Shown: positions 1-64,000 of the stretch, in pieces
How positions within the stretch are numbered: the stretch's first letter is position 1
Layout of the letters: each line of letters starts with the position of its first letter
From: Dehalococcoidia bacterium
Lineage (GTDB): Bacteria; Chloroflexota; Dehalococcoidia; Lucifugimonadales; UBA3495
Direction: 5' to 3'
DNA length: 64,000 bases
Assembly (NCBI GenBank): GCA_965262595.1
Contig: OZ253548.1
Location: 1,371,740 to 1,435,739, forward strand
Notes under the pieces: model-generated
What the model was told of the DNA's origin: nothing
What the model saw: only the letters and a program-made list of their open reading frames with translations
Database searches by the model: none
Made by a program: the position numbers and the translations under genes

Positions 1-1
1 A

Positions 2-559
2 GGGTTGCGGATACTGCGCCAGGAACCCTGGGAGTGCCTGGTGGCCTACATCTGTTCCGCCAACTCCAACATCAAGCGCATTCATCAGGTCCTGGAAAAT
101 ATAGCCGTCAGTTTCGGCGAACCAATTGAATTGGACGGCGACGTACGCCACTCTTTCCCTACCCCGGCCCAGTTGGTGGAGGCGGGAGATGCCGGACTGC
201 GGAGCCTGGGGCTGGGCTTTCGCGCGCCCTATGTTGACCAAGCCACCCGGGAAGTCTTGGAGGGTTCACTGAACCTGGAGGCCCTGGAGCGGCTGCCCTA
301 CGCCGCAGCAAAAGAGCGGCTGATGGAATGCACCGGCATCGGCCCGAAGATTGCCGACTGCATCGCCGTCTTCTCCCTGGACAAGCTAGAAGCCTTCCCC
401 ATTGACGTGTGGGTGCGCCGTGCCTTGGGAGAGTGGTATTTCCCCGGGGAAAAGACGCCCCCGGACCGGGAGCTGCTGGCCTGGGCGCAGGCTTATTTTG
501 GCCGATATGCCGGCTACGCCCAACAGTACCTGTTCCACGGGCGCCGGCTGGAAAAGTGA
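2..559 (+). CDS. ogg: 8-oxoguanine DNA glycosylase/lyase, HhH-GPD family (5' end outside window)
   Basis: The frame is open to the window edge. The helix-hairpin-helix GPD motif GIGPKIADCIAVF...PIDVWV has the catalytic Lys and Asp in the expected places. Confidence 0.75.
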   Translation, partial: GLRILRQEPWECLVAYICSANSNIKRIHQVLENIAVSFGEPIELDGDVRHSFPTPAQLVEAGDAGLRSLGLGFRAPYVDQATREVLEGSLNLEALERLPYAAAKERLMECTGIGPKIADCIAVFSLDKLEAFPIDVWVRRALGEWYFPGEKTPPDRELLAWAQAYFGRYAGYAQQYLFHGRRLEK

Positions 560-686
560 ATCGCTCCCGCCTAAAAACTTGGTACACCCGGAATCGTCCC
601 CAATTAAACGGCGAAACGGCCCCCCCTTGCCGCCCCCGGAACAAATGCATTTGATACTGTCTGCCACGGCGCGGCAACCCGAAATA

Positions 687-1724
687 TTACGGCCTTAACA
701 GCAGTTTGCCGAAGAAATTGGCGTCCTCCATGACTTGATGGGCGGTGGCTGCTTCGGACAGTGGGAATATCTGGTGGATCGCCGGGTGAATAACTCCCCG
801 GTTCAGCATCTCCACAATCTGCCGCATATCCTCCTTGCTCCCCATAAAGGTCCCGTAAATCTCTATCTGACGGGTGAACAGCAGCCCCAGGTGCAACTCC
901 GCCCGCAGCCCGGTAGTGGCTCCGCAAATAGTATATCGGCCGCCGGGCCGCAGCGAATTGAAGGCTCCGGTGAAGAAGTCGGCGCCTACGTGGTCCACCA
1001 CCACATCCGCTCCGACGCCGCCGGTCAGCGCTTTCACCCGTTCGGTTACGTCCTCTTCCTTGTAGTTGATTACCTCGTCGGCGCCAAGTTCCCGGGCCTT
1101 GGCCGCCTTTTCCTCGGTGCTGGTGGTGGCGATAACGCGAGCCCCCACCACGTTCTTCGCTACCTGGATGGCGGCGGTGCCCACACCGGCGGAAGCCGAC
1201 AGCACCAGCACCGTCTCCCAGGGCTGCAACTGGGCGCGGCGCACCATCATATTCCACACCGGCAGGAAAGTGGTGGGGATGGCTGCGGCATCCTCATAAG
1301 AAACGGGACCAGCGATAATGTGGGCGTTTACCGCCGGGACGACTACAAACTCGGCATAGCTGCCATCGGTGGCGCTGCCCATAAACCGGGAATTGGGGCA
1401 AAGATCGTCCCGTCCCGACATACAAACCGGGCATTGGTTGCAACTAATGCGAGGGTTGACTACCACCCGGTCGCCGGTCTTGAGCCCGCTCACCGCATCA
1501 CCCACCTGCACCACGTCACCGGCGCAGTCGCCGCCCAAAATCAGCGGCGGCGGAAACTCGCGGCGCAGACCCCGGCCTCCGGCCCGGGTGTAGAGGTCAA
1601 GACGGTTCAGGGCCGTGGCCCGTACCCGCACCTTGACCTGTTCGGGCTGGATTTCCGGTTCGGGCAACTCCCCAAAGTGAAGAACCTCCGGCCCGCCGTG
1701 GGCCTCAATATAAACTGCCTGCAT
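687..1724 (-). CDS. Zn-dependent alcohol dehydrogenase / quinone oxidoreductase (MDR superfamily)
   Basis: 345 aa with a GroES-like N-terminus and a Rossmann motif (SASAGVGTAAIQ) typical of the MDR family. Confidence 0.8.
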   Translation of the reverse strand: MQAVYIEAHGGPEVLHFGELPEPEIQPEQVKVRVRATALNRLDLYTRAGGRGLRREFPPPLILGGDCAGDVVQVGDAVSGLKTGDRVVVNPRISCNQCPVCMSGRDDLCPNSRFMGSATDGSYAEFVVVPAVNAHIIAGPVSYEDAAAIPTTFLPVWNMMVRRAQLQPWETVLVLSASAGVGTAAIQVAKNVVGARVIATTSTEEKAAKARELGADEVINYKEEDVTERVKALTGGVGADVVVDHVGADFFTGAFNSLRPGGRYTICGATTGLRAELHLGLLFTRQIEIYGTFMGSKEDMRQIVEMLNRGVIHPAIHQIFPLSEAATAHQVMEDANFFGKLLLRP

Positions 1725-1815
1725 AAATCGTCGTCTCCTTAACTATCCGACGCCAACAATCCGGTTGAAATCCAAGTGGATGATCAGATGATCAAATGGT
1801 CCTTATTCTCGGAAA

Positions 1816-2031
1816 CTAATCAGGGCGCCGGCCCTCGTAGCAATCATTACAGAGAAACACGATGGCCAATGCTTCCTCGTGGCTGGAAATCCGGCCGCAA
1901 TGGGGAATATCGCCGTCCTGGCTCCAGGGCTGGTGAAACTTGCCGCCGCACATCTGGCAGGAGGTCTGGTGAATGCCGTCCAGGGCGTCGCTACAGATAA
2001 TGCACGATTCCTGGTCCAAATCTTCAACCAT
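1816..2031 (-). CDS. small Cys-rich hypothetical protein (possible Zn-binding)
   Basis: 71 aa with CxxC-type pairs (CIIC, CQMC, CNDC). AGGTGA lies upstream of the ATG. Confidence 0.4.
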   Translation of the reverse strand: MVEDLDQESCIICSDALDGIHQTSCQMCGGKFHQPWSQDGDIPHCGRISSHEEALAIVFLCNDCYEGRRPD

Positions 2032-2148
2032 TACGTCACCTAACTCGTTTGATATGAAACCGCCGGAATGTGATCAGCTTGGGAGGCCACCCTTTTGGGC
2101 GCTCACCCTTCCCAGAACCGGCACGGACGAAGCGCAGAAAACTCCCGG

Positions 2149-3543
2149 CTACCCGATATCAGCATTCAATTGCTTTTGAACCCACCGCCGTTCCTCAGCT
2201 TCAGTAGTTGCCATTCCGTCCAACCGGGCAGTACGCAGTTCAGCCAGCAAATTACCCACCGCCGGGCCGGCAGACACACCCATTGCCAACAAGTCACGGC
2301 CCCTCAGCGCCGGTGTGATTTGCCTATATTCAACCCAGTACCGGCGCAGACTTCGACTTACCGTCGGTAATTCGGTCAGCCCGGCAACCACGGATGTAGC
2401 CTCCGGAGCCATCCCATCCAGAATATGGCAAAGCCGGGACGGGGCCGGCTTGTCGAATGCTATTTCCGTCTCCAAATCCCGCAATTTGATAGTGTCTCGA
2501 ACCACCTGCGCCCAGGGTCTGGGCATATTGAGCCGTCGAATCAGCCCTTCACCATCCCCCGCAGACCGGGGATAAGCCAGGGCGGCCAGCCAGGTCAACG
2601 GTTCAATGGGCAGCAGTTCAATGAGCAGCAGTTCTATAGGCAGCGGTTCCCTTTCAAGTTCGGTTTCCGGACCAATTCCTGTGGCGTTTTCGACGCTGCC
2701 TTCAGCCTGCCACTCCCCGACTCCCGCAACTAAAGCCGACCAGCGGCTCAAGTATTCGGCGCCTCCTAGAGCGGGATGGATGGCGGTCAGGATACCCAAA
2801 TCCGACGCCCGCCTCAGAATATCTCCCGGCCGCTCCTCTTCCAGGATTCGCGCCAACTCGTGGCGCAGCCGGTCGCCGCTAACCGTATCGGTAGCTGCCT
2901 GGGCCACGGCGGTCTGCACCTGGGCCGCCGTGTCCTCTTCCAGTTGAAAAGCCAACCGCTGCTCATACCTAACCGCCCGCAGCAGCCGGGTGGGGTCATC
3001 AGTAAAACTTTTGGAGTGCAGGGTGCGGATAACGCCGCGTCTCAGGTCCTCCAGCCCGCAATGACGGTCCAGAATGACCGAACTATCCTCCGTCAATTGC
3101 CAGGCCAGCGCGTTGACCGAAAAATCCCGGCGGGCCAAGTCTTCATCAATGGAGCCGGGAAAAACCTGGGGCAGGCTTCCCGGCCGGGGATATACTTCCC
3201 GGCGGGCGGTGACCAGGTCAACCCGCGCCTCGTCCAGAATGACCGTAGCGGTGCCAAACCTGGGATGGGTAACGACCCGGCCACCCGATTGCTCGGCCAG
3301 CCAACCGGCCACTTCCGGGGCTTTTCCCACAACTACAAAATCCAGGTCTTTTAGCGGGGAGTTCAAGAGAAGGTCGCGGACCGGCCCCCCAACCAAATAG
3401 ACCCGGATGGATTGGGAAGAGACGAGGCGGCGCAGGGCGTTAAACAAGAAGCGGTTACTGCCATCGAGGCGATTTTCGATAGCTTCCGGGGAGAATTGGC
3501 TCAGTTGGAAATTATCCGTGGGTAGCCTCATTCTGCTAAACAT
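2149..3543 (-). CDS. cca: CCA-adding tRNA nucleotidyltransferase / poly(A) polymerase family
   Basis: The N-terminal motif is LVGGPVRDLLL...DLDFVV. It carries an internal 15-nt tandem-repeat insertion (see findings). Confidence 0.75.
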   Translation of the reverse strand: MFSRMRLPTDNFQLSQFSPEAIENRLDGSNRFLFNALRRLVSSQSIRVYLVGGPVRDLLLNSPLKDLDFVVVGKAPEVAGWLAEQSGGRVVTHPRFGTATVILDEARVDLVTARREVYPRPGSLPQVFPGSIDEDLARRDFSVNALAWQLTEDSSVILDRHCGLEDLRRGVIRTLHSKSFTDDPTRLLRAVRYEQRLAFQLEEDTAAQVQTAVAQAATDTVSGDRLRHELARILEEERPGDILRRASDLGILTAIHPALGGAEYLSRWSALVAGVGEWQAEGSVENATGIGPETELEREPLPIELLLIELLPIEPLTWLAALAYPRSAGDGEGLIRRLNMPRPWAQVVRDTIKLRDLETEIAFDKPAPSRLCHILDGMAPEATSVVAGLTELPTVSRSLRRYWVEYRQITPALRGRDLLAMGVSAGPAVGNLLAELRTARLDGMATTEAEERRWVQKQLNADIG

Positions 3544-3675
3544 TATAGCATACGGCTACGTGATTAACGGGGTGAGTCATGCCGGCGGAACGGGCAACGA
3601 TTACCGGGGGTAAGGCAATAATTCGGTTGCGTTGGGCTGCTTTGCGATTGTCCCGGGCCGATTGGGCAGGTAGTC

Positions 3676-3716
3676 TTGGAGAATAGGCGCAGATATGCTA
3701 ATATTTGAGTACTCAA
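3676..3716 (+). promoter_or_regulatory. sigma70-like promoter (TTGGAG-17 nt-TAATAT) followed by the perfect 12-bp palindrome TTGAGTACTCAA
   Basis: -35 at 3676-3681 and -10 at 3699-3704 with an exact 17-nt spacer. The palindrome is at 3705-3716, then AGGAGG at 3719-3724 and ATG at 3732. Confidence 0.45.
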
Positions 3717-3731
3717 GCAGGAGGTGCCGCT

Positions 3732-4364
3732 ATGGCCGAATCTGATTTCAGAACCTATTACGACTTCCGTTGACCCTTCGTATATAACGCTGCCATGTGG
3801 CTGGCGAAGGTACGAGCAACCACCGGACAGGAAATTGACGTTGACTGGCAGCCTTTCTCCCTGGAGCAGGTGAACAGCGACAAGGGCGAGGACTTCAAGT
3901 ATTGGGAACAGCCGGGCGCCCTCGACGGCTCCGACAATACCCTCCTGGCTCACCGGGCGGGACTAGCCGCGAAGCGTCAGGGCAAAGAGTCCTTCGAGGC
4001 ATTTTTCATTGCCCTGTTGAAGCTGCGCCACGAAGACCGAAAGAGCCTGACCGAACCGGCAGTCATCGACGAAGCGGTCAACAACTCCGGTATTGATATG
4101 GCTCGCTTCCGGGAAGACCTGGCTGATCCCGACCTGCTGCGGGAGATTGGGGAAAGCCACACCATCGCGGTGGAGGAGCACGGCGCATTCGGCGTACCTA
4201 CTTATGTGTTCCCCAACGGCGCAACTGCCTTTGTTAAGATGCACATTCCTCCCGATGAAGCGGCCGGCGAGATTTACGAGTCGCTGACCCGGGTAATTAC
4301 CGGCGCACAGCACGTAGGCGAGCTCAAGCGCCCGTCGCCCCCGTGGCCCCACGGCATCATCTAG
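3732..4364 (+). CDS. DsbA-like thioredoxin-fold protein with in-frame TGA (candidate Sec) at codon 14
   Basis: The track ORF 3795..4364 extends in frame to ATG 3732, which has AGGAGG 7 nt upstream. The N-terminus reads MAESDFRTYYDFR-[TGA 3771-3773]-PFVYNAAMW, so the TGA falls at the DsbA-family active-site Cys position. Confidence 0.6.
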
Positions 4365-4385
4365 GGGAGCGGGCCAGGATTTGCT

Positions 4386-5273
4386 TTGGCAATCTCAGAT
4401 CTGGAATCCACCCTCGGACTGCGTTTCAAGAACCAGGGCCTGTTGCAACAGGCCCTGGTTCACCGTTCGTATCTCAACGAACAAGGCGGCTCTACTGTAG
4501 ATTCCTACGAGCGTATGGAGTTTCTGGGTGACGCCGTCCTGGAATTAGTCATTTCCACCGAACTCTATCGGTGCTTGCCCCAAGTTGCCGAAGGGGAGTT
4601 GACCAAAGGCCGGTCTGCCCTGGTTTGCCGCCCCAGCCTGGCAAAAGTGGCGCGGAGGCTGTATCTGGGAGACTACCTGTCCCTGGGCAAAGGCGAGAAA
4701 AGCGCCGGAGGCCAGCAGCGGGAGTCTATCCTGGAAGAGGCTTTTGAGGCTGTGGTGGCGGCGGTGTACCTGGACCAGGGATTCGAGGCGGCCCGCCAGT
4801 TCATCTTGCGAGCGTTAGAGCCGGAACTGGCCGAGTATTGCCGATTGGGAATACCGCCGGAAAATCCCAAGTCGCAGCTTCAGGAAACGATCCAGGGCCA
4901 GGGACGTTCCACTCCCCACTATCGGGTAATTTCCATGGAGGGGCCCGCCCACCAGCCGGTATTCACCGTGGATGTTTTGGTGGATGACGAATTTCTGGGA
5001 CGGGGCTCCGGAACCAAGAAGACGGATGCCGAGCGCGCCGCCGCCCAGGAAGCTCTGGCCCGGTATGAAACCGACTCGGAAGTGACTCCGGAGTCTGCCG
5101 GGGTTGTCTCCCCAGTAACTCCGGCCAAAGTTAAGCCGACCGGCCCAAGCGCTTCCCAAAACGATTCGGCCCTTCCGCCCGCCCCGGAAATTGTTTTGGA
5201 CACTATAGCCCCAGGGGCCACAGAACCGGCTTCCGATTCCCAAGAACTTAAGGACAGTGTCAGCGCCGAATAA
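4386..5273 (+). CDS. rnc: ribonuclease III
   Basis: It has the signature ERMEFLGDAVLELV and a dsRBD, plus a Pro/Ser-rich C-terminal tail. Confidence 0.9.
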   Translation: MAISDLESTLGLRFKNQGLLQQALVHRSYLNEQGGSTVDSYERMEFLGDAVLELVISTELYRCLPQVAEGELTKGRSALVCRPSLAKVARRLYLGDYLSLGKGEKSAGGQQRESILEEAFEAVVAAVYLDQGFEAARQFILRALEPELAEYCRLGIPPENPKSQLQETIQGQGRSTPHYRVISMEGPAHQPVFTVDVLVDDEFLGRGSGTKKTDAERAAAQEALARYETDSEVTPESAGVVSPVTPAKVKPTGPSASQNDSALPPAPEIVLDTIAPGATEPASDSQELKDSVSAE

Positions 5274-6229
5274 TGCTCTCATTCTTCCAACGCAACCGCG
5301 AGGCCAACCAACAGCGCACTACCGAAGGAGTTAAACGCAGCCGCGAACGCTGGTTCGGGCGCATCCTCGGCATCCTCCGCTCCTCAAACCTGAATGACGA
5401 CGTTTGGGAGGAATTGGAGGAAATCCTGATTTCCGCCGACGTGGGCGTGGAAACATCGCTGCGCATCATCAAAGAGATGAAAGCCCAGGTGCTGGCGGAG
5501 CGCATTGATGACGCGGAACAGGCCTTTGCCCGGCTGAAACAGACGTTGACCCGAGACCTGGAGGCCGGAGATTCCCCGGAAACCTGGCTCGATTCGGCGG
5601 CTGAATCAACTCCCTACGTCATTCTGATGGTGGGAGTCAACGGCGTCGGCAAGACTACCAGCATCGCCAAGCTGGCCCACCACTTCACCAAGGAAGGCAA
5701 GCGGGTAATCCTGGGAGCGGCGGATACTTTTCGCGCCGCCGCCGAAGAACAGTTGGAAATCCTCGGCAATCGGGCGGGCGTAGAAGTGATTAGCCACCAA
5801 CCCGGCTCCGACCCCGGGGCGGTAGCCTACGACGCCTATCAGGCCAGTAAGGCGCGGGGCGCCGACGTATTGATTGTGGACACTGCGGGGCGTCTGCATA
5901 CCCGGTCCAACTTGATGGAAGAGCTGAAGAAGGTGCACCGGGTCATCAGCCGGCTGGATTCGGCGGCGCCCCACCAGGTTATCCTGACTCTGGACGCCAC
6001 CACCGGCCACAACGGTCTGGCCCAGGCCCAGGCCTTTAAGGAAGCGGTGGGCTGCACCGGCATATTTTTGGCTAAACTGGATGGCACGGCAAGAGGCGGC
6101 ATTGTTCTGGCCATCAAACAGGAACTGCAAGTCCCCATCCTCTTTATCGGAACCGGGGAATCCCTGGACGACATGGCGCCCTTTGACGCCGGGCAGTTTG
6201 TTGATTCCCTGCTTGCCCCCACAGCCTGA
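5273..6229 (+). CDS. ftsY: signal recognition particle receptor FtsY
   Basis: SRP-GTPase motifs [20 protein letters not shown] and KLDG are present. The start overlaps the rnc stop (TAATG). Confidence 0.9.
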
Positions 6230-6354
6230 GCGGTTCAAGCCGGCCTTTCGACTCCCCGCTAGTGCAACCCATGCCGCCAATTTCTCTTTTCTCTTCTTTC
6301 TGCTTCTTGCCTGGTTCTTGTCCCGCGCCTGCGGGCCGCTCCCCGAGATAGGTC

Positions 6355-8802
6355 GTGGTTGACCTGGTTGGCTGGCTGCTGGTTATAGAACTGATGGGCC
6401 TGGTGGCCTTCCCCTTAACCTTCGTCCTGTTTCGACGGCTGCCCGACCGGGGCTACACGGTGGCCAAGCCGTTGGCCTTGTTGCTGGCCGCCTACCTGCT
6501 CTGGCTGCTCGGTCTGACCCACCTGATTCCCAACGCTCCGGCGACCATCGTCGGCATCCTGATATTGGGCGCCGCGGTATCCGGCTGGCTATTCTATCGG
6601 AGCCGAAGGGAAATAGCGCAATTTGTAACCTCCCAATGGCGCATCCTGCTAACCGCCGAAGCAGTGTTCCTGGCCTTGTTCCTGGCCTGGGCTGGGCTGC
6701 TGTCCGAGTTTCCGGGTATCAACCACACCGAGCAGCCAATGGACTTTGCCTTTCTGAACGGCATCCTGCAGAGCCAATTCTTTCCTCCGGAAGACCCCTG
6801 GCTGGCCGGCCACCCCATCAGTTATTACTACTTCGGCCACTTTATGATGGCCCTGCCAATGCAGTTAGCCGGCATACCTTCCAATCTGGGCTACAATCTG
6901 GCCCTCTCGCTGGTCCCCGCCCTGGTTGGAATAGCGTCTTTTGGCCTGGCCTACAACCTGATACGCTTATCCGGGGGCAGCGGCAAGGCAGCAATTGGCT
7001 TTGGGTTGACCGCTCCGCTTTTGATAATGCTGATCGGCAATCTGGAAGGAGCAATGGAGTTCGTCCATTTGCGGGGTTGGGGCGGCGACGGCTTCTGGCA
7101 ATGGGTGGGCATCAAGGGACTGGAAGGCGGAGCAACCGGGGGTTCCGGCGTCTTCCCCGACGGCGGTTGGTGGTGGTGGCGGGCGACCCGGGTTATTGAC
7201 ACCCTGTCCGGCGGCCAAAGCCTGGACTACACCATTACCGAATTTCCATTTTTCAGCTTTATCCTGGGCGATTTGCACCCTCACATGATGAGCCTGCCCT
7301 TCCTGCTGCTGACTCTGTCGCTGGGACTGAACCTGTTTGTTTCGCCGGAACGGCCCGGGCTTGGTTGGCTGGTCCGGAATCCCTGGGCGGCAGGGGCCAT
7401 TGCCCTGTCCCTGGGAGCGCTGGCCTTTATCAACGCTTGGGACTTTCCGGTGTACGCCGCCCTATTCGGGGTGATGCTGCTGGTGAAATGGTACGGCTGC
7501 GAGTTGACCGGACCGGATAAATCCTTGACCTTGACCTCCAATTCCACCTTACTCCTAAACCGGGGAAAGGCCGCCCTGGGCAAAGCATTCCTCAATGTCG
7601 GACTGATGTTTACACCAATTCTGGCGGCGGCAATCTTATTATTTTTGCCCTTTTACCTGAGCCTGAGCAGCCAGGCAGCCGGTATTTTACCGACGCTGGC
7701 ATACCCAACCCGACCTTTTCTATTCTTTCTGGTAATGGGGCTGCCCTTCCTGCTGGGGCTGTCCTTCCTGCTTCGCCAACTGCCGGGACTGAAAAGGCCC
7801 GGCCCGGTGGACGGCGCAGCGATTCTGCTGGTCGGGATCGTTGTCCTGACTCCCCTGTTGCTGTGGGTGGCGCTGGCTCTTGCCTGGGGCAGCCTGACCA
7901 ACGGAATCGCTTCGACCTGGGGGCCGGTGGGCTGGCGAATTCTATTGACTCTGCCGGGATTGACCGTCACCGGCTTGGCCGGGTTCAGCGCGCTACAGCG
8001 AGCCGGAAGGGGCAATGACCCGGTCTTGGCTTTTCCCTTGCTGTTGCTGGCCACTGCCGCTTATCTGCTGGTGGGAGCGGAGCTGTTTTATCTGGCGGAC
8101 TTTTTTGGCAACCGGATGAATACCGTCTTCAAGGTCTATTACCAGGCTTGGTTGCTGCTGGGAATTGTGGGGAGTTTCGGGCTTTATTACTGGCATTCCC
8201 GCCGCCGCCATCCTGATTCCGGTCCCACTCGTACGTCGCGGTGGTCCTGGGGTCGGGTCGGCCACTGCGCCTGGGTAGGTGGCGCGGCCTTGCTGATCGC
8301 TGTGTCACTCTATTACCCGGTGGGGGCAGTCCTGGAACGTACCGGCTACTTCCAGCCGCGCCACACCCTGCGGGATAACACTCTGGACGGTCTGGCCTAC
8401 GTCCGGGAAAATGACCCGGCGGAGTACGCCGCTATCCTGTGGCTTCGGGACCGGGCGGCGCCCGCAAGGATAGTTGAGGCGGTGGGCGATGATTATTCAG
8501 ACTACAGCCGGGTATCCGCCGCTACCGGACGCCCCACGATACTGGGCTGGAAGGGGCACGAGCATCAATGGCGGGGAACCACCGCTCCCTTTGATGGACG
8601 CGAAGAGGACGTGGCCCGAATCTACGAAAGTGGTGACCCGGCAATGGTGCGGCAGTTACTGGAAAAGTATAATATCCGGTACGTGTACCTGGGTAGCCGC
8701 GAACGCGCCAAATACAATATAAACCGTTTGCCCGCATTGGACGGTTTACTGGAAATCGCTTTCGAGCAAGACGGCGTAATTATCTACGAGCTAGCCCACT
8801 AG
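6355..8802 (+). CDS. large polytopic membrane protein, Chlor_Arch_YYY (TIGR03662/DUF2298-like) family
   Basis: 815 aa and highly hydrophobic, with the diagnostic ISYYYFGH (YYYxG) motif. Confidence 0.8.
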   Translation: MVDLVGWLLVIELMGLVAFPLTFVLFRRLPDRGYTVAKPLALLLAAYLLWLLGLTHLIPNAPATIVGILILGAAVSGWLFYRSRREIAQFVTSQWRILLTAEAVFLALFLAWAGLLSEFPGINHTEQPMDFAFLNGILQSQFFPPEDPWLAGHPISYYYFGHFMMALPMQLAGIPSNLGYNLALSLVPALVGIASFGLAYNLIRLSGGSGKAAIGFGLTAPLLIMLIGNLEGAMEFVHLRGWGGDGFWQWVGIKGLEGGATGGSGVFPDGGWWWWRATRVIDTLSGGQSLDYTITEFPFFSFILGDLHPHMMSLPFLLLTLSLGLNLFVSPERPGLGWLVRNPWAAGAIALSLGALAFINAWDFPVYAALFGVMLLVKWYGCELTGPDKSLTLTSNSTLLLNRGKAALGKAFLNVGLMFTPILAAAILLFLPFYLSLSSQAAGILPTLAYPTRPFLFFLVMGLPFLLGLSFLLRQLPGLKRPGPVDGAAILLVGIVVLTPLLLWVALALAWGSLTNGIASTWGPVGWRILLTLPGLTVTGLAGFSALQRAGRGNDPVLAFPLLLLATAAYLLVGAELFYLADFFGNRMNTVFKVYYQAWLLLGIVGSFGLYYWHSRRRHPDSGPTRTSRWSWGRVGHCAWVGGAALLIAVSLYYPVGAVLERTGYFQPRHTLRDNTLDGLAYVRENDPAEYAAILWLRDRAAPARIVEAVGDDYSDYSRVSAATGRPTILGWKGHEHQWRGTTAPFDGREEDVARIYESGDPAMVRQLLEKYNIRYVYLGSRERAKYNINRLPALDGLLEIAFEQDGVIIYELAH

Positions 8803-8815
8803 AGAGCAACTGGAT

Positions 8816-11581
8816 TTGAGCCAAATTAACGACTCGACATTAGAAGGTAACCCAACCGAAAGCCACTTTCCCGGCCCGGCTTCCGGCCATTTGGATGGTC
8901 CGCCGCCTGGTTCATCTTCCGGCCTGTTGAATCGGTTGAAGGGAAGAGCGCTATTGGCTTTGCCGAGGCGGTCGTCCTGTGTGCGCTTCCTGACCTTTAG
9001 ATGGCGGCCCGGCTGGTACGAAGCCGGGTTCCTGGCCCTAATATTAGCCGCCCTGGGGCTGCGTCTGTGGGACCTGGAAAGTCGTACAATGCACTACGAC
9101 GAGGCAATCCACCTTTACTACTCCTGGCAGCTAGTCAACTTCGGGGAATACATCCATTCTCCCTGGATGCACGGGCCGTTCCAGATTGAGTTAGTCGCCC
9201 TGTTCCTGAAACTGCTGGGCGATACGGATTTCATTGCCCGGCTGGCCTATGTCCTGTTCGGGACGGCGCTGGTCGGGTTGCCTTACCTCCTGCGGAATGA
9301 CCTGGGCCGGGCCGGCGCCCTGCTAACCGGTGTTTTGCTCACCGTATCCCCGGCGCTGCTGTATTTCAGCCGGTTTGGCCGTAACGACATTATTATGGCC
9401 TTTCTGGCCGCGACCTTGTTCATCTTGATGTGGCGGTACTTTCGCGGCAGCAAGGACCGCTATCTCTACTTGGCCTCGGCGGTGTTGGCCCTTATCTTCG
9501 CCACCAAGGAAACCTCTTATATCATCACCGTGATATTTGGGTCGTTGGCCTTTTTACTAGCCCTGACCCAGCTTGCTCCCTGCCTGTTCAGGCACGCCCG
9601 CTTCGCCGACCTGACCGGGCCAGCCGGGTTCCTGGTCTTGCTGTTTACCCTGACATTGCCCCAATGGTCGGCGGCAATATCTCTGTCTCAAGACTGGCTG
9701 GGGCTGACGCTGGTGAACCTGGACGGGGTAACCAACGGCATTGTAGGCGCCCCCCATTGGGAAGCTCCCTTTGTGCAATTGCCGCTACTTAACGCTCCGA
9801 TGTGGCTTCACGGGTTGGCCTTGCTCCTGTTCGTCGGCGTCTTCTTCGTGTTTGCCCGGAGACACTCCGGGGCCTGGCAGCGCCGGTTGGTCCTGTTTTT
9901 AATTCCGGTGGCGATGGTGAACGCCACTGTCCTGCTGCTGACCCGTCCTTCCGGAGGAAACCTGGACCTGTATGTTGCCGGAGCCATCATCTTAATTTGC
10001 GTTGCCGCGTTCAGCTGCTTTCGCTTTTCCTGGAACCGGAGCTTCACGCTGCTGCTGGCCCCCTGCCTGCTGACCGCCCTCTATGCCGTCCTTTTCTTGC
10101 AGGTACTTAATGTTGATGCGCTGCTGTTGCGAGTACTGCCCGACGGGGTTGAAGTAGTCAGCAGCGGCAACGGCATTCCGTTGAACTTTATTGCGGCCGG
10201 AGGGACGCTGGCGATTACCGCCCTGGCCTCGGTATGGTTGGGCCTGAGCTGGAAAGGAGGGGTTTGGCTGGTCTGCGCCGGCATCTTTTATCTCATCTGG
10301 GTAACCCTTTACACCACCTTTTTTACCAACTTCGCCGGTTTATTCAGCGGCGTCTGGCAGGGTATGGGGTACTGGATCGCCCAACAGGAAGTGGCCCGAG
10401 GCAACCAACCCTGGTACTACTACTTTGTGGGGCTGTCGGTGTACGAGTCTCTGCCGTTTATATTCGGGATTGTCGGAGGGTATATTTCCCTGAAACGAGG
10501 CGACCTGATCGGCCTGGCCCTGGCCTTTTGGACCGGAATTAATCTCCTGGCCTACACCCTGGCCAGCGAAAAGATGCCCTGGCTGCTGGTAAATATCACC
10601 CTGCCTTTTATATTCCTGGCAGGCAAATTGCTCGGAGAATTGGTGGAGCAGGTTCCCTGGCGAAGCATCAGAGCGTGGAAACCGTTGCCGTTGCCGTTAT
10701 TACTGCTGGCGCTGCCTCCCCTGGCAGTTGTTGGCTGGGTTTGGCTGGTAATTTCCTACGTAAACCTGGAAACGGCAAGCTGGGAAGCGGCCTTCAACTC
10801 TCCCCAAGTCACTATTCAGATTGGAGTAGCCCTTCTTGCCGCGCTTCTGGCAGTGGCGTCGGCCTGGCTGGTACGGAGGAGCGGGTCCGGCGCCGGTATC
10901 GCGCTGACCGTTTTGGGGGGCGCCGCCCTGCTGCTGGGATTCACCTCGTTTACCGCCTATCGCGCGGTTTACACCTACGACGATTCCCATCCGGAAATCC
11001 TGATTTACGCGCAGGGCAGCGCCGACCTGCAAGAGACCTACCGGGAGCTGGATGCTCAGATATTAACCAGGGCCAAGTCGGACGGCCTGTCTGCTCCGGT
11101 GCAGGTGGACTACGACCTCTGGTATCCCTTTCAATGGTACGTGCGTCACTCGGAGCGGGACGGCCTGCTCCGTTTCGCCAACTTCAAGGACGCGCCGGAG
11201 CCAAGGCATTCCGGTTCCAATCCGGCGGAAGATGGAGCCGGAGATGGAGCCGGAGATGGAGCCGGAGATGGACCGGAGGCCGCCGCCTTGCTCTTGACCA
11301 ATGTTCACGGGGACCGGGATACGGGCCGATTGACCAACTACCGGCGGGACGGGCCAAAAAGCAACCTGCTGTGGTTTCCGGAGAGCTACCGGCGGCCAGG
11401 AGAGAACCGGCAATCGGAACCCTGGCGGGAAGAGTTGGCTAAAGACCTGGCCTTTTTCAGGGAGGCCGCCACCCAGCGGAAATACTGGCGCGGCGCCCTG
11501 AATTATCTGATTTACCGCCAACTGGATGCCGACTGGTTCAAATCGGAATACTACAGCTACTTGCCCCGGGAAACCAGGTGA
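8816..11581 (+). CDS. TIGR03663-type membrane protein with PMT/GT39-like N-terminus (putative glycosyltransferase)
   Basis: 921 aa and polytopic. The invariant DE and HGP motifs are present (MHYDEAIHL..., PWMHGPFQ). It lies directly after the YYY protein. The start codon is uncertain (TTG). Confidence 0.7.
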   Translation: MSQINDSTLEGNPTESHFPGPASGHLDGPPPGSSSGLLNRLKGRALLALPRRSSCVRFLTFRWRPGWYEAGFLALILAALGLRLWDLESRTMHYDEAIHLYYSWQLVNFGEYIHSPWMHGPFQIELVALFLKLLGDTDFIARLAYVLFGTALVGLPYLLRNDLGRAGALLTGVLLTVSPALLYFSRFGRNDIIMAFLAATLFILMWRYFRGSKDRYLYLASAVLALIFATKETSYIITVIFGSLAFLLALTQLAPCLFRHARFADLTGPAGFLVLLFTLTLPQWSAAISLSQDWLGLTLVNLDGVTNGIVGAPHWEAPFVQLPLLNAPMWLHGLALLLFVGVFFVFARRHSGAWQRRLVLFLIPVAMVNATVLLLTRPSGGNLDLYVAGAIILICVAAFSCFRFSWNRSFTLLLAPCLLTALYAVLFLQVLNVDALLLRVLPDGVEVVSSGNGIPLNFIAAGGTLAITALASVWLGLSWKGGVWLVCAGIFYLIWVTLYTTFFTNFAGLFSGVWQGMGYWIAQQEVARGNQPWYYYFVGLSVYESLPFIFGIVGGYISLKRGDLIGLALAFWTGINLLAYTLASEKMPWLLVNITLPFIFLAGKLLGELVEQVPWRSIRAWKPLPLPLLLLALPPLAVVGWVWLVISYVNLETASWEAAFNSPQVTIQIGVALLAALLAVASAWLVRRSGSGAGIALTVLGGAALLLGFTSFTAYRAVYTYDDSHPEILIYAQGSADLQETYRELDAQILTRAKSDGLSAPVQVDYDLWYPFQWYVRHSERDGLLRFANFKDAPEPRHSGSNPAEDGAGDGAGDGAGDGPEAAALLLTNVHGDRDTGRLTNYRRDGPKSNLLWFPESYRRPGENRQSEPWREELAKDLAFFREAATQRKYWRGALNYLIYRQLDADWFKSEYYSYLPRETR

Positions 11582-11763
11582 CCGGTAATCGCAACCCTCG
11601 TCCGGCTCCATACCGGCGCTGCTGCCATCGAGGGTGAGCACTTCAACCCGTTTGGACTTTACCGGAAGCGGCTCGGGCCGGGGCCATACAGTAGTGGTAT
11701 TATGGTAACGGTGAATGGCGACCGGGCCGGGGCAGCAGACCGACCGGACTAAAGGCTGATATC

Positions 11764-12891
11764 TTGACCATCAACAACTGGCAACTCTGGTTAAGCCTGG
11801 CAGTAAGCGCGCTGCTCCTGGTTCTCCTGGTTTTTAGCATTGACGCAAGAGAGCTGGTCAACGTCCTGAGGGAAGCCAACTATCTATATGTAATACCGGC
11901 CATCGGACTCTATTTCGTGGCGGTCTATTTCCGGGCGGCCCGTTGGCGCTACCTGTTGTCGCCCCTGGGCGCCATCCCGGTGGGACGGCTCTACCCGGTG
12001 GTGATAATTGGCTATGCCGCCAACAACCTGCTGCCGGCCCGGTTGGGCGAACTGGTACGTGCCTACTATCTGGCCCAACGGGAATCGGTCAGCGGCAGCG
12101 CCGCCCTGGCCACCATCGGAGTGGAGCGCATCTATGATGGGCTGACTCTTTTGGCCTTTGGCGCGGCGACCGCGCCGCTGCTGTTACTGTTGGGGGAGTT
12201 CGACGAGGCCGGAAGCGCTTACCGGACTACGGCCCTGCTGATTTCCGCAGCAATCGGGGTGGTTTTCCTGGCGGCGTTGGCCTCGGTCACCCTGTTGGCG
12301 ACCAGACCGGGACTGGTCCGGGGGATCGACCGGCTACTGAACTTGCTGCCGGCCCGGGTTAGCCCCAAACTCATCGAACTGGCCCACGGGTTCATCCTGG
12401 GATTAAGTATCCTGAATTCCCCCGGACAGCATGCCCAATTATTCCTGCGCTCCCTGCCGGTGTGGTTGATTGAAGGTGCGGTGTACCTGGTCCTGGCCTA
12501 TTCTTTCAACCTTCAGCAGTACCTTGGAGCCTTATGGATCTTGCTGCCGGTAGCACTGTTGGTTACCGCTACTTCCAATCTGGCTACGGCCATCCCCGCT
12601 TCTATTGGAGGGATCGGGCTTTTTGAGGTAGCGACGCAGCAGACTCTGATCGGCGCGGGCGTGGCCGCCGAGACCGCCACCGGCTATGCTTTGGCGCTGC
12701 ACCTGGTAGCCCTCTGGCTGCCGGTAAGCCTGGCCGGCTTGGCATTGCTATGGAAAGAGAACCTGTCCCTTGGAAAGCTTGCTACCGCTCCGAAGCCCAC
12801 CGCCGCAGCTTCGAATTCGGGACAATCCGATGCGGAAAACAGCGAACCTATCCGGCTGGACCGGCCCAAACCCAAGGAAGATACACCATGA
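11764..12891 (+). CDS. UPF0104 / lysylphosphatidylglycerol-synthase-TM-region-like (flippase-like) membrane protein
   Basis: 375 aa and polytopic with a RWRYLL-type motif. The stop overlaps the next start (ATGA). Confidence 0.65.
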   Translation: MTINNWQLWLSLAVSALLLVLLVFSIDARELVNVLREANYLYVIPAIGLYFVAVYFRAARWRYLLSPLGAIPVGRLYPVVIIGYAANNLLPARLGELVRAYYLAQRESVSGSAALATIGVERIYDGLTLLAFGAATAPLLLLLGEFDEAGSAYRTTALLISAAIGVVFLAALASVTLLATRPGLVRGIDRLLNLLPARVSPKLIELAHGFILGLSILNSPGQHAQLFLRSLPVWLIEGAVYLVLAYSFNLQQYLGALWILLPVALLVTATSNLATAIPASIGGIGLFEVATQQTLIGAGVAAETATGYALALHLVALWLPVSLAGLALLWKENLSLGKLATAPKPTAAASNSGQSDAENSEPIRLDRPKPKEDTP

Positions 12892-14213
12892 GAGTGGGAA
12901 TTATTGGCGGCGGCGCAGCGGGGCTGGCGGCCGCCTACGAACTAACCAGCCAAGGTCATTACGCGGAAGTGTTCGAAGTCGCCCCCTTTCTTGGCGGTCA
13001 AGCTTCCACCTTTGACGTTGGCGGCGGGCAATTGGAACGGGGCTACCACCACCTGTTCGTCAGCGACACCGCAATCACCGAACTGATTCATGAGCTGGGA
13101 CTGGGCCACAAACTTGCCTGGCTGGAATCCAAGGTCGGCCTTTACCATAGCGGACGCATCTGGGACTTTGCCACTCCCCTGGACTTGCTGCGGTTCAAAC
13201 CCCTGTCCCTGGGGCAGCGTATCCGCCTGGGGTTGTGGACTTTTGCGCTGCAGAAAACGCGTAACTGGCAGAAATTCGAAGGCGTCACCGCCCAGGACTG
13301 GCTTACCCGCCATCTGGGTCAGGAGATTTATCAGACCATCTGGGAGCCAATGCTGCGAGGCAAGTTCGGCGAGTTTTACAGTCAGGTAAGCATGGCTTGG
13401 CTTTGGGGCAAGATATACCTGCGGGTGGCTTCCCGGCGTAATGCGCTGCAAAAGGAGCGCCTGGGCTATCCAATGGGGAGTTTCGGAGAGGTTTTTGACC
13501 GGCTGGAGGAGCGCATAATCCAGCAGGGCGGAGCGGTCCATCTGTCGTCCCGAGTCAGCCGGGTAGTGATGGACGACGGGGTGGCCGTCGGCCTGGAAGT
13601 GCAGCTATCGGGAAAGGAACCGGAGGTCAAGAGCTACGACGCGGTCATCGCCACCACACCCTCCTATGTTTTCACTCGCCTGGTTCCCCAAATGCCCCAG
13701 GACTACCTGGACAAGCTGGTCAACGTTCGCTATTTGTCGGCGGTGCTGATGATTCTGACCCTGGACCGGCCCTTGTCCGGCAAGTATTGGCTGAACGTAG
13801 CCGACCGCACCCTGCCCTTCGTCGGAGTCATCGAACATACCAATATGATTGACCCGGCCCTCTATGGTGGACGGCACATCGTTTACTTGACCAACTACAC
13901 TCCCCGAGAGAGCGACCTTTACCAAAAGAGCGGCTCGGAACTGCTGGAGGATTTTATCCCCCACTTGCAGAAAATCAACCCTGATTTTGACCGCTCCTGG
14001 ATTCAGGAGTACTACCATCATAAGGTTGACGGAGCACAGCCGATAATTGGAGTGAATTACAGCCGGGAGATACCGGACCACCGGACGCCCTTCAAGCATC
14101 TGTACCTGGCAAATACCACCCAAATATATCCGGAGGACCGGGGCACCAATTATTCCGTGCGGATGGGCCGACAAGTGGCCCAACTGTTGTTGGGGGATTT
14201 GACCGCCGGGTAA
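12888..14213 (+). CDS. NAD(P)/FAD-dependent oxidoreductase (amine oxidase / phytoene desaturase-like)
   Basis: The dinucleotide-binding start MRVGIIGGGAAGLAAAYEL is at the internal ATG 12888. The longer track ORF (from 12750) overlaps the previous gene. Confidence 0.75.
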   Translation: MRVGIIGGGAAGLAAAYELTSQGHYAEVFEVAPFLGGQASTFDVGGGQLERGYHHLFVSDTAITELIHELGLGHKLAWLESKVGLYHSGRIWDFATPLDLLRFKPLSLGQRIRLGLWTFALQKTRNWQKFEGVTAQDWLTRHLGQEIYQTIWEPMLRGKFGEFYSQVSMAWLWGKIYLRVASRRNALQKERLGYPMGSFGEVFDRLEERIIQQGGAVHLSSRVSRVVMDDGVAVGLEVQLSGKEPEVKSYDAVIATTPSYVFTRLVPQMPQDYLDKLVNVRYLSAVLMILTLDRPLSGKYWLNVADRTLPFVGVIEHTNMIDPALYGGRHIVYLTNYTPRESDLYQKSGSELLEDFIPHLQKINPDFDRSWIQEYYHHKVDGAQPIIGVNYSREIPDHRTPFKHLYLANTTQIYPEDRGTNYSVRMGRQVAQLLLGDLTAG

Positions 14214-14319
14214 CCCGTCCGGAAGCTACCCCCACCGCCAATTTCAGGTTGCGATTAAAGGGCCGGTTCAACGTCGGAAAGGCTTTGAGTCTTTCAAAAG
14301 TCACAGCTTGGGAATATTT

Positions 14320-14340
14320 CCGCTCACCCTGAGCGGTTTT
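14320..14340 (+). terminator. intrinsic terminator
   Basis: The hairpin is CCGCTCA-ccc-TGAGCGG followed by TTTT, about 100 nt after the oxidoreductase stop. Confidence 0.6.
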
Positions 14341-14520
14341 CTAAATACAATTTAAAGACTCTGATCGAAAGACTTTGGGTAGATGCATTGTCCTTTTGAG
14401 ACTGATATAATGCTAGAGCTGACATCGATTTAACCCGGGCAATTGCACGGCAGGCCGGACCCAACGCCACCGGACCGACACCCGGAAAAGCCGGTTGCCG
14501 TATGAAACCAAGCTAATTAG

Positions 14521-14772
14521 TTGAACTGGAGCGCATCAGTGCTGAAGAAGACGAGCGAAACCACTCCCGCCAATACCAATAATAGCGGACAGAGCCGCCG
14601 CAGTTTCCTTGCCAAGCTGGGAATCGGGGCCGCCGCATTAACCGCCGTTTCGGTCGGGTTAGTACGCTTTGGCCGGAAACCTACTTCGAACTTGGCCCAG
14701 GAGCTTCCCGGCCCCACATCCATCTTCCATCCGGCTCAAGACCCGAGGCTGGATCCCCGGCGGAACGGCTAA
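14521..14772 (+). CDS. small hypothetical protein with twin-arginine (Tat) signal
   Basis: It has SRRSFLAKLGIGAAALTA. The likely true start is GTG 14539, after GGAG. Confidence 0.35.
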   Translation: MNWSASVLKKTSETTPANTNNSGQSRRSFLAKLGIGAAALTAVSVGLVRFGRKPTSNLAQELPGPTSIFHPAQDPRLDPRRNG

Positions 14773-14963
14773 AGCCACCTTCCACCTTTCCCGCGCGCAA
14801 GTTTTCCGGTCTTCCCCGGTTATATCGGGTTGCATTGTGCTGCGCCTTGTCCAAACCCGGGTTTGGGCAGTGAAGGGAAATCGGGCGGCGTATCGAACCT
14901 GGAGAGACCTCACTCCCCAAATGCGTGCAACTGTGGGCCGCCGGGGCTATCCGACAACCGGAG

Positions 14964-16811
14964 TTAGCTGCGTCCGAACTCGCGCTCCATGTGGTAGGAA
15001 CTGAAGTGTATCACCGTGGGGCGGCCGTGAGGACAAGTGTGGGGGCTATCCGTCACTTCCAACTGCTCCAGCAAGGAGCGCATCTCGGCATCGGTCATAG
15101 ATTGGCCGGCGCGTATGGCGCTGTGGCAGGCAACCGAGGCGGCCAGTACGTCATCCCGCTCCCGCAACAAACCCTCGAAGGCCACCAGGTCCAGCACGTC
15201 CAAAAGCGACTTGCCCGGATCTCGGGTGGTCAATATGGACGGCACCGCGCGTACCAGATAGCTGCTATCCCCGAAGTGCTCCAGTTCAAAGCCGTAAGCC
15301 CCCAGAAACTCCCGATTTCCGTCCAGAGTCTCGATCTGCCCCGGCGTTAAGTCCACCGGGGCCGGAGCCAGCAGCGGTTGCGATTGGGCTTCCCGTTGGG
15401 CGGCGCGCCGGATTATGCGGTCAAACAACACCCGCTCATGGGCGGCGTGCTGGTCCACCAAATACATTCCGTCGGGGCTTTCCGCCACGATGTAAGTGAG
15501 CCTGACCTGGCCCACCACCCTTAGAGCCGGTAAAGCTTGCTGCGGCGTAAGGGCCGCATCCGGTGGCCCGACCCCATCCAGGCTGTTGCCGCCGCTATAA
15601 CTGCTCCTGCCGTAGTTGCCAGCGTTTCGGACATCGTTGCCGCTGCCGCCGCTCGCTGACTGGGATATGTCAGAACCGTCAGGGCCAAGGGAGCCGGTAC
15701 TCCCGGTATCAAATGGGCTACGGAAGAAACCGGGTCCCACTGACGCGGAAAGCCCAGAACCCGGCGACGGCGTCCCCCGGCCCGGCCCGCGCATATCCCG
15801 CACTGGCGCAGTGGCAACCAGAGCCGACCGCACGGCCCGCTGCAACGACGAATAAACCTTACCTTCCTGGTGGAATCGAACCTCTCGTTTGGCCGGATGG
15901 GAGTTAACGTCCACTTCGCCAAAGGGTAGGGTCAAGTTCAGCGCTGCCAGGGGGTATCGCTTTTCGGGCAGCAACCCGCGGTAAGCGTCCTCCAGGGCAA
16001 AGGAAAGGGTTCTACTCTGAATCCAGCGGCGGTTGACGAAAAAGGTCATATAAGTCCGGTTGGCCCGGTGAAGACTGGGGGCGCTGACCAATCCCTCAAT
16101 CCGGTAGCCGACTGACGGCTCTTCACTGTCAACTTCCAGCATACCGGCGGCCACCTCCGCGCCGTACACCGCCAACAGCGCCTCGGTCAATTTGCCGTTG
16201 CCTGAGGTAGAAAGCGCCTGCCGGTCGCCCACGGTTAGCCGGAAGCTAATTTCGGGGTAGGCGAGAGCATAACGGGAAATCAGGTTGTGGACTCGTGCAG
16301 CCTCCGCAGCCGGAGACTTGAGAAACTTGCGGCGGGCGGGCAAGTTGCCGAAGAGGTCGGCAACAACAACCGAGGTTCCCGGAGGGCAACCCTGAATACC
16401 GTCCCGAATCGGATTGCCCCAGGCAAATTCAATAGAATGCCCCAGGTCGGCGCCTGCCGGGCGGGTGGTCATGGTTATCCGGGACACGGCGGCCATACTG
16501 GGAATGGCTTCCCCGCGAAAGCCCAGGGTAGCGATGGCGTCCAGGTCTTCCGGGGAGATTAGTTTACTGGTGGCGTGATGCTGAAAGGCTAAAGATACGT
16601 CGGTGGCGGCGATGCCGGAACCGTCATCGGTAACCCTTATCTGCTCGATGCCGCCGCCCTTTATTTCGACGGTGATCCGGGTGGAGCCGGCGTCAATGGA
16701 GTTTTCCAGCAACTCCTTGACCACCGACACCGGACGTTCCACGACCTCGCCGGCGGCAATCTGGGCGGCCAACTCCGGAGGTAACACTTTAATGGCCGGC
16801 GGGATGGTCAT
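14964..16811 (-). CDS. mutL: DNA mismatch repair protein MutL
   Basis: The GHKL ATPase N-terminus reads AAGEVVERPVSVVKELLENSIDAG. The first ATG is at 16811; the track start at 16835 is TTG. Confidence 0.9.
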   Translation of the reverse strand: MTIPPAIKVLPPELAAQIAAGEVVERPVSVVKELLENSIDAGSTRITVEIKGGGIEQIRVTDDGSGIAATDVSLAFQHHATSKLISPEDLDAIATLGFRGEAIPSMAAVSRITMTTRPAGADLGHSIEFAWGNPIRDGIQGCPPGTSVVVADLFGNLPARRKFLKSPAAEAARVHNLISRYALAYPEISFRLTVGDRQALSTSGNGKLTEALLAVYGAEVAAGMLEVDSEEPSVGYRIEGLVSAPSLHRANRTYMTFFVNRRWIQSRTLSFALEDAYRGLLPEKRYPLAALNLTLPFGEVDVNSHPAKREVRFHQEGKVYSSLQRAVRSALVATAPVRDMRGPGRGTPSPGSGLSASVGPGFFRSPFDTGSTGSLGPDGSDISQSASGGSGNDVRNAGNYGRSSYSGGNSLDGVGPPDAALTPQQALPALRVVGQVRLTYIVAESPDGMYLVDQHAAHERVLFDRIIRRAAQREAQSQPLLAPAPVDLTPGQIETLDGNREFLGAYGFELEHFGDSSYLVRAVPSILTTRDPGKSLLDVLDLVAFEGLLRERDDVLAASVACHSAIRAGQSMTDAEMRSLLEQLEVTDSPHTCPHGRPTVIHFSSYHMEREFGRS

Positions 16812-16897
16812 AGAATTGTCCCTGCCGTCGGGCAAAACTAGCGGGCTGACTGATTCGCTACAACTAATACGCCTGAAAAGTAACCGCGGCCGTCAGG

Positions 16898-17335
16898 TTA
16901 AAATAGGGGCAGGACGGTGCCTTTGGCGCGATACTGCTTATCTTCCGAGGTGCCTTCCTTGGCAAAATCGCACACCATTTGATAAACGCGGTCCATCTGT
17001 TGGTCCACGTTACGGGCAAAGAAGTACGGAGGAACCCAGGCGCCGCCAAAAGCGGCCACCACTTCCGGGTAGTCGTCAATTACAAAATCCGGTTCACAGG
17101 GAATCTTCAATTCCTCCAGCCGCTCAAGAAAGTGGTGGGTCGGTTTCTCATAGACGCCGCTGATGAAGGGATTAAGATCGTGCTTTTCGATCACTTCCCA
17201 GCGTTCTCCCATACCGGACCAAATGTAGATTTCATGGTTGTCGTCCAAGAGTTTTTGAAAGGTTTCCTTGGTACCCGGTCGCAAAGTGTCGTCCAGCCCG
17301 AGGATGGTGTAATCCACATCAAAAAATATCTTCAT
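16898..17335 (-). CDS. HAD-superfamily hydrolase-like protein
   Basis: The DxDxT motif sits at the N-terminus (MKIFFDVDYT). Confidence 0.55.
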   Translation of the reverse strand: MKIFFDVDYTILGLDDTLRPGTKETFQKLLDDNHEIYIWSGMGERWEVIEKHDLNPFISGVYEKPTHHFLERLEELKIPCEPDFVIDDYPEVVAAFGGAWVPPYFFARNVDQQMDRVYQMVCDFAKEGTSEDKQYRAKGTVLPLF

Positions 17336-17488
17336 CTGCCGACGCCAATCTCCCCACAAAAATGCCCTATGAGATTATCACAAAAACTAATATATAAGCA
17401 AGGGCAACATTGAAACGTAACGGTAGTGTCACCCCGCGACTCGTTGCGAACCCGGCCCAACCTAAACCCCCGCGACCAACTCCCGGCG

Positions 17489-17860
17489 TCAGCCGGCGTC
17501 AATTCCCGCATCGGTCAAGGCTTGACCGATGACGTTCAAGTTAGCGCCGATAAGCAATTTGCCGCCCAACCGGGTCACCGGACGCCGGATTAAGCGCGGT
17601 TCCTGAAGCATCAGTCTCAACAATTCGGCGTCGGGTAGTTCCTGCCCGGCCAAGCCCAACTTCTTCAGGCTGGGACTACGCCAGGCAAACAGCTCAGACA
17701 GCGGCGCCAGCGTGGCAAGGTGGTTAATTTCCGTCTCGCTGAAGGGTTCCTTAAAGAAATCCCGTTCCTCCAATTCCAGTCCCTTTTGTAAGAGCAACTC
17801 CCTTACCTTGCGGCAGGAAGATCAACGGGGCCACCAGAAAAACTCTGCCTTTTCGCTCAT
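17489..17860 (-). CDS. ArsC/Spx-family thioredoxin-fold protein with in-frame TGA (candidate Sec) at codon 13
   Basis: The track ORF 17489..17797 starts at an internal TTG. The same frame continues to ATG 17860, which follows GAGGTG. The N-terminus reads MSEKAEFFWWPR-[TGA 17824..17822]-SSCRKVRELLLQKG, which matches the family CxxC(R/K)KA motif. Confidence 0.65.
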
Positions 17861-18031
17861 ACACACCTCGGGCGAGCCTGCTTTCTTTACCTGTATTTGA
17901 CTAGCTCTCCAGGCTCCGGCTCACCGCCACCGATATTTTAGCCATTGTGGTCAAGAAACTGAAAGCGTTGAGCGGGCCATTGTTGGAGCAATTGCAAAGC
18001 GGTTGAGCCGCTGGTTATCCGGGCCGGGGAT

Positions 18032-20830
18032 TCAGGAGAGCCGATCCTCCGGGTTGCGGGCCTTTTCCTGCAATTCATAGAGCTTGTTGATTGCTTCCAG
18101 CGGGGTCAAGTTGGGAATGTCCAAGTTCATTACCGCATCGGTTAGAGGCTGGTCCGGCTGGAACAGGGGCATTTGCCGCGCCGCCGACTCGGATTTGCTA
18201 CTACGTTTAGCCGGGCTTTTGCGGTTAGAACCGGGCTTTTCCAGCTCCTCCAGGACTTCCCAGGCCCGATTGACCACCGCCCGGGGCAACCCGGCCAGTT
18301 GCGCCACGTGGACGCCATAGCTGCGGTCGGCGCCGCCGGCTACAATGCGGTGCAGGAATACTACCCGTCCCTCCTCCTCAACCACCGCGACGCTGAAGTT
18401 GCGCACGCCGGGCAGGGTGTGGGCCAGTTCGGTCAGTTCATGGTAGTGAGTAGCGAACAGGGTCTTGCAGCCGAGGCGAGGGTCGTTGTGCAGATGTTCA
18501 ATGACCGATCGGGCGATGGAAAGACCGTCGTAGGTACTGGTGCCCCGTCCGATCTCATCCAGAATTACCAGGGACCGGGGCGTGGCCTGATTCAGGATGG
18601 CGGCGGTTTCCACCATCTCCACCATAAAGGTGGACTGACCGGTGGTCAAATCGTCCTGCAAGCCCACCCGGGTAAATATCCGGTCAACCAGGCCAATCGT
18701 GGCTTCAGCCGCCGGAACAAAGCTGCCGATTTGGGCCATCAGGACGATTATGGCCGCCTGGCGGATATAGGTGGACTTGCCCGCCATGTTGGGGCCGGTA
18801 AGGACAACGATACGAGCGTCTTCATTGGAAAGCTGCACATCGTTGGGAACATAAGCCCCTGACCCCAGGGTCTGCTCCACCACTGGGTGACGACCGTCCT
18901 TGATACTGACGGCATTGTCCAGATTCAGCCGGGGGCGGACGTATCCATGAACCGCTGCCACCTCGGCCAGGGCGGAAAACACGTCCAGCGCGGCGATGCC
19001 GGCGGCCAGGCGGCCAATGGACTCGGCATAGTTTCCAATCTGGCTGCACACTTGCCGGAACAACGACCGTTCCATTTCCTGAATTCGTTCCCGGGCATTT
19101 AGTACCAGGGATTCATACTCTTTGAGTTCGGGCACGATATAGCGCTCGCCGTTAGCCAGGGTCTGGCGGCGGGTGTAATCATCGGGCACCTGGCCCAGGT
19201 TGGCCTTGCTGATTTCAATATAGTAACCAAATACCTGGTTGTACCCCACTCGCAGGTTGCGGATGCCGGTGCGTTCCCGCTCCCGCGCCTCCAGACCGGC
19301 GATGAAACCCCGGGCGTCGCGGGAGGCGATTTTCAGTTCGTCCAGTTCCGGGGAGAAGCCTTCCCGGATGATGTTGCCCTCGCCGAGGCTGCCCGCCGGG
19401 TCCGGGGCGATAGACTCTTCAATAAGGGCTGCCGCCTCCGGCACCGGGGATAACTGCCGGAATAGCCAGGCCAACTGGTCAGCGCCTTCTCCTTCCAGGG
19501 TAGCGGCGAGGCGGCCAGAGGCGGTTATACCGGTCTTGAGCGCGATTAACTCCCGGGGAGCCACCGTCCCGGATTGCACCCGGCTCAGGACTCGCTCCAG
19601 GTCGGCGACATTGGTCAGAGCGGTACGAGCATCGCCGCGCCGAAAGGCGTCCTTAAAGAAATGCTCCACCGCGTCCAGGCGGCGTTCCAGCTCCTCCAAT
19701 TGCAATAACGGCTGTCCCATCCAACGGCGCAGGAGCCGACCGCCCATCGGGGTGCGGGTTAAATCCAGGGCAGACAGCAGGGACAATTTCCGGTTTTCCC
19801 AACGCCCGGCCTGGAACAACTCCAGGTTACGTCGGGTCTGGGGGTCCAGAACCATATAATCGCCGCTGGAATAGACACTGAGGGCCGCCAGGCGTGGTTT
19901 GACCGTCTTGTAAGTCTGGCCCAGATAGTCCACGACAGCGCCGGCAGCCCGCACCGCCAGGGGCAGGTTTTCACAGCCAAAGGATTCCAGAGAGCGTATC
20001 TCGTACTGAGCCAGCAGGACGGCCCGGGCCAAGTCCAGGTCAAAGGTTGCCGGGTTCAATTGTGTCAGAGGATAGGGAGTAAAAGAAAAGTCGTTGGAGC
20101 CTGGTCCACGCTGGTCCCCACCCGTTTTTGACTCGACCGAAGCGGCCCCCATCACGGCGGCTCCCTTCACGCTGGCTCCCATAGCAGCGGCTCCCATCAC
20201 GGCGGCTCCCATCGTAGCGGCCCCCATCGTAGCGGCCCGGTTCTCCTCGCCGACCCAGCTTGGCAGGGAATCGGCGGCGGGAACCAGGATTTCCGCCGGG
20301 GCGATGCGTTCCAGTTCCGGCAGCAGGCGTTCGGAAGGAAGTTGGGTGGCGGCAAACTCGCCGGTTGAGATGTCCACGTAGGCCAGCCCCACCGCCGGAC
20401 CGTCTTCAACCACCGCGGCCAGATAGTTGTTGGAGTTCTGATCCAGCAGAGCGGATTCCAGAACCGTGCCGGGGGTAACCACCCGAACGACGTCGCGCTC
20501 CACCAGGCCGCGGGACGTCGCCGGGTCGGTGAGCTGTTCGCAGATTGCCACCTTGTGGCCCTTCTTGATAAGGCGGGCCAGGTAGGGTTCCAGAGAGTGG
20601 GCCGGGACGCCGGCCATCGGGATTTTCAGCCCCTTGCCCATGTTTCGGGACGTCAGGGTTATCTCCAGTTCCCGGGCCGCCAGGCGCGCATCATCGTCGA
20701 AGGTTTCGTAAAAGTCGCCCAGCCGGAACAGCACCAGGGCGTCCGGGTAGGCGTGTTTTATTTTAAGGTATTGGCGGCGTACCGGCGTCAATGTTACCCC
20801 GCTGGCCGGGTCAGAAAGACTCAAACTCAT
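18032..20830 (-). CDS. mutS: DNA mismatch repair protein MutS
   Basis: 932 aa with Walker A GPNMAGKSTYIRQ and the N-terminal mismatch-binding motif GDFYETF. Confidence 0.95.
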   Translation of the reverse strand: MSLSLSDPASGVTLTPVRRQYLKIKHAYPDALVLFRLGDFYETFDDDARLAARELEITLTSRNMGKGLKIPMAGVPAHSLEPYLARLIKKGHKVAICEQLTDPATSRGLVERDVVRVVTPGTVLESALLDQNSNNYLAAVVEDGPAVGLAYVDISTGEFAATQLPSERLLPELERIAPAEILVPAADSLPSWVGEENRAATMGAATMGAAVMGAAAMGASVKGAAVMGAASVESKTGGDQRGPGSNDFSFTPYPLTQLNPATFDLDLARAVLLAQYEIRSLESFGCENLPLAVRAAGAVVDYLGQTYKTVKPRLAALSVYSSGDYMVLDPQTRRNLELFQAGRWENRKLSLLSALDLTRTPMGGRLLRRWMGQPLLQLEELERRLDAVEHFFKDAFRRGDARTALTNVADLERVLSRVQSGTVAPRELIALKTGITASGRLAATLEGEGADQLAWLFRQLSPVPEAAALIEESIAPDPAGSLGEGNIIREGFSPELDELKIASRDARGFIAGLEARERERTGIRNLRVGYNQVFGYYIEISKANLGQVPDDYTRRQTLANGERYIVPELKEYESLVLNARERIQEMERSLFRQVCSQIGNYAESIGRLAAGIAALDVFSALAEVAAVHGYVRPRLNLDNAVSIKDGRHPVVEQTLGSGAYVPNDVQLSNEDARIVVLTGPNMAGKSTYIRQAAIIVLMAQIGSFVPAAEATIGLVDRIFTRVGLQDDLTTGQSTFMVEMVETAAILNQATPRSLVILDEIGRGTSTYDGLSIARSVIEHLHNDPRLGCKTLFATHYHELTELAHTLPGVRNFSVAVVEEEGRVVFLHRIVAGGADRSYGVHVAQLAGLPRAVVNRAWEVLEELEKPGSNRKSPAKRSSKSESAARQMPLFQPDQPLTDAVMNLDIPNLTPLEAINKLYELQEKARNPEDRLS
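20142..20237. repeat. 15-nt tandem repeat, about 6.4 copies, in frame inside mutS
   Basis: The units are GCGGC(C/T)CCCAT(C/A)(A/G)(C/T)(G/A). They encode ATMGA-ATMGA-AVMGA-AAMGA-SVKGA-AVMGA. Confidence 0.9.
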
Positions 20831-20956
20831 CCATCCGGGTTTAGCGCCATTTTATCCTATGCAAGAAGAGATAACCAAGGGCTGCTGAAACCGGGTCACG
20901 ACCTTTGGAATCGTGACCCGGTCAATCAGGTCAGCCGGCAATAGAGGGAGCTGGCG

Positions 20957-21742
20957 CTATTCTTTCCAAAAACGCTCTTCCTTGAACTGCCAGCCCTGCG
21001 GGGTAACCTGTTCCCTTACGTCGGCAATCATCCCCGGGTGTCCACAGGTATAGACCATTGTGTCGTCTTTAGGCAGCTTGAACTCCGTAAGGAACCGCTC
21101 GACATGGTTATTCACCCGGCCTGTTTCGCCCGTCCAACCGGCGTTACGCTTATCTTCAGGACGACTTACGGTAGCGACGAACTTCACGCATTCGGGATGG
21201 CTGGCCGCCAATTCCACCAACTCACCATCGAAGGCAAGTTCGTACCAGTAGCTGGCGCCAAGGAGAACATAGAAATGGTGGCCTTCGCCACCCCGGTACA
21301 GGTAATCCCGAATCATACTCAGGTAGGGGCTGATTCCGGTTACGGTGGCTACCATGAGATGATGGTGCACCTCGTTGTTCAAGGTAAAAAGCCCCTTGGG
21401 AAGCGGCCGGACCGACATGGTCTCGCCAAGCTCCAATCGCCACATTTTGGGAGTTAATTCACCTTCATGGACCAGTTCTACAAAAATTTCCAGAAAAGGC
21501 TCGTGGGGAGCGGACACAATGGAATATGCCCGTTCAACGCCCTCTTTACCCAGGGTGCAATACTGACCTGGCTTGAAACCAATCCGGCCGTCCACCGGCT
21601 CCAGTTGGATTATCATCAAATCTTCGGTAATGTCCTTTCGGGACACCAACCTGGCCTGGGGCAAGTTGTCAGTACGGTAGCTGGGGCGGGATTCCACAGC
21701 TTCACCGACTGCTGCTGAATTATTATTGGTCAAAATCTTCAC
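20957..21742 (-). CDS. ferredoxin-NADP reductase-type oxidoreductase (FAD_binding_6 / NAD_binding_1)
   Basis: It has the RAYSIVS (RxYS) FAD motif and a VTGISPY NAD(P) motif. Confidence 0.8.
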   Translation of the reverse strand: MKILTNNNSAAVGEAVESRPSYRTDNLPQARLVSRKDITEDLMIIQLEPVDGRIGFKPGQYCTLGKEGVERAYSIVSAPHEPFLEIFVELVHEGELTPKMWRLELGETMSVRPLPKGLFTLNNEVHHHLMVATVTGISPYLSMIRDYLYRGGEGHHFYVLLGASYWYELAFDGELVELAASHPECVKFVATVSRPEDKRNAGWTGETGRVNNHVERFLTEFKLPKDDTMVYTCGHPGMIADVREQVTPQGWQFKEERFWKE

Positions 21743-21923
21743 ACCTCATTCGATTTGGAGCGGGCGCCCGGCCGTCGGGCGTAAGGGTTTCAATTATTAT
21801 TGACAATCCATAAATATTGCCAGCCGCCGATAAATGGCGCGGGTCCGGAGTTTAACGATATCCATTATAAGCTGCGAGCGATCAATTCCGCAGCGCAGCA
21901 CGTCGCCAATTCCAATAATGATT

Positions 21924-24824
21924 TCAGCCCGCGGCCGCCCTGGCCGCTTCATCGGACTTAACTACCCGGGCCGCAAGGATATCCAGCCCAGGCACTTTGG
22001 ACATAGGATCCGGGTCCTCCGATGCTTGAAGGTCAACCGCTAGTTGGCCGAAAAGAGTCACCACCGAAACCACGCCGGCGGGTATTTCGGAGTCCACCCT
22101 GGCCAGACCGGCCAAACGGCCTCGTCGGGTCTGCACTTCCACCATATCACCTTCGGAGATAGACCAGGAGTCGGCGTCCGACGGGTTCAGCTCTACCAGT
22201 TCATCACGGACGATCCGGTTGCGGCTAACGTTGCCGCTGCTGCTGCCGCTAGTCTCGGTTACCACGTTGATTTCCCGGTCTTCCTGGAACAGCACCCGAC
22301 CCGGAACAAACCAGGCCGGATATTCTTCATCCGGCGGCGCCTGGGAAGAGCGGAACCGGGGAACGATTAGTTCGGCCCGGCCCGACGGGAAACCGTCAAG
22401 ATATAAGACCGCGGTACCGACCCTGGACGTTGTCGAGCCGGGCCACTGAATGCCCCGGTACTCTTTACTGGCATAGAGGAGCTGGGTGGGCTTGGGACTT
22501 TCCAGACCGCTGCGCAGTACCAAAGCGGATTCCGACTCCAGCCTCCCGTAGGATAGGCCGGCGTAGTTGGGCACAACCTGGACAATTTCGTCCATCACCG
22601 CTTCGGCGGACGGGTAATCAAAACCCGGGGCGCCAAGCCTTTTGGCCAATTCGATAAGGAACCACTGTTCGGACTTGGCCTCACCTTTTCCAGGGGCTAA
22701 AACGGGCCGGATTCTCTGGATGCGCCGCTCCAAATTGGTATAAGTGCCATCCTTTTCGGCAAAGGTCGAACGGGGCAGCACCACGTCGGCCAATTGGGCC
22801 GGAGCGCTGAGAAAAGAATCCATCACCACCAGGAAATCTAGGTTTCGGAGGGCGTCCAAGCCCTCTCCCAACCGGCGGTTAGCGAGATTGGAACTGTCGC
22901 CAATTACCATCATCGCCTTGACCGATCCATCCCGGGCGGCGGCTAGTGTTTCAGCGATGCCTCGACCCGGCGCGGTGGGCAGCGAGCATTCCCAACGCTC
23001 CTCCAGTTCGCGGCAGGTCTGGCTGTTCCGTCGGGCGTCGGCTTCGGAGAGGAAGCCCGGTCCAACTCCGGGCAGGCGGTTGGGGATACAAGCCATGTCC
23101 CAGGAACCCTGTTCGTTGGCGCCCTGACGCATCGGGTAGATACCGGCGCCGGGTTTGCCCACGTTTCCGGTCAGCAAAACCAGGTTAACCAGGGCATTGA
23201 CACAGTCCCGTTGCAAATCTTCAGGGACGTTATCCAGAGCGTAGCATAGAGCAGCGCAATCCGCCTCTCCGAACAGTCGAGCGGCTTCGGCAATCCGTTC
23301 CTGAGAGACCTGGGTAATTGCCGCAACTTCACCCAGGTCCAGGTTGTTCAAATAATAGTAGAGTGTAGTGGGGGACTCACAATTGCGCTCAATCCACTCC
23401 GTATCTACCAGGCCTTGGTCTAGCAGCTCCCGCAGGATGCCACCCAGAACCAATAGCTCGGTGCCGGGGGCGGGCCGGAGCCAGCAGCGGGTATAACGGG
23501 TCAGTTCTACTTCCCGGGGGTCGATAACAACCAGATTTGCGCCGTTCTGCACTGCCCGCTTAATCGGCACGCCCACCACGTTGTTGGCCTCGGTGAGGTT
23601 GGAATTAAAAACCAGGATGCAACCGGCTTGCTCCAAGTCCCAGATAGGATTGGTCGCCGCCCCGTAACCCAGGGCTTGCTCCAGGGCAATGGTTAGTTCC
23701 GGCTGAACGTTAGAGGTGAGGTCCACGTTATTGGAGTTCATCACTGCCCGGGCAAATTTCTGCGCCAGGTAGAGTTCTTCGTTGGTGCCGTCGGGCGAGG
23801 CCAGCAAGGCGAAGGAATCGCCTTTATACCGGGAAAGCTGCCCGGCAACAAAGTCCAGCGCTTCCCCCCACGTAGCCTCGACCAGGTTTCCATTGCGGCG
23901 AATCATCGGTTGCCGCAACCGGCTCCGGCTGTTGATGAACTCCAGGCCAAACTTACCCTTAAAGCAAGCCTGCCCCCGATTGGCCGGAGAATTATGCTCC
24001 GGTACGACCCGGATAAGCTCGCCGCGGCCGTTTAGTTCCAGATTTAGCTGGCAGCCGACCGGGCAGTGGGGACAGACGGTACGTTCTACCGTCCGCGCCT
24101 TTTCCCACTTATGTTCCCGTTCCACCAGCGCGCCCACCGGACAAACATCGATGCAGGAGCCGCAAAACTCGCAGCCCGATTCCAGCAGAGAGGAGCCAAA
24201 AGAGGTGCCGACCAAGGCTTTACCGGACCGCTCGGTGAAGGTAATTGCGTTATCGCCGCGAATTTCCTCGCAGGCCCGTACACAGCGTCCACAGGTGATG
24301 CACAAGTTATAGTCCCGGTCATAGAAAGGGTCGCTGACTTCCAGGGGAATCTGCTTGTAGTTGTAATTGAGGGCCGATTCCAGCTCCATCCCCAGGTAGC
24401 GCACCGTGTCCTTGAATTCGCAGCGTTCGTTCTTGGGGCAGGTGACGCAGCGGTCATTAACCGACACATGGCGGAGACAAATATCGTTGGGGCCGCAAAT
24501 ATCAACGCGGTGGCAGGTGAGACAGCCGCTGGGATGCTCGGCGATGAGCATTTCCATTACTGAGCGACGCAGTTCATTTACTTCATGAGTCTCGCTGCGG
24601 ATGCTCATACCGTCCTGAACCGGCAGGGTGCAGGCGGCGGGATAGCCCCGGCCGCCTTCCACCGAAACAACGCACATTCGGCAGGCGGCAAAGGGTTTCA
24701 TGCCGGGGTGATAGCACAAGTAGGGGATATATATGCCGGCGTCAACCGCCGCTTCCAGGACCATTTTTCCGGGCTGAGTTTTTATCTCGATTCCGTCAAT
24801 GGCGATGGTGATATCGTCGGGCAT
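21924..24824 (-). CDS. NuoG / formate-dehydrogenase-alpha-like Fe-S molybdopterin-fold subunit
   Basis: The N-terminus has a 2Fe-2S domain, several 4Fe-4S Cys clusters and the CPHCPVGC motif, followed by a molybdopterin oxidoreductase fold. No Cys or Sec was seen at the FdhF ligand position. Confidence 0.8.
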   Translation of the reverse strand: MPDDITIAIDGIEIKTQPGKMVLEAAVDAGIYIPYLCYHPGMKPFAACRMCVVSVEGGRGYPAACTLPVQDGMSIRSETHEVNELRRSVMEMLIAEHPSGCLTCHRVDICGPNDICLRHVSVNDRCVTCPKNERCEFKDTVRYLGMELESALNYNYKQIPLEVSDPFYDRDYNLCITCGRCVRACEEIRGDNAITFTERSGKALVGTSFGSSLLESGCEFCGSCIDVCPVGALVEREHKWEKARTVERTVCPHCPVGCQLNLELNGRGELIRVVPEHNSPANRGQACFKGKFGLEFINSRSRLRQPMIRRNGNLVEATWGEALDFVAGQLSRYKGDSFALLASPDGTNEELYLAQKFARAVMNSNNVDLTSNVQPELTIALEQALGYGAATNPIWDLEQAGCILVFNSNLTEANNVVGVPIKRAVQNGANLVVIDPREVELTRYTRCWLRPAPGTELLVLGGILRELLDQGLVDTEWIERNCESPTTLYYYLNNLDLGEVAAITQVSQERIAEAARLFGEADCAALCYALDNVPEDLQRDCVNALVNLVLLTGNVGKPGAGIYPMRQGANEQGSWDMACIPNRLPGVGPGFLSEADARRNSQTCRELEERWECSLPTAPGRGIAETLAAARDGSVKAMMVIGDSSNLANRRLGEGLDALRNLDFLVVMDSFLSAPAQLADVVLPRSTFAEKDGTYTNLERRIQRIRPVLAPGKGEAKSEQWFLIELAKRLGAPGFDYPSAEAVMDEIVQVVPNYAGLSYGRLESESALVLRSGLESPKPTQLLYASKEYRGIQWPGSTTSRVGTAVLYLDGFPSGRAELIVPRFRSSQAPPDEEYPAWFVPGRVLFQEDREINVVTETSGSSSGNVSRNRIVRDELVELNPSDADSWSISEGDMVEVQTRRGRLAGLARVDSEIPAGVVSVVTLFGQLAVDLQASEDPDPMSKVPGLDILAARVVKSDEAARAAAG

Positions 24825-24878
24825 TCCATCCTCTCCGGCCCGGCCTTGAAACCGGGCTAGGTAACGGGCGTTGTTAGT

Positions 24879-26642
24879 TTATCTCCGGCTGAGTTGGGGC
24901 GAAAAATAAGGCGCACAGCAGCGTCCGGTAGGGCAAAGTCGCTCGTTAATGTGAGTATCGAACTCGTCGGCAAAATAACGCAAGGCCGAGGCTACCGGAT
25001 TAAAACCCAACTGCCCGTGACCGCACAGCGAACCGGCCTGCATATTTTCGCCAATGGTCCGCATCAAAGCCAGGTCTTCCGAGTTCCCCTCCAGACGGGT
25101 AATACGTTCCAGCACTTCCAGCAGATGGCTCATACCCATTCGGCAGGGGAAACACTTGCCGCAGGACTCATACTGGCAAAAGGCGATGAGTACCCGGGTC
25201 AAGTCCACCACGCAGGTGTCCTCGTCGGCGGCAATGATTCCACCGGAACCAAGGATGGCTCCGGCGTTGCGAAACACTTCAAAATCCAGGGCCAAATCGG
25301 TGGCTTCGGCGCTAAGGACGCCGCCCAGCGGCCCGCCGGTTTGGATAAACTTGAGCTTCCGCCCATTGGGAATGCCCCCGGCAATTTCGTAAAGCACATC
25401 CTGCAGATTGATGCCCATCGGCAGTTCCACCATGCCGGTATAGTTCAAAGCGCCGGTGAGACAGAGAATCACCGTGCCGGTACTGCGTTCGTGGCCGATG
25501 CCGGCGAACCATTCGCCGCCGCGAGCGATAATCTCCGGAACGTAGGCCAGGGTCTTGACGTTATTTACGTTGGTTGGCTTGCCGAACACCCCGACCTGAG
25601 CCGGAAAGGGCGGACGGTACCGGGGCATGGCGCGGCTACCCTCGATGGCCTCCATGAGGGCGGTTTCCTCGCCGGAAACGTAAGAATCCCCGGTCAATGC
25701 AATTTCCAGGTCGAAGCTGAACCCGGAACCGAGGATATTTTCGCCCAGCAAGCCCAACTCGTAAGCCTGGGCGATGGCGGCGCGGGTCCGCTCGATGGGG
25801 CCGTCGTGCCCGTGGCGAATAAATATATACCCGTAATGAGCGCCGGTGGCGTAGCCGGCCAGAATGATGCCCTCCACCACCGTATGCGGATCGCTTTCCA
25901 GGATACCTTTATCGTTAAACGCGCCCGGGTCGCCTTCCTCGCAATTGCACAGGACATACTTGACCGGAGCATTTGACCCGGCCAGGAACCGCCACTTGGT
26001 CCCAGTGGCAAAGGCGGCGCCGCCCCGGCCCCGCAGACCGGAAACGTTGACTTGCTCCAGGACGTCGGCGGCGGTCATTTCGGTCAGGGCTTGATTCAGG
26101 GCATGATAGCCGCCGTTAGCCACATACTGGAACAGGTCCAGCGGGTCAATATGTCCGGCATTGCGCAGGGCGATACGCTGTTCCCTGGCCCGCATGGGGT
26201 GACGGTTCAAGTCAGGTAAGCCTGCGGCATGGGACGGGGCGACATTCGGGGAACCACTCTCCGGGTCGCCGTCTTTTTCGTCGTCACAACCCAGGTAACC
26301 CAGGGCCAGGTCTTCCAGCGGTATTCCATGTAATACGTGGCGAACGACAATCTCCTCGGCTCTCTCCGGGGTAACATTGCCATAGAAGACGCGAGACTGG
26401 CCGGGCACCAGCACATCCACCAGGGGTTCGGCAAAACAGAGGCCCAGGCACCCAACCCGGCTTACCGCAGCGGTCGCGCCGTGCCGCTTCAGGGACTCTT
26501 CGATGGCCCTAACTACTTCATCGGCCCCGGCGGCTTGGCCGCACAAAGCTGTGCCCACCCGAATCCAGGTATGGCTGCCTTTAGTCAACGACTGCCAGCG
26601 TTGCCGGGCCTGAGCCTGAATGTCCTCAAAGGTTGGGGCCAT
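24879..26642 (-). CDS. NuoF-like NADH-binding FMN/4Fe-4S subunit with N-terminal thioredoxin-like 2Fe-2S domain
   Basis: The motifs GGAAFATGTKW, CNCEEGDPGAF and ESCGKCFPCRMG are present. Confidence 0.85.
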   Translation of the reverse strand: MAPTFEDIQAQARQRWQSLTKGSHTWIRVGTALCGQAAGADEVVRAIEESLKRHGATAAVSRVGCLGLCFAEPLVDVLVPGQSRVFYGNVTPERAEEIVVRHVLHGIPLEDLALGYLGCDDEKDGDPESGSPNVAPSHAAGLPDLNRHPMRAREQRIALRNAGHIDPLDLFQYVANGGYHALNQALTEMTAADVLEQVNVSGLRGRGGAAFATGTKWRFLAGSNAPVKYVLCNCEEGDPGAFNDKGILESDPHTVVEGIILAGYATGAHYGYIFIRHGHDGPIERTRAAIAQAYELGLLGENILGSGFSFDLEIALTGDSYVSGEETALMEAIEGSRAMPRYRPPFPAQVGVFGKPTNVNNVKTLAYVPEIIARGGEWFAGIGHERSTGTVILCLTGALNYTGMVELPMGINLQDVLYEIAGGIPNGRKLKFIQTGGPLGGVLSAEATDLALDFEVFRNAGAILGSGGIIAADEDTCVVDLTRVLIAFCQYESCGKCFPCRMGMSHLLEVLERITRLEGNSEDLALMRTIGENMQAGSLCGHGQLGFNPVASALRYFADEFDTHINERLCPTGRCCAPYFSPQLSRR

Positions 26643-26760
26643 ACTAATTTTTACTCAAGGGATTCGCCGGATAGCGGCAACTTCCGGGGAGCGCCCGGCC
26701 TACGGCCTTCGGAACGAAGATTTTCTCAAAACGAGGCATTGCCCCCATTCCTGCTCCACC

Positions 26761-27249
26761 CTATCCTTGCCAGGCGTCGGCCAGGGACTTGCTCAAAGTC
26801 TTTATTAGATTGTCCCGAGCCCGCTCCGGAGACAGGCGGCCCATTAGTCGATGGTCAACGGACATTACCGGCGCTTGGGCGCAAGCCCCCAGGCAGGTGT
26901 TGTAGCGCACCGATAGCTTGCCGTCCGGCGTGTCTCCCTCCGCCGCCAGTCCGGCAGCCTCCAGAACGGCGGCAATAACCGGCATCGCCCCGACCAAGTG
27001 GCAAGACGGGCCCCAACAAACCTCGACATGATGCTCGCAGGGTGGCACAGTACGAAAGTTGGGGTAAAAAGAAACCACCGCCCAAACATCGTTAACGGTG
27101 GCCCGGTTAAACCCGGCTACCGCTTGCACGGCTTCTTTGGGGATATAGCCCAACTCGTCTTCAACGGCGAGCAAGGAGGAGAGGATAGTAACGGTAGGTT
27201 GAGGTTGATTGTGGACGGCCTTCCTGATTCGTTGCTTCAACCCATCCAT
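26761..27249 (-). CDS. NuoE-like 2Fe-2S ferredoxin subunit
   Basis: The Cys pattern is VCWGPSCHL...CLGACAQAP. Confidence 0.85.
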   Translation of the reverse strand: MDGLKQRIRKAVHNQPQPTVTILSSLLAVEDELGYIPKEAVQAVAGFNRATVNDVWAVVSFYPNFRTVPPCEHHVEVCWGPSCHLVGAMPVIAAVLEAAGLAAEGDTPDGKLSVRYNTCLGACAQAPVMSVDHRLMGRLSPERARDNLIKTLSKSLADAWQG

Positions 27250-27401
27250 CGTTTGGGCTCCTTGGCCCCATCTACCTCGGGAGCGAGATTCGCCCAGCGC
27301 CCTTAAAGTAAAGTTCGTGAATAAGGGTAGTTAGTGATTTTTGTAACAATCTCTTCTGTAAATGTTACCACAGGGAAGCGAGCAGGTTCAACCTAAAACG
27401 A

Positions 27402-27420
27402 ACCCGGAACCGGGTCTTTT
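27402..27420 (-). terminator. possible short intrinsic terminator after the dsbA-like gene
   Basis: The minus strand reads ACCCGG-uu-CCGGGU followed by UCGUUUU. The stem is short. Confidence 0.35.
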
Positions 27421-27509
27421 GACGCGACGGTTCCGGGCCAGGCTCCGGTTCAGCGATATAACGGACAGGTATCGGCTTGAGAAATTCCGGGATGACCGCG
27501 TCTCGCCGA

Positions 27510-28160
27510 CTACTCGCCCTTCAAATACTGATTCATCGCCGACTTGAAAATATCGTAGGGTTGGGCGCCGGTGAAGAGCAGGTTGCCTACCACAAAAGTT
27601 GGTATTCCCCGGATGCCGTACTGCAGCGCCTCCTGGTATTGCTCCATCACCTTGGAGGAATAATGACGGCTTTGCAGCCGGTCCATCAGCTCGTCAGTGT
27701 CCAGGCCCACCGACCCGGCCACCTCTTCAATCGCCGCTAGTTGCCCCAAGTCCTTCCCGTCCTCCCAATAGGCCTTATAGGCGGCGTGGTGAAACTCCAT
27801 AAACTTGCCCTGCTGCTGGGCATACTCGGTGGCTTCCAGGGCATAGCCGGTATTGGGAGTAACCCGGGGCGGACGCATAATCAGGTTAGCATCGCGCACC
27901 TGAGAGCGAATTGGCTCGCTCAACTCGTCCTCGGTTTCTCCGGAACGGGCTTGACGCTGCAAGCCCTCTTTGGGGGTATCCGGACGGAGCAAGTAAGCCC
28001 GCCCCTCCACGGCAATGTTATAGTCCTGGCCCAACTTGTCGACCCGCTCCAGGCCGACGTAGCACCAGGGTCAAATATAATCGTACCAAACGATAACCCT
28101 TACCGGATCTGAGCCGTTCAGGTCGGAGCTGTTATTTGGTTGCGATACCGATTCAGTCAT
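27510..28160 (-). CDS. FrnE/DsbA-like dithiol oxidoreductase with in-frame TGA (candidate Sec) at codon 30: U-P-W-C motif
   Basis: The track ORF 27510..28034 starts at an internal TTG. The frame continues to ATG 28160, with AGGAGG 6 nt upstream. The sequence reads ...VRVIVWYDYI-[TGA 28073..28071]-PWCYVGLERV, against the family consensus CPWCY. Confidence 0.75.
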
Positions 28161-28244
28161 GGTCTGCCTCCTGGCTTAGCTTGAGCATTGAGATAGCCGG
28201 GGGATAACCGGGGATTAGGCGGTGAGAGAATGGCCGCCCCGGGG

Positions 28245-29021
28245 TTATTCGGCGGCCTGCTCCCCGGGATAGAATGGCGCAGTCTCGAGTTTGGAGGGTT
28301 TCACTATGAGGGAATCAGGTGCGTTGACCAGAAGAGCGCCCAGCTCCGAAAGGCCGGCGATTCGAACACAATCGGTTTCGTCGGACTGCCAGCCGCCCCG
28401 GTCCAATAAAACCGGATGTATCCCTACCGCCCGGGCGCCTACCGCGTCGGAACGGGGTTGATCCCCGACGTGTATCGCCTCCGCGGGGTTTACGCCTATC
28501 CGCTCTAAAGCGGCGGTGAAAATTGCCGGGTCCGGTTTTTCGACGCCGACATCGGCGGAAGTCAGGCAGAACTCCAGGTAGGGAGCCAAGCCCAGGTTTT
28601 GACAAAGCTGGTCCATATCCCGCCGCAGGTTGGAAATCACGCCCAGACGATAGCCCTGGCTGCTTAACCCCTTTAGGGTCGGCAGGGTATCGGGAAAGAG
28701 GATAAAGTCCTTGGGGACGCTGATGGCGATCTGCCATATTTGCCGGGCCAAATCCAGCGAGACGGACAATCCGGCATTTTCCAACAGAACCTGTTCGTAG
28801 CGGGAAAAGAAGTCCAGGCGTTCTACCTCGGTGCGACCGGCCAGGGGTTTATTTTCGTTTTCACTGTTGAAGTAAACGTCGGCCACCGAGTATCCATAGT
28901 TGATGCCTTCCTCAGATACGACAAATCCCAACTCTCGGCAAGAGGCTTGCTGAATCTGGTCCAGGGGCGGCCAGAACCGCACCAGGGTATTATAGAAGTC
29001 AAAAAATATGGCTTTGATCAA
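28245..29021 (-). CDS. HAD-superfamily hydrolase (phosphatase-like)
   Basis: The DxYNT-type motif I is (L/M)IKAIFFDFYNTL. The start is probably TTG 29021; the upstream part of the track ORF looks non-coding. Confidence 0.7.
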   Translation of the reverse strand: MIKAIFFDFYNTLVRFWPPLDQIQQASCRELGFVVSEEGINYGYSVADVYFNSENENKPLAGRTEVERLDFFSRYEQVLLENAGLSVSLDLARQIWQIAISVPKDFILFPDTLPTLKGLSSQGYRLGVISNLRRDMDQLCQNLGLAPYLEFCLTSADVGVEKPDPAIFTAALERIGVNPAEAIHVGDQPRSDAVGARAVGIHPVLLDRGGWQSDETDCVRIAGLSELGALLVNAPDSLIVKPSKLETAPFYPGEQAAE

Positions 29022-29460
29022 ACTGCCACCTACTCTACCACTTGCTCCCCACCGCCCCGCTACCTTAATCCTATGCCGGCCAACGCCTGCCACCCAACAA
29101 CACCAACCCTTAAGGGGCGCCAGCAAAATGGCATTCTAGCATATCCGAAAGCGATTGTGAATCCGGTAACAATTATGCGCCGGGGCTAAAGCAAAGCAAC
29201 TCAAACCGACCCCGCCAGTACCTAAATAGGCCAATTATCAATATGGGAAGCTACGCCCGACGGGGCGCTGCACGGTCGGGGCAGCCCTGGTTTTGCGCAG
29301 GCCGGTCGGGATTACCTGGTCGAGATTTGATTGAGCTATTGCCTACCCCGCCGGTTGAAAGTATGCTGAAGATGTATGCTTGAGTTAAGTTGGCGGCGAA
29401 GTCAACCCAACGCCAGTCAATTGTGCAACCAAACATCATCCAACAGCGGAGTCTAGTGAT

Positions 29461-29910
29461 ATGCGAATCTCGGTCGGCGCCGACCATGCCGGGTTTACCC
29501 TGAAGGAACTGCTGAAACCGTGGCTGGAATCCTGCGGTCATCAGGTCGTTGATTTGGGAGCCCATGCCCTGGACCCGGAGGACGATTATCCGGATTTTGC
29601 GGCCGCAGTAGCCAGGTCGGTGCAGGCCGGAGAGTCGGAAAGGGGAATAATTGTCTGCGGCAGCGGCGTAGGGGCCAGTATCACTGCCAACAAAGTAACC
29701 GGCGTACGGGCCGGACTCTGCCACGACACCTACAGCGGGCGGCAGGGCGTGGAACACGACGATATGAACGTGATTTGCCTGGGCGCCCGTATCATCGGCC
29801 AGGACTTGTCCAAAGAGATTCTGGGAGCCTTCTTGTCCGCCGGTTTCCTCCCTGAACCCCGGTTCCAACGCCGGTTGGAAAAACTGATAAAAATAGAGCA
29901 GGAAGGGTAG
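29461..29910 (+). CDS. rpiB: ribose-5-phosphate isomerase B
   Basis: The RpiB/LacAB family signature MRISVGADHAGFTLKE...CGSGVG is present. Confidence 0.9.
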   Translation: MRISVGADHAGFTLKELLKPWLESCGHQVVDLGAHALDPEDDYPDFAAAVARSVQAGESERGIIVCGSGVGASITANKVTGVRAGLCHDTYSGRQGVEHDDMNVICLGARIIGQDLSKEILGAFLSAGFLPEPRFQRRLEKLIKIEQEG

Positions 29911-29958
29911 GCGGTCAAGGAATCGGGGAAGTCGCCGGATTGACCGGCCAAGGAACCA

Positions 29959-30795
29959 CTACAACCCAGCCATTAGTTCCAGCGCTTGCGCCACCTCTTT
30001 GGGAGAATCCAGCCGGTAATGGGCGCAAGTAGGTTGGCGGGCTGCTCCCACGAAAACGGAAATGCCGTTGAGCTCGTGCACCGCTGCAAAACCGTCCTCA
30101 TCGGTAACGTCATCCCCGAAAAAAATCGCCAGGGTTCCCGGAGGGAAGGCTGACGCAATTCGGGCGATGGCCCGGCCCTTGTCCCAGGCCACGTTGGGCC
30201 GCACCTCCAGAACCTCCTTGCCACGGGTTATCCTGACTCTTCCGGCATTTTTGACCTCGGCCACCACCGCTTCAAACCCGGCGTTAACCTGTGGCCGCAA
30301 CTCTTCAGGGGTGAGACGGTAGTGGACGCTCAGGCTCAGCCCCTTGCCTTCTACTAAAACGCCGGTATAGTCCGACAACCGCTCTTGCAGCATCGCAAGG
30401 ATTGTATCCAGTTCGGGCTTCAGACCTTCCGCCTCCGGGTGAACAAAGTCCAGGTGCGGCCCCTGGATTTCCAGCCCGTGGTTGCCGGCGTAAATCAGAC
30501 CTGAAATGTCCACCATCGCCGTAACGTCGTCCAGCCCCCGGCCGCTGACGATGCCCAGGGTGAATGACTCCTTGCCATGAATTCGGCGCAAGGAGTGTCG
30601 GGTATCGGGGGGCAGCACGGCCAAGTCGGGGCGTGATTTGATTGGGGAAAGAGTGCCGTCATAGTCGAGCAGCAGCAGCACGTGGTGGGCAACGGAGATT
30701 TGGCGGCTAACCTGGGGCCAAACATTCAGGAGCTGTGGCATTGGCTGGTGTTCGCTCCCTTCGCTAGTGTAGCTTGGGCTGAAGGGTCCCGTCAT
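29959..30795 (-). CDS. otsB: trehalose-6-phosphate phosphatase
   Basis: It has the HAD motif LLLLDYDGTLSPI. ATG 30795 overlaps the otsA stop (ATGA). Confidence 0.85.
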   Translation of the reverse strand: MTGPFSPSYTSEGSEHQPMPQLLNVWPQVSRQISVAHHVLLLLDYDGTLSPIKSRPDLAVLPPDTRHSLRRIHGKESFTLGIVSGRGLDDVTAMVDISGLIYAGNHGLEIQGPHLDFVHPEAEGLKPELDTILAMLQERLSDYTGVLVEGKGLSLSVHYRLTPEELRPQVNAGFEAVVAEVKNAGRVRITRGKEVLEVRPNVAWDKGRAIARIASAFPPGTLAIFFGDDVTDEDGFAAVHELNGISVFVGAARQPTCAHYRLDSPKEVAQALELMAGL

Positions 30796-32312
30796 CCGGC
30801 CGGGGTGACTGCAAACTGGGAACGTCCGGAGGCGGAACTGCGGGCGCACTGCATCAGCTCCACCAGCAGCCGCGCCGCCCATTTATAGATGTTATTTTCC
30901 CGCACGATGGCCCGCATTTGCAACATACGAACGATGCGTTCCTGTTCCGGCATGGTCACTGCCTCCCAGATTGCATCGGCCAATTCCTCGGTGGCATAGG
31001 GGTTCACAATGAGGGATTGGGTTAGCTCCAACGCCGCGCCGGCGAAGGGACTTAAAATCAGGACCCCGTCATGGTCGAAACGGCTGGCAACGAACTCCTT
31101 GGCCACCAGATTCATCCCATCGTGAAGGGAACTGACCAGACAGAAACGGGCCAGCCGGCGCAAGGCCATCAAAGTAACGGCGGGCAAATCGTCAGGCATA
31201 TAAATAATCGGCTGCCAACCGTCCCGGGAAAACCGCCCATTAATATCCTCCAGCAGCCCCTCAATCTGCTCCGAAAGCTGTTGATAAGCATCAATGTCGC
31301 TACGGCTCAATACCCCGGCCTGAACAAAAGTCACCTTACCCAGGTACTCCGGATGTTTTTCCAGGAAACGGCCAATGGCCCGGAAACGGTGGGGTATTCC
31401 CTTGGTATAATCAACCCGGTCAATCCCCAGTCCGACCAGCTTGCCGCCCAGGCCCAATTCATCCTTCAGCCTTTCCATTTCCTCGGTTACCGCGTCACTT
31501 TCGGAGAAGCTGCAGATTTCGTCAAAATCAACACTAATCGGGAAAGGACGCACCAGGGTAGTCTCGCCCCGATAGTCAATCCGATTATATTCGGCGTTTA
31601 CCTCGACATTAAGGGTACGAGCGGCGGTATCCATAAAACTGTTGCAGTGGTCGCCGATGTGGAAGCCCAGCAAATTGTTGCCGAGCAGTCCTTCCACCAG
31701 CTCTTCCTGCCAGGGACAAATGCGGAAAATCTCCGGAAGGGGCCAGGGGATGTGCCAGAATTGGCCGGTGATTATTCCCGGGGAAGCGCGGCGGAGATAT
31801 TGGGGCAGCAGGGCCAGATGATAGTCCTGAATCAGCACTACCGCGGGTTTACCGTCAATCTCGTCCAACACCATGTCGGCAAATTTTTGATTGACCGCCT
31901 GGTAAGTTTCCCAATCCCGCAGGTCAAAGATCGGCTCGGTAAAAGCATTGTGGCACAGGGGCCACAGGGCCTCATTGGAAAACCCGTAATAGTAGCCTTG
32001 TTCTTCCTGCTCGGTCAGCCAGACCAGGCGCAGGGAATAAGAAGGGTTGTCCGGGGGAACCATGACCCGGTCGTTCCGGTCCACAATGTAGGGGTCGCCC
32101 TGACCGCCGCCGTAGGCAATCCAGGTGCCGCCGCAAGCCTGCATCAAGGGATCCAGGGCGGCGGTGAGTCCGCCGGAAGGTACAACATACCGGGGTTCGC
32201 CATCGACCAGATTATGGATATAGGGTTGGCGGTTGGAAACAATGATCAGCCGATAATCGCCTATCTGCCGTTGCACCAACCGCTGCAAATCTTGCTTAGT
32301 CCACATGGGCAC
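30792..32312 (-). CDS. otsA: trehalose-6-phosphate synthase (GT20)
   Basis: 506 aa with GT20 hallmarks (IVSNRQP..., FWHIPWP, LVSSLHDGMNLVAKEF). Confidence 0.9.
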   Translation of the reverse strand: MPMWTKQDLQRLVQRQIGDYRLIIVSNRQPYIHNLVDGEPRYVVPSGGLTAALDPLMQACGGTWIAYGGGQGDPYIVDRNDRVMVPPDNPSYSLRLVWLTEQEEQGYYYGFSNEALWPLCHNAFTEPIFDLRDWETYQAVNQKFADMVLDEIDGKPAVVLIQDYHLALLPQYLRRASPGIITGQFWHIPWPLPEIFRICPWQEELVEGLLGNNLLGFHIGDHCNSFMDTAARTLNVEVNAEYNRIDYRGETTLVRPFPISVDFDEICSFSESDAVTEEMERLKDELGLGGKLVGLGIDRVDYTKGIPHRFRAIGRFLEKHPEYLGKVTFVQAGVLSRSDIDAYQQLSEQIEGLLEDINGRFSRDGWQPIIYMPDDLPAVTLMALRRLARFCLVSSLHDGMNLVAKEFVASRFDHDGVLILSPFAGAALELTQSLIVNPYATEELADAIWEAVTMPEQERIVRMLQMRAIVRENNIYKWAARLLVELMQCARSSASGRSQFAVTPAG

Positions 32313-32508
32313 CGTCCTTAACCTTGGGCCGACGTATAAGCGACATTTTCGTCCGCAGGGAAATCCCCGGCACCCGTGAGAAACTGCCGCGCGTTCAGGG
32401 ATGCCCTACCCGAGAAGCAGTGCGTAGAAAGTACATAGTAGGCATTTGCTATAATATATATTGTATAATGCCGTATAACTCCGGGGAAATCAACGTCCCA
32501 ATGTTGGC

Positions 32509-32532
32509 GGTTCCGTTTGATTTTAGGGTTTG
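32509..32532. repeat. left terminal inverted repeat GGTTCCGTTTGATTTTAGGGTTTG
   Basis: Its reverse complement is found at 35700-35723, differing only at the outermost base. Confidence 0.9.
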
Positions 32533-32576
32533 GCCTATAGTACCATACGGGCGCACACGCACGTAGGGGGGTGTCT

Positions 32577-33944
32577 ATGGCCGACCGCAACTTTGCCAAC
32601 CGGACGCTGTACCACGGCGACAACATGGACTTCCTGCGAGGAATGAACTCCGGTACAGTCAATCTTATCGCTACCGACCCGCCCTTCAACAAGTCCCGTG
32701 ATTTTCACGCTACCCCCGACAGCCTGGCTAAAGGGGCCAGATTTGTTGACCGCTGGAGTTGGGATAGAGATGTTCACGAAGAATGGGTGGACGCTATCAA
32801 GGATGATTGGCCCGGTGTCTGGCAGGCCATAGAGAATGGCCGGGTTAATCATAGTCCAGGCATGGCTGCTTTTCTCTGTTGGTTAGGGATTCGTTTAATC
32901 GAAATGCGTCGTGTTTTGGCCGATGATGGGAGTATCTATCTGCATATCGACCATACTGCCCACGCCTACGCCAAAGCCTTGATGGACGCTATCTTTGGGC
33001 AACGCAACTTTAGAAATGAGCTTGTTTGGTGCTATAAATCAGGGGGTGCGAGTCCTTCACGATACTTTAGTCGGAAGCACGACACAATTTTGTGGTACAC
33101 CATAGGAAGGCAGTATTGTTTTAATCCCCAGCAAGAAAAGTCCTATAATCGAGATTTCAAGCCTTACCATTTTGCTGGTGTCAAGGAATATAAAGACAAT
33201 AAAGGCTGGTACACACTCGTTGGGATGAAGGACTATTGGGAAATTGACATGGTTGGGCGGACGAGTGGAGAACGTACCGGCTTCCCTACGCAAAAACCAT
33301 TGGCCCTCTATGAGCGCATCATCCACGCCAGTAGCAACCCCGGCGATGTAGTCCTTGACCCATTCTGCGGGTGTGCCACCACGCCCATTGCGGCTGAACG
33401 CTTGGGCCGTCAATGGGTAGGTATGGATATTTGGGACGGGGCGGTTGACGCTGTGCGAGCAAGAATAGCCGACAACCGCCAGCTATTGACCGAATCCAAT
33501 CCAACGATTACCTACGCCACCACCCCGCTGGAGCGCACCGATAATCCCGACCCCCACACTCCAACCGTACCTGATTTACAGTTGCGGATACGTCGGATAA
33601 AGGAACGCTGGGAGAGGCTTTCCCACGCCGAGATGCGGGATATACTCGCCACCGCTCAAGCAAGCGGGGATAGCGTAGTTTGCGCCGGTTGCGGTATCGC
33701 CCTTCCCGTCCGTTATATGCAACTAGACCACCGGGACCCACGAAAGGACGGCGGGGAGAACCTAATCACCAACCGGATTCTGCTGTGCGCTCCCTGCAAC
33801 AACTTAAAGCGGGCTGAACTGACACTTTCTGGATTAGTACGGGATAACAAGCGGGCCGGGTATATGGACAATGAGGCTATGGCAGACCTGGCCCAGACCA
33901 AAGCGAGGGACGCCGCCAACCGATGTAGGGCTGAAATGAGATAA
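32577..33944 (+). CDS. N4/N6 DNA methyltransferase (beta-class, DPPF) fused to a C-terminal HNH nuclease domain
   Basis: Motif IV is LIATDPPFNKSRDF and motif I is VLDPFCGCATTPIAAERLG. The C-terminus reads CAGCG...LDHRDPRKDGGENLITNRILLCAPCNNLKRAE. The start is ATG 32577 or GTG 32571. Confidence 0.8.
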   Translation: MADRNFANRTLYHGDNMDFLRGMNSGTVNLIATDPPFNKSRDFHATPDSLAKGARFVDRWSWDRDVHEEWVDAIKDDWPGVWQAIENGRVNHSPGMAAFLCWLGIRLIEMRRVLADDGSIYLHIDHTAHAYAKALMDAIFGQRNFRNELVWCYKSGGASPSRYFSRKHDTILWYTIGRQYCFNPQQEKSYNRDFKPYHFAGVKEYKDNKGWYTLVGMKDYWEIDMVGRTSGERTGFPTQKPLALYERIIHASSNPGDVVLDPFCGCATTPIAAERLGRQWVGMDIWDGAVDAVRARIADNRQLLTESNPTITYATTPLERTDNPDPHTPTVPDLQLRIRRIKERWERLSHAEMRDILATAQASGDSVVCAGCGIALPVRYMQLDHRDPRKDGGENLITNRILLCAPCNNLKRAELTLSGLVRDNKRAGYMDNEAMADLAQTKARDAANRCRAEMR

Positions 33945-33956
33945 GGAGAGTCAAGT

Positions 33957-34091
33957 ATGGCAACGAACCGGAACAAAAGGGAACCGGAAAAGCCGGTGGA
34001 GACACCAAAGCCGCCACGTACCTGCACCTGCGGCATTGAAATTGAGAAAGCTAAAAGGTTGTGTGCCGAGGCCGACTGCCCCTATCGGTAG
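33957..34091 (+). CDS. 44-aa Cys-containing small ORF (below the ORF-track cutoff)
   Basis: AAGGAGAG lies 6 nt before the ATG. The product is MATNRNKREPEKPVETPKPPRTCTCGIEIEKAKRLCAEADCPYR, with four Cys. Confidence 0.3.
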   Translation: MATNRNKREPEKPVETPKPPRTCTCGIEIEKAKRLCAEADCPYR

Positions 34092-34117
34092 TCTGCCCCT
34101 GCAATGGGAGGAAGATT

Positions 34118-35164
34118 ATGGCCGAATACACCGATACCATTACCACCAAGATACTCTGCCCCGATTGCGACTCCCCCGACGTGGTGAAGCACGGCTTCCA
34201 GAACGGCCAGCAACGCTATCGCTGTAAGCCCTGTGGCAACCGCTTTCGTTACAACGGCAAACCACAGGGCCGGCAACTCCAAAGCGAACATACCGGGGCG
34301 GCGGTCAGAATGTTCTACATGGGTATGTCCTATAAGCAGATTGCCGAAACTATGGAGAAACAGCACGACATCCCCGAACCTTCCAAGCACACCGTCTATG
34401 CCTGGGTCAAGCGATACACCGATGAGGCCGTTACCGAAAGCCGCAATCCCCAATACCGGGCGCATACCGGCGATGTTTGGGTTGCTGACGAAATGCAGGT
34501 CGTGGTCGGCGGCGAGAAGTATTGGCATTGGAACGTGATGGATGAGGATACCCGCTACGTCCTCGCCTCTTATCTGACCAAAGAACGGACTACCAGGGCG
34601 GGTACGGAGGTAATGCGCCGGGCCAAGTTAGCCGCCGCCAATGAACCGAAGGAAATCAAGACGGATAGGCTGAGTTCCTATGACGGGGCCATAGACCGCG
34701 TATTCCCCCTGGCCAAGCACGTCAAAGCGGACGGGATACAGGCGGAAGTCAACAACAATATGTCGAAACGGCTACAGGGTAGCTACCGCTCCCGTACCAA
34801 GACCCTGCGGGGATTGGACAGCCGGGAGACGGGGCAAAGGTATCTGGACGGCTGGACGCTGACCTACAACAATTTCCGAGACCACGAGGGCGCGGACGGG
34901 GAACCGCCGGCGGTCAAGGCCGGAGTGAAACTGCCCTATGACGAATGGGCGGACGTGGTACGGGGCAATGACGGCTCGCCGGACCAAATGCACGAATACC
35001 GGAAGGTTGCCGCTCTGGAACGGCCCACCTACCGGATTGTGCCGCCGTCAGGAATGGGGGAACCGGCTTTCCGGCGGCGGGCTACACCGAGAAAGCCGAG
35101 GGGGATGGGCGGGTCTAGCGGCACTCGCAAAATCGTGGTGACGGGCAAGGCAAGTGTCGGCTGA
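34118..35164 (+). CDS. DDE transposase, IS6-like, with N-terminal Zn-finger
   Basis: GGGAGGAAG precedes ATG 34118. The Zn finger is CPDCDSPDVVKHG...YRCKPCGNRF. The DDE-type core reads WVADEMQVVVGGEKYWHWNVMDEDTRYVL...IKTDRLSSYDGAI. Confidence 0.8.
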   Translation: MAEYTDTITTKILCPDCDSPDVVKHGFQNGQQRYRCKPCGNRFRYNGKPQGRQLQSEHTGAAVRMFYMGMSYKQIAETMEKQHDIPEPSKHTVYAWVKRYTDEAVTESRNPQYRAHTGDVWVADEMQVVVGGEKYWHWNVMDEDTRYVLASYLTKERTTRAGTEVMRRAKLAAANEPKEIKTDRLSSYDGAIDRVFPLAKHVKADGIQAEVNNNMSKRLQGSYRSRTKTLRGLDSRETGQRYLDGWTLTYNNFRDHEGADGEPPAVKAGVKLPYDEWADVVRGNDGSPDQMHEYRKVAALERPTYRIVPPSGMGEPAFRRRATPRKPRGMGGSSGTRKIVVTGKASVG

Positions 35165-35181
35165 TAGCAAAGGGGTGATAA

Positions 35182-35553
35182 ATGCCTGGGATAGAAATGC
35201 CGGTCAGAATGACTACGGCGATGTTGTTCTTCTTTGCCGGAGGGGTAGCCGCCTATTTCTCATTGGAGAATCCTGCCCTGTGGTGGGTTGCTGAATGTAG
35301 CTTTGCCTTCTTTGTTGCATTGGGGCCTGTCCATTGGTTAATACAAGGACTTCTGTACATACCGTTGTCACGAGTAGAGGAACGCTGCATTGGGGACACG
35401 TTAGCCGGAGATTGCTTGCAGGGGTTAGCGTGGGGGCTTCAGGTTCTGTTGATGGGGTATGTGCTCTGTCGCAGGGGTATTCGCATCTGTCGAGGCTGGC
35501 TTCCGGCGATTCTCCTTTATGACATTGATTATAAATATGGAAAAGCCTATTAA
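35182..35553 (+). CDS. hypothetical membrane protein (transposon passenger)
   Basis: 123 aa with 3-4 hydrophobic spans. AAAGGGGTGA lies upstream of the ATG. Confidence 0.45.
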   Translation: MPGIEMPVRMTTAMLFFFAGGVAAYFSLENPALWWVAECSFAFFVALGPVHWLIQGLLYIPLSRVEERCIGDTLAGDCLQGLAWGLQVLLMGYVLCRRGIRICRGWLPAILLYDIDYKYGKAY

Positions 35554-35699
35554 CCCACTACCACCAATGACGGCGAACATACCGATTAGAAACCACTGCT
35601 GTAAAGTGTAGTCAAACAAAACAACTCTCCAAAAGCTCAATATATCTATGATGCCCCCAAATCCCTACCCGCGCGGGCGCACGTCAGCCCCGTAGGGGT

Positions 35700-35723
35700 C
35701 AAACCCTAAAATCAAACGGAACT
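35700..35723. repeat. right terminal inverted repeat (reverse complement AGTTCCGTTTGATTTTAGGGTTTG)
   Basis: It pairs with 32509-32532. ATGTTGGC follows directly at 35724-35731. Confidence 0.9.
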
Positions 35724-35881
35724 ATGTTGGCTATCCGCTATTCGCCATCATCTCGTCGCCGATCCAAATTGACAGAGGGCGGGCCGGTAGGTAGGATAAC
35801 GGAAAATGCTCTAAACCTTGTGGAGTTTTGATCCGGGTATCCTGTTTTCCCTACAGTTTCCGCATTGTATAAGGAGGATCT

Positions 35882-36682
35882 ATGTTTGTCCGCCGGGATT
35901 TGACCAACTCTGTGCCAACCCGCGAAGGGAATATGCACTTCGTAAAGCAAGGCAGCGGCTATCCTCTGGTGATGCTGCATCCTTTGGGCACCTCCGTTTG
36001 GGCCTGGCATACCGTCATTGACGCCTTGAGCCAACATTACACCTGTTACGCTTTTGATATGCTGGGCCACGGCGACTCGGATAAGCCGACCCGCCATTTC
36101 AACATCCCCGACTATGCCCGGGCCCTTGACGACGCTTGCCAACTGCTCAACATCCACCGGGGCCACTACGTGGGCAACTCGGTTGGCGCCTGTTTGGCAA
36201 CGGAAATGGCCGCCGGGTTTCCGGAGCGGGTGGACAAGCTGGCCCTGGTAGGCTGCCCCTTGTGGAACCCCTGGGGAGGCAGCCAACGGGTCGCGGATAC
36301 CGCCGCAGATTATAGCGAGAACGGAATGGCCCAAGAGCGAACATTGGAGCAGTTGAAGGAACGGGCCACCTTTGCCAATCCCCAGCAGGAATGGGTGGAT
36401 GCCACCAACCAGACCCGGGAACAGGCCGGAGAATGGGTCCGTAACCTGCATCAATCCCTGTCCTACTACGACATCATGTCCCGCCTGCCCCTGATTAAAG
36501 CATCGTCCACCCTGGTAATGTACGGGGAGAAGGATATGCTGCGGGACGGCGAGGAACTGCTGCATAACAACATCGTCAACGCCAGCAAGACCATCCTGCC
36601 CGGCTTGGGACACATCCCCCAGATAGAGGGTCCGGAGGAGTTTGTCGGCGCTTTGTTAGACTTCCTGCAACCGGCAGACTAG
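35882..36682 (+). CDS. alpha/beta-fold hydrolase
   Basis: It has HPLG...GHGDSDKP and the nucleophile elbow VGNSVGA. The true start may be the internal MHFVKQG. Confidence 0.8.
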   Translation: MFVRRDLTNSVPTREGNMHFVKQGSGYPLVMLHPLGTSVWAWHTVIDALSQHYTCYAFDMLGHGDSDKPTRHFNIPDYARALDDACQLLNIHRGHYVGNSVGACLATEMAAGFPERVDKLALVGCPLWNPWGGSQRVADTAADYSENGMAQERTLEQLKERATFANPQQEWVDATNQTREQAGEWVRNLHQSLSYYDIMSRLPLIKASSTLVMYGEKDMLRDGEELLHNNIVNASKTILPGLGHIPQIEGPEEFVGALLDFLQPAD

Positions 36683-36988
36683 AAGCTACCGGCAGGTAAC
36701 CGCTGACGGCAGGTAACGGCTACCGTGTTGGCCCATTGCGGACCGCCCGGTAGCCGGCAGAACTTAGCCTCACAAACCGGGCTGTGCGGTCGAAATCGGC
36801 AAACAACCGCTTCGGCCAGTAGTACGAGCTAGCCTCCTTCCATCGTTAAGTCCCTTTCAACGAAGTCCACCGGCCTGGTCAAGGGACGACCTTCCTATTG
36901 GCCTGGCCCCGCCGGACGGTCGGGCAAATCCGGCGCCGATCTTTCGCCGATCTTTCATTGATCAAACCCCACCTTTCGGAGACGATAT

Positions 36989-37903
36989 ATGGCTCAAGGA
37001 CGCTACGCTCTAAGGTTGATGGAAACCTTCCGCACCGTTTTCTATACGCCGATCTACGTGACCGTGGCCGGTGGTTTCCTGGAGACCGAGGGTTTGGACG
37101 TGGAGTTTTCCACCTGCCCGGCCCAGTTTCCCCATCCGCTCAGCGCCCTGAACCATCAGGCGGCGGACATTGTGCAGAGCGGCATTATGCGCTCGATCAT
37201 CGCCGCCGACTGGGGCGGGGAGACCGTGCCGCGCCACTTTGCGGAGATAAACTCTCGGGACGGTTTCTTTGTCCTGGGGCGCCGACCGGCCGGGGACTTC
37301 CAATGGGCCGATTTTGCGGATTCCACGATTATTCCGGTGGGCTTTTCTCCCATGCCCTGGGCTTCCTTCCAGTATGCCCTGCGCAACCATGGAGTAGAGG
37401 TGGAGGGACTGACCCTGCTGTCCGGCCTGGGACTGGCCGAGGCAGTGGCGGCATTTCGCAGCGGCCAAGCCGACTTTATCCACCTTCCGGAACCGGCGGT
37501 GGAACAGCTTTTGGCCGAAGGCGTGGGCCATTTGTCGCTGGCCCTGGGACCGGTCAACGGACATATCGCCTACAGTTCCTTTGCCGCTACCAACCGGTTT
37601 CTGGAATCCCGGCATGACGTTGTCCAACGATTCGTGACCGGCTACGCCAGGGCCCTGCAATGGCTGGCCGCTTCCGACGCCACCCAAGTAGGGGAAGCCG
37701 TGGCGTCCTTCTTCCCGGACACCGACCCGGAGTTGATTACGCGGGCAGTAAGCCGCTACCAAAGCCAGCAAACCTGGCCCGCCAACCCCCACCTGGCCCG
37801 CCCGCAGTACGAGGGATTGCAGGACATTCTGGTGGCCGCGGGAATGGTCAAGGAACGGCAGGCGTATGAGAAGGTGGTGACGGAGGAGTTTGCTGGGGGG
37901 TGA
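36989..37903 (+). CDS. NMT1/THI5-like / SsuA-type periplasmic-binding-fold protein (no obvious signal peptide)
   Basis: 304 aa. The N-terminus FYTPIYVTVAGGFLETEGLDVEF is typical of the NMT1/THI5-like family. Confidence 0.6.
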   Translation: MAQGRYALRLMETFRTVFYTPIYVTVAGGFLETEGLDVEFSTCPAQFPHPLSALNHQAADIVQSGIMRSIIAADWGGETVPRHFAEINSRDGFFVLGRRPAGDFQWADFADSTIIPVGFSPMPWASFQYALRNHGVEVEGLTLLSGLGLAEAVAAFRSGQADFIHLPEPAVEQLLAEGVGHLSLALGPVNGHIAYSSFAATNRFLESRHDVVQRFVTGYARALQWLAASDATQVGEAVASFFPDTDPELITRAVSRYQSQQTWPANPHLARPQYEGLQDILVAAGMVKERQAYEKVVTEEFAGG

Positions 37904-37915
37904 GGGGATTAACCT

Positions 37916-37975
37916 GGATGGACAGGATATACAGAATACGTGATAAAAAGCTTATCCTGTATATCCTGTCCATCC
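37916..37975. terminator. long perfect hairpin between convergent genes (bidirectional terminator candidate)
   Basis: The 19-bp arms GGATGGACAGGATATACAG (37916-37934) and CTGTATATCCTGTCCATCC (37957-37975) pair perfectly, with an inner GATAA/TTATC pairing. Confidence 0.55.
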
Positions 37976-37992
37976 GTGTTTGAAACCCGCAC

Positions 37993-38661
37993 CTAAATCG
38001 CCGCCCTTATTTCCTCAACCAAGGAATTGATGCGGTTGGCTTGAGCTATATTGAATATGCCGGTAATCTCATCGCTCCGATAGCCCACCAAGTCGGTAGG
38101 CACCGCGTTGGATACGATGTAAAAGGGAGATGTCTTGTTTTGGCGTCGGAACTTTAGGGCGTTGGCTTGGGCTTTCTTCCAGGTGTCCGAGCGTTCCAGC
38201 CCGGGCCTATAAATGGTGGTCACTGTATCGTCCGGGTTCTGCACGTAACGGGGCGACCCTTTGGTTTCAATGGCAACTCGGGGCGTAACCTCCAGATCAT
38301 GAGTGTTGGTATTGCCCGGGGTGGCTACAGCCGGCAGTTCAAACCTGGTGGACAAGAGATACCGCACTGCGCTTTCAAAGACCTTTCCAACTATTGACGA
38401 CCGGGCTTGAAAAGTAGCTACCTCAAACACCCTGCCGGAATCGCATAAAGGGCATTTCAAAGGCATATTGCCAAATGCCGCGGTAGTAGTTCCACCACCA
38501 ATACAAGCCACGCAGGCCCAAGCCGGATAGCAGGCAACTGCGTCAATAGCCTGTTGAAAGCAGCCATTGAAGTAATTTTGCAGCCGCCCGTTGGTTAATT
38601 GCCGGTTACTGATAGGCGGATAATTAGCCCGGACGATTTCATCATACGGAATAGCCGGCAC
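37993..38661 (-). CDS. type II restriction endonuclease candidate (Cys-cluster N-terminus + PD-(D/E)xK core)
   Basis: The core reads HDLEV...VAIETKG (D...ExK). Cys clusters are CYPAWACVAC...CPLC. It overlaps the 3' end of the adjacent methylase by 20 nt. Confidence 0.55.
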   Translation of the reverse strand: MPAIPYDEIVRANYPPISNRQLTNGRLQNYFNGCFQQAIDAVACYPAWACVACIGGGTTTAAFGNMPLKCPLCDSGRVFEVATFQARSSIVGKVFESAVRYLLSTRFELPAVATPGNTNTHDLEVTPRVAIETKGSPRYVQNPDDTVTTIYRPGLERSDTWKKAQANALKFRRQNKTSPFYIVSNAVPTDLVGYRSDEITGIFNIAQANRINSLVEEIRAAI

Positions 38662-39628
38662 TGCTCACCTCCGCGATAATCCGACCATCGGGATTGACCT
38701 GGACAAAGAGTTGGGGCGATGCCGCCAAACGGCGGTAGGCCAGGGCCTGGTATTCCGGGGAAATCTCATAGCCCACAAACCGGCGGCCGGTGTTCAGCGC
38801 GGCCAGAGCCGTGGTGCCGCTGCCCATAAAGGGGTCCAGCACCACCTCGTCCGAGTAGGTGTAAAGCTCGATGCAGCGGCGGGGGAGCTCCTCGGGAAAG
38901 GGGGCGGGATGCCCGATGCGCCGGGCCGATGTTGCGGGGAATTGCCAGATGCTACGGGTACACGCCAGGAAATCGTCCCGGCTGATGGTGGCTTGGCGGT
39001 TGGGGAGTTTGGGCCGCCGCCAGGTGTCCTTGCAGAGAACGAGGATGTATTCGTGGACATCCCGCAGCGTGGGGTTGGTGGGGGACTTCCAACTGCCCCA
39101 GGCGGTGGAGGATGCGGCGCTGGCCGCCTTGTCCCAGATGATTTCCCCCCGCATCAAGAAGCCCAGTTCTTGCAAGTCCTCAATGATGTAGCGGTGCAGG
39201 GGCAGGTAGGGACGGCGGCCCAGGTTAGCGATGTTGAAGCAGATCCGACCGCCCGGCACCAAGACCCGGTGGACCTCCCCCATCACGGTGCGGAGGAAGT
39301 CCCGGTACTCGGCCAGGGTCAGGTCTTCGTCGTATTCCTTCCCCACGTTATAGGGCGGAGAGGTCACCATCAGGTGGACGCTGCAATCGGGCAGGGCGTC
39401 CATCTTCTCTGCCGAAACGGGCAGGATGGTATTGGCGACACCGTAGGGTAGGGGATTTTCTACATACGCAACCCGGCGTTCCGCCGGCTGGTCAGCGTAA
39501 AGCCGGCCGGCGTAGAAGCGCGAGGAGTCATGCCCATGCCGCCCCGCCGCCCCAAAGGCGGAAGTTTGGGTTTTCCACCCCAAATTGTCGGGGGGGGGGG
39601 GGGGTAGATTGTTATTATCGGAATTCAA
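38642..39628 (-). CDS. N4-cytosine/N6-adenine DNA methyltransferase (beta-class, SPPY)
   Basis: Motif IV is LMVTSPPYNVGKEY and motif I is VLDPFMGSGTTALAA. It has a TTG start, and the N-terminus contains PPPPP encoded by the G15/C15 tract. Confidence 0.85.
   Translation of the reverse strand: MNSDNNNLPPPPPDNLGWKTQTSAFGAAGRHGHDSSRFYAGRLYADQPAERRVAYVENPLPYGVANTILPVSAEKMDALPDCSVHLMVTSPPYNVGKEYDEDLTLAEYRDFLRTVMGEVHRVLVPGGRICFNIANLGRRPYLPLHRYIIEDLQELGFLMRGEIIWDKAASAASSTAWGSWKSPTNPTLRDVHEYILVLCKDTWRRPKLPNRQATISRDDFLACTRSIWQFPATSARRIGHPAPFPEELPRRCIELYTYSDEVVLDPFMGSGTTALAALNTGRRFVGYEISPEYQALAYRRLAASPQLFVQVNPDGRIIAEVSSAGYSV
39590..39604. repeat. homopolymer G15 (C15 on the coding strand) inside the methylase 5' end
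   Basis: Counted directly in the sequence. It encodes Pro x5 at codons 9-13. Confidence 0.9.
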
Positions 39629-39694
39629 AACGCGCGCGATTATCGCGCCGGTATGTGGTTAGCGCAAGGGGACTTTGGCTATTAATTGCAGGCG

Positions 39695-40018
39695 CTATAC
39701 CCCGCCTCTTCCGCCACGGCCACCGCCGCCACGGTGCTTATGGCTATCGGACCAGTAAAAGTCTTTGGACTCCATATATCGCTCGGTCAACATTTCGGAA
39801 GGGGTTTTGCCGGACTCGGCAGGAGATGGTTTGTAGCTACTTTCCAGCACAATCTGACGGAAAACCGTTTGGGCTTGTTTCAAAGTGCGATAAGACCCCA
39901 AAATCTCACCGCTGCGTATAACGTAAAACTTGCCGTCATCAGGGACCACTTCCGTAAGCCGTTCAATGGAGAGGTCAAGGTCGGGGATGGATTGACGATA
40001 AAAATCTCCGTTAGACAT
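39695..40018 (-). CDS. hypothetical small protein with C-terminal RGG-rich tail
   Basis: GGGAGG precedes ATG 40018. The longer track ORF would run through the pdhB terminator hairpin. Confidence 0.45.
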   Translation of the reverse strand: MSNGDFYRQSIPDLDLSIERLTEVVPDDGKFYVIRSGEILGSYRTLKQAQTVFRQIVLESSYKPSPAESGKTPSEMLTERYMESKDFYWSDSHKHRGGGGRGGRGGV

Positions 40019-40085
40019 ACAACCTCCCGCGCCATTATACCGCGAAATCCGGGTGGCGGAGAGTCCGTATCGCTGACACAAAACT

Positions 40086-40110
40086 AAGGGTGGGTTTCAA
40101 ACCCACCCTT
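40086..40110 (-). terminator. intrinsic terminator after the E1 beta gene
   Basis: The hairpin is AAGGGTGGGTTT-c-AAACCCACCCTT, followed on the minus strand by AGUUUUGUGU. Confidence 0.65.
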
Positions 40111-40142
40111 GTAAATCAAACAAAAGTACCCCGCTTGACCGT

Positions 40143-41186
40143 TTAGACTCGCGCCAACAAACCCTGAACCGTTTTGATTACGCGGGCGGAGTTGGGCAGG
40201 TAGGCGTCCTCCAGGGGGCGGCTGTAGGGAACCGGCGTGTGGGGCGCCGTAACCCGGGAAGGGGGAGCGTCCAGATAGTCAAAGGCCTCCTCGGCCACCC
40301 GGGCGCAAATGTCCGACGCCAAGCTGCATACCGGCGTATCCTCGTCCACCACCACCAGCCGGTGCGTGCGCCGTACCGAGTCTATAATCAGGTCGTAGTC
40401 AATGGGCGAAACGCTGAGCAAGTCCACCACCTCGGCGTTTACACCCTCCTTCGCCAGCTCCGTCGCCGCTTCGGTGCAGACCCAGGTCATACGGGAAATT
40501 CCCACCAGGGTAATATCCGTTCCCTGGCGAACGATGCGCGCCTTGCCCAAGGGAATCACGTAGGAATCCTCGGGCACCGGGCCAATATCACCGTACAGCC
40601 CCTTGTGTTCAAAGTAAACCACCGGGTCATCGTCGCGGATGGCGGCGGTGAGCAGGCCCTTGGCGGTATAGGGGTCGGAAGGAACCACGCCTTTCAGGCC
40701 CGGAATATGGCTGAAAATGGAATAAAAGGACTCGGAATGCTGGGCGGCGCTGCCAAAACCGGCGCCGATGCGCGTGAGCATGGTGAAAGGCACCTTGACC
40801 TGACCACCGAACATATAGCGCATCTTGGCGGCGTTGTTCAGCAGTTGGTCCATACAGACGCCGATAAAGTCAACGAACATCAACTCGGCGACGGCCCGCA
40901 TCCCGGTGGATGAGGCTCCGATGGCAGTGCCGATGAAGGCGGCTTCGGATAGGGGGGTGTCCAACACGCGCTGATTGCCGAACTGCTGGATCAGGCCCAC
41001 CGTGGTACGGAAGGGGCCGCCCCAGGCATCGACGATGCCCAGGTGTTCCCGGCCGGCGCCTCCGGCGATTTCCTCGCCCATAATGATGACCGTCTCGTCC
41101 CGCTCCATCTCCTGGCGCAGGGCCTCGTTAATGGCTTCACGGTATCGCAGCTCCCGGGTAGTGTTGGGAGTCATGGCGGTGGTCAT
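40143..41186 (-). CDS. 2-oxoacid (pyruvate/acetoin) dehydrogenase E1 component beta subunit
   Basis: 347 aa. The N-terminus has transketolase-like pyrimidine-binding motifs (EEIAGGAG..., RVLDTPLSEAAF). GAGAGGAG is the RBS. Confidence 0.9.
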   Translation of the reverse strand: MTTAMTPNTTRELRYREAINEALRQEMERDETVIIMGEEIAGGAGREHLGIVDAWGGPFRTTVGLIQQFGNQRVLDTPLSEAAFIGTAIGASSTGMRAVAELMFVDFIGVCMDQLLNNAAKMRYMFGGQVKVPFTMLTRIGAGFGSAAQHSESFYSIFSHIPGLKGVVPSDPYTAKGLLTAAIRDDDPVVYFEHKGLYGDIGPVPEDSYVIPLGKARIVRQGTDITLVGISRMTWVCTEAATELAKEGVNAEVVDLLSVSPIDYDLIIDSVRRTHRLVVVDEDTPVCSLASDICARVAEEAFDYLDAPPSRVTAPHTPVPYSRPLEDAYLPNSARVIKTVQGLLARV

Positions 41187-41271
41187 GGTCTCACTCCTCT
41201 CTTTCGCATTGACGCCAATCTCTGGATCGGGGGTATTAGTACGAAACCCTTGTAATGCTGAGTAATCGAAA

Positions 41272-41295
41272 TGCGATATTCTACCATTTAAGGTC
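41272..41295. repeat. direct repeat copy 1 flanking the R-M cassette (TGCGATATTCTACCATTTAAGGTC)
   Basis: It is 21/24 identical to 43245-43268 in the same orientation. Confidence 0.85.
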
Positions 41296-41321
41296 TTTTT
41301 GGATTGAGTCGTTGTAGCAAT

Positions 41322-42275
41322 TTATCGGTTGACTTGACTGACATGAGGGCTGTCCACTGCCGTGACATAACGGGCTTCATCTTCCAAGAGCATCAATTGT
41401 TCCATTTCCCCAGTCGGTTCTTTGGCAAAGTTGCCGGGTTTGTAATTAGTAACGATTGCTTCCAGCATGGCTTTTCTGTTTCTCTCGTAGGCGCCAACGT
41501 GATAAAAGTGCTCTTGGGTCAAAATAGAAAATTCGCTCCAAAGCTCCTGGATGAACCGGTTCTCCCGGTGCTGGTTACTATGCCATGTGGACAACATGAA
41601 CCTTGCACGGGTGTTCTTCAAGCTAGTATGCAGCAGATTTTCCTTGTGCGCATCCCAAGTTTGATAATAGTCAACATGTCGGTCAACGTAGGGTGGGTCG
41701 CAATACACGAAGTCGCGGTCTGTAGCGTCCTGAATTGTTTTCTGGAAGTCCTGGCAGACAAAGCTCCAGTCGAGCACCTGTGTGGCTGCTCTAAAGCGCT
41801 CCACCTGATTGACTATTTTCGTAATGTAAGCCGGTGCGAATCGCTTCGGTTTGTGCCCATACGGAACATTGAAGTGTCCTTTACTGTTGAACCGGACGAG
41901 TCCGTTAAAGCAAGATCGGTTAAGGAAGAGGAAATCCAGTGGGTAGCCAAATGAATTGAAACGGTCCCTGACACGGTAGTAGTGGGCCTTTCCTTCATTT
42001 GCAAGCAAGACCCCTTCACGTTCGAGAAAAATCCTTGTTTTCTTCCCGTCTATTTCCCCGTCCTTGATGGCCTGATAAAACCGAATCATGTGGGGGTTGG
42101 TATCTGCCAGTATGGCGTTTTGGGGTAGAACATTTAGAACAACTACCCCGGAACCCAGGAACGGTTCGATCCATGTTCCTTCAGTATCCCGGTCGAGGCA
42201 CCGCAATATAGTCGGGACCAGCTTGGTCTTGATGCCCTGGCACTTTAGCGGAGGTACTAGTATTCGCAAATTCAT
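41322..42275 (-). CDS. Dam-family (D12 class, alpha) N6-adenine DNA methyltransferase, M.EcoRV-like
   Basis: Motif I is EPFLGSGVVVLN and motif IV is VYCDPPYVDRHVDY. It overlaps the upstream nuclease gene by 4 nt. Confidence 0.85.
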   Translation of the reverse strand: MNLRILVPPLKCQGIKTKLVPTILRCLDRDTEGTWIEPFLGSGVVVLNVLPQNAILADTNPHMIRFYQAIKDGEIDGKKTRIFLEREGVLLANEGKAHYYRVRDRFNSFGYPLDFLFLNRSCFNGLVRFNSKGHFNVPYGHKPKRFAPAYITKIVNQVERFRAATQVLDWSFVCQDFQKTIQDATDRDFVYCDPPYVDRHVDYYQTWDAHKENLLHTSLKNTRARFMLSTWHSNQHRENRFIQELWSEFSILTQEHFYHVGAYERNRKAMLEAIVTNYKPGNFAKEPTGEMEQLMLLEDEARYVTAVDSPHVSQVNR

Positions 42276-43201
42276 CCCCCGCCACGACGTCGCCGGGACT
42301 TGGGGACAACTTTCGTCTCGTCCCCGCCACGGTATTTAACGAAATCAATCATATTACGGATTGTACGTGTCTCACCCGAATTTTCTCTTATAGTAATGCT
42401 ATCATAATTCATCCAATAGTCATCAAACCAATTTTCTCCGAGTAGAGAGAACATACCCTTTCCCAAAACTATGTCATCAATCTTGGTGACGCTACCAATA
42501 TTTGCTGTGTTGCCACTGCCTCTCCTGTCACTGGCGATTTTCCATTTTTCCTGTACAAAGAACTGAAAATTCCGAATTACTGAAACAATGGACTTAAGGT
42601 CATCCAATTGATTTGTCGTCGCTTCGTTTACCGACTCGTCAACGCTACGTGAATATATTATTCCTAAACAAAAGTGACTCAAATAGTCTTTATAAGGGAA
42701 CTGAATATTCTTGGTACTGTTGCGATTCTTGAAGTACTCGCCGTGTGACCCGAGGGTAAAGCCATTGCAAAAGTCCGGAGTGCCTTCGACTCGATAGGTC
42801 GTCTTGAAGTCAACGGCAAACTTTACCTCTGGATTTGTCATCTTTACAAAAGAGAGGTCCGGGTAATAGTTTTGGTGTTCAGGGAGAACCAATCCAAAGC
42901 CTGTCTGCTCGGCAAATAGCATGAGCTTCGGGAAAAGGTGTATTTCAAGTATCTTGGACACGACTTTAGTGTCGGATGAGATAGCATATATGTTGCGATA
43001 AATGTCTATAAAACCCTTGATCGCCCACTGTCCGTCTTCTGTCTGTACCACGTCACCAAGGTCAGCGACGAAGCTTGTCAGAGCATCTTGGAATGACCTT
43101 TTCTCTTCTTCCTTATCCAATCTAATCTCCAGTTCGTAGCAAGTAGTCGCGAAAACACCCCAAAGATCAATTGCACTCGCACGAACGGACCAGAAAACCA
43201 C
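42272..43201 (-). CDS. type II restriction endonuclease, EcoRV-like
   Basis: Blocks match EcoRV as I remember it: SSDTKVVSKILE, HQNYYPDLSF...KFAVDFKTTY (the PD...D-x-K core), FTLGSHGEYF, QEKWKIASDRRGSGNTANIGS and FDDYWMNY. Confidence 0.75.
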   Translation of the reverse strand: MVFWSVRASAIDLWGVFATTCYELEIRLDKEEEKRSFQDALTSFVADLGDVVQTEDGQWAIKGFIDIYRNIYAISSDTKVVSKILEIHLFPKLMLFAEQTGFGLVLPEHQNYYPDLSFVKMTNPEVKFAVDFKTTYRVEGTPDFCNGFTLGSHGEYFKNRNSTKNIQFPYKDYLSHFCLGIIYSRSVDESVNEATTNQLDDLKSIVSVIRNFQFFVQEKWKIASDRRGSGNTANIGSVTKIDDIVLGKGMFSLLGENWFDDYWMNYDSITIRENSGETRTIRNMIDFVKYRGGDETKVVPKSRRRRGGG

Positions 43202-43244
43202 AGATTAACCGGTGGTCCAAAACCTCAGTATGGGTGATTGACAC

Positions 43245-43268
43245 TGCGGAATTCCACCATTTAAGGTC
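43245..43268. repeat. direct repeat copy 2 flanking the R-M cassette (TGCGGAATTCCACCATTTAAGGTC)
   Basis: It is 21/24 identical to 41272-41295; the last 13 nt are identical. Confidence 0.85.
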
Positions 43269-43322
43269 GGTTTACATTAAATCGCTGCTCAAATCCCCAA
43301 TTTTTTCAACGGTTTTGGACTA

Positions 43323-44330
43323 TTAAACTTCCAAGTTTATACCCCGGTGCATCATATCTATCGGATAATCAACGTAAACATCTTCGTATATTTCCCCCGG
43401 CAGGGGCAAGGGGCTTTCGTCGGCGAAGCGAATAGCTTCCTCCATCAATTCCTCGGCTTCCAGGTCGAGATAGTCAAGCTCTTCGGTAGATATCAGGCCG
43501 CCCGGCACCACCTTTTCCCGGAACAATTTCAGCGGGTCGCGGCCCCGCCAATAATCCTGCTCCTCCTGAGTGCGATAGCTCAGGGGGTTGTCAAAGACGG
43601 TGTGCCCGTAGTAACGATAAGTACGGCACTCCAAAAGGGAGGGACCTTCCCCACTTCTGGCCCGGAGCACCGCTTGCTCGGCAGCCTCCAGAACGTCGAA
43701 AACATCCATTCCGTCCACGTGGATGCCCGGCATATCGTAGCCGGGGGCTCGGTCAACCACTCGGGCGGTAGAGAGGGCATATTCCACCGGAGTAGATTCG
43801 GCATAGCCATTATTTTCGCAGCAGAAAATAACCGGCAGCTTCCAGACCGAGGCCAGATTCATACACTCATGGAGGACGCCCTGGTTGGCCGCGCCGTCGC
43901 CAAAGAAAGCCACCGCTACCCGGCCCAGGTTGCGCAGCTTGGAAGTAAGGGCGGCGCCGACGGCCAGAGGCACACTGGCGGCTACCACACCATTGGTTCC
44001 AAGCATTCCCTTGCTCATGTCTGCGATGTGCATCGAGCCGCCTTTACCCTTGTTGGGGCCGGTGGTTCGACCGAAAAGCTCGGCCATCATCAGCTTGGGA
44101 TCAACGCCCTTGGCGATGCAGTGGCCGTGGCCGCGGTGGGTGCTGCCAATGTAGTCGTCCACGGTGAGGTTGGCGCAGACACCGGTGGGCACCGCTTCCT
44201 GCCCGGCGGAGGAGTGCACCGACCCGGACATCCCCCGCTGCCCGGTTTCGGGAATGCCTCGTTCCTCGAAGTGTCGAATGGTCGTCATCGTCTGGTACAA
44301 GCGAAGCAACATATCTCGGTCAAGTTCCAT
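43323..44330 (-). CDS. 2-oxoacid dehydrogenase E1 component alpha subunit (TPP-dependent)
   Basis: The TPP motif is GDGAANQG...NN. The likely start is ATG 44330 after GGGGGAAGAG. Confidence 0.85.
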   Translation of the reverse strand: MELDRDMLLRLYQTMTTIRHFEERGIPETGQRGMSGSVHSSAGQEAVPTGVCANLTVDDYIGSTHRGHGHCIAKGVDPKLMMAELFGRTTGPNKGKGGSMHIADMSKGMLGTNGVVAASVPLAVGAALTSKLRNLGRVAVAFFGDGAANQGVLHECMNLASVWKLPVIFCCENNGYAESTPVEYALSTARVVDRAPGYDMPGIHVDGMDVFDVLEAAEQAVLRARSGEGPSLLECRTYRYYGHTVFDNPLSYRTQEEQDYWRGRDPLKLFREKVVPGGLISTEELDYLDLEAEELMEEAIRFADESPLPLPGEIYEDVYVDYPIDMMHRGINLEV

Positions 44331-44504
44331 CTCTTCCCCCAGCGGCGCTTGGCTGCACGGATAGCGCAATTTTTCCAATGGTAGCACGAGGGTAAGGGAT
44401 GTCAATAGCCGTAGGAATGAAGCGATAACGGTGGATGGAACCTGCGGTGCACCCTGGGTCAGCGATTCAGGCCGGCTCAGTTCGCCGGGTGTGAGCGTCT
44501 CGGC

Positions 44505-45407
44505 TTAAGCCGGTTCATCCCCAAAGACTACCCGCACCGGCTCGCCTAGGCCCAATTCCAGGACTCGGCCGGCGTCATCGTCGCGGACGGCAATTTCCAG
44601 GTAACCGTTGCTGCCGATTAACGCTACCGGGGCTGGGCCGAGTCCGGCCTCGGAGCCATGAAAAGTACGGCTCAACCCGGAGATTCGGTGACGGCCAATT
44701 TCAACGGCAACCGGCTTGTCGGGCAGCGAGTCAGTCGGGATGTTAGTGATCAAGTTTCCGAACCGGTCGGTATAGATAACTTCTCCCCGGACGGTTCCCT
44801 TGACGGCGTTGCCCTGGAAGAATGGCTCCGGCGCAGGCTGATAGACCAGGTCGGCTACCGGCGTACCCAAAGTTTGCGCCGGAACACCCAGGGCCAGGTA
44901 GGCTGCGGACGGCGCAAACACGTCCCGGCCATGAAAGGTATTGCTTACCGGATGCAACCAGTAGCGGGGATTGGTCAACTCATAAGCTGCCAGTCCCGGC
45001 GGCACGGGAATACGGACCGGCTGCCCCGGCGCTGCGGGTTTTTCCGGCGCAAAAGCAGCCGCGGGCGGTACCGCAGGCGCAGCCAGGTATCCCTTAATTA
45101 CGTGGCTGAGCAGGCCGTTATCCGGCGCCAGGAAACGGACGGTCGGGGTCACCAATAACAAGGCGCGACGCTCCGTACCCACTCCGGGATCGATTACCGC
45201 GACATGAATGGTGTTCGAAGGGAAGTAGGAGTAGTTGGTTCCCAGGACAAAAGAGGCTTGACGCAGGTTCTGCGGTTGAATCTCGTGGGTTAGGTCAATG
45301 ATGACGGCTTGGGGGTTGATGTTAAGGATAACTCCCTTCATTACCCCCACAAAAGCGTCGGCCAGCCCGAAATCGGTAGTCAGGACAATGGGCGGAGTAG
45401 CGGTCAT
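44505..45407 (-). CDS. SAM hydroxide adenosyltransferase / chlorinase-fluorinase family (DUF62)
   Basis: The N-terminus IVLTTDFGLADAFVGVMKGVI is typical of the family. Confidence 0.75.
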   Translation of the reverse strand: MTATPPIVLTTDFGLADAFVGVMKGVILNINPQAVIIDLTHEIQPQNLRQASFVLGTNYSYFPSNTIHVAVIDPGVGTERRALLLVTPTVRFLAPDNGLLSHVIKGYLAAPAVPPAAAFAPEKPAAPGQPVRIPVPPGLAAYELTNPRYWLHPVSNTFHGRDVFAPSAAYLALGVPAQTLGTPVADLVYQPAPEPFFQGNAVKGTVRGEVIYTDRFGNLITNIPTDSLPDKPVAVEIGRHRISGLSRTFHGSEAGLGPAPVALIGSNGYLEIAVRDDDAGRVLELGLGEPVRVVFGDEPA

Positions 45408-45453
45408 AAAGACAATTCAGTCACTACCGGGTAAAGCGGGTCGCGTCGGCGGC

Positions 45454-45672
45454 CTAGCCGGAAAATAGCTGTACGCTGACGATGGATACCAGGATGAACA
45501 CCGCCGACAGGACTATAGTGAGCTGGAACAGGGTCTTTTCCAGCCCGCGGCGAGTGCGGACGGTGGACTGGGCGCTGCCGAAAAGTCCGCTGCCTCCTTC
45601 CTTGACTTGGGACAGGATGATTAGCACCAGCACCACGGACACCAGAATCTGGGCGATATTAAGGTAGATCAC
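45454..45672 (-). CDS. secG: preprotein translocase subunit SecG
   Basis: 72 aa with two TM segments and a Gly-rich loop (KEGGSGLFGSAQS). Confidence 0.75.
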   Translation of the reverse strand: MIYLNIAQILVSVVLVLIILSQVKEGGSGLFGSAQSTVRTRRGLEKTLFQLTIVLSAVFILVSIVSVQLFSG

Positions 45673-45713
45673 AAAGTACCTCAGTTAATTTCGGCGGCTC
45701 TATTTCTATTGGT

Positions 45714-47213
45714 CTATTTCGCTGCTGTTTCAGCATTTTTGAGTGCTTCCAGTCCGACCTGCACCAACTCCAGGGCCAGCTCCGGTTTGGCCTGACCGCG
45801 GGTCAGCTTCATCACCTGACCAATCAAAAATCGGGCCGCCGTTTCTTTGCCATTCACGTAGTCGGCCACCGCTTTAGGGTTGTCGGCCAGGGCCTGAGTT
45901 ACCGCCGATTCCACAACCGAAGAGTCATTTATCTGGCTGTAACCCTTTTCCTTCACGATTTCAGCCGGATCATCGCCGCTGGCAAAAGCCTCTTCCAGCA
46001 CCGTTTTGGCGAGAGCGCCGCTGAGAGCGCCGGAGTCAATCAGGCCAAGCAGTTCCACCAGTTGGAATGGCGTCACCTTGACCTCTAAAATGTTCCGGTT
46101 CTCCAGGTTCATCAACCGGAGCAATTCCCCCCGCATCCAGTTGCTAACATTCCTGGAGAAAGTTTTGACCTCGGCGCCCAAACCTGATTCTGAACCGAGG
46201 GCCACTACTTTTTCGAAGTAATCGGCCAAGGGGCGGGAGCCGGTAAGCAAGTCGGCATCATCTTGAGGAAGTCCATACTGCTCGACAAAGCGGGATTTGC
46301 GCTGGGTCGCCAGCTCCGGCAAACCCTGGCGTATCGTTTCAACCCAGGTCGAATTGACCAGCAACGGCGGCAGGTCCGGCTCCGGGAAGTAACGGTAGTC
46401 GTGGGCTTCCTCTTTGCTGCGTTGGGAAACGGTGACGCCCCGCTCTTCGATCCAGCCGCGGGTTTCCTGGACAATACGTCCGCCGTCTTCCAGTATTTTC
46501 CGCTGCCGTTCAACTTCGTAGTTCAGGGCCAGAAACACCGACCGGAAGCTGTTCATGTTTTTGACTTCGGCGCGGGTGCCAAATTGGTCGCTGCCTTGGG
46601 GACGGATGCTGACGTTGGCGTCGCAGCGGAAGTTGCCGTCCTGCATATTTGCCGAGGAAACGCCCAGGTACTGCAAAATGGAATGCAGGGTCACCAGATA
46701 GGCGCGCGCTTCCTCGGGAGAACGCATATCCGGCTCGCTGACCACTTCCATTAAAGGCACGCCGGCCCGGTTCACGTCCACTAGGCTGTACGGTTCTCCG
46801 GGGGCGTCGGGGAAATGCAGGAGTTTGGCGGCGTCCTCTTCCAGATGCACCCGCATCACTCGGACCGACTTGGCGATACCTTCTACCGCTATTTCCAGGG
46901 CGCCGTCCTCGGCCAGGGGCAGGTCGAACTGGGACACCTGGTAGCCCTTCATCAAGTCCGGGTAGGGGTAATTCTTGCGGTCGAACTTGGAGTAGTCCGG
47001 AATACGGCAACCCAGGGCCAGACCGGTCATTATGGTATATTCCACTGCCTTGCGATTGATGACCGGGAGGGCGCCGGGCAGCCCCAGGCAGACCGGGCAG
47101 ACTCGACTGTTGGGCGGAGCGTACTGGTAGTCCGCCGGACAGGCGCAAAACATCTTGCTCCGGGTCTGCAACTGAACGTGAACTTCCAGGCCAATAACAG
47201 TTTCGTATTGCAT
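45714..47213 (-). CDS. gatB: Asp/Glu-tRNA amidotransferase subunit B
   Basis: The sequence [15 protein letters not shown]...KMFC is the canonical GatB N-terminus. Confidence 0.95.
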
Positions 47214-47331
47214 CTTGTTTTCGGGAGGCCGATTCTAAGGAAATATAAACTGAGGGCTAGTATATCAGTGCTAACGGAGCTACTCAAGAAAGATGGCGTA
47301 CTTGATTAAAGGCGATTTCTCCGTATAGATA

Positions 47332-48747
47332 TCAGCAGAAGTTTTGCGTGAAATAAACTCTCTCATCGGAGGAGACAGCCACACCAATACCTTCCTTGTC
47401 GTAACTGCTATCCAAGATGTTAGCCCGATGGCCCGGGCTATTCATCCAACCATTTACTGTAATTTCGGCGATTTCCTCCAAAGTGTACCAGTCTTTGCTA
47501 ACCAACACTCCGTTAAGGTTAGTAGTGGAGCCGTAAAGCCCACCCTGAAAAATGTTCTCAGCCAAGCCAAAAGTGAAATAACTGCCATAGTCCTTCCGGC
47601 AGTCATAGCCCTGTCGGGTGCCCCGGTCAGTAGGACTTTCCCCGGCAAGATTAGTATGCGAAAAGTAACCAAAATCCGCCATATCTTCACTGTGGAATTT
47701 AGCAATACTGGCTAGTTTTGCGTCATACTCCAAAGCGCCCAGCCCGTGTTCCCGCCTTTCTTCATTTGTCAACTGATGAACCAGACGAGCCATTTCTTCG
47801 ACTTGGTGGGTCTGAGTGACGGGACCAAGAGTAGGCCGAGGAGTCGGGGCAGGGATAAGCGTTGAGGTGAGGGTTGGCTCAGGGCGCGACGCCGTCGAGT
47901 GAGGCGTTGCATCAAATCCGATCGTTACGGGCATCTTCCCCGTGGCGAGGAATTCGTCAAATTGTTCCCTGGTCAAAGCAACTTCAACGCCGGTTTCCGG
48001 GTGGTTGACCAAGAAAGCAAACGAACTGGGCGGGATTGGCGTTACCGTCGGTGGTACATTAGCCGCAGTTGGCTCCGGAACGACCGTAACCGCGACCGCT
48101 GGCTCCAAAGCTGGCTCCAAAGCTGGCTCCAAAGCTGGCTCCAAAGTTCGTTCCGAAGTTGGCTCAACCAATACCGCAGGTAGGAGAGCTTCGGTGGGCG
48201 CCACCAAGAGTTCCCTGGCCGGTTCACTCATCGAATTGGCCGGCGACGTTTCGGGGCGATTCCTCTCACGAACACCTTGAGACCGCTCCTCACCCGGCAG
48301 GGATGACCTACCATTAGATGCGTTGACCATCTCCGCAATTAGCCCGACAACTGAGCTGGGAATGGTAATAACGCGATTTAGGGCAACTGCAACAGCGCGC
48401 TCCGGCCCCAAATTACCCTGTTCCTGGAAATCTTGCCATACACCCAGTCCAGCCCAAAGCAGGATGGCGACGACAATTACGGCTACCAGTTTCATGAGCT
48501 TTCCACCGGACTTGCGGCGTCCAGGTCCGGGGACTACTACCCGGTTTGGCCGAGCTCGACCCTGAGGCCGAACTGTATTGGCTGGTTCAGGCCGAGTCCG
48601 ACCGGACGGCCTTGAGGTGATGTCCCGGCCCCGCCAGACTTGCCGCCCTGGCTGGTAACCCCCTCTTCTTGCCACGCAGGAAACACAGGTGCAGGCCGGC
48701 GGATGACTACCTCGCATATAGTTTCGGTCATCAAGAGGCATAGACAA
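47332..48747 (-). CDS. membrane-anchored CAP/SCP (YkwD-like) domain protein
   Basis: The C-terminus has NSPGHRANIL and FSHTN motifs. It has an N-terminal TM segment and a (LEPA)n repeat linker. Confidence 0.7.
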   Translation of the reverse strand: MSMPLDDRNYMRGSHPPACTCVSCVARRGGYQPGRQVWRGRDITSRPSGRTRPEPANTVRPQGRARPNRVVVPGPGRRKSGGKLMKLVAVIVVAILLWAGLGVWQDFQEQGNLGPERAVAVALNRVITIPSSVVGLIAEMVNASNGRSSLPGEERSQGVRERNRPETSPANSMSEPARELLVAPTEALLPAVLVEPTSERTLEPALEPALEPALEPAVAVTVVPEPTAANVPPTVTPIPPSSFAFLVNHPETGVEVALTREQFDEFLATGKMPVTIGFDATPHSTASRPEPTLTSTLIPAPTPRPTLGPVTQTHQVEEMARLVHQLTNEERREHGLGALEYDAKLASIAKFHSEDMADFGYFSHTNLAGESPTDRGTRQGYDCRKDYGSYFTFGLAENIFQGGLYGSTTNLNGVLVSKDWYTLEEIAEITVNGWMNSPGHRANILDSSYDKEGIGVAVSSDERVYFTQNFC

Positions 48748-48814
48748 CCTCCTTTTCCTCTTGCCCTCTTGTCTCCGGCGAAAAACCGCCCGCCTCTACA
48801 TTACAAACCCGCCT

Positions 48815-50050
48815 TTACTCTACAAAGATGGAGTAGTTGGTTAGAACCACCGGCGCCCCTTCAGCCCTGGCCCAAATGTGTACCGTATAGACGCCGGGAC
48901 CGGAAGCTTCCAGGATGGGGGCCAGGTCGGCAGCTACCCGAAAGTCGGAACCGGAAATATCCCAAACGGCTGCGGTAGTCCAGGGAACGGCCCAGGTATG
49001 GGTAACATCCACCCGCAAGGGCGGCGCGGTGATCCGGGCCAACCCGTCGTCCAGAGTGTAAGGGTCGATACCCGATTTCCAGCCATAGTTGAACACCGAA
49101 TCCGGATAATAATGGCCTTCCGCCAGGGGCCGGCGCAGGAATGTGGCCGGGTATTGGCCGTTGCCATAGGAATAGGTGGCGTCAAGGCGGCCCGGCGTTA
49201 AAGGCTGTAGCGGCTGGTGAAACCAAAGGGCAACGCTGTCAAACTCCAGCCCGTCCCGTAAGGTACCGGCAAAGCTGAGGACGCTCCCCGATATTTGGGG
49301 CCGATCATTGAACTCCAGGTGTCCTCCCTCAAATTGCTGCACCACCCAGCAGTTGAAATAGTTACAGGCAATCCCCAGGTTAACCGACCGGTGCCACTCA
49401 TCGAGAATATTGGCCCGATGCTCCGGACTGGTCATGAACCGCTCCTGGACCGCGATCAATAATTGGTCGGGCGACAACCCGGATAGCTCCGGTTCAGAAG
49501 TTTCATCGGTTTCATCAGTTTCATCGGTCAAGAGTTCCGGGCCGGAAATGTTCTCCAGCTCCCGATTGAACCCGCCGCCCCGGGTGTAACGCATATATGG
49601 AGTCAGCCCGTCCATTCCCCAGTGGGATCGGTAATTGCGCCGCATCATATCTTCCGCATGCTGTTGAGCGGCGGCATTGGCGCCAATAGCCAGAGCGGCC
49701 AAATTGTTCGCAGCGCGATCGGTGTTGATCAAGCCGAGCATGAACTGTTGACGCCGCAGGAGTTCTACCGATTCGGCCGGTGAAGAAACTGACGGACCTG
49801 TGGCAATGCCAGGAGAAGACCCGGAGGTGTAGGCGGCGGCAGTTGGTTCGCCCGCTGGCAAGCCGTCTGACGGTTGGGGTTGTGCGGCCAATTCCGGTGT
49901 TGAGCGCAACCGGTTTAGAGCAGAGCCAATAGACCGGCCGACCGCAAAATCACCGTGCCGCTGATAGTCTTGCCAGGCGACAATCCCGACTATGCCCAAC
50001 AGGGCCAGGGCAAACAGGCCGCTCAGGCCAAAAACTAGCTTGCGATACAT
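48815..50050 (-). CDS. membrane-anchored CAP/SCP domain protein (paralogue)
   Basis: It has TSPEHRANIL, an N-terminal TM segment and a (TDE)n repeat. Confidence 0.7.
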   Translation of the reverse strand: MYRKLVFGLSGLFALALLGIVGIVAWQDYQRHGDFAVGRSIGSALNRLRSTPELAAQPQPSDGLPAGEPTAAAYTSGSSPGIATGPSVSSPAESVELLRRQQFMLGLINTDRAANNLAALAIGANAAAQQHAEDMMRRNYRSHWGMDGLTPYMRYTRGGGFNRELENISGPELLTDETDETDETSEPELSGLSPDQLLIAVQERFMTSPEHRANILDEWHRSVNLGIACNYFNCWVVQQFEGGHLEFNDRPQISGSVLSFAGTLRDGLEFDSVALWFHQPLQPLTPGRLDATYSYGNGQYPATFLRRPLAEGHYYPDSVFNYGWKSGIDPYTLDDGLARITAPPLRVDVTHTWAVPWTTAAVWDISGSDFRVAADLAPILEASGPGVYTVHIWARAEGAPVVLTNYSIFVE

Positions 50051-50185
50051 CTACAGTTCATCGGGATTCCTCCATTAGCATCAGGGAGCCGGTATCCGGC
50101 CCCCTGACGAATGGCCTGGTTTTGGCGGAAGTTCCGACTTCCCCGGCATCCGGGGCCGGGTATTCGGCCCGGGTTAGGGAACTCC

Positions 50186-52138
50186 CTATTCCTCGTCTCC
50201 GTATTGCGACTTCAGAGACTCCACCACTGCCGGGTCGGCCAACGTGGTGGTGTCGCCCAGGGCGCGGCCCTCGGCCACGTCCCGAAGCAGCCGGCGCATA
50301 ATTTTGCCGCTGCGAGTTTTGGGCAGTTCGGCGGCAAAGTAGATGTCATCGGGGCGGGCCATGGGGCCGATTTTGGTAGTTACGTGGGCTTTAAGCTCAG
50401 CTATAAGCTCGTCGGAGGCCACAACCTGGTCCTTGATGGTGACAAATGCCACGATTGCCTGCCCCTTGATTTCGTGGGATTTGCCAATGCAGGCCGCCTC
50501 CGCAACCTTGGAATTGTCCACCAGGGCGCTTTCCACTTCCATGGTGCTGATGCGGTGGGCGGAAACGTTAATCACATCGTCCACCCGGCCCAGCAGCCAG
50601 AAGTAGCCGTCCTCATCCAGCTTGGCCCCGTCGGCAGTAAAGTAAACCTCCGGGTAGCGAGACCAGTACTGTTCAACGAACCGCTCCGGGTCGCCGTAGA
50701 TGCCCCGCAGCATGGAAGGCCAGGGGCGTTTAATCGTCAGATAGCCGCCGCCACCGGGGCCAACCGGATTGCCGGCTTCGTCAAGAATCTCGGCGTCGAT
50801 GCCGGGGAACGGTTGGGTAGCCGAGCCGGGCTTAAGGGTGGTTATGCCCGGCAGCGGGCTGATTAGTATCGAGCCGGTCTCGGTTTGCCACCAGGTATCC
50901 ACCACCGGACAGCGGCCACCGCCAATGTTCTGCCAGTACCACACCCAGGCCTCCGGATTAATCGGTTCGCCCACCGACCCCAGCAGGCGCAACGTGGACA
51001 TATTGTGACGATCGGGATACTCCTCACCCCAGCGCATAAAGGTTCGAATCGCGGTGGGAGCAGTATAGAGAATGGTGCAGCCATACTTTTCCACAATGGC
51101 CCAGAAGCGGTCCCGGTCCGGATAATCCGGCGAACCCTCATACATAACCGAGGTGGCGCCGTTAGCCAGGGGGCCATAGACAATGTAACTGTGTCCGGTT
51201 ACCCAACCAATGTCGGCGGTACACCAGTAAACGTCATCCTCTTTGAGGTCAAAAATCCACTTCGTGGTGGCGTAAGTGCCGGTCAGATAGCCGCCGGTGG
51301 AGTGGACAATGCCTTTGGGTTTGCCGGTAGTGCCGCTGGTATAGAGCATATAAAGCATATCCTCGCTATCCATCGGCTCCGGTTCGCAAGTCATTGGTTG
51401 GTCGGCCACCAGCTCGTGCCACCAAACATCCCGCCCATCCACCATCCGGTCGTCGGCGTGGCCGGTCCGTCGGACCACTACCATCTTTTCCACCGGAGTG
51501 TCGCCCTGCAGAGACTCGTCGGCGTTCTGTTTGAGCTGCACAATGGCGCCGCGCCGGTAACCGCCATCGGCGGTAATCATCACTTTGGATTGGGAGTCGT
51601 TCAGGCGGTCCCGGATCGACTCGGCGCTGAAGCCGCCAAAAATGACGCTGTGGGCGGCGCCAATGCGGGCGCAGGCCAGCATGGCAATGGGCAGTTCGGG
51701 CACCATCGGCAGGTAGATGGTCACCCGGTCGCCCTTGTTGACACCCAGGCTCTTGAGGCCGTTGGCAAAGCGGCAAACTTCCCGGTACAAGTCCCAGTAG
51801 GTATAAACCTGCCAGTCTCCCGGCTCGCCCTCCCAAATAATGGCGGCCTTGTTGCGGCGCGCCGAGGTCAAGTGACGGTCGATGCAGTTGTAGGAAGCAT
51901 TCAGCTTCCCGCCCACGAACCATTGAGCGTAGGGAGGATTCCATTCCAGCACCTTGTCCCAGGGCTGGAACCAATCGAGTTCGCCGGCGAACCGGGCCCA
52001 AAAGGCCTCCGGGTCTTTGCGGGCCTCATCATAAACGTTGGGGTCGCTAATGTTGGCTTGCCGACGAAACTCGTCCGACGGCGGGAAGGTGCGGTCTTCC
52101 TGAAGTAATGCTTCAATATTTCCGGTGCTTTCAACCAT
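50186..52138 (-). CDS. acs: acetyl-CoA synthetase
   Basis: 650 aa with the AMP-binding motif [11 protein letters not shown] and the canonical Acs N- and C-termini. Confidence 0.95.
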
Positions 52139-52310
52139 GTCATTACCCCTTCAGTATATAACGAATAGAAAGCGTCAGGCTAATAGTATGCCGCTTACGT
52201 GCCATTTTAAGCACAAGGTAAAGGGGTTTGCAAATTGGTGAATACAGTGTCAACAATTGTCATTCCGAGTAGTAGCAGGACCAGCAGGTAAAAGGGGCAA
52301 AGTACCGCGC

Positions 52311-52937
52311 CTAACCTCTTTGACTCGTTTCTTCAATGTAGGCCAGAGGATTGTGCAAGAGGCTTTCGCCATTCATGAATCTCCCGAGTCCTGTATTGCA
52401 ACTGTCGCAGAGATACCCACGTGCGCGGCCTCCGTGGTGGTCGTGGTCAATGACCACCCAGACATTCACCCCGACAATACCCATTTTCCTGCAAATCGGG
52501 CATTGCCATAGCGTACCTTCGGCAGGCTTCAACCGCTGGGCTTCAGCCCGGGCTTCCTTGGTGAGACTACGTCGGTCGATGTCAACCCTACAACTTTGAC
52601 AGCTCGGGCGGCGAGTCTTTTGCCCTTTGGCGTCCGTCTGATTAACGTCAAAACTATCTTTGGGCTTTACCACAAAGCACCGATTACAAATGATGTTCGG
52701 AAAACCTTTGCCTGTCTTGGAAACATCAAACGACCTTGTATCTTTCTTGGCGACAATGAATGATGTACGTTGTCCGGGCAAAAAGACTTGTACTTCTTCA
52801 CCTTTTTCATCCTCCACTACACCTATTGAGTTTAGCGGAAAATGCGTACGGGTCGGTTCTCGAACATCATCCTGAACAACAAACCCCAATGACCCGGAAC
52901 AACGTACCCAATAATCGTTGCCTATTCTTCCGGGCAT
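52311..52937 (-). CDS. HNH / endonuclease-VII-like nuclease (restriction endonuclease candidate)
   Basis: The C-terminus reads DHDHHGGRARGYLCDSCNTGLGRF, with several CxxC pairs. It overlaps the 3' end of the adjacent methylase by 16 nt. Confidence 0.6.
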   Translation of the reverse strand: MPGRIGNDYWVRCSGSLGFVVQDDVREPTRTHFPLNSIGVVEDEKGEEVQVFLPGQRTSFIVAKKDTRSFDVSKTGKGFPNIICNRCFVVKPKDSFDVNQTDAKGQKTRRPSCQSCRVDIDRRSLTKEARAEAQRLKPAEGTLWQCPICRKMGIVGVNVWVVIDHDHHGGRARGYLCDSCNTGLGRFMNGESLLHNPLAYIEETSQRG

Positions 52938-53812
52938 TCTTCCTCCCCCAGTCCTTCTACCTCCACTTCGAATCCGGAATCTTTCAACCTCTGTTCCGCT
53001 ATCTCGATATAGTCCTTGGAAATGTCAATACCGATGAAACGGCGACCATTTATTTGAGCCATCTTACCAGTCGTGGCAGAGCCACACATGGGATCCAGCA
53101 CTAAATCCCCGGGATTACTCCAAGACAGGATATGGTCATTTGCCAGACCCTCCGGGAAAACGGCCGGGTGCTTAAATGCTATCTTATCGCTTGTAGTGCC
53201 TCCCAACCCGACGGCATATTGCCAAATATTGGTACGCGTCTTCTCCTTTTTAAGGCGCCCCATCCTTTTCTTGTTGATGCCGTCCGACAGCTTATTGTGA
53301 GTCAACAATTCATAACCGTTTCGCTTCGTTTGTTCCTTCAGGGCATTAAAAGTCGACGGCTTCCCTTTTACCAAGACAAACATCATTTCATAGGCATTTG
53401 TGTATGCGTTACTGCGCATGAAGGGAGTATTTTTCTTCTGGTATATCATTACGTCATGAACATTAAATCCAATTTCCTGAAATCGGATGCCCTGACGGAA
53501 ACTTGTCAAACTTCGCCCTCCGTTTATCTTGTCACCTACCACCCAAACCACAACCCCCCCCTCCTTCGTGACGCGGAAAAGTTGTTGGGCTATTTCGTCA
53601 AAGTTAAACCTGTACCCATTGTAGTCACGTATTTCGTCGTAAGGAGGAGATGTAACAGTGAGATCAATGCAGTTGCTATCCCATTTCTCCATTATTTTCG
53701 CGCAGTCGCCTTCTATGAGACGCGCTGGAGCCAAGAACAATTGGCTGCTCAAAACATTGTCAGAATAACTCATTTTTTGATCCGAGATGCTGTGTCCAGT
53801 CATCGATCGCAT
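52922..53812 (-). CDS. N4/N6 DNA methyltransferase (beta-class, SPPY)
   Basis: Motif IV is LTVTSPPYDEIRDY and motif I is VLDPMCGSATTGKMA. AAGGAG is the RBS. Confidence 0.85.
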   Translation of the reverse strand: MRSMTGHSISDQKMSYSDNVLSSQLFLAPARLIEGDCAKIMEKWDSNCIDLTVTSPPYDEIRDYNGYRFNFDEIAQQLFRVTKEGGVVVWVVGDKINGGRSLTSFRQGIRFQEIGFNVHDVMIYQKKNTPFMRSNAYTNAYEMMFVLVKGKPSTFNALKEQTKRNGYELLTHNKLSDGINKKRMGRLKKEKTRTNIWQYAVGLGGTTSDKIAFKHPAVFPEGLANDHILSWSNPGDLVLDPMCGSATTGKMAQINGRRFIGIDISKDYIEIAEQRLKDSGFEVEVEGLGEEECPEE

Positions 53813-53938
53813 CTCCTTACTATGGAACTAGCGATTCAATATTGTATTAACCTAAACAAGGCAGCAAAAAGATAGCACAACTGTCCGGCCTTCACAATCC
53901 ACTTGCTGAAAGTAAAGCCGTAAGTAGATGTCGTCCGA

Positions 53939-54601
53939 CTATTCCGGCGGGTTCAACTCCAACAGTTTCTCAAAAAGTTTCTGCGTCTGAACCACATCGC
54001 CGGCGGCCCGGTGAGCGCGGACCCGGCCGGTGGAAATGCCCAGGTCGGCGCAGGCGGCGGCCAGGCTATAGCGCAGGTGCGGCGACCGGACGGCCACCAC
54101 CCGTTGCACGTAGTCGCGATGCGATTCCCCGGGGGCGCGGTAACTGCCCAACTTATAGCCTTTGTATAGTCCCATCGTATCTATGAACCGCCAAACCGGC
54201 AGATCATCCACCTCATCAATCAACCGCGCCGGCGTTTGACCCTCCTCCGCAGCGCGGCGGTGAACCCGGGCCGCCTCGAGCAGGAAAGCGCGGTCGAACC
54301 GAATAATATTGTGCCCCACCAGGGGCAGGTCGCCGATACGCTCTACGAACCAGCCCAGGGCCGCATCAATGGAGATACCCCGGTCGATCAGGTCGCGGTC
54401 TGTAATCCCGGTCAGGTTCGTTATCAATGGCGGCACCGGCCGGTCTATCTTGACCAGCGCCGAGTCGGTAACCGGCCTTTGGCCCGGCAGGATCACCGCA
54501 ACTCCTATCTCGATAATCAAGTCAGTCCAGCAATCCAGGCCGGTTGTCTCCAGATCAACCACCGCATAGCCTTTTTCCAAAGTCATTGCCGCTCCACTCA
54601 T
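53939..54601 (-). CDS. DEDDh 3'-5' exonuclease (DnaQ/epsilon-like)
   Basis: The Exo I motif is YAVVDLETTGLD, and HNIIRFD is also present. Confidence 0.8.
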   Translation of the reverse strand: MSGAAMTLEKGYAVVDLETTGLDCWTDLIIEIGVAVILPGQRPVTDSALVKIDRPVPPLITNLTGITDRDLIDRGISIDAALGWFVERIGDLPLVGHNIIRFDRAFLLEAARVHRRAAEEGQTPARLIDEVDDLPVWRFIDTMGLYKGYKLGSYRAPGESHRDYVQRVVAVRSPHLRYSLAAACADLGISTGRVRAHRAAGDVVQTQKLFEKLLELNPPE

Positions 54602-54789
54602 TGTGCCGCTCCGCTTAAATTTTCGACTGCCCGGCGCCCGCTTGATTATACCTGGGGCTTATTAAATCCCTTTTCTTATCGACTTCCTTTTATGGTACAA
54701 TAGGCCAATCCGGTGCCCCTGGCGGGTACGGAACCACATGAACCACACCAACGGCGATACCATCAACACCGCAATTGAGAGGGTTGGCT

Positions 54790-57072
54790 ATGTCCAATAT
54801 TGTACTGTCAAATACGGAATATAACGTGGTAGGCACCCGGCCGGTACGCCCCGACGGCACCGACAAGGTTACCGGTCGAGCCAAGTACGGCGGCGATTTT
54901 CAGATGGCGGGTTTGTTGCATGGGAAAGTCCTGCGCAGCCCCCACGCTCACGCCCGAATCAAGTCCATTGACACCAGCAAGGCCGAAGCCTACCCCGGGG
55001 TCAGGGCGGTGGTAACCGGCAAGGATTTGCCCGTTGCCGGCATGGAAAATCCCAGCCGTGGTATGCGCTTCTCCAGCGAGAACATTTTTGCCCAGGATAA
55101 GGTTTTGTACCGCGGGCATGCGGTGGCCGCCCTGGCCGCCGCTAATCCCCACATCGCCGAAATCGCGGTTTCCCTGATTGAAGTGGAGTACGAAGTCCTG
55201 AAGCCGGTAATCAATGTTTCCCAGGCAATGGAAAAAGACGCTCCCCTGGTCATCGAAGATATGACCACCACGGAACTGGGTGAGCGGACGGACAATCGCA
55301 GTAACATCGCCACCCATTTCAGGTATGAACTGGGGGACCTGGAGAAGGGTTTTGCCGAAGCCGACCTGGTGGTGGAACGGGAGTTCGACACCACGACGGT
55401 ACACCAGGGATACATTGAACCGCAGAATGCCGCAGCCCTGTGGAATGCCGACGGCAAGCTGACCGTCTGGACCAGCACTCAGGGGGCTTTTGCCGTTCGG
55501 GACTCTCTGGCTCAGATCTTGAACCTGCCCGTATCTCAGATAAAAGTTGTGCCGATGGAAATCGGCGGCGGGTTCGGCGGCAAGATTCCGGTCTATCTGG
55601 AGCCGATGGCCGCCCTGTTGTCCCGCAAGACCGGCCAGGCGGTTAAGCTGCTGATGTCCCGCACCGACGTGTTCGAGAGCACCGGCCCCACCTCCGGTTC
55701 CCATCTTTGGGTAAAGGTAGGGGCCACCAAGGACGGCAAAATTACCGCCGCCGACGCTACCCTGGCTCTGGAAGCCGGAGCCTTCCCCGGCTCGCCGGTG
55801 ACGATGGGCGCCCAATGTATGTTTGCCCCCTACAACATCGAGAACGTTCGTACCGAAGGCTATGACGTGCTGGTGAACAAACCCAAGGTCGCCCCCTACC
55901 GCGCCCCCGGCGCCCCCATCGCCGCTTTTGGCGGGGAACAGGTAATCGACGAAATCGCCGGAAAACTTGGGATCGACCCGGCCGAGTTCCGGCTGCGCAA
56001 CGCCTCAAAGGAAGGCACTCGCCGGGTAGACGGCCCGGTATTCCCGATAGTCGGCAACATTGAGTGTGTGGAAGCAGCCAAGGCCACCGAACATTACAAT
56101 ACCCCCTTGACCGGCCCCAACCAGGGCCGAGGCATCGCCTCCGGTTTCTGGTTCAACATCGGGATGCAGTCCAGTTGCAGCATCGGCGTCAGTTCCGACG
56201 GCACGATCAGCCTGGTTGAGGGTTCGACCGACATCGGCGGCACCAGGGCTTCAATCGGGATGCAGGCCGCCGAGGTGTTGGGAATCCCGGCCGAGGACGT
56301 GCGCCCCAGCGTGGCCGACACCGACTCTGTTGGCTTTACGTTCCTGACCGGCGGCAGCCGAACCACCTTCGCCAGCGGTTGGGCCGCTTATGAATGCGCC
56401 CAGGACATCAAGCGGCAAATGATTGAGCGCGCCGCCACCATTTGGGAAGTATCGGCGGAGGATGTGGAGCTGGTCGGCGGAACGTTCCAGCACAAGTCCG
56501 ACTCGGACTTGAAGATGACCTTCAAGGAGTTGGCGGCCCAACTGAACGGCAGCGGAGGCCCCATATCCAGCCAGGTCAGCGTTGACCCCCCCGGAGCCGG
56601 CGGAGCCTTTAGCACCCATATCGCGGACGTGGAAGTTGACCCGGAAACCGGCAAGGTGGACATTCTGCGTTACACCATCGTTCAGGACGCAGGCAAAGCC
56701 ATTCATCCCAGTTACGTCGAGGGCCAAATGCAAGGCGGCGTCGCTCAGGGCATCGGCTGGGCCTTGAACGAAGAGTATTTCTTCAGTCAGGACGGCCAGA
56801 TGGTCAATTCCAGCTTCCTGGACTACCGGATGCCGATCAGTCTGGACTTGCCGATGATTGACACGGTGATCGTGGAAGTAGCCAACCCGGGCCATCCCTA
56901 CGGAGTGCGGGGTGTGGGAGAAGTGCCGATTGTGCCTCCCATGGCCGCCGTCGCCAACGCGATTCACGACGCCATCGGGGTCCGGATGGAGCGGCTCCCC
57001 ATGTCTCCCGGCGCCATTTTGGAAGCGCTCTGGGAAAAGAACGGGCAGCCTCACTCTCAGGCAGCAGACTAG
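54790..57072 (+). CDS. xanthine dehydrogenase/aldehyde oxidase family molybdopterin-binding subunit
   Basis: About 760 aa. The N-terminus is typical (GRAKYGGDF...GKVLRSPHAHARI). No small or medium subunit genes are adjacent. Confidence 0.85.
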   Translation: MSNIVLSNTEYNVVGTRPVRPDGTDKVTGRAKYGGDFQMAGLLHGKVLRSPHAHARIKSIDTSKAEAYPGVRAVVTGKDLPVAGMENPSRGMRFSSENIFAQDKVLYRGHAVAALAAANPHIAEIAVSLIEVEYEVLKPVINVSQAMEKDAPLVIEDMTTTELGERTDNRSNIATHFRYELGDLEKGFAEADLVVEREFDTTTVHQGYIEPQNAAALWNADGKLTVWTSTQGAFAVRDSLAQILNLPVSQIKVVPMEIGGGFGGKIPVYLEPMAALLSRKTGQAVKLLMSRTDVFESTGPTSGSHLWVKVGATKDGKITAADATLALEAGAFPGSPVTMGAQCMFAPYNIENVRTEGYDVLVNKPKVAPYRAPGAPIAAFGGEQVIDEIAGKLGIDPAEFRLRNASKEGTRRVDGPVFPIVGNIECVEAAKATEHYNTPLTGPNQGRGIASGFWFNIGMQSSCSIGVSSDGTISLVEGSTDIGGTRASIGMQAAEVLGIPAEDVRPSVADTDSVGFTFLTGGSRTTFASGWAAYECAQDIKRQMIERAATIWEVSAEDVELVGGTFQHKSDSDLKMTFKELAAQLNGSGGPISSQVSVDPPGAGGAFSTHIADVEVDPETGKVDILRYTIVQDAGKAIHPSYVEGQMQGGVAQGIGWALNEEYFFSQDGQMVNSSFLDYRMPISLDLPMIDTVIVEVANPGHPYGVRGVGEVPIVPPMAAVANAIHDAIGVRMERLPMSPGAILEALWEKNGQPHSQAAD

Positions 57073-57202
57073 ACCGGTCGGGAAATCGGAAGTCAAAACC
57101 AGGCAGGTTTAAAAGTAGGGGCGGGTTGCTAACTCGCCCCTACGGCAATTAGAAACGTTACAAAATCAGCAGAAACCCGGCAAGGCCGGCAGGAGGAATG
57201 AT

Positions 57203-57751
57203 ATGGCAAGAGTGCCATTCGCCACTCGAGAATCGATGTCGCCGGAAGGGCAGGCGGTTTGGGATGACATCCAGAGCAGCCGGGGCGGTGTGCAGCGCAA
57301 CTACGCCGCATTGTTGAACAACCCCCAGGCCGCGGGAAGCTACGCCGGTCTGGGCGGGTACGTCCGCTTTGAGACGCCCCTGGACAAGCGAGTCAAGGCC
57401 CTGGCAATTCTTACCGCGGCGCGCGAGGCCGGCGGTCATTACGTCTGGACGGTTAACCAGCGGGGAGCCAAGGAAGCCGAACTGGGCGACGACATAATCG
57501 CCGCGATCCGTGAGTTTCGCGCGCCGGTGGGTCTGGAACCCCAGGATGCCGCCGTAGTGCAGTTTGTGTTGGAATTGCTGCGACATCATCGTATTTCCGA
57601 CAGCACCTTTGAGGGCTTGCGCTCCCTGGTGGGCGACGCCGGTATAGTGGACGTACTGGTGATAGTAGCCTATTACCACGGCCTGGCCCACAGCCTCCAA
57701 GCCCTGGCGGTAGAATTACCCGATGGAACCGAGTCGGATTTAACCTACTAG
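57203..57751 (+). CDS. carboxymuconolactone decarboxylase (AhpD-like) family protein
   Basis: 182 aa with family-like helices. There is no CxxC and no in-frame TGA. Confidence 0.65.
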   Translation: MARVPFATRESMSPEGQAVWDDIQSSRGGVQRNYAALLNNPQAAGSYAGLGGYVRFETPLDKRVKALAILTAAREAGGHYVWTVNQRGAKEAELGDDIIAAIREFRAPVGLEPQDAAVVQFVLELLRHHRISDSTFEGLRSLVGDAGIVDVLVIVAYYHGLAHSLQALAVELPDGTESDLTY

Positions 57752-57795
57752 TCCGGTTAACCCAGGCCTCAACCCAGGCCAAAAGGTTAAAAAGT

Positions 57796-57832
57796 AAAGG
57801 TCCGCTACCCGGAGTCGGGTGGCGGACCTTTT
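57796..57832. terminator. strong bidirectional intrinsic terminator
   Basis: A 16-bp stem pairs AAAGGTCCGCTACCCG with CGGGTGGCGGACCTTT across the loop gagt. T-runs lie on both sides. Confidence 0.7.
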
Positions 57833-58527
57833 CCTTACTCGTCAAGTTCGGCTGGCAGCCGATTAACCGGCGACAGTGGTTGTTATGCCTTTTTCGGCAT
57901 TCCCGAGCCGCTGCACCGGAGAAAATGGCAAAAAGGAGCGACCGACCTCCGAAGAGGGGAGTCGCTGAAGGAGCGGCTCACTGTCGGTCGCTGAGGTGCT
58001 TATTGTAACGCCGCCGCCCCGGTCGGTCAAGTTGGCAACTGTCCGCACCAGGCCCTTCCCAAGTCCTGGTCCAAGTGTTTCCCCGCTAAACCTTAGCTTG
58101 TCGAAGGCCAAGCTCAACACGAGCGGATTACCCTCTATAATTGAAAGTCCCGGCGCGCCCTCAGGACAACTGCATTGGGAACTTTTTGCCTCAGATTGGC
58201 GGCTTTGATTCCGGCTCGCTACCCTATAGTCATTCCGGTAGTCATTCCGGAGCAATCCGGAAGCAAGAGAACCCCCGGTAAAGGCCGATTCTCCTTTGGC
58301 CGGATTACCTGGGTTCCCGCTTGCAACGTAAGGACGCTTTCCGACAACGTTGATGTTCCAAAGGCGATTGACCCACTTGTAACGCTGCCGGAGGTAGCAT
58401 ATATCCAAGTCCAATGTTAGCCTTGCAGCAGGCTGCGGTCGAATAGGCCAATCTCCGGTGAGCAATTCGACCGCCAGAAAACGGGGAGCCTTTCGCGCCC
58501 CAGAGCAATGAGGAGGAGTTTAGCCTA
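57833..58527. other. about 0.7-kb stem-rich region with no credible CDS (candidate structured ncRNA, family unknown)
   Basis: Only low-complexity ORFs are present. It contains several exact helices, including GNRA- and UUCG-capped hairpins (see findings). Confidence 0.3.
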
Positions 58528-58839
58528 ATGGCCGACTATATTTACATGGTACAGATGGACATACCGGCGGAATTAGAGGCGGACTTCAACCGCATCTACG
58601 ATACCCAGCACGTACCCAACATTATCAATGCATCAGGCGTAGAAAGTTGTACCCGCTACCAACTGGAATCGTCGGACGTGGCAGGCGTGGCCCGCTTTGC
58701 TGCGATTTACGAGATAGACTCGCCGGAGGTGCCCACATCCCCGGCCTGGGTGGCTGCGTCGGACGCTGGAGATTGGGCGACGATGATTCGACCCTACGCA
58801 ACCAACCGCTCCCATATCATCTACCGTCGATTGAGTTAG
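58528..58839 (+). CDS. hypothetical small protein (EthD/DUF4286-like dimeric alpha-beta barrel?)
   Basis: 103 aa with GAGGAGG as the RBS. Confidence 0.45.
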   Translation: MADYIYMVQMDIPAELEADFNRIYDTQHVPNIINASGVESCTRYQLESSDVAGVARFAAIYEIDSPEVPTSPAWVAASDAGDWATMIRPYATNRSHIIYRRLS

Positions 58840-58901
58840 GCCCCGGCAATTTTTTCGCCAGGCATCCGGATTGGGAGCCTCACCACTCCTCAGCCGACAA
58901 T

Positions 58902-59288
58902 CTAACCGGAAATACCGGCGGTAGTAGTTACTTCAACCAGGTTATCCGCCGCTCCAAAATTGACGATTATCGCCGTGCGAGCCGGATAATTCCGGGGGAA
59001 GAACTCGGCGTAAACCTCGTTGAAACCCGCCAAATCCTCTGCCTTGGTAACATAGCAGGTATTGGTCAGGACGTTGTCCAGGGAAGATCCCGCCTCTTCC
59101 AGTATCATCCGTATCCGTTCCAGGGCATACCTGGTCTGCTCCCGTATATCAGTTCCGGTCTCTCCGGTAGTGGGATGGCGTCCGGTGCAGCCCTGGACAA
59201 ATACCAGGTCGCCGAACCGGGTAGCGTGGGACAGGGGATTGCGGCCCGGGGGAAGTTGATCGCAAGTTATAATTTCTTTGTCAGGCAT
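58902..59288 (-). CDS. ridA: RidA/YjgF family reactive-intermediate deaminase
   Basis: 128 aa with family-typical motifs (FVQGCTG...TGE, ARTAI...VEV). Confidence 0.8.
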   Translation of the reverse strand: MPDKEIITCDQLPPGRNPLSHATRFGDLVFVQGCTGRHPTTGETGTDIREQTRYALERIRMILEEAGSSLDNVLTNTCYVTKAEDLAGFNEVYAEFFPRNYPARTAIIVNFGAADNLVEVTTTAGISG

Positions 59289-59779
59289 ATCACTTATCCT
59301 ATTACCTTTTCCTGGATTGGCCGGCTGAACCGGCTGATTCTCACAGATTAAACCTATCGGGCTATGGCGATAAGTCTATGTTCGGCCCCAGCGGTGCCCG
59401 ATTGGCATACTATAGACTGCTCCGCCATTATGTCAACCTAAATGGTTCGACGACATTCGGCAGTTTGATTTATTAACCAGGAAGGAGCAGGTCGCGGCAG
59501 CGGAACCCGGTACCGGTTCGTTCCCACGCCTTTACGCCCAATTCCGCCTGTTCTCGCTCATTGCCAAGGGCTTCGGGGAAGCTAAAACAACAACTCCGGT
59601 AAAAGGTTGCGCAAAACGGTTAAAATTATATAGAATCATCCTAGCATCAGTGGTTCGACGCATCTGCCGCCGTTAGTTCCTCCGGCCATCCGGCCATCCG
59701 GTCAACCGGGAACCAATGGTATTGTTTTTAATCATTCACCGCGTCGTAGATTCCAAAGTGAAGGGGGAAAAATAAGTCT

Positions 59780-61828
59780 ATGCCTAAAATAAGTGCCGGC
59801 AATTTGAGGAACGTGGCGTTGCTATCCCACAGCGGCGCCGGCAAGACATCGCTGTGCGAAACCCTTCTGTTCAACACCAAGGCAATTAACCGCATCGGTC
59901 GAGTGGAGGACGGCAACACCGTATCCGACTACGAGCCGGAGGAAATAAAGCGGAGCGGCAGCGTCCAGACCACGCTTATTTCCTGCAGTTGGGACGATTA
60001 CAAGGCAAACTTTTTGGACACTCCGGGCTATGACGACTTTTTTGGTGAGGTGGTCAGCGCCTTGCGGGTCGTGGAAAGCGTGAGCATTCTGCTGCCTGCT
60101 CCCTCCGGAGTGGACGTGGGCACGGAACGCTCCTGGAATCTGTGTGAGGATTTGGGATTGCCCCGCCTGTTGTTGGTTAACAAGATGGACCGGGAAAACG
60201 CCAGTTTCTCCCGTACCGTGGCCGACATTCAAGGCACTTTCGGCAGCAAGTGCGTACCGTTCCAACTGCCCCTTGGCGATGCGCAAGACTTTAAGGGCGT
60301 GCTCAGTGTGGTCCATCCCCCGGCGGACATTCCGGCGGAGGTGGCGGACGAGTTTGCGGCAGCCCGTGAGCGGTTTGTTGAGGCGGTAGCCGAGGCTGAC
60401 GATGACCTGGCCGACAAATACCTGGAAGGGGAGGAGTTGACCGACGCTGAGATCGTCACCGGAGCGCGGGCAGCCATCCTCGCCGGGAACCTGGTGCCAA
60501 TCCTGGCAAGTTCTGCAACTCAAAACATCGGAGTGGACGAATACCTGGAGACCATCCGGGAGTTTTTCCCGTCTCCGGAGGACGGAAACCTCCCCACGAT
60601 GCTGGACAGCAGCAAGGAGGAAGTGTCATTTGACATCGACGCCGCCGGGCCGCTGGCTGCGTTCGTGTTCAAGACCACCGCCGACCCCTTTGTGGGCAAG
60701 CTTTCCCTGTTCCGGGTTTACCGAGGCACCATTTCCAGCAACTCTGAGGTATGGAACAGCGCCCGCAATCAGTCGGAGCGTATTGGCCAGCTTTACCTGC
60801 CGCGAGGCAAGTCCCAGGAGAACATCACCGAGGTAGTGGCCGGCGATGTTGGCGCCATTGGCAAGCTCGCCGCCACGGTCACCAGCGATACCCTGTGCGT
60901 CCGCGATCACCAGGTTTCTTTCCGTCCCATCGAGTTTCCCCGGGGTTACTACAGCGTGGCCATTGCTCCGGCGACCAAGGCGGACCTGGACAAGATGTCC
61001 ACCTCCCTGGCGCGCATCGTGGAAGAAGACCCCAGCCTGCGTTATTCCCGAGACGTTGATACCGGCGATAGCCTGTTGACCGGCTTGGGTGATGCCCAAA
61101 TAGAAGTGGCCATCGATCGGATTAAGCGCAAGTTCGGCGCCGAGCTGGTCATGCGGCTGCCCCGGGTGGCGTACAAGGAGACCATTACCCGAATCACTCA
61201 GACCGAGTATCGGCACAAGAAGCAGTCCGGCGGCCATGGCCAGTACGGTCATGTGCTGCTCCGGCTGGAACCGACGGAGCGGGACAATGGGTTCCAGTTC
61301 GGTTCGGAGATTGTCGGCGGCCGGGTGCCCAGGGAGTATATTCCCGCGGTGGAAAAGGGCGTGGTCAAGTCGATGGAAGAAGGCATCCTGGCCGGATTCC
61401 CGGTGGTGGACCTGAAGACGGTAATCTACGACGGCAGTTATCACGACGTGGACTCCTCGGGTATGTCCTTTGAGATTGCCAGTTCGCAGGCTTTCCGCAA
61501 GGGCATGGCCGAAGCCAATCCCATCCTGTTAGAGCCGATTGTAAGGCTGTTCGCCACCGTACCCGATGCCTATACCGGCGATATTATGAGCGACCTTAAT
61601 GTGAAGAGAGGACGTATATTAGGGATGACGCCGGGCGACAAATACACCGTGGTAGAGGCCGAGGTGCCTCTATCCGAAGTGCAACGTTATGCCCAGGATC
61701 TGCGCTCCCTGACCCAGGGCCGCGGCAGCTACCGGCTGGAGTTTGACCACTACGACCCGGTACCCGCCAACATTGAACAGAAAGTTATTCAAGAGACCAA
61801 GCGCGCCCGGGAAGAGGATCGGGTCTAA
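59780..61828 (+). CDS. elongation factor G family GTPase (EF-G paralogue)
   Basis: The G1 motif is SHSGAGKTSL. DTPGYDDF and NKMD are present, and domains III-V can be recognised. Confidence 0.9.
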   Translation: MPKISAGNLRNVALLSHSGAGKTSLCETLLFNTKAINRIGRVEDGNTVSDYEPEEIKRSGSVQTTLISCSWDDYKANFLDTPGYDDFFGEVVSALRVVESVSILLPAPSGVDVGTERSWNLCEDLGLPRLLLVNKMDRENASFSRTVADIQGTFGSKCVPFQLPLGDAQDFKGVLSVVHPPADIPAEVADEFAAARERFVEAVAEADDDLADKYLEGEELTDAEIVTGARAAILAGNLVPILASSATQNIGVDEYLETIREFFPSPEDGNLPTMLDSSKEEVSFDIDAAGPLAAFVFKTTADPFVGKLSLFRVYRGTISSNSEVWNSARNQSERIGQLYLPRGKSQENITEVVAGDVGAIGKLAATVTSDTLCVRDHQVSFRPIEFPRGYYSVAIAPATKADLDKMSTSLARIVEEDPSLRYSRDVDTGDSLLTGLGDAQIEVAIDRIKRKFGAELVMRLPRVAYKETITRITQTEYRHKKQSGGHGQYGHVLLRLEPTERDNGFQFGSEIVGGRVPREYIPAVEKGVVKSMEEGILAGFPVVDLKTVIYDGSYHDVDSSGMSFEIASSQAFRKGMAEANPILLEPIVRLFATVPDAYTGDIMSDLNVKRGRILGMTPGDKYTVVEAEVPLSEVQRYAQDLRSLTQGRGSYRLEFDHYDPVPANIEQKVIQETKRAREEDRV

Positions 61829-61894
61829 ATCGTCCCAGTCCTTCCCAATACAGGGTTAAGCTCCAGGCGCAACCAGGAACAATGTCAAAAAGAG

Positions 61895-61928
61895 AAAGGG
61901 CCCCGAATCTTCGAGGCCCTTTTCTATT
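61895..61928 (+). terminator. intrinsic terminator after the EF-G paralogue
   Basis: The hairpin is AAAGGGCC-12 nt-GGCCCTTT followed by TCTATT. Confidence 0.65.
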
Positions 61929-62119
61929 GCTTGGCTAAGGTGACAGTGCGGGCCGGCGGTGCGGGCAAGCCAAGCCCGCAGGAGAAAACACAACCATGGG
62001 GGCGACGGGTATTCAGTTCGCGTTGAACCGGACTTCAGCCCTACTTGTTGCCAAGTTTGCCTAACCTCTTTGGTGTTGCCTGGCTGCTTACGTCCCTTGG
62101 AACGGGAAATTACGCCCCG

Positions 62120-63790
62120 CTAGAATCCCCAAGTCGGCCGATACTCGCCAAAAGCCTCCCGGAGTACCCCCATCATCTCGCCCAGGGTGGCGTAGGCCTT
62201 GACCGCCTCCAGCAGGTACGGCATCAGGTTAGCCGAACCCAGGGCCGCCTGCTCCAGGTCTTGCAGCCTGGCGGCGACCTCCCGGTTATCCCTGGCGTTG
62301 CGAATCCGGTTAAGACGCTGAATCTGAAGTCGCTCTCCTTCCCGGTCCACCCGCAGCAGGGGGATGCTCAATTTTTCATCAGTGCAATATTCGTTGACGC
62401 CCACGGTAATGCGTTCTTTTCGGTCCTCCTCCCGCTGGTACACGTAGGCGGCGTCGGCAATCTCCCGCTGGAAAAAGCCGGATTCCAGGGCCGGTATTAC
62501 CCCGCCTATATCCTCAATCCGACGAAGGTAGTCGAGGGCCTCGGCTTCCACCCGGTTGGTCAGGGACTCCAGATAGTAGCTGCCCCCCAGGGGGTCAACG
62601 GTGTCGGTGACGCCGGTTTCGTGGGCAATAATTTGCTGGGTGCGCAGGGCCTGGAGCGCGGCTTGCTCCGAGGGCAAGGCCCAAGCTTCATCCTTGCCGT
62701 TGGTGTGCAAGGACTGACAGCCGCCCAGCACCGCCGCCATGGCCTGCAAGGAGACGCGGGCCACGTTGTTTTCCGGCTGCTGCGCGGTTAGGGTGGCGCC
62801 AGAGGTCTGGGCGTGAAAACGCAGCCAGGCGGAACGGGGATTTTTCGCCTTGAAAGTGTCTTGCATTTCCCGCGCCCATATGCGGCGGGCCGCCCGAAAC
62901 TTGGCTACCTCCTCAAAGAAATCGTTGTGGGCGTTAAAGAAGAAACTGAGCCGCGGCGCGAAATCATCCACCGCCATACCCCGGGCCAGGCAGTGCCGCA
63001 CATATTCAAACCCGTCGGCCAGGGTAAAAGCCAGCTCCTGTACCGCCGTGGAACCGGCCTCCCGAATATGGTACCCGCTGATACTTATGGGGTTCCAACT
63101 TGGCATATACTTGGCGGCAAACTCCACCGTGTCCACTACCAGACGCATGGACGGCGCCGGAGGGAAGATATACTCGTTCTGCGCCAAATACTCCTTGAGG
63201 ATATCGTTTTGCAGGGTGCCGCCGATCTGGTCCAGGGGAACGCCCTGCTTTTCGGCCACCGCAATATACATCGCCCAGATAATGGCAGCCGGACTGTTGA
63301 TGGTCATCGAAGTGGTGACTTGATCCAACGGGATGCCATCAAACAGGGCTTCCATGTCGGCCAGCGAAGATACCGCCACACCGCACTTGCCAAACTCACC
63401 GGCAGCCCGGGGATCGTCGGTGTCGTAGCCGTAAAGCGTGGGCATATCAAAGGCGACGCTCAGGCCGGTCTGACCATTGTCCAGGAGGAACCGAAACCGC
63501 TCATTGGTCTCCTGAGGCAGACCAAACCCGGCGAACATCCGCATCGTCCACAAACGGGCACGATAGCCGTCGGGATGCACCCCCCGCAGGTAGGGATACT
63601 CGCCGGGCAAGCCGCTGTCTCGCAAATAATCCGACTCGGCCAGATGTTCCGGGGTGTAAACCGACTCCACTGTTATTTGAGATGAGGTCTTGTAGGTCGG
63701 CTTTCGCTGGGGGACGGCGGCATTGGCATTTTTCGCCCGCCAACGCTCGCCCTCCTGCCGCAGTCGATTTAGTTCTTCGGTGGAAAACAA
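62120..63790 (-). CDS. methylmalonyl-CoA mutase family, large catalytic (N-terminal) subunit
   Basis: 556 aa with conserved blocks [15 protein letters not shown] and [12 protein letters not shown]. Confidence 0.9.
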
Positions 63791-64000
63791 CGGTCACCTC
63801 CGCCAAGCCCGGATTGCTGCGGGGGAAATCGGCCGCCAAACCTCTTCGCAGCTAGCACGGCAGCGCGACAAATCAATCCCCGGCCACTGACATTCAGTCT
63901 AACCAGCGCCCGCAATCGCGTCAACGCGCCGGCTAACCGGAACCGGGAAGGGTGGGCGGGCCGGAGAGTAACACGCTTTTCGACAGACCATTCCGGGCGG

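Follow-up and report, generated by a model that had tools for sequence, protein, structure and literature searches.

Zhang, Fomenko, and Gladyshev reportedly described DsbA-like selenoproteins from the Sargasso Sea in 2005 ('form 1', with the motif UxxC). A second group, 'DsbA-like protein form 2', is listed in a 2026 catalogue of prokaryotic selenoproteomes, where it is assigned to PF01323 and defined by the motif DxxUP; its representative bears a crotonase/enoyl-CoA hydratase name (PMC13188914). The supplements of Peng 2016 gave no detail on DsbA subfamilies.

Cytoplasmic proteins of the same fold have been described as well. Rv2466c is a mycothiol-dependent reductase and DsbM a GSH-dependent cytosolic disulfide reductase; these two and FrnE have the cytoplasmic DsbA fold in common, and their turnover depends on a low-molecular-weight thiol. 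Deinococcus radiodurans has a DsbA-like protein with a single Cys, DR_2335 (PDB 7DK9, native; 7DKA, C24S), which is predicted to be cytoplasmic and is functionally uncharacterised (PMC8945050, PMC6300522).

The locus reported here lies in a 64-kb stretch of DNA analysed as a whole (the window). Positions 3732-4364 very probably form a single gene in which UGA is read as selenocysteine (Sec), the product being a cytoplasmic selenoprotein of the DsbA fold with 210 residues. With the DsbA-like selenoproteins it shares PF01323, a putative Sec-UGA at the N-terminal active site and a SECIS-like hairpin just 3′ of it. The sequence D11-F-R-U14-P15 agrees with the form 2 motif DxxUP. Form 1 differs by the second Cys of UxxC, which is Val in the window gene (UPFV). 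The gene adds one more example to this established class, and the bacterial group to which it belongs had been recognised before as selenoprotein-rich.

The features of the gene are collected in Table 1. Translation yields MAESDFRTYYDFR, followed by the in-frame TGA and by PFVYNAAMWLAKV up to the TAG stop. The active-site motif is U-P-F-V and the whole translated protein contains no Cys, in line with the single-Sec form that the initial annotation had deduced from the Val at the second motif position. The peptide expected across residue 14 is TYYDFR-U-PFVYNAAMWLAK. Start codon, Shine-Dalgarno sequence, and spacer had been placed in the initial annotation exactly where they were found here. In most of 80 relatives a GGxGG-type sequence, visible as 'GG' in the in-frame translation, precedes the start, and in several of them an in-frame stop a few codons 5′ of the start bounds the N-terminus.

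Table 1. Positions in the window of the features of the dsbA-like gene
Feature	Position	Strand	Basis or remark
Shine-Dalgarno AGGAGG	3719..3724	+	read from sequence; 7-nt spacer to start codon
Start codon ATG	3732..3734	+	ATG/GTG about 13 codons 5′ of TGA in most of 80 relatives
Full CDS	3732..4364	+	210 codons including putative Sec14, plus TAG stop
Arg13 codon CGT, directly 5′ of UGA	3768..3770	+	synonymous site frozen
In-frame TGA, putative Sec codon, residue 14; next base C	3771..3773	+	conserved column, aligns with Cys
SECIS-like hairpin	3788..3806	+	covariation, frozen synonymous sites, codon choice
Hairpin 5′ arm CGCUGCC	3788..3794	+	
Hairpin loop AUGU	3795..3798	+	
Hairpin 3′ arm GGC-U-GGCG, bulged U at 3802	3799..3806	+	
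Met22 ATG, gene-caller start	3795..3797	+	truncated 189-aa product (ORF list)
GAFGVPT, putative thioredoxin-fold cis-Pro loop (Pro156)	4182..4202	+	invariant columns G151-T157 in family alignments; role suggested by DsbA-fold structures
TAG stop	4362..4364	+	read from sequence

Conservation of the TGA was determined by tblastn followed by a codon check. The triplet was present in the same column in 80/80 GTDB species-level genomes, and the alignment spanned residues 1-210 in nearly all of these. Among 114 related loci from Dehalococcoidia/SAR202 genomes and metagenomes, 111 carried TGA and three carried TGT or TGC (Cys); the in-frame TGA is therefore not a chance feature. Relatives with less than 50% identity (L125 and L127) likewise had the TGA together with a similar hairpin. 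The residue replaced is a Cys: 210-aa full-length relatives read FYDFR-C-PFVYNA, the column holds Cys in eight gene loci of the Cys type (TGY) and in eleven Cys proteins of 201-210 aa, and Cys24 of DR_2335 aligns with it. This bears out the proposal that the TGA stands where a DsbA-fold protein has its redox Cys. A metagenome scan seeded with Cys-type proteins returned almost exclusively TGA genes; after it had yielded few Cys-type genes, these controls were collected one by one.

Downstream of the TGA a conserved hairpin was found at 3788-3806. In this register 91.4% of cells were paired, vs 16-67% when the hairpin was slid. Compensatory changes occurred at pair 24-42 (CG in 39 and UA in 33 sequences) and at pair 28-37 (GC in 66, AU in 7), and columns 27 and 40 showed a sliding-bulge covariation that holds in 103/103 sequences and comprises multiple independent events. 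A lack of hairpin covariation had been named in the initial annotation as evidence against Sec; instead, compensatory changes recur across the element. Synonymous sites in the hairpin were frozen (Ala21 as GCC in 95/95, Val22 as GTG in 55/55, Leu24 as NTG), and the 8-codon windows of lowest variability in the gene begin at codons 17-20. Family codon choice favors the hairpin, with a mean dG of -9.5 vs -5.7 for synonymous resampling (median p 0.02); the window's own 24-mer was only marginally better than its synonymous resamplings (p ~0.1). Eight Cys-type genes, without RNA constraints, gave dG values of -4.5 to -7.0 and p values of 0.27-0.71.

The hairpin was compared with published limits for bacterial SECIS elements (bSECIS), those for loop and upper stem being taken from PMC13188914. 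Spacing between UGA and loop is 21 nt (3774-3794; published range 16-37 nt), and the dG of -9.2 kcal/mol for the 24-mer (-22 for a 71-mer) lies below the MFE cut-off of -7.5 kcal/mol. A loop of 4 nt and a stem of 7 bp with a one-base bulge fall within the limits of 3-9 nt and 4-16 bp. Like the canonical bacterial SECIS (E. coli fdhF type; bSECISearch consensus), the element is a hairpin that lies inside the coding region shortly after the UGA, has this loop and bulged stem, and carries a G-U dinucleotide in the loop. It differs in that the bulged U lies on the 3′ arm, that no lower stem is conserved, and that the G of the window's AUGU loop is third, whereas the published rule asks for a G at loop position 1 or 2. 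A G-first GUGU loop occurs in about half of the family members (55/103); L125 has GUCU and L127 GUU.

A longer hairpin had been suggested previously, with CCUUCG (3775-3780) paired to CGAAGG (3805-3810) below a GCC-AUGU-GGC tip. These segments can pair, the fold with this tip being the MFE structure of 3771-3812 (-12.6 kcal/mol, z = -1.2), and the GCC/GGC tip is retained in the conserved element. The lower stem is not: pair 12-45 was broken in 35/73 and pair 15-42 in 25/73 distinct sequences. The lower stem of the single-sequence MFE was likewise rejected as a conserved element. RNAalifold on 81 sequences missed the hairpin and gave a weak consensus of another kind (-2.2 kcal/mol), the probable reason being that the position of the bulge shifts from one sequence class to another; named structures were tested instead. 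Rfam gave no match for the whole window at the gathering threshold, nor for 3600-4000 at E ≤ 10, which says little, since to our knowledge no general bacterial SECIS family is present in Rfam.

The codon directly preceding the UGA was frozen as well. Arg13 was encoded by CGT in 103/103 TGA-type genes, while Arg28 uses all six codons, and by CGC in 7/8 Cys-type genes. Selection for a particular P-site tRNA is an unlikely reason, because CGU and CGC are normally decoded by one tRNA and the corresponding codon in distant relatives is ACC or GTG. The frozen CGU could form an alternative 5-bp helix (3768-3772/3785-3789) competing with the SECIS hairpin.

The protein matched Pfam DSBA (PF01323) over residues 9-164, across the TGA (E = 9.5e-17, 61.8 bits vs a 25.6-bit cut-off). 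It also scored against the Rv2466c-like family PF22234 (37.7 vs 27 bits), with CPWC absent and a structural identity of only 16-19%. No NCBIfam model covers the family. An AF2 model of a Cys orthologue (P0036; pLDDT 90.4) has a thioredoxin fold with a helical insertion and places Cys14 between b1 (6-10) and a1 (15-31). Using Foldseek, the nearest structure was DR_2335, followed by Rv2466c, kappa-GST, HCCA isomerase, and DsbM. Among solved structures DR_2335 is the closest relative in sequence (E = 2.6e-18, residues 8-203) as well as in fold (TM 0.77, 30-33% identity); the two share the one-nucleophile motif FDFxCP(Y/F), the length class and a C-terminal (I/L)(K/R)RP, and differ in that DR_2335 has Cys where the window gene has the putative Sec. 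Full-length similarity and motif alignment place the window protein among the DR_2335-like single-Cys DsbA-like proteins. Rv2466c, DsbM, and FrnE are related by fold at TM 0.55-0.69; Rv2466c and FrnE carry CPWC dithiol motifs instead of a single Sec without Cys, at an identity of only 16-20%. The CxxC/UxxC dithiol motif of classical DsbA, FrnE, and form 1 is absent from the family, which has CP(Y/F)(V/A/S). By inspection no signal peptide was found: the N-terminus MAESDFRTYYDFR is polar and leads straight into strand b1. The protein is predicted to be cytoplasmic.

From these data the following route may be proposed. Translation would begin at ATG 3732 and the UGA at 3771-3773 would be decoded as selenocysteine, presumably by SelB and Sec-tRNASec recruited to the bulged hairpin. 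With the UGA in the A site, the hairpin would be positioned at the mRNA entrance, as its apical loop begins 21 nt after the UGA. Sec14, between strand b1 and helix a1, would take the canonical nucleophile position of the thioredoxin fold. Its selenolate would attack a disulfide, a mixed disulfide or another electrophile. Because the protein has no second Cys, no internal selenenylsulfide would form, and either a low-molecular-weight thiol from outside or a partner protein would have to resolve the Se-S intermediate. Rv2466c, DsbM, and kappa-GST, which are related DsbA-fold enzymes of the cytoplasm, have monothiol routes that work in this way. We put the chances of a mono-selenol thiol-disulfide oxidoreductase or transferase of this type at about even.

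The gene neighborhood was analysed with respect to function. Only about 20 nt and no terminator separate the TAG stop from rnc, and a cluster dsbA-like-rnc-ftsY, with the dsbA-like gene first, is conserved in Dehalococcoidia; rnc and ftsY give no pointer to a redox role. A possible but less favored alternative is a function outside redox chemistry: like GST-kappa or HCCA isomerase, the protein might serve as a transferase or isomerase for a small, possibly CoA-linked molecule, or it might be a YjbH-like non-catalytic adaptor. Foldseek matches to YjbH, kappa-GST, and HCCA isomerase (TM 0.57-0.62) and the fusion to dephospho-CoA kinase in three distant relatives point in this direction, and a Cys-free protein with a single nucleophile would fit transferase or isomerase chemistry. 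On the other hand, retention of the putative Sec in 111/114 genes speaks for a catalytic residue and against an adaptor, coaE was not found next to the gene, either in the window or in the 128 loci, and one Cys-type member lies between AhpC/Redoxin and OsmC peroxidase genes, which suggests a redox function. The alternative is weakened further because in kappa-GST and HCCA isomerase GSH is activated by Ser or Tyr, without a Cys or Sec nucleophile.

The same kinase fusions, together with the crotonase/enoyl-CoA hydratase name of the form 2 representative, are the basis for a more specific reading, in which the DR_2335-like family would be a new class of cytoplasmic mono-selenol/monothiol redoxins using CoA as thiol partner. 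Among the 150 best family representatives no crotonase fusion was found. We regard this reading as improbable; if it were true, the enzymes might for example remove CoA from CoAlated proteins or handle CoA disulfide, with Sec nearly obligatory in Dehalococcoidia (111 to 3).

The preferred reading of the UGA as Sec presupposes a Sec machinery and a standard code. In the 64-kb window no tRNA of any kind was detected by ARAGORN, and no SelA, SelB, or SelD by Pfam in 40 of the 50 gene-like ORFs, namely those likeliest by size to be sel genes. An EF-G-like ORF (59780-61828) proved to be EF-G and not SelB. Two more thioredoxin-fold genes in the window have a TGA at the first redox position, and in one of them a hairpin loop lies at the identical 21-nt spacing. 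Two related genomes, L070 (UBA1141) and L075 (10f4566d...), are listed in BSepDB with 49 and 46 selenoprotein genes and are among the most selenoprotein-rich bacteria published; BSepDB screened only species with at least two of SelA, SelB, and SelD (PMC13326102). A tRNA-Sec has been reported in Chloroflexi (PMC5389517).

Translation of the UGA as another amino acid is very unlikely. Cys might be inserted by a selC*-type tRNA-Cys(UCA) and a SelB paralogue, or a near-cognate tRNA or a non-standard code might lead to insertion of Trp or Cys. Experiments with delta-proteobacterial components have demonstrated UGA-to-Cys decoding by a dedicated tRNA together with SelB* (PMC5389517), and a SelB paralogue would equally need a SECIS-like hairpin; selC*/SelB* have, however, been reported in delta-proteobacteria only. 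One ENA pipeline translated the codon as W (P0028), but this is a caller artefact, the underlying DNA being TGA. As TGA is the normal stop of 14/50 ORFs in the window, code 4 or 25 does not apply. Cys insertion through UGA and a hairpin would have no obvious advantage over TGY, yet TGA outnumbers TGY by 111:3, and published data credit the related genomes with a system for Sec biosynthesis and with dozens of genes for selenoproteins (PMC13326102).

That the TGA is a genuine stop and the real product a 189-aa protein starting at Met22 (ATG 3795), behind an untranslated leader, is highly improbable. All gene callers and public records use this or a similar short model (family entries of 174-194 aa, named 'hypothetical' or 'DsbA family'), and the Sec machinery was not found in the window. 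A start at Met22 would remove the active-site residue, as pointed out in the initial annotation, and strand b1 with it; both are aligned by the Pfam profile and DR_2335. The 13 upstream codons are, moreover, under protein-level purifying selection in more than 100 genomes: at codons 1-13 the amino acids are conserved while synonymous changes occur freely, as had to be expected of a coding sequence, and Asp11 and Phe12 are 100% conserved in the family codon alignment while their synonymous codons are used about 50/50. Cys-type orthologues in equal synteny are 210 aa long. Nor is Met22 kept as a start in relatives, which would have counted against the upstream frame; about half have GTG (Val) there, within the hairpin loop. 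A sequencing or assembly error or a pseudogene mark, conceivable for a single assembly, has a negligible probability: 111 independent loci, sequenced in many studies and on many platforms, share the TGA, and the frame is intact before and after it.

DsbA-like selenoproteins whose SECIS lies in the coding region have been known since 2005, and the richness of the lineage in selenoproteins was published in 2026. Within the present family Sec would be the rule and not the exception (111 TGA to 3 TGY), and the synteny-matched Sec/Cys pairs offer a ready system for asking what a DsbA-fold enzyme gains from a single selenol. In more than 100 Dehalococcoidia/SAR202 genomes the gene is annotated as a 174-194-aa fragment without active site. 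The corrected model would turn this fragment into a complete thioredoxin-fold enzyme and enlarge the selenoproteome of a lineage that is abundant worldwide in the sea and in association with sponges.

The initial annotation had started a DsbA-like gene at ATG 3732, read it in frame through TGA 3771-3773 and proposed that this TGA encodes the single selenocysteine (Sec) of the product. The AGGAGG, the start codon, the TGA and the start of the mechanical open reading frame (ORF) at ATG 3795, which is Met22 of the window protein, were all found in the sequence as it had described them. Its interpretation was essentially right, apart from the lower stem of its hairpin, and the finding is real. The translated product contains no cysteine, so the residue at codon 14 (the TGA column of the alignments) would be its sole thiol- or selenol-type residue.

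Candidate selenoprotein genes of the window and associated sequence elements
Feature	Position	Strand	Remarks
Shine-Dalgarno AGGAGG	3719-3724	+	read from sequence; 7-nt spacer to ATG 3732
Window gene frame	ATG 3732 to TAG 4362-4364	+	reads MAESDFRTYYDFR, TGA 3771-3773, PFVYNAAMWLAKV
Conserved hairpin	3788-3806	+	CGCUGCC, loop AUGU, GGC-U-GGCG; U at 3802 bulged
ArsC/Spx-like gene	17489-17866 (ORF 17489-17797), TGA ~17822-17824	-	...KAEFFWWPR-U-SSCRKVRELL..., TGA at first Cys of CxxC-type motif
FrnE/DsbA-like gene	27510-28034, on through TGA 28071-28073	-	VWYDYI-U-PWCYVG; TGA at first redox position

A protein search for relatives returned two length classes. Full-length members (201-210 aa) read M-A-D-S-D-F-T-I-F-Y-D-F-R-C-P-F-V-Y-N-A, with Cys at the TGA column, and shorter ones (189-197 aa) start with MWLAK or (M/V)YNAA, immediately past it. 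Scanning one genome per GTDB species yielded 80 loci, all from Dehalococcoidia, SAR202 or Chloroflexota MAGs and 63-89% identical to the window protein, with residues 1-210 covered by tblastn in nearly all. The alignment at codon 14 bore out the initial annotation: the position held by Cys in the full-length relatives is TGA in 80/80 species. In most loci an ATG or GTG lies ~13 codons upstream of the TGA, preceded by a GGxGG-type Shine-Dalgarno sequence, and in several an in-frame stop just upstream bounds the N-terminus. Even when metagenomes were scanned starting from the Cys-type alignment, most genes returned had TGA, and the overall tally at the column was 111 TGA versus 3 TGY. The codons upstream of the TGA are likewise kept as coding in relatives: Asp11 and Phe12 are invariant, with synonymous codons free and split about evenly (GAC 55, GAT 48; TTC 50, TTT 53), a pattern that is the signature of in-frame translation upstream of the TGA. 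A conserved, translated frame runs across the TGA at the Cys column.

Reassignment of TGA does not account for this, since TGA terminates 14 of the 50 gene-like ORFs of the window and is therefore not reassigned in the source genome. A Trp at the Sec column in P0028, the representative of an ENA cluster of 147 members, was rejected, as the DNA (locus L083, 313-945) carries TGA and the caller had used a code reading TGA as Trp; the artefact could mislead Cys/Sec homology screens.

Pfam was searched with Cys put at the TGA. DSBA (PF01323) matched residues 9-164 (E=9.5e-17, 61.8 bits, cut-off 25.6), so the profile spans the TGA and requires residues upstream of Met22. The Rv2466c-like family (PF22234) likewise scored above cut-off, and NCBIfam held no model for the family. 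The nearest solved protein by sequence was Deinococcus radiodurans DR2335 (7DK9; C24S mutant 7DKA), aligned over residues 8-203 (E=2.6e-18). Its motif LYFDF-L-C-P-Y-A places Cys24 where the window gene has TGA. In two reviews DR_2335 appears as a DsbA-like protein, predicted to be cytoplasmic, with one conserved Cys and without functional data (PMC8945050, PMC6300522). An AlphaFold model of P0036, a Cys-type positional orthologue, was confident (pLDDT 90.4, pTM 0.88) and set residue 14 after strand b1 (6-10) and before helix a1 (15-31), where the thioredoxin fold classically has its nucleophile. Foldseek ranked DR2335 first (TM 0.77), followed by YjbH, Rv2466c, kappa-class GST, HCCA isomerase, DsbM and FrnE; these matches represent the cytoplasmic DsbA-fold branch.

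For RNA analysis, a 78-nt segment surrounding the TGA was taken from the window and from each of the 80 genomes and aligned without gaps. Of the initially annotated hairpin the GCC-AUGU-GGC tip is conserved and the lower stem (3775-3780/3805-3810) is not: among 73 distinct sequences, 35 lack pair 12-45 and 25 lack pair 15-42. The MFE structure of the single sequence was rejected in its lower stem as well (pair 16-49 broken in 46/73). For the hairpin listed in the table, 91.4% of cells are paired, versus 16-67% with the 3′ partners slid. At pair 24-42, 39 sequences have C-G, 33 have U-A and one is an exception; pair 28-37 is G-C in 66, A-U in 7 and broken in none. The 19 cases in which the two middle pairs seem broken all fall in one sequence class, GCR...CUG-(U/A)CG, in which the bulge is shifted two positions and seven pairs are retained, as confirmed by RNAfold. 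In 103/103 distinct genes, a purine stands at column 27 exactly when column 40 is something other than G. Covariation, on which the initial annotation had let its reading depend, is therefore present at pairs 24-42 and 28-37 and between columns 27 and 40. Events were counted on a tree built from codons beyond 30 only. Minimum changes were at least 7 for column 40, at least 6 for column 24 and at least 8 for column 42; the joint 24-42 state required only 9, so the coordinated changes occurred repeatedly and do not go back to a single inherited one. Pair 15-42 of the original stem required 21 joint changes versus 14 + 8, as if independent.

Codon usage at the hairpin is restricted (Ala21 GCC 95/95, Val22 GTG 55/55, Leu24 only CTG or TTG), so that synonymous variation is frozen where the hairpin requires it, and the least-variable 8-codon windows of the entire gene begin at codons 17-20. 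Mean dG was -9.5 kcal/mol, versus -5.7 for synonymous resamplings of the same peptides (median p 0.02, 28 distinct 24-mers; p ~0.1 for the window's own 24-mer). The same segment of eight Cys-type genes folded at only -4.5 to -7.0 kcal/mol and did not surpass its resamplings (p 0.27-0.71). Together, these comparisons show that the RNA hairpin is under selection and tied to the TGA state. Loop size, stem length, 21-nt spacing and MFE all fit the published bSECIS model (PMC13188914); its rule that loop position 1 or 2 be a G holds in the half of the family with GUGU loops, though not strictly in the AUGU of the window. RNAalifold unaided did not recover the hairpin from the same alignment, and Rfam gave no match.

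The Arg codon just 5′ of the UGA (3768-3770) is CGT in 103/103 TGA-type genes and CGC in 7/8 Cys-type genes; at Arg28 of the TGA-type genes all six codons are used. The frozen CGT could reflect a -1 nucleotide context effect, or could form part of an alternative 5-bp helix (CGUUG 3768-3772 pairing to YAAYG 3785-3789) that is incompatible with two pairs of the hairpin. In distant relatives the codon is ACC or GTG, so the effect is specific to the clade of the window gene.

Searched exhaustively with a profile, 1.84 billion proteins yielded just 627 cluster representatives with E<=1e-3, of which 48 reached E<=1e-30. Every full-length distant member sampled carries (F/Y)-D-(F/Y)-x-C-P-(F/Y)-(V/A/S), a single Cys and a C-terminal E-(I/L)-K-R-P; many others begin directly past the motif. 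L125 (groundwater) and L127, the two of the latter examined as DNA, share <50% identity with the window protein; in both, the column is TGA and there is a GGC...GCC hairpin whose loop begins with G. On an approximate NJ tree rooted with DR2335, with short internal branches and without bootstrap, Cys-type genes nest at two separate places among Sec-type genes, which suggests Sec as the prevailing state in the clade, with at least two Sec-to-Cys replacements. Downstream, rnc follows immediately in 80/80 genomes, with no terminator before it, and ftsY is present in 79/80; a divergent PolyA-polymerase/CCA-type gene lies upstream in 74/80. The Cys-type locus L081 has the same context and is thus a positional orthologue.

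Within the 64-kb window no tRNA gene, selA, selB or selD was found. Support for Sec capacity is indirect, from other Chloroflexi and from two other genes of thioredoxin fold in the window, each with TGA as its first redox codon. The Sec trait is on record for Dehalogenimonas and other Chloroflexi (PMC5029168 supplement), and tRNA-Sec genes of 8/4 structure have been reported from Chloroflexi (PMC5389517). With 49 selenoprotein genes in Dehalococcoidia bacterium UBA1141 and 46 in isolate 10f4566d-..., these two are among the ten most selenoprotein-rich bacteria of BSepDB, which covered only species with at least two of SelA, SelB and SelD (PMC13326102); both are among our loci (L070 and L075) and both have the TGA. 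The FrnE/DsbA-like gene of the window, whose annotated ORF starts past its TGA, reads as a classical UxxC form 1 gene. The strong hairpin 3′ of its UGA (-26.8 kcal/mol, z = -2.5) has a GAG loop that begins 21 nt past the UGA, just as in the window gene. The ArsC/Spx-like gene is probably the third selenoprotein gene of the window.

A few hundred bases from the UxxC gene, a formate-dehydrogenase/NuoG-like molybdopterin oxidoreductase (21924-26642, minus strand, 966 aa, ORF stop TGA) adjoins a NuoF-like subunit. Elsewhere, restriction-modification genes are unusually dense (32571-33944, 38642-39628, 41322-43201, 52311-53812), comprising an EcoRV-like endonuclease with an adjacent D12-class adenine methylase, a His-Me finger endonuclease and three N4/N6 DNA methylases, of which one is fused to HNH. 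Positions 34061-35164 carry an IS240-type transposase. Two adjacent large proteins (47332-50050, minus strand) have CAP (cysteine-rich secretory protein) domains, which are more typical of eukaryotes.

The window protein has a DsbA fold with residue 14 at the nucleophile position and without a second Cys. SelB and Sec-tRNASec would insert Sec at codon 14. Judging from Rv2466c, DsbM and monothiol glutaredoxin-type chemistry, the product may be a cytoplasmic mono-selenol enzyme that would need an external thiol or a partner protein to resolve its Se-S intermediate. Three distant members (P0145, P0153 and P0216, 414-423 aa) fuse dephospho-CoA kinase (CoaE, PF01121, E ~1e-46 to 1e-49) to a Cys-type DsbA-like domain, a weak lead to a possible link with coenzyme A; no coaE was found near the gene in the window or 128 loci. 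A Cys-type member (L119, 4-1810) lies between AhpC/Redoxin and OsmC genes, both peroxidase families, which faintly hints at a redox-defence role; it is the only such neighbourhood among those seen.

DsbA-like selenoproteins of the UxxC form have been known since 2005 (PMC1088965), and a 2026 catalogue adds 'DsbA-like form 2' (PF01323, motif DxxUP; PMC13188914), a motif that D-F-R-U-P of the window protein fits. The gene is a well-supported addition to a known kind of selenoprotein in a lineage already published as selenoprotein-rich, and its practical value lies in correcting a widespread truncated annotation.

Follow-up and report, generated by a model that had tools for sequence, protein, structure and literature searches.

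The closest described relatives of the genes analysed here are three GOS selenoprotein families of 2008. The first, 'DsbA 3' (pfam01323, UxxV), comprised 5 sequences (PMC2398784). The second, 'Arsenate reductase 2' (cd03032 ArsC_Spx, UxxC; PMC2398784), has also been given the names 'ArsC-like' (Zhang 2006) and 'arsenate reductase-like protein' (NF041106). The third, 'DsbA 1' (pfam01323, UxxC), is listed in PMC2398784, PMC1794560 and PMC13188914 and is named 'DsbA-like protein form 1' in a 2026 AEM review. More recently, BSepDB (2026, PMC13326102), which counts only species with at least two of SelA, SelB and SelD, has listed two MAGs of the class Dehalococcoidia among its ten top-ranking bacteria, UBA1141 with 49 selenoprotein genes and MAG 10f4566d with 46. 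The window analysed here is a 64-kb stretch of DNA from a Dehalococcoidia (Chloroflexota) bacterium in which three ORFs are, with high confidence from the comparative sequence evidence, intact selenoprotein genes: a DsbA-like gene at 3732-4364 (+ strand), an ArsC/Spx-like gene at 17489-17860 (- strand) and a DsbA/FrnE-like gene at 27510-28160 (- strand). All three belong to families described since 2006-2008. Compared by description, domain and Sec motif agree for the DsbA-like gene with 'DsbA 3' as entered in the table of PMC2398784, for the ArsC/Spx-like gene with 'Arsenate reductase 2' in the same table and for the DsbA/FrnE-like gene with 'DsbA 1'. The initial annotation had mentioned DsbA-like and ArsC-like selenoproteins described from metagenomes. 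It had placed the novelty in the density and lineage of the genes, and here the literature, in the form of BSepDB, had already been there. Since the UxxV, ArsC/Spx UxxC and DsbA UxxC proteins match the 2008 families and the Sec-rich lineage has been catalogued, novelty is low; the families date from 2006-2008 and the class has been catalogued as Sec-rich since 2026, such that detail is added to the biology while the picture is unchanged.

The three genes share a layout that is found exactly as first described in all three cases: an SD site, an ATG, 12-29 sense codons, a single TGA and then the remainder of a thioredoxin-fold domain. Systematic use of Sec, which had been proposed on first reading, is supported in each gene by pairing of Sec with Cys at the catalytic codon, by conserved coding sequence before and after the TGA and by a covarying hairpin, the three lines being treated as independent. 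When the products are aligned with solved homologues, the TGA falls in each case on the nucleophilic Cys that opens the redox motif. In all three families the protein sequence is conserved in one frame upstream as well as downstream of the TGA, and tblastn alignments run through the codon, as in FYWWPR*SSCRK, YYDFR*PFVYNAA and VWYDYI*PWCYVGLERV. The presence of TGA at the same codon in 74/82, 30/30 and 9/9 loci for the ArsC/Spx-like, DsbA-like and DsbA/FrnE-like genes, respectively, is far beyond chance. For the analysis of the individual genes, full-length products were scored against Pfam with Sec read as Cys, and related loci were viewed with flanks of up to 10 kb per side.

Gene callers predict exactly truncated ORFs, from internal Met or Leu codons at 3795, 17797 and 28034, as would be expected if the TGAs were true stops and the genes were either pseudogenes or expressed only in the N-terminally truncated forms found in databases. 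This is, however, extremely improbable. Neither the catalytic residue nor the first beta-strand would be present in the truncated products, strong SD sites are found before the upstream ATGs and in-frame conservation of the 12-29 codons 5' of the TGA extends to orthologues of only ~45% identity, with the nonsense codon retained over tens of species under purifying selection on both sides. With the genes read as intact selenoprotein genes, the truncation that standard gene calling was suspected of causing can be seen directly in the database homologues. The best 120 for the DsbA/FrnE-like gene are all of 150-183 aa (73-83% coverage), and most of those for the DsbA-like gene are of 189-197 aa. 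In the public collection nearly every homologue of the three genes is stored in an N-terminally shortened form without the catalytic residue, and thiol/selenol redox enzymes are therefore under-counted in inferences from Dehalococcoidia/SAR202-type MAGs. The practical value of the three-gene case lies in annotation.

The DsbA-like gene, which is also Rv2466c-like, encodes a protein of 210 aa with the single-Sec motif U-P-F-V (UxxV). The SD sequence AGGAGG (3720-3725) precedes the ATG at 3732, and 13 sense codons (MAESDFRTYYDFR) lead to the Sec TGA at 3771-3773, which is followed by 196 codons ending with TAG at 4362-4364. The product passes the gathering thresholds of both the Pfam DSBA (PF01323; 61.8 bits, threshold 25.6) and Rv2466c-like (PF22234; 37.7 bits) models. 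In the best solved relative, 7dk9, it is the lone Cys of the CPYAW motif that aligns with the TGA. While TGA is present in 30/30 orthologous metagenome loci, there are also full-length Cys orthologues, ~70% identical, that read YDFRCPFVYNA (P0128, P0131, P0142, P0156 and others), and the syntenic locus L120, which encodes P0156, has TGT at the Sec codon. In contrast to the 5 sequences of GOS 'DsbA 3', the family here extends to at least 30 marine and other metagenome loci plus the syntenic Cys orthologues. From its fold and motif it would seem that the protein, which has no resolving Cys, may work as a reductase or isomerase with a single Sec, forming a mixed selenenylsulfide with its substrate or with a low-molecular-weight thiol in a mode like that of the single-Cys DsbA-like 7dk9 or of Rv2466c-type enzymes. 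The motif of Rv2466c itself is CPWC, unlike the one-Cys motif. The UxxV DsbA-like protein is abundant in marine Dehalococcoidia/SAR202-type populations.

The ArsC/Spx-like gene encodes 123 aa with the motif U-S-S-C (UxxC). GAGGTG is followed by the ATG at 17860, 12 codons (MSEKAEFFWWPR), the Sec TGA at 17824-17822 and a further 110 codons, with a stop TGA at 17491-17489. The product scores 59.8 bits against Pfam ArsC (PF03960), above the gathering threshold of 24, but reaches the cut-off with none of the NCBIfam subfamily models, including those for Spx/MgsR (TIGR01617; 53.3 vs 75.05 bits), ArsC (TIGR00014; 42.8 vs 106 bits) and ArsC_rel_Se_1 (NF041106; 27.2 vs 85 bits), the last of which represents a sister subfamily rather than the same family. 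The best solved relative is Spx (E 1e-11), where Cys10 of the C10xxC13 motif aligns with the TGA; Cys12 of R773 ArsC aligns at the same position. At the aligned codon the 82 loci have TGA (74), TGT (6) or TGC (2). These loci come mainly from Dehalococcoidia and SAR202, together with MAGs of the Sec-rich Syntrophaceae/Smithella, in which orthologues are also present. When compared with the R773 sequence, Arg94 of the ArsC triad is aligned, Arg60 is replaced by Ala and the alignment stops before Arg107. As the arginine triad is retained only in part, a role as an arsenate reductase would seem less likely than one in thiol/selenol redox reactions or sensing. With a USSC motif on this fold the protein would be expected to cycle between the selenol/thiol form and an intramolecular selenenylsulfide, as would the DsbA/FrnE-like protein.

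The latter is a product of 216 aa with the motif U-P-W-C (UxxC). Its gene starts with AGGAGG, the ATG at 28160 and 29 codons before the Sec TGA at 28073-28071, after which 186 codons end with TAG at 27512-27510. It scores 120.6 bits against Pfam DSBA (PF01323), again well above the threshold. In FrnE (5cnw/5cp1) the residue at the position of U is the first Cys of CPWC. Deinococcus radiodurans FrnE (PDB 5cnw) is a structural relative, though only ~30% similar (E 4e-16), and its C-terminal extension is missing from the 216-aa product. The NCBIfam model for the Rcas_1661 selenolipoprotein (NF041057, Rcas_1661_fam_Se) is not matched (58.5 vs 190 bits) and corresponds to a sister subfamily, not to the same family. 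All nine orthologous loci have the TGA, and in Dehalococcoidia a HAD-hydrolase gene is always found immediately upstream. No signal peptide is apparent by visual inspection. Based on fold and motif, the protein would resemble a cytoplasmic FrnE-type DsbA, alternating between selenol/thiol and intramolecular selenenylsulfide.

A conserved hairpin with compensatory base changes is positioned ~15-35 nt 3' of each TGA, and a conserved, covarying hairpin downstream of TGA is the signature of a bacterial SECIS; the three are described here as SECIS-like. For the DsbA-like gene the hairpin is at 3788-3806 (+ strand), with stem columns 18-24 pairing with 29-36 and an apical loop of AUGU in which G27 and U28 are invariant; a weaker outer stem spans 3777-3816. 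Pairing is 97.3% over 26 distinct sequences. Covariation is seen at pair 18-36 (UA in 18, CG in 7) and at pair 21-33, which may be CG, UG, AU or GC, and the Cys orthologue L120 does not have the hairpin. The hairpin of the ArsC/Spx-like gene (17788-17806, - strand; GUAAGGG-AGUUG-CUCUUAC, columns 19-25 with 31-37) has an invariant G27 and an almost invariant U28 in the apical loop, pairing of 93.9% over 70 distinct sequences and three compensatory pairs (UA 29/CG 27, GC 32/AU 26 and GC 58/AU 11). It is lacking from 8/8 Cys homologues. For the DsbA/FrnE-like gene (28025-28069, - strand) inner columns 16-24 pair with 28-36 (28038-28058) and outer columns 5-10 with 44-49. Pairing of the inner stem is 94.4%, from only 6 distinct sequences, and the covariation is thin, with one compensatory change per stem (inner C18-G34 to G-C, outer C6-G48 to U-A). 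When the partner columns are slid the pairing falls to 24-46%, and the pairing of all three hairpins is far above such controls. Folding of the three downstream regions as single sequences was not significantly better than for shuffles (z = -0.4 to -1.7), and the support for the SECIS is thus comparative. With Rfam, no curated model was matched at its gathering score in the window, nor was any SECIS family found at E <= 10. The hairpins provide clean, family-specific SECIS examples from Chloroflexota, which could improve bacterial SECIS models given that 12.6% of BSepDB entries are without a canonical SECIS (PMC13326102).

By analogy with the established bacterial mechanism, a hairpin starting ~15 nt past the UGA would act as a SECIS, recruiting SelB-GTP and Sec-tRNA(Sec) to the ribosome, and the UGA would then be read as selenocysteine rather than as a stop. 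In terms of the chemistry, Sec would take the place of the N-terminal nucleophilic Cys of the thioredoxin-fold redox motif. There are reports from some anaerobes of tRNA-Sec-like tRNAs that are charged with Cys, and through such a tRNA the SelB/SECIS system might insert Cys instead of Sec. The comparative signature would look alike for any SelB-dependent recoding, whichever amino acid is inserted, and the window is without a tRNA. Insertion of Cys is nevertheless very unlikely. Catalogued selenoproteins share these families, motifs and lineage, BSepDB rates related Dehalococcoidia as positive for the Sec pathway, and Cys inserted at TGA would bring no gain over TGT or TGC, although 74 of the 82 ArsC/Spx-like loci retain TGA.

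For Sec to be the preferred reading of these codons TGA should otherwise serve as a stop, and it does so in 14 of the 50 long ORFs of the window, mutS among them; the initial annotation had pointed to otsA as one of many genes ending in this way, and 13 others do so. This effectively refutes a general use of TGA as a sense codon, under which the three TGAs would simply encode Trp or Gly (tables 4/25); such a code is hardly conceivable here. Only three TGAs in the 64 kb are flanked by coding sequence on both sides, and where homologues have a sense codon at the site it is always one for Cys, with no instance of TGG or GGN. The public protein P0148 does have Trp, derived from TGA, at the Sec site of the DsbA-like gene, but as its locus does not give the recorded protein under table 11, it was evidently read with a TGA=Trp translation table and the Trp is an annotation artefact. 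In a window-wide scan of every TGA, with coding potential scored on both sides, no fourth candidate was found. The TGA at 2076 (- strand) was considered as a further Sec site and rejected, being merely 5' of a 71-aa zinc-finger-like ORF.

Consistent with the initial annotation, profile scoring found no selA, selB or selD within the 64-kb window, which also has no tRNA and so no tRNA-Sec, and the EF-G-like gene at 59780, which had been judged not to be SelB-like, scores 879 bits as EF-G and 24.8 as selB (cut-off 242). At a richness of 46-49 genes, three selenoprotein genes would be expected in roughly 5-9% of 64 kb windows, so that their number here is not exceptional; the three do not form one functional cluster but belong, as ordinary members, to a large selenoproteome. 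Extrapolation from a density of three genes in 64 kb would give more than 63, the current record for bacteria. It is unlikely, though, that the selenoproteome is substantially larger than 46-49 genes or, separately, that the DsbA-like protein is a mechanistically distinct selenol-dependent reductase working through mixed selenenylsulfides. UBA1141, from the same class as the window organism though a different species, corresponds to locus L017 and carries an orthologue of the ArsC/Spx-like gene that is 60% identical and has the TGA. The flanks of this locus and of L010, L011, L013 and L020 contain a UGSC-family selenoprotein gene, the L017 copy scoring 150.7 bits against NF041046 (cut-off 125) and being ~9.7 kb upstream of the ArsC/Spx-like orthologue. 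In the flank of L036 there is a BtuF-like CxxU selenoprotein candidate.

All three UGA-interrupted thiol-redox genes of the initial annotation, each with an SD, an ATG and one TGA at the catalytic cysteine, are present exactly as claimed, and at each site reading one TGA as sense connects the "truncated" ORF of the mechanical ORF list with a short 5' ORF that has its own SD. The DsbA-like/Rv2466c-like gene (candidate 1; motif UPFV, where U is the selenocysteine, Sec, at the in-frame TGA) runs on the + strand from the ATG at 3732 through the TGA at 3771-3773 to a stop ending at 4364, with the N-terminus MAESDFRTYYDFR-U-PFVYNAAMW. The ArsC/Spx-like gene (candidate 2; USSC) is on the - strand, with its ATG at 17860, TGA at 17824-17822 and end at 17489, giving the N-terminus MSEKAEFFWWPR-U-SSCRKVREL. 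Also on the - strand, the DsbA/FrnE-like gene (candidate 3; UPWC) has its ATG at 28160, TGA at 28073-28071 and end at 27510, and contains VRVIVWYDYI-U-PWCYVGLERV. With U written as C, Pfam gathering scores are passed by candidate 1 for DSBA and Rv2466c-like, by candidate 2 for ArsC and by candidate 3 for DSBA. When aligned with solved structures, the TGA of candidate 1 matches the only Cys of the 7dk9 motif CPYAW (7dka being the Cys-to-Ser variant of 7dk9), that of candidate 3 the first Cys of the FrnE CPWC and that of candidate 2 Cys10 of the Spx CxxC. The last also aligns with Cys12 of R773 ArsC in an unverified ArsC sequence.

Scanning one genome per GTDB species for candidate 2 gave 80 loci, the best at 85% identity, nearly all from "Dehalococcoidia bacterium" or SAR202 MAGs and a smaller share from Smithella/Syntrophaceae deltaproteobacteria. 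Over 82 loci the site codon is TGA in 74, TGT in six and TGC in two, and the peptide is kept on both sides of the TGA (FYWWPR*SSCRKVRELLLQ). For candidate 1 the codon is TGA in 30/30 metagenome loci; full-length database proteins about 70% identical to it read YDFRCPFVYNA, and the gene for one such Cys form, P0156, occupies the syntenic position in the related locus L120 and has TGT as the codon. The nine candidate 3 loci have TGA without exception and retain VWYDYI*PWCY. Standard gene calling does truncate such genes, as had been proposed, since callers stop at the TGA almost everywhere: every one of the best 120 database homologues for candidate 3, at 67-98% identity, is 150-183 aa long, and most of those for candidate 1 are 189-197 aa. 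An apparently full-length protein in the family of candidate 1, the public ENA cluster P0148 (147 member sequences), has Trp at the Sec position. Its DNA codon is TGA (352-354 of locus L121) and under table 11 the locus does not yield the recorded protein, so P0148 was evidently translated under a table with TGA as Trp; this Trp is an annotation artefact masking a selenoprotein.

Two contigs with 98-99% identity to the window (L002 and L122) and several complete Dehalococcoidia chromosomes were reached via homologues of candidates 3 and 1. Candidates 3 and 2 lie in the conserved order otsA - otsB - (rpiB) - HAD hydrolase - candidate 3 - NuoE - NuoF - Fdh-like - FNR-like - MutS - candidate 2, and of the neighbours of candidate 3 the HAD hydrolase gene is present in every locus, the NuoEF/Fdh-like genes in only some. 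The neighbourhood of candidate 1, which is 14 kb away from candidate 2, is unrelated to this one and conserved as OGG - ADH - CCA-adding enzyme - candidate 1 - RNase III - FtsY - DUF2298, and the three genes do not form one functional cluster. Within mutS, on the - strand, an in-frame 15-nt tandem repeat (20141-20238; 6.4 copies, 79% matches) encodes ATMGAATMGAAVMGAAAMGASVKGAAVMGAA; MutS of the window has 932 aa, as against 879-925 aa in relatives, and an exact-protein search with it matched no record.

Single-sequence folding places a hairpin 3' of each TGA, with its apical loop about 22-26 nt downstream. The folding energies were not significant (z = -0.4 to -1.7), so they were set aside and covariation was used in their place, computed on gap-free, codon-aligned alignments for candidates 2, 1 and 3 (A1, A2 and A3). 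In the 70 distinct sequences of A1, stem columns 19-25 pair with 31-37 in 93.9% of cells; the whole structure is 79.2% paired, compared with 36-54% in slid-partner controls. Three pairs are doubly compensated (U-A 29/C-G 27, G-C 32/A-U 26 and G-C 58/A-U 11), G27 of the apical loop is invariant and U28 nearly so, and no equivalent hairpin is found in the eight Cys homologues. A lower stem (columns 10-14 with 42-46), only 58.6% paired, was left out of the element. For candidate 1 (26 distinct sequences) columns 18-24 pair with 29-36 in 97.3% of cells, the whole structure being 83.8% paired and its slid-partner controls 40-59%; pair 18-36 is U-A 18/C-G 7, pair 21-33 varies among C-G, U-G, A-U and G-C, and G27 and U28 of the AUGU loop are invariant. 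In the syntenic Cys orthologue in L120 this stem is lost (GCC AUG UGG CUG GCG has become GCA ACG GUA CUG GCG) and the Met-Trp that it encodes is likewise gone. The candidate 3 alignment holds six distinct sequences, in which columns 16-24 pair with 28-36 in 94.4% of cells (whole structure 90.0%, slid-partner controls 24-46%), with one compensatory change in the outer stem and one in the inner stem, C18-G34 to G-C, the latter at the cost of an Asp-to-His substitution. A stem-loop that follows the UGA immediately on its 3' side and keeps a G(U) in its apical loop is characteristic of bacterial SECIS elements, and the candidate hairpins show these features. No SECIS family of Rfam was matched, either over the whole window at the gathering score or at the three sites at E <= 10, the matches to other families being due to chance; as the hairpins lie within coding sequence and differ among the three gene families, this is no argument against SECIS elements.

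A code in which TGA is generally a sense codon would also account for read-through. It had been considered unlikely, and this view is upheld by the window (57.7% G+C), where the stop codons of 50 long non-overlapping ORFs are TGA in 14, TAA in 18 and TAG in 18, making TGA an ordinary stop here. When codon usage was scored upstream (from the start codon) and downstream of every TGA of the window in six frames, only the three candidate TGAs had coding sequence on both sides and were not antisense to a longer gene. In each candidate the in-frame UGA is conserved at the position of the catalytic Cys, homologues have Cys there and a hairpin covaries 3' of it; for candidates 1 and 2 this hairpin is missing from the Cys forms. 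This combination argues for Sec at the three TGAs, as first proposed, and the Sec interpretation is strongly supported, to the point that we hold it with high confidence.

The remaining two-sided matches of the scan were antisense to real genes and were rejected, as were TGAs 21748 and 63796, where the upstream segments are non-coding. TGA 2076 (-) was discarded as a fourth site because it is an upstream stop preceding an ORF from the ATG at 2031. That ORF (1819-2031, -) encodes 71 Cys-rich residues with a zinc-ribbon-like CxxC...CxxC...C...CxxC pattern and no Pfam match, and a 71-aa gene is called at the matching position in L122. The 966-aa NuoG/Fdh-alpha-like subunit (21924-24824, -), which adjoins NuoE/NuoF, was also rejected, having Gln-Pro (NVDLTSNVQPELT) at the Sec/Cys-His position of formate dehydrogenase (NVDHCARL[U/C]H); lacking the catalytic residue, it is probably not a formate dehydrogenase. 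The CMD/AhpD-like gene (57203-57751) contains neither Cys nor Sec. Between this gene and a 103-aa ORF lies a stretch of about 650 nt (~57850-58520) with no convincing ORF and no Rfam match, its 200-aa ORF (57863-58465) having no Pfam match and looking non-coding.

Consistent with the initial annotation, no sel gene was found among the Pfam-screened ORFs of the window, or among the gene calls of the syntenic loci, and the sole translational GTPase of the window is EF-G and not SelB-like. The window contains no tRNA gene. Related genomes were covered as flanks of up to 10 kb around the genes, 1.75 Mb of loci in total, in which ARAGORN found a single tRNA-SeC (anticodon TCA), at 1123-1220 (-) of L037, a deltaproteobacterial MAG locus in which the orthologue of candidate 2 is about 9 kb away. 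A tblastn search of the same loci for SelA, SelB and SelD gave no match, a weak test with unverified E. coli queries.

The three genes belong to known selenoprotein families. DsbA-like and ArsC-like selenoproteins had been said to be described already, and both are named by Zhang et al. 2006 (PMC1794560); the families of the GOS analysis (PMC2398784) include "DsbA 1" (pfam01323, UxxC), "DsbA 3" (pfam01323, UxxV) and "Arsenate reductase 2" (cd03032 ArsC_Spx, UxxC), the same motif and domain combinations as in the three candidates, and a 2026 review repeats the DsbA and ArsC-type families. NCBIfam carries related "(seleno)protein" models, which the candidate 2 and candidate 3 subfamilies escape. 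The suggestion that density and lineage make the genes novel was not borne out. BSepDB (PMC13326102), which restricts its selenoprotein counts to species having two or more of SelA, SelB and SelD, credits two Dehalococcoidia MAGs with 49 (Dehalococcoidia bacterium UBA1141) and 46 selenoprotein genes; in UBA1141 (our L017) the orthologue of candidate 2 has TGA. These entries, like the cross-locus screen below, lend indirect support to the presence of Sec machinery. The complete chromosomes of relatives measure 2.0-5.1 Mb, and for about 49 genes in a 3-4 Mb genome 0.8-1.05 would be expected per 64 kb, with a Poisson estimate for three or more of ~0.045-0.09, so that a few such windows are expected in each Sec-rich genome. 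Novelty is low for both families and lineage, and the main value lies in a clear case of annotation correction and in clean SECIS examples from Chloroflexota.

A crude cross-locus screen for further genes with a conserved TGA returned mostly true stops common to near-identical genomes, and a "GGC-TGA" case in L079/L082 resembled, by eye, the usual C-terminus of MoaD/ThiS-like sulfur carriers. Only two results looked real. A UGSC-family selenoprotein gene (GD-U-GSCSSCS; NF041046 150.7 bits on the L017 copy, cut-off 125) is on the + strand in five Dehalococcoidia MAGs (L010, ~178-745; L017, ~9-576; also L011, L013 and L020), about 9.5-10 kb upstream of their orthologue of candidate 2, and a BtuF-like substrate-binding protein (L036, ~11037-12000) with C-A-E-U is a CxxU selenoprotein candidate.

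By analogy with the established bacterial pathway, SelB with Sec-tRNA(Sec) would recognise the hairpin and UGA would be decoded as Sec. Judged from fold and motif, candidate 3, in which no signal peptide was visible by inspection, may act through a selenenylsulfide like the cytoplasmic FrnE-type DsbA proteins, and candidate 1, with no resolving Cys, probably reacts with a partner thiol to give mixed selenenylsulfides. It would seem likely from the same features that candidate 2 is an ArsC/Spx-fold redox protein. It scores under the cut-offs of the NCBIfam ArsC, Spx and ArsC_rel_Se_1 models and, in an alignment to an unverified ArsC sequence, keeps the arginine triad only partly, which makes arsenate reduction doubtful.

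The restriction-modification-like load of the window is unusually high for 64 kb. A Dam-type (D12) methyltransferase and an EcoRV-family endonuclease (41322-43201, -) lie between apparent E1-alpha (43323-44405) and E1-beta (40143-41186) genes of a 2-oxoacid dehydrogenase, identified by synteny with the relative L116, and as the E1 genes are adjacent there, the pair is a restriction-modification cassette that has inserted into an operon. Further examples are an N6/N4 methylase fused to HNH (32571-33944), a ThaI-like endonuclease with a methylase (37993-39628), assigned from the gene calls at the syntenic position in L002, and a His-Me finger/Endonuclease VII protein with a methylase (52311-53812). 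An IS240-type transposase is found at 34061-35164. Two adjacent CAP (cysteine-rich secretory protein) domain genes of 471 and 411 aa occupy 47332-50050 (-), the first containing a 12-nt tandem repeat at 48098-48165.

Follow-up and report, generated by a model that had tools for sequence, protein, structure and literature searches.

Does an in-frame UGA at the thirteenth codon of a small gene end its translation, or is it read as an amino acid and, if so, as which one? The gene that raises this question lies on the minus strand of a 64,000-nucleotide stretch of DNA from a Dehalococcoidia bacterium, here called the window. Its frame reads MSEKAEFFWWPR, then TGA (17824..17822), then SSCRKVRELLLQKG..., and ends with TGA 17491..17489; the residues that follow the internal TGA of this ArsC/Spx-like frame are SSCRKVRELLLQKGLELEERDFF... 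The corresponding entry in the list of open reading frames, 17489..17797, is a 102-codon piece only, which begins at TTG, a leucine codon, and has neither the N-terminal strand nor the CxxC motif of the family. As a preliminary description of this DNA had proposed, the extracted sequence and its translation take the frame 5′ of that piece to an ATG (17860-17858), which opens it 3 nt behind a Shine-Dalgarno-like GAGGTG (17864..17869, minus strand). The coding sequence of the putative selenoprotein then occupies 17489..17860 (minus strand) and has 123 codons when the TGA at 17822..17824, the only one in frame before the stop, is counted as selenocysteine (Sec) 13. Three codons further on, TGC at 17813..17815 specifies Cys16, the predicted resolving partner in U-S-S-C.

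How widespread is this arrangement? A scan with one genome per species yielded 80 related loci from distinct genomes, with protein identities of 53-85%, and the titles of nearly all of them are those of Dehalococcoidia, SAR202 or Chloroflexota metagenome-assembled genomes. A TGA is present at exactly the same codon, with the frame intact on both sides, in all 80, a pattern far past chance. It is flanked by (F/L)YWWPR on one side and by S-S/T-C-R/K-K on the other. That the 36 nt upstream of the TGA would be coding in relatives had been part of the preliminary description, and such is the case. Apart from the retention of FYWWPR, column entropy over the 11 codons 5′ of the TGA is 0.63, 0.58 and 1.15 bits at codon positions 1, 2 and 3, respectively, and this concentration of variation at third positions is a coding signature. 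A start codon is present exactly 12 codons before the UGA in 77 of the 79 loci analysed, an SD-like purine motif is at the matching place in 78 of 79, and the orthologues (79 loci) are 117-123 codons long.

What kind of protein is specified, and what do relatives without the TGA have in its place? For profile and homology searches the TGA was rendered as Cys. With that substitution, as had been suggested, the protein matches the Pfam ArsC family (PF03960) over the whole domain, residues 8-111 aligning with profile positions 1-76 of 79, and the score is 59.8 bits where the gathering threshold is 24. The top NCBIfam scores, to the nearest bit, are 53 for Spx/MgsR, 50 for Spx and 43 for ArsC, and for every specific NCBIfam family the protein is below the curated cut-off (TIGR01617, Spx/MgsR, 53.3 against 75.05; NF002459, 49.8 against 123; TIGR00014, glutaredoxin-dependent ArsC, 42.8 against 106.05), from which it follows that the protein forms a subfamily of its own within the ArsC/Spx superfamily. 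NF041106 (ArsC_rel_Se_1, ‘ArsC family (seleno)protein’), a curated Sec-aware model of an ArsC-like subfamily, gives 27.2 bits where 85 are needed, and so it represents a different subfamily, with that now considered being outside the reach of the model. That GenBank entries are shortened ‘hypothetical proteins’ is consistent with NF041106 not covering this subfamily.

By sequence, the nearest relatives with a solved structure are Spx proteins (E ~1e-11), with arsenate reductases at ~1e-5 in the same PDB search. In the PDB alignment, Cys10 of Spx from B. subtilis is matched by the TGA and Cys13 by the retained Cys, within the shared string C-x-S-C-R-K-x-R, so that the N-terminal CxxC switch of Spx/MgsR has its counterpart as UxxC at the Cys10/Cys13 positions. 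The comparison with Cys-containing homologues, also proposed earlier, drew on full-length relatives found among 1.84 billion representative proteins; 21 of these relatives were aligned with Spx and the window protein (alignment A4). Both the TGA column and the Cys16 column are invariant Cys in the 21 homologues and Spx, and across the 80 loci the Cys16 codon has an invariant TG with C or T as third base. The two central expectations of the preliminary description, that the TGA replaces the conserved first Cys of the motif and that the second Cys is kept, have thus been upheld. For the structure, use was made of the AlphaFold model (pLDDT 90) of a natural Cys variant, P0003, which is 69% identical. 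It has the ArsC/Spx fold, and in a fold search its best PDB matches are to proteins of the Spx family, with ArsC and YffB coming next at equal TM values. The TM range is 0.75-0.81, and the fold search with this model does not separate the Spx, ArsC and YffB subfamilies.

In bacteria the element that directs Sec insertion, the SECIS, is defined as a stem-loop that directly follows the UGA for Sec on its 3′ side (PMC9312934). Is there one here? A search downstream of 17822 on the minus strand, in the region where the preliminary description had advised looking, identified a hairpin at 17788..17806 in which a 7-bp stem, 17806-17800 with 17794-17788, is closed by an AGUUG loop, 17799-17795. Its sequence is GUAAGGG-AGUUG-CUCUUAC, its stem begins 15 nt 3′ of the UGA, and it is within the codons for K-V-R-E-L-L-L-Q. 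All seven pairs are standard in every one of 78 distinct sequences (100% of cells), with only 32-50% of cells being paired in slid-register controls. Compensatory double changes are found at three pairs, UA<->CG in 24 sequences, AU<->CG in 10 and AU<->GC in 3, these being raw counts without correction for phylogeny, and the covariation score was reached by none of 500 shuffles. In some of these changes an amino acid replacement on one arm of the stem, Val/Ala in one case and Leu/Val/Ser in another, goes with a synonymous change on the other arm, where the synonymous partners are Leu UUA/UUG or Arg AGR/CGR. Synonymous sites in the hairpin are frozen: Glu is encoded by GAG without exception, and the second Leu by CUC/CUU. 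In 71 of 78 sequences the loop reads AGUUG, and its AGUU is invariant. Entropy at third positions is 0.64 within the hairpin, compared with 1.23 upstream of it and 1.68 downstream, and in two distant Cys-form homologues only 2/7 and 3/7 of the pairs can form in register, so that these lack the hairpin. When single sequences 3′ of the UGA were folded, stability was no greater than that of shuffles (z -0.05 to -0.7), and so support for the hairpin is purely comparative.

An outer helix that appears in some minimum free energy folds (A2 columns 47-51 with 77-81) was considered and discarded, as only 61.5% of its cells are paired and coding accounts for the fixation of the two C-G pairs that are well paired. 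One sequence in the close clade, and the only Cys form found within it, is L082 (365-736; Logan SRR13378643), which has TGC in place of TGA and yet a fully intact hairpin; this reflects a Sec-to-Cys replacement of very recent date or else a read/sequencing error. Like the SECIS of E. coli fdhF, the hairpin is within coding sequence shortly 3′ of the UGA, and it differs from elements of that type in having a 7-bp stem with an AGUUG loop ~22 nt after the UGA and no evident bulged U. Bacterial SECIS elements have a GU dinucleotide in their apical loop, a trait known from fdhF and from work on the Moorella SelB-SECIS interaction, and we take a GU-containing AGUUG loop at this distance to fit with them. 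The 17806-17788 hairpin is accordingly named here as the putative SECIS for UGA 17824-17822, and as such it would bind SelB.

Could the TGA nevertheless be a true stop, the gene being the shortened ORF that starts at TTG 17797 or nearby and the 12 upstream codons being a leader peptide or non-coding? Gene callers annotate it in this way, and of the 443 database homologues, nearly all among the 120 matches listed are 92-106 aa long. No Sec machinery is visible in the 64-kb window either: selA, selB and selD were not found among the window ORFs screened with Pfam or NCBIfam, ARAGORN detected neither tRNA-Sec nor any other tRNA, and Rfam gave no match. However, the homologue lengths imply that gene calls are cut at the same place, and a product so shortened would be without strand β1 and the whole active-site motif. 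The starts that the callers chose also differ among orthologues, being Leu codons, or Met only where S14 is M, whereas the start 12 codons upstream and its SD motif are conserved, as are the frame and FYWWPR-x-SSCRK across the TGA in all 80 genomes. The TTG of the window, moreover, is within the loop of the conserved hairpin. A true stop can therefore be given hardly any credence. Scarcely better placed, and to be given very little, is translation of the UGA as something other than Sec, whether by genome-wide reassignment to Trp or Gly or by SECIS-independent near-cognate read-through with insertion of Trp or Cys. Two database entries, P0085 (locus L081) and P0152, do have W at the Sec position, but the DNA for P0085 reads TGA and its W is an artefact of the code table used by the gene caller. 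UGA is the ordinary terminator of 11 of the 44 large ORFs in the window, of the ArsC/Spx-like gene itself and of 28 of 79 orthologues, and so it is not reassigned. Read-through that is independent of a SECIS would also have to be reconciled with the codon being on an invariant redox Cys, a classic Sec/Cys pair, and with a covarying hairpin, its loop containing GU, at SECIS distance. Further, the lineage is documented as Sec-using. BSepDB (2026) draws only on species having the Sec pathway, and its ten bacteria richest in selenoproteins include Dehalococcoidia bacterium UBA1141, with 49 selenoprotein genes, and isolate 10f4566d-..., with 46 (PMC13326102). Both of these sister genomes are among those from which loci were retrieved (L048 and L034, respectively), and from such relatives we infer that the genome of the window itself has the capacity for Sec decoding. 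The conservation of the UGA, coding on both sides of it, the covarying hairpin and the Cys/Sec correspondence lead to the reading that TGA 17824-17822 very probably specifies selenocysteine under the direction of a SECIS.

The gene is not alone in the window in having such a TGA. The preliminary description had drawn a parallel with two DsbA-like genes, and an in-frame TGA is indeed present in both (28073..28071 and 3771..3773). In the first, 27510-28160 on the minus strand, the TGA is on the first Cys of YDYI-U-PWCY; with C substituted the protein matches PF01323 with 120 bits (the listed ORF is only 174 aa), and a strong hairpin follows the TGA (MFE -26.8, z -3.4). On these sequence features it is probably a second selenoprotein gene. 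The other, 3732-4364 on the plus strand, is DsbA/Rv2466c-like and its TGA is in YYDFR-U-PFVY, where there is no second Cys (U-P-F-V). The ORF downstream, 3795-4364, matches PF01323 and PF22234, and the hairpin after the TGA is, taken alone, unremarkable (z -0.8). A separate observation concerns the base just 5′ of the UGA. In the ArsC/Spx-like gene (window 17825, minus strand; A2 column 36) it is U in 78 of 78 distinct orthologue sequences. The codon before the Sec UGA is CGU, AGU or AAU, and the third base of CGN is four-fold degenerate. U likewise precedes UGA in the two DsbA-like genes (CGU-UGA and AUU-UGA). Sec insertion may require a U directly 5′ of UGA as part of its context.

If the TGA is read as Sec, what would be made and what would it do? 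A ribosome starting at ATG 17860 would meet UGA at codon 13, where the hairpin, acting as a bacterial SECIS, would recruit SelB-GTP-Sec-tRNA(Sec) so that selenocysteine is inserted in place of termination. The predicted product, a member of the ArsC/Spx superfamily, is a cytoplasmic selenoprotein of 123 residues in which Sec13-Ser-Ser-Cys16 would be at the start of helix α1 of the thioredoxin-like ArsC/Spx fold, in the place of the Cys10-x-x-Cys13 redox pair of Spx and, for Sec13, of the catalytic Cys12 of ArsC. The selenolate would attack an oxidised substrate, perhaps a disulfide or an S-thiolated protein, or possibly an oxyanion adduct; a selenenylsulfide with Cys16 would then form and be reduced by the cellular thiol system. 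Given such a selenenylsulfide cycle and class of substrate, we infer that the protein is a thiol/selenol oxidoreductase or a redox sensor.

Which of these two is it, and is arsenate a candidate substrate? The positions of the redox pair match those in Spx (PDB 1Z3E, 3GFK, 7F75) and are followed likewise by R-K-x-R, such that U-S-S-C-R-K-V-R mirrors the C-T-S-C-R-K-A-R of Spx, and an RRP motif is shared. Spx proteins are the closest of the solved relatives and come at the top of the fold search, the best NCBIfam match is to Spx/MgsR, and one Cys homologue has been named Spx/MgsR by JGI. On this basis the protein could be an Spx-like redox-sensing regulator that binds RNA polymerase and has a Sec-Cys switch, instead of being a catalytic oxidoreductase. 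Yet its score with the Spx/MgsR model is well short of the cut-off (53 against 75), its fold is just as similar to those of ArsC and YffB, and in the alignment it is without the ~15-residue C-terminal tail of Spx. It differs from Spx also in having Sec at Cys10, in its F-A-W-R-S-P-S-L-K and E-P-R-L-I-R-R-P signatures and in its host, which is of the Chloroflexota, whereas the characterised Spx proteins that we know of are from Firmicutes. To our knowledge essentially all characterised selenoproteins use Sec catalytically, and for this reason a catalytic thiol/selenol oxidoreductase is favoured, with the regulator being an unlikely alternative. Highly unlikely, in turn, is that the protein is an arsenate reductase of the glutaredoxin-coupled ArsC type that depends on selenium. 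Public names do include ‘arsenate reductase-like’, and the protein has in common with the ArsC of plasmid R773 (PDB 1I9D, TIGR00014) its Pfam family and fold, with U13 aligning with Cys12 and R93 with the retained Arg94. Against this, there is apparently no counterpart of Arg107 and Arg60 is two residues off the conserved Arg61, the motif is UxxC and not CxxS, the TIGR00014 score is 43 where 106 would be needed, and the gene is in the company of mutS, a HAD-like gene and mutL, with no ars operon or ars genes nearby. On the motif, the missing Arg107, the TIGR00014 score and the lack of ars context, a canonical arsenate reductase was rejected.

The neighbours merit attention in their own right. 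Upstream, in 75 of 80 loci, is mutS (18032..20830, minus strand), which in the window encodes MutS domains I-V. Downstream, in 80 of 80, is a small HAD-like gene (16898..17359, minus strand) whose likely start is ATG 17335 and whose product has a DVDYT motif, and the next gene in that direction, in 79 of 80, is mutL (14964..16835, minus strand; MutL_C, DNA_mis_repair and HATPase_c_3). The order mutS / ArsC-like selenoprotein / HAD-like / mutL (14964-20830, minus strand) is accordingly kept in 75-80 of the 80 loci (L001-L080). The HAD-like protein, 145-153 aa in length, is 69-93% identical across loci, higher than MutS or MutL, and its family matches are weak (TIGR00099, E 6e-4; PF08282, E 7e-3). 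The idea that it is a relative of Vsr endonuclease was dropped, the PDB match concerned being at chance level (E 0.44). Scans for promoters and terminators between mutS and mutL found no sites, which fits, weakly, with an operon. Probable co-transcription of the ArsC/Spx-like gene with its mutS, HAD-like and mutL neighbours is all that we conclude from the gene order. Cys-form homologues are in other contexts, with a LysR neighbour in one case and a molybdopterin oxidoreductase neighbour in another, and these contexts gave no functional lead. Might a Sec-based, Spx-like redox sensor that binds RNA polymerase be co-transcribed with mutS and mutL in SAR202? It is improbable; if true, sensing of oxidative or thiol stress would be coupled to the expression of mismatch repair, and the protein would be the first selenoprotein transcription regulator.

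Elsewhere in the window, 21924-27249 (minus strand) is a cluster like that for NAD-linked formate dehydrogenase, with FdhA/NuoG-like (966 aa), NuoF-like and NuoE-like products. The FdhA-like ORF scores 483 bits with TIGR01591, under the cut-off, and is uninterrupted, and so it has no Sec codon. This cluster adjoins the DsbA-like gene 27510-28160. Restriction-modification and mobile elements are scattered through 32571-33944, 34061-35164, 38642-39628, 41322-43201 and 52311-53812. The genes at these five intervals include several for DNA methyltransferases, one for an EcoRV-like restriction endonuclease accompanied by a D12 adenine methylase, one for an IS-type DDE transposase and one for a His-Me/endonuclease VII-like protein.

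How much of this is new? ArsC-like selenoproteins were reported in 2006 (PMC1794560). In their 2008 analysis of GOS data, Zhang and Gladyshev counted 42 Sec and 238 Cys sequences in an ‘Arsenate reductase 2’ family (cd03032 = ArsC_Spx, UxxC; PMC2398784), and a 2022 review lists an ‘Arsenate reductase-like protein, COG1393, UxxC’ (PMC9312934). ArsC/Spx-like selenoproteins with UxxC are thus already known from marine metagenomes (PMC2398784). By motif and family description the window protein probably belongs to the GOS ‘Arsenate reductase 2’ family: both are of ArsC/Spx type with Sec first in UxxC, both are from marine bacteria and both have Cys homologues. By comparison with that family as a whole, the SAR202 clade of the window is distinctive in that practically all of its members have Sec (80/80) and the gene has a fixed place between mutS and mutL. 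What may be new is the conserved mutS / selenoprotein / HAD-like / mutL order, and also that the Sec-aware ArsC model of NCBI misses the subfamily.

The biology of the locus is ordinary for its lineage, and neither the fixed use of Sec nor the position between mutS and mutL changes what is known of Sec decoding or of ArsC/Spx proteins. The value of the finding is chiefly for annotation. Public entries for the orthologues, ~98 aa long, go under ‘arsenate reductase-like glutaredoxin family protein’ or ‘hypothetical protein’; like the gene itself, hundreds of orthologues are stored as 92-106-aa fragments or ‘hypothetical proteins’ without the active site. With correct calls, the very large selenoproteomes of marine Dehalococcoidia/SAR202 would gain one further entry, and the fixed use of Sec in 80 of 80 species, together with the place of the gene between mutS and mutL, may be of modest biological interest.

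Follow-up and report, generated by a model that had tools for sequence, protein, structure and literature searches.

In the canonical selenocysteine (Sec) system of Escherichia coli, the UGA codon of fdhF is accompanied by a SECIS hairpin lying within the coding sequence, and the system further comprises SelB, the tRNA-Sec encoded by selC, SelA and SelD. By the bSECISearch model and fdhF itself, a stem 12-13 nt past the UGA, a loop ~19 nt past it and G residues in a small loop make a layout that fits a bacterial SECIS. A DsbA-like protein (COG2761/PF01323) with a UxxC motif was first reported in 2005, from nine sequences of the Sargasso Sea metagenome that carried a predicted SECIS (Zhang, Fomenko & Gladyshev; PMC1088965), and the family has since been catalogued in 4 genomes in 2006 and in 41 organisms in 2016, and covered by reviews in 2022 and 2026 (PMC1794560, PMC5029168, PMC9312934, PMC13188914). 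Dehalococcoidia MAGs are themselves among the richest selenoproteomes of BSepDB, UBA1141 with 49 selenoproteins being one example (PMC13326102). The SAR202/Dehalococcoidia group treated here, which reads U-P-W-C-Y-[VI]-G-L-E-R at its active site, is not named in the literature that we searched on DsbA-like selenoproteins. The novelty implied by a preliminary description of the locus was nonetheless overestimated, as the DsbA-like UxxC protein has stood as a selenoprotein family since 2005 (PMC1088965).

We propose that the DsbA/FrnE-like gene on the minus strand of the window (the whole 64-kb stretch of DNA analysed, out of a genome of ~3.8 Mb) is very probably a genuine selenoprotein gene in which Sec replaces an active-site Cys. 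Read directly from the sequence, the coding region spans 27510..28160, from an ATG at 28160..28158 to a terminal TAG at 27512..27510, and is preceded by a ribosome-binding site, AGGAGG, at 28167..28172 on the same strand with a 6-nt spacer to the ATG. Conceptual translation meets a single internal in-frame stop, the TGA at 28071..28073, in the context VRVIVWYDYI-[TGA]-PWCYVGLERVDKL, and with this codon decoded the product is 216 aa long with the predicted Sec as residue 30. The program-made list of open reading frames holds only the 3′ part, a 174-aa frame at 27510..28034. On re-reading, every coordinate given in the preliminary description (the ATG, the AGGAGG and its 6-nt spacer, the TGA, the 3′ frame and a hairpin downstream of the TGA) proved correct, and translation bore out its statement that the TGA is the only in-frame stop before the terminal codon. 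The ATG and an AGGAGG-type site are conserved among the orthologous loci, most of which read RR-x-x-M in frame before the Met, equivalent to AGGAGG at equal spacing. About 95 nt past the stop codon, at 27401..27416 on the minus strand, lies a weak terminator-like hairpin followed by a T-rich tail, from a consensus scan only that returned 2 sites against 1.1 expected.

Taking the TGA as Cys, we obtain a match to Pfam DSBA (PF01323) with E = 9e-35 over profile positions 2-190 of 191 and residues 22-209, and the score of 120.6 bits against a gathering cut-off of 25.6 makes the product a member of that family. The best matches among solved structures are FrnE (5cnw, E = 3.8e-16) and SCO1869 (3gl5, E = 3.2e-12), covering residues 16-211, and the W-S-D-I-A-C-P-W-C-Y-[IV]-G of these proteins aligns residue for residue with W-Y-D-Y-I-[TGA]-P-W-C-Y-V-G. 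In both Deinococcus FrnE (WSDIACPWCYIG) and SCO1869 the first active-site Cys falls in the TGA column, and thus the TGA occupies the place of the first, N-terminal active-site Cys, as the preliminary description had read from the C-P-W-C motif; the alignment to Pfam DSBA and FrnE that it had proposed as a check gives a match over essentially the full profile, with the Cys homologues placing their Cys in the same column. The resulting motif would be a UxxC at the active site of a thioredoxin fold, U30-P-W-C33, encoded at 28062..28073 (minus strand), and P31, W32 and C33 do not vary across 67 sequences, Cys33 being the sole cysteine of the product. Further along the chain, the Pro187 codon at 27600..27602 (minus strand) lies within G-I-P-T-F, the cis-proline loop position of the thioredoxin fold; it aligns with the GITGVPFFV of FrnE, the proline is present in 66 of 67 sequences, and by analogy with the family it would adopt the cis conformation. 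The N-terminus, MTESVSQPNNSSDLNGSDPVR, is polar and, judged by eye, has neither a hydrophobic segment nor a signal peptide. The signal peptide and CPHC motif that mark periplasmic DsbA of the E. coli type were not found, the motif here being UPWC. Among the NCBIfam models no selenoprotein model reaches its cut-off; the DsbA-like product gives a sub-threshold match to the Rcas_1661 (seleno)lipoprotein family.

Orthologues were collected by scanning one genome per species, which gave 67 related loci, all from Dehalococcoidia/SAR202/Chloroflexota MAGs and sharing 58-86% protein identity with the product; one of these is cut before the TGA site, so that 66 cover the column. The TGA is kept at the column of residue 30 in all 66, each a separate genome, as well as in the window, and the assemblies concerned include long-read and short-read ones. 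An in-frame stop is usually an error or the mark of a pseudogene, and this prior is all that speaks for reading the TGA as TGC/TGT miscalled in sequencing or assembly, or as a recent inactivating mutation. We consider that reading virtually impossible, and indeed refuted by the 66 of 66 loci: the codon persists in independent assemblies down to 58% protein identity, the identical product is encoded on 22 contigs from several samples, and purifying selection acts on the remainder of the gene, which is intact. The preliminary description had held a random nonsense mutation at the redox Cys codon to be unlikely, and conservation on this scale excludes both error and mutation. Above 58% identity, none of the orthologues recovered has the Cys form. 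We screened the window and the 67 loci for TGA codons flanked on either side by 25 codons free of stops (3,964 candidates). By far the largest cluster with conservation across the codon is that of the residue-30 TGA, with 67 members against at most 25 for off-frame noise, and within 5 kb of the gene the screen gave no other conserved in-frame TGA, only off-frame noise.

One pair of loci in the set is unusual. The identical DsbA-like locus occurs twice on contig ctg471347 of ENA ERZ25074053 (6.2 Mb), at 0.10 Mb (L070) and at 3.92 Mb (L071), with one copy flanked by transposase and methylase genes. Relatives measure ~2.4-5 Mb, and another contig with the identical product (ENA ERZ28763718 ctg125251) measures 3.76 Mb. 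The assembly may have fused two strains here, or a large segment may truly be duplicated.

Selection on the protein is visible on both sides of the TGA. In codons 20-29, upstream of it, the amino acids are kept while synonymous variation is present: 4 codons occur for each of the conserved residues V20 and V22, and W25, Y26, D27 and Y28 are invariant. Residues that are conserved while their codons vary indicate that the region 5′ of the TGA is translated in the same frame. This bears directly on the reading in which translation genuinely ends at the TGA and the functional protein, of ~174 aa, begins at a downstream start, the 29 upstream codons being untranslated or a short ORF. The output of the ORF tool, 27510..28034 only, agrees with such a product, as do the best 120 database homologues (P0001-P0120), which are annotated at 150-183 aa from varied starts after the TGA, lack the active site and in no case hold a CxxC. 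A product so truncated would, however, be without beta-strand 1 and the whole redox motif, even though the Pfam DSBA match starts at residue 22, and the upstream codons are conserved as protein, with synonymous variation, behind a conserved ATG and ribosome-binding site. The downstream starts moreover vary among orthologues (MEGRAY, MGQDYN, MLRPDT, LEQEYN and others), as is typical of gene-caller artefacts. We therefore regard the true stop as extremely unlikely and attribute the annotated starts after the TGA, and the missing CxxC, to gene callers stopping at the Sec codon; the truncation is a family-wide annotation artefact among these best 120 database proteins.

A second line of evidence for Sec insertion comes from the RNA downstream of the TGA. 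The preliminary description had pointed out a 7-bp hairpin, GUCGGCC/UGGAGCG/GGUCGAC, at 28038..28058 on the minus strand, 12 nt after the TGA and inside the coding sequence, and had suggested that the region be folded. RNAfold recovers this hairpin, extends its stem to 9 bp with a GAG loop and nests it in a longer structure of dG -26.8 kcal/mol; the z-score of -2.48 is modest and refers to a single sequence, 2 of 200 shuffles folding as well. Conservation at synonymous sites adds to this. In an alignment of the 66 nt after the TGA in the orthologous sequences, positions 17-26 (UCGGCCUGGA) are invariant, ten bases that include three synonymous sites with no variation whatever: Val35 is GTC in 48 of the 48 sequences that bear Val (the column being Val or Ile among orthologues), Gly36 is GGC in 67/67 and Leu37 is CTG in 67/67. 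Six other invariant Gly columns use 4 codons each (1.4-1.9 bits) and other invariant Leu columns use 6 (1.7-2.2 bits). Val40 and Asp41, in the 3′ arm, are likewise depleted in synonymous change. The suppression of synonymous variation at UCGGCCUGGA reflects selection on the RNA and not on the protein.

The conserved core of the predicted SECIS pairs 28057..28053 with 28043..28039, plus C28052 with G28045 or G28044 (positions 17-21 with 31-35, and C22 with G29 or G30, in the alignment), leaving UGGA in the loop. Each of the five core pairs is possible in 65-66 of 66 sequences, and seven C-to-U changes at position 33 retain G-U pairing; the conserved stem is short, at 5-6 bp. RNAalifold and pair counting over the 66 sequences detected no compensatory covariation: not one pair has both partners changed, four pairs are constant, shuffles score as high as the alignment itself, and the invariant columns give no test. 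As the arms are nearly invariant there is little from which covariation could arise, and we infer the helix, as a predicted and not a proven one, from its conservation and position. With the stem beginning 12-13 nt past the UGA, the layout fits that of a bacterial SECIS, which by analogy would be bound by SelB. The base after the UGA is always C in the aligned orthologues, and in E. coli a UGA followed by C terminates translation leakily. The codon 5′ of the UGA (28074..28076) reads ATT or GTT in all but one of 66 relatives (65 of 66), although the rest of the gene favours ATC for Ile. This conserved context, NNU-UGA-C, may contribute to the efficiency of recoding. Conservation without covariation would also suit a scheme in which SAR202 decodes this UGA outside the standard SelB/SECIS route, either with a non-canonical tRNA (for Cys or another amino acid) or through a minimal sequence signal, UCGGCCUGGA together with the preceding U, in place of a SECIS defined by structure, and we assign this scheme a very low probability.

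A broader alternative is that the UGA is read through without any Sec system, for instance because a suppressor or near-cognate tRNA inserts Cys, Trp or Gly or because the codon is reassigned across the lineage. The constant C after the UGA and the U that ends the preceding codon in 65/66 loci would suit such read-through, as would the failure to observe Sec machinery within the 64-kb window. Reassignment is contradicted by ordinary use of the codon, as TGA ends 11 of 44 non-overlapping long ORFs of the window, including mutS and an fdhA-like gene, so that no genome-wide reassignment has taken place and any read-through must be local and dependent on a signal. Suppression by another tRNA would also have to account for a site that is the catalytic Cys column of an already catalogued selenoprotein family, for a conserved hairpin at SECIS distance, and for the presence in orthologue-carrying genomes of SelA, which is specific to Sec synthesis. 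We thus consider read-through of this kind very improbable and prefer insertion of Sec.

The searches for Sec machinery itself gave a mixed picture. In the window ARAGORN found no tRNA and no Rfam family matched at its gathering threshold, tblastn with E. coli SelA, SelB and SelD returned nothing from the window or from 1.24 Mb of related loci, and ARAGORN found no tRNA in 60 related loci. As the window is only 64 kb of ~3.8 Mb, the absence of sel genes from it says little. SelA orthologues of the related genomes are ~45% identical to E. coli SelA. In Table S4 of Slaby et al. 2017 (PMC5649159), bin22, a Chloroflexi bin of SAR202 deposited as MPMM00000000, is credited with two copies of COG1921 (SelA), one of COG3276 (SelB) and one of COG0709 (SelD), and all three COGs are present in all five SAR202 bins of the table (PMC5649159). 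Contig MPMM01000001.1 of this same bin carries an orthologue of the window gene (L008) with the TGA and 77% identity. A degenerate DNA scan with the SelA PLP motif GDKLLGGPQAG yielded four Dehalococcoidia SelA seeds, one with selB adjacent, and none of the target genomes that carry an orthologue was among the matches listed (at least 120). A search with the consensus of the four seeds then located SelA at 2.23 Mb and an orthologue (L052) at 2.73 Mb on one and the same contig, CBDFLW010000004.1 (4.07 Mb). A protein search with this SelA found two more (P0131 and P0133, each PF12390 + PF03841) on circular contigs of 5,000,579 and 4,810,504 bp, which we presume, from equal length in bp only, to be OZ253565.1 and OZ250156.1, the carriers of orthologues L041 and L051. 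The SelA of the window species was not among the best 120 matches of the protein search. No tRNA-Sec, SelB or SelD was found within 6-10 kb of SelA in these genomes, and tRNA-Sec genes beside selA/selB came to light in two other Dehalococcoidia (L275, L283) but in no genome with the orthologue.

Next to selA in two SAR202 chromosomes there is a stretch of 0.8-1.5 kb without a called gene (L353 14063..15552; L356 14072..14826), and the gene immediately downstream of it has a C-terminal domain (PF27218, MJ0043_C) as its sole match. Here too an in-frame TGA may have truncated a gene call.

A second gene of the window also has TGA in place of a catalytic Cys. It lies 10 kb downstream of the DsbA-like gene on the same strand, is a candidate selenoprotein gene of the ArsC/Spx family at 17489..17860 (minus strand, ATG at 17860), and reads MSEKAEFFWWPR-[TGA]-SSCRKVRELL; callers report a 102-aa remnant only. 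Comparison with homologues puts its TGA (17822..17824, minus strand) at the position of the catalytic Cys of the family. The TGA is found in ~70 of 80 related loci, including genomes of Smithella/Syntrophaceae, and Cys takes the TGA column in nine loci (L122, L141, L142, L143, L144, L146, L147, L152 and one further). Its downstream hairpin (17788..17806, minus strand) has compensatory pair changes, sequences read directly having both partners exchanged in three pairs (U-A to C-G, A-U to G-C and G-C to A-U). In NCBIfam the gene reaches the ArsC family (seleno)protein model at sub-threshold level only, and ArsC-like proteins are a published selenoprotein family (PMC1088965). The ArsC-like and DsbA-like TGA genes share several MAG chromosomes, OZ240220.1 and OZ244064.1 among them. 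With two independent Sec-type genes in 64 kb, a host that decodes Sec is the economical conclusion.

The remaining neighbours of the DsbA-like gene offer no clue to its substrate. The most conserved is a HAD-family hydrolase gene (28245..29021, minus strand), which precedes the DsbA-like gene directly, 84 nt away, in 62 of 67 loci and might share an operon with it. Downstream on the minus strand (21924..27249) are genes for a NuoE-like 2Fe-2S protein (26761..27249), a NuoF-like protein (24879..26642) and an FdhA/NuoG-like molybdopterin protein of 966 aa (21924..24824), which together look like a soluble NAD-linked formate dehydrogenase module and are syntenic in only ~29 of 67 loci. As the large-subunit ORF is uninterrupted, this FdhA-like protein would be a non-Sec form.

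The reading of the TGA as Sec, put forward in the preliminary description, is thus supported by the family match, by a TGA kept in all 66 loci that cover the site, by conservation of the hairpin and by SelA in genomes that carry orthologues. A mechanism can be outlined by analogy with the canonical bacterial system. The UGA at 28073..28071 would escape being read as a stop during translation, the hairpin 12-13 nt downstream, with its invariant core UCGGCCUGGA...GUCGA, serving as a bacterial SECIS. Binding of SelB-GTP-Sec-tRNA(Sec) to this hairpin would deliver selenocysteine into the ribosomal A site. The product would then be a cytoplasmic thiol-disulfide oxidoreductase of 216 aa with a thioredoxin fold, in which the attacking N-terminal active-site residue is Sec (U30-P-W-C33). 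The Sec/Cys pair would be expected to cycle between selenolate/thiol and selenenylsulfide and so, presumably, to reduce or isomerise the disulfides of its substrates.

The value of the finding is mainly practical. SAR202/Dehalococcoidia are an abundant lineage of the ocean and of sponge symbionts, and with the catalytic motif missing from the annotations their functional and redox inventories miss a predicted active oxidoreductase, a loss that applies equally to the ArsC-like gene 10 kb away. The locus also provides a clean example of a predicted SECIS within a coding sequence that is visible purely as suppressed synonymous variation.

When set against E. coli fdhF, the locus has the same layout for Sec insertion, with an in-frame UGA, a hairpin within the ORF ~11-13 nt downstream and G in the small apical loop, whereas the conserved stem is shorter (5-6 bp) and its sequence is unrelated to the fdhF SECIS. 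With FrnE of Deinococcus radiodurans and SCO1869 of Streptomyces coelicolor, cytoplasmic DsbA-family disulfide oxidoreductases with Cys at the TGA position, the product shares the W-x-D-x-x-C-P-W-C-Y-[IV]-G context, the G-[IV]-P-x-F loop and the lack of a signal peptide, although overall similarity is distant. The FrnE chain of 260 aa runs ~40 residues past the end of the 216-aa protein, whose residue 216 aligns at ~217, and the C-terminal tail of FrnE has a further CxxxxC pair that the window protein, with Cys33 as its only Cys, lacks. By its sequence the window protein is therefore best described as FrnE-like in its core and, without the C-terminal extension, not as a full FrnE equivalent. 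The closest counterpart is the DsbA-like protein form 1 of the selenoprotein catalogues, with which the locus shares the Pfam domain, the UxxC motif, Sec for the first Cys, a stem-loop after the UGA and a marine or symbiont source, and from which it shows no essential difference. Knowledge of selenoproteins as such is unchanged, since family, motif and mechanism were already established, and the gene takes its place as a new, mis-annotated member of this family.
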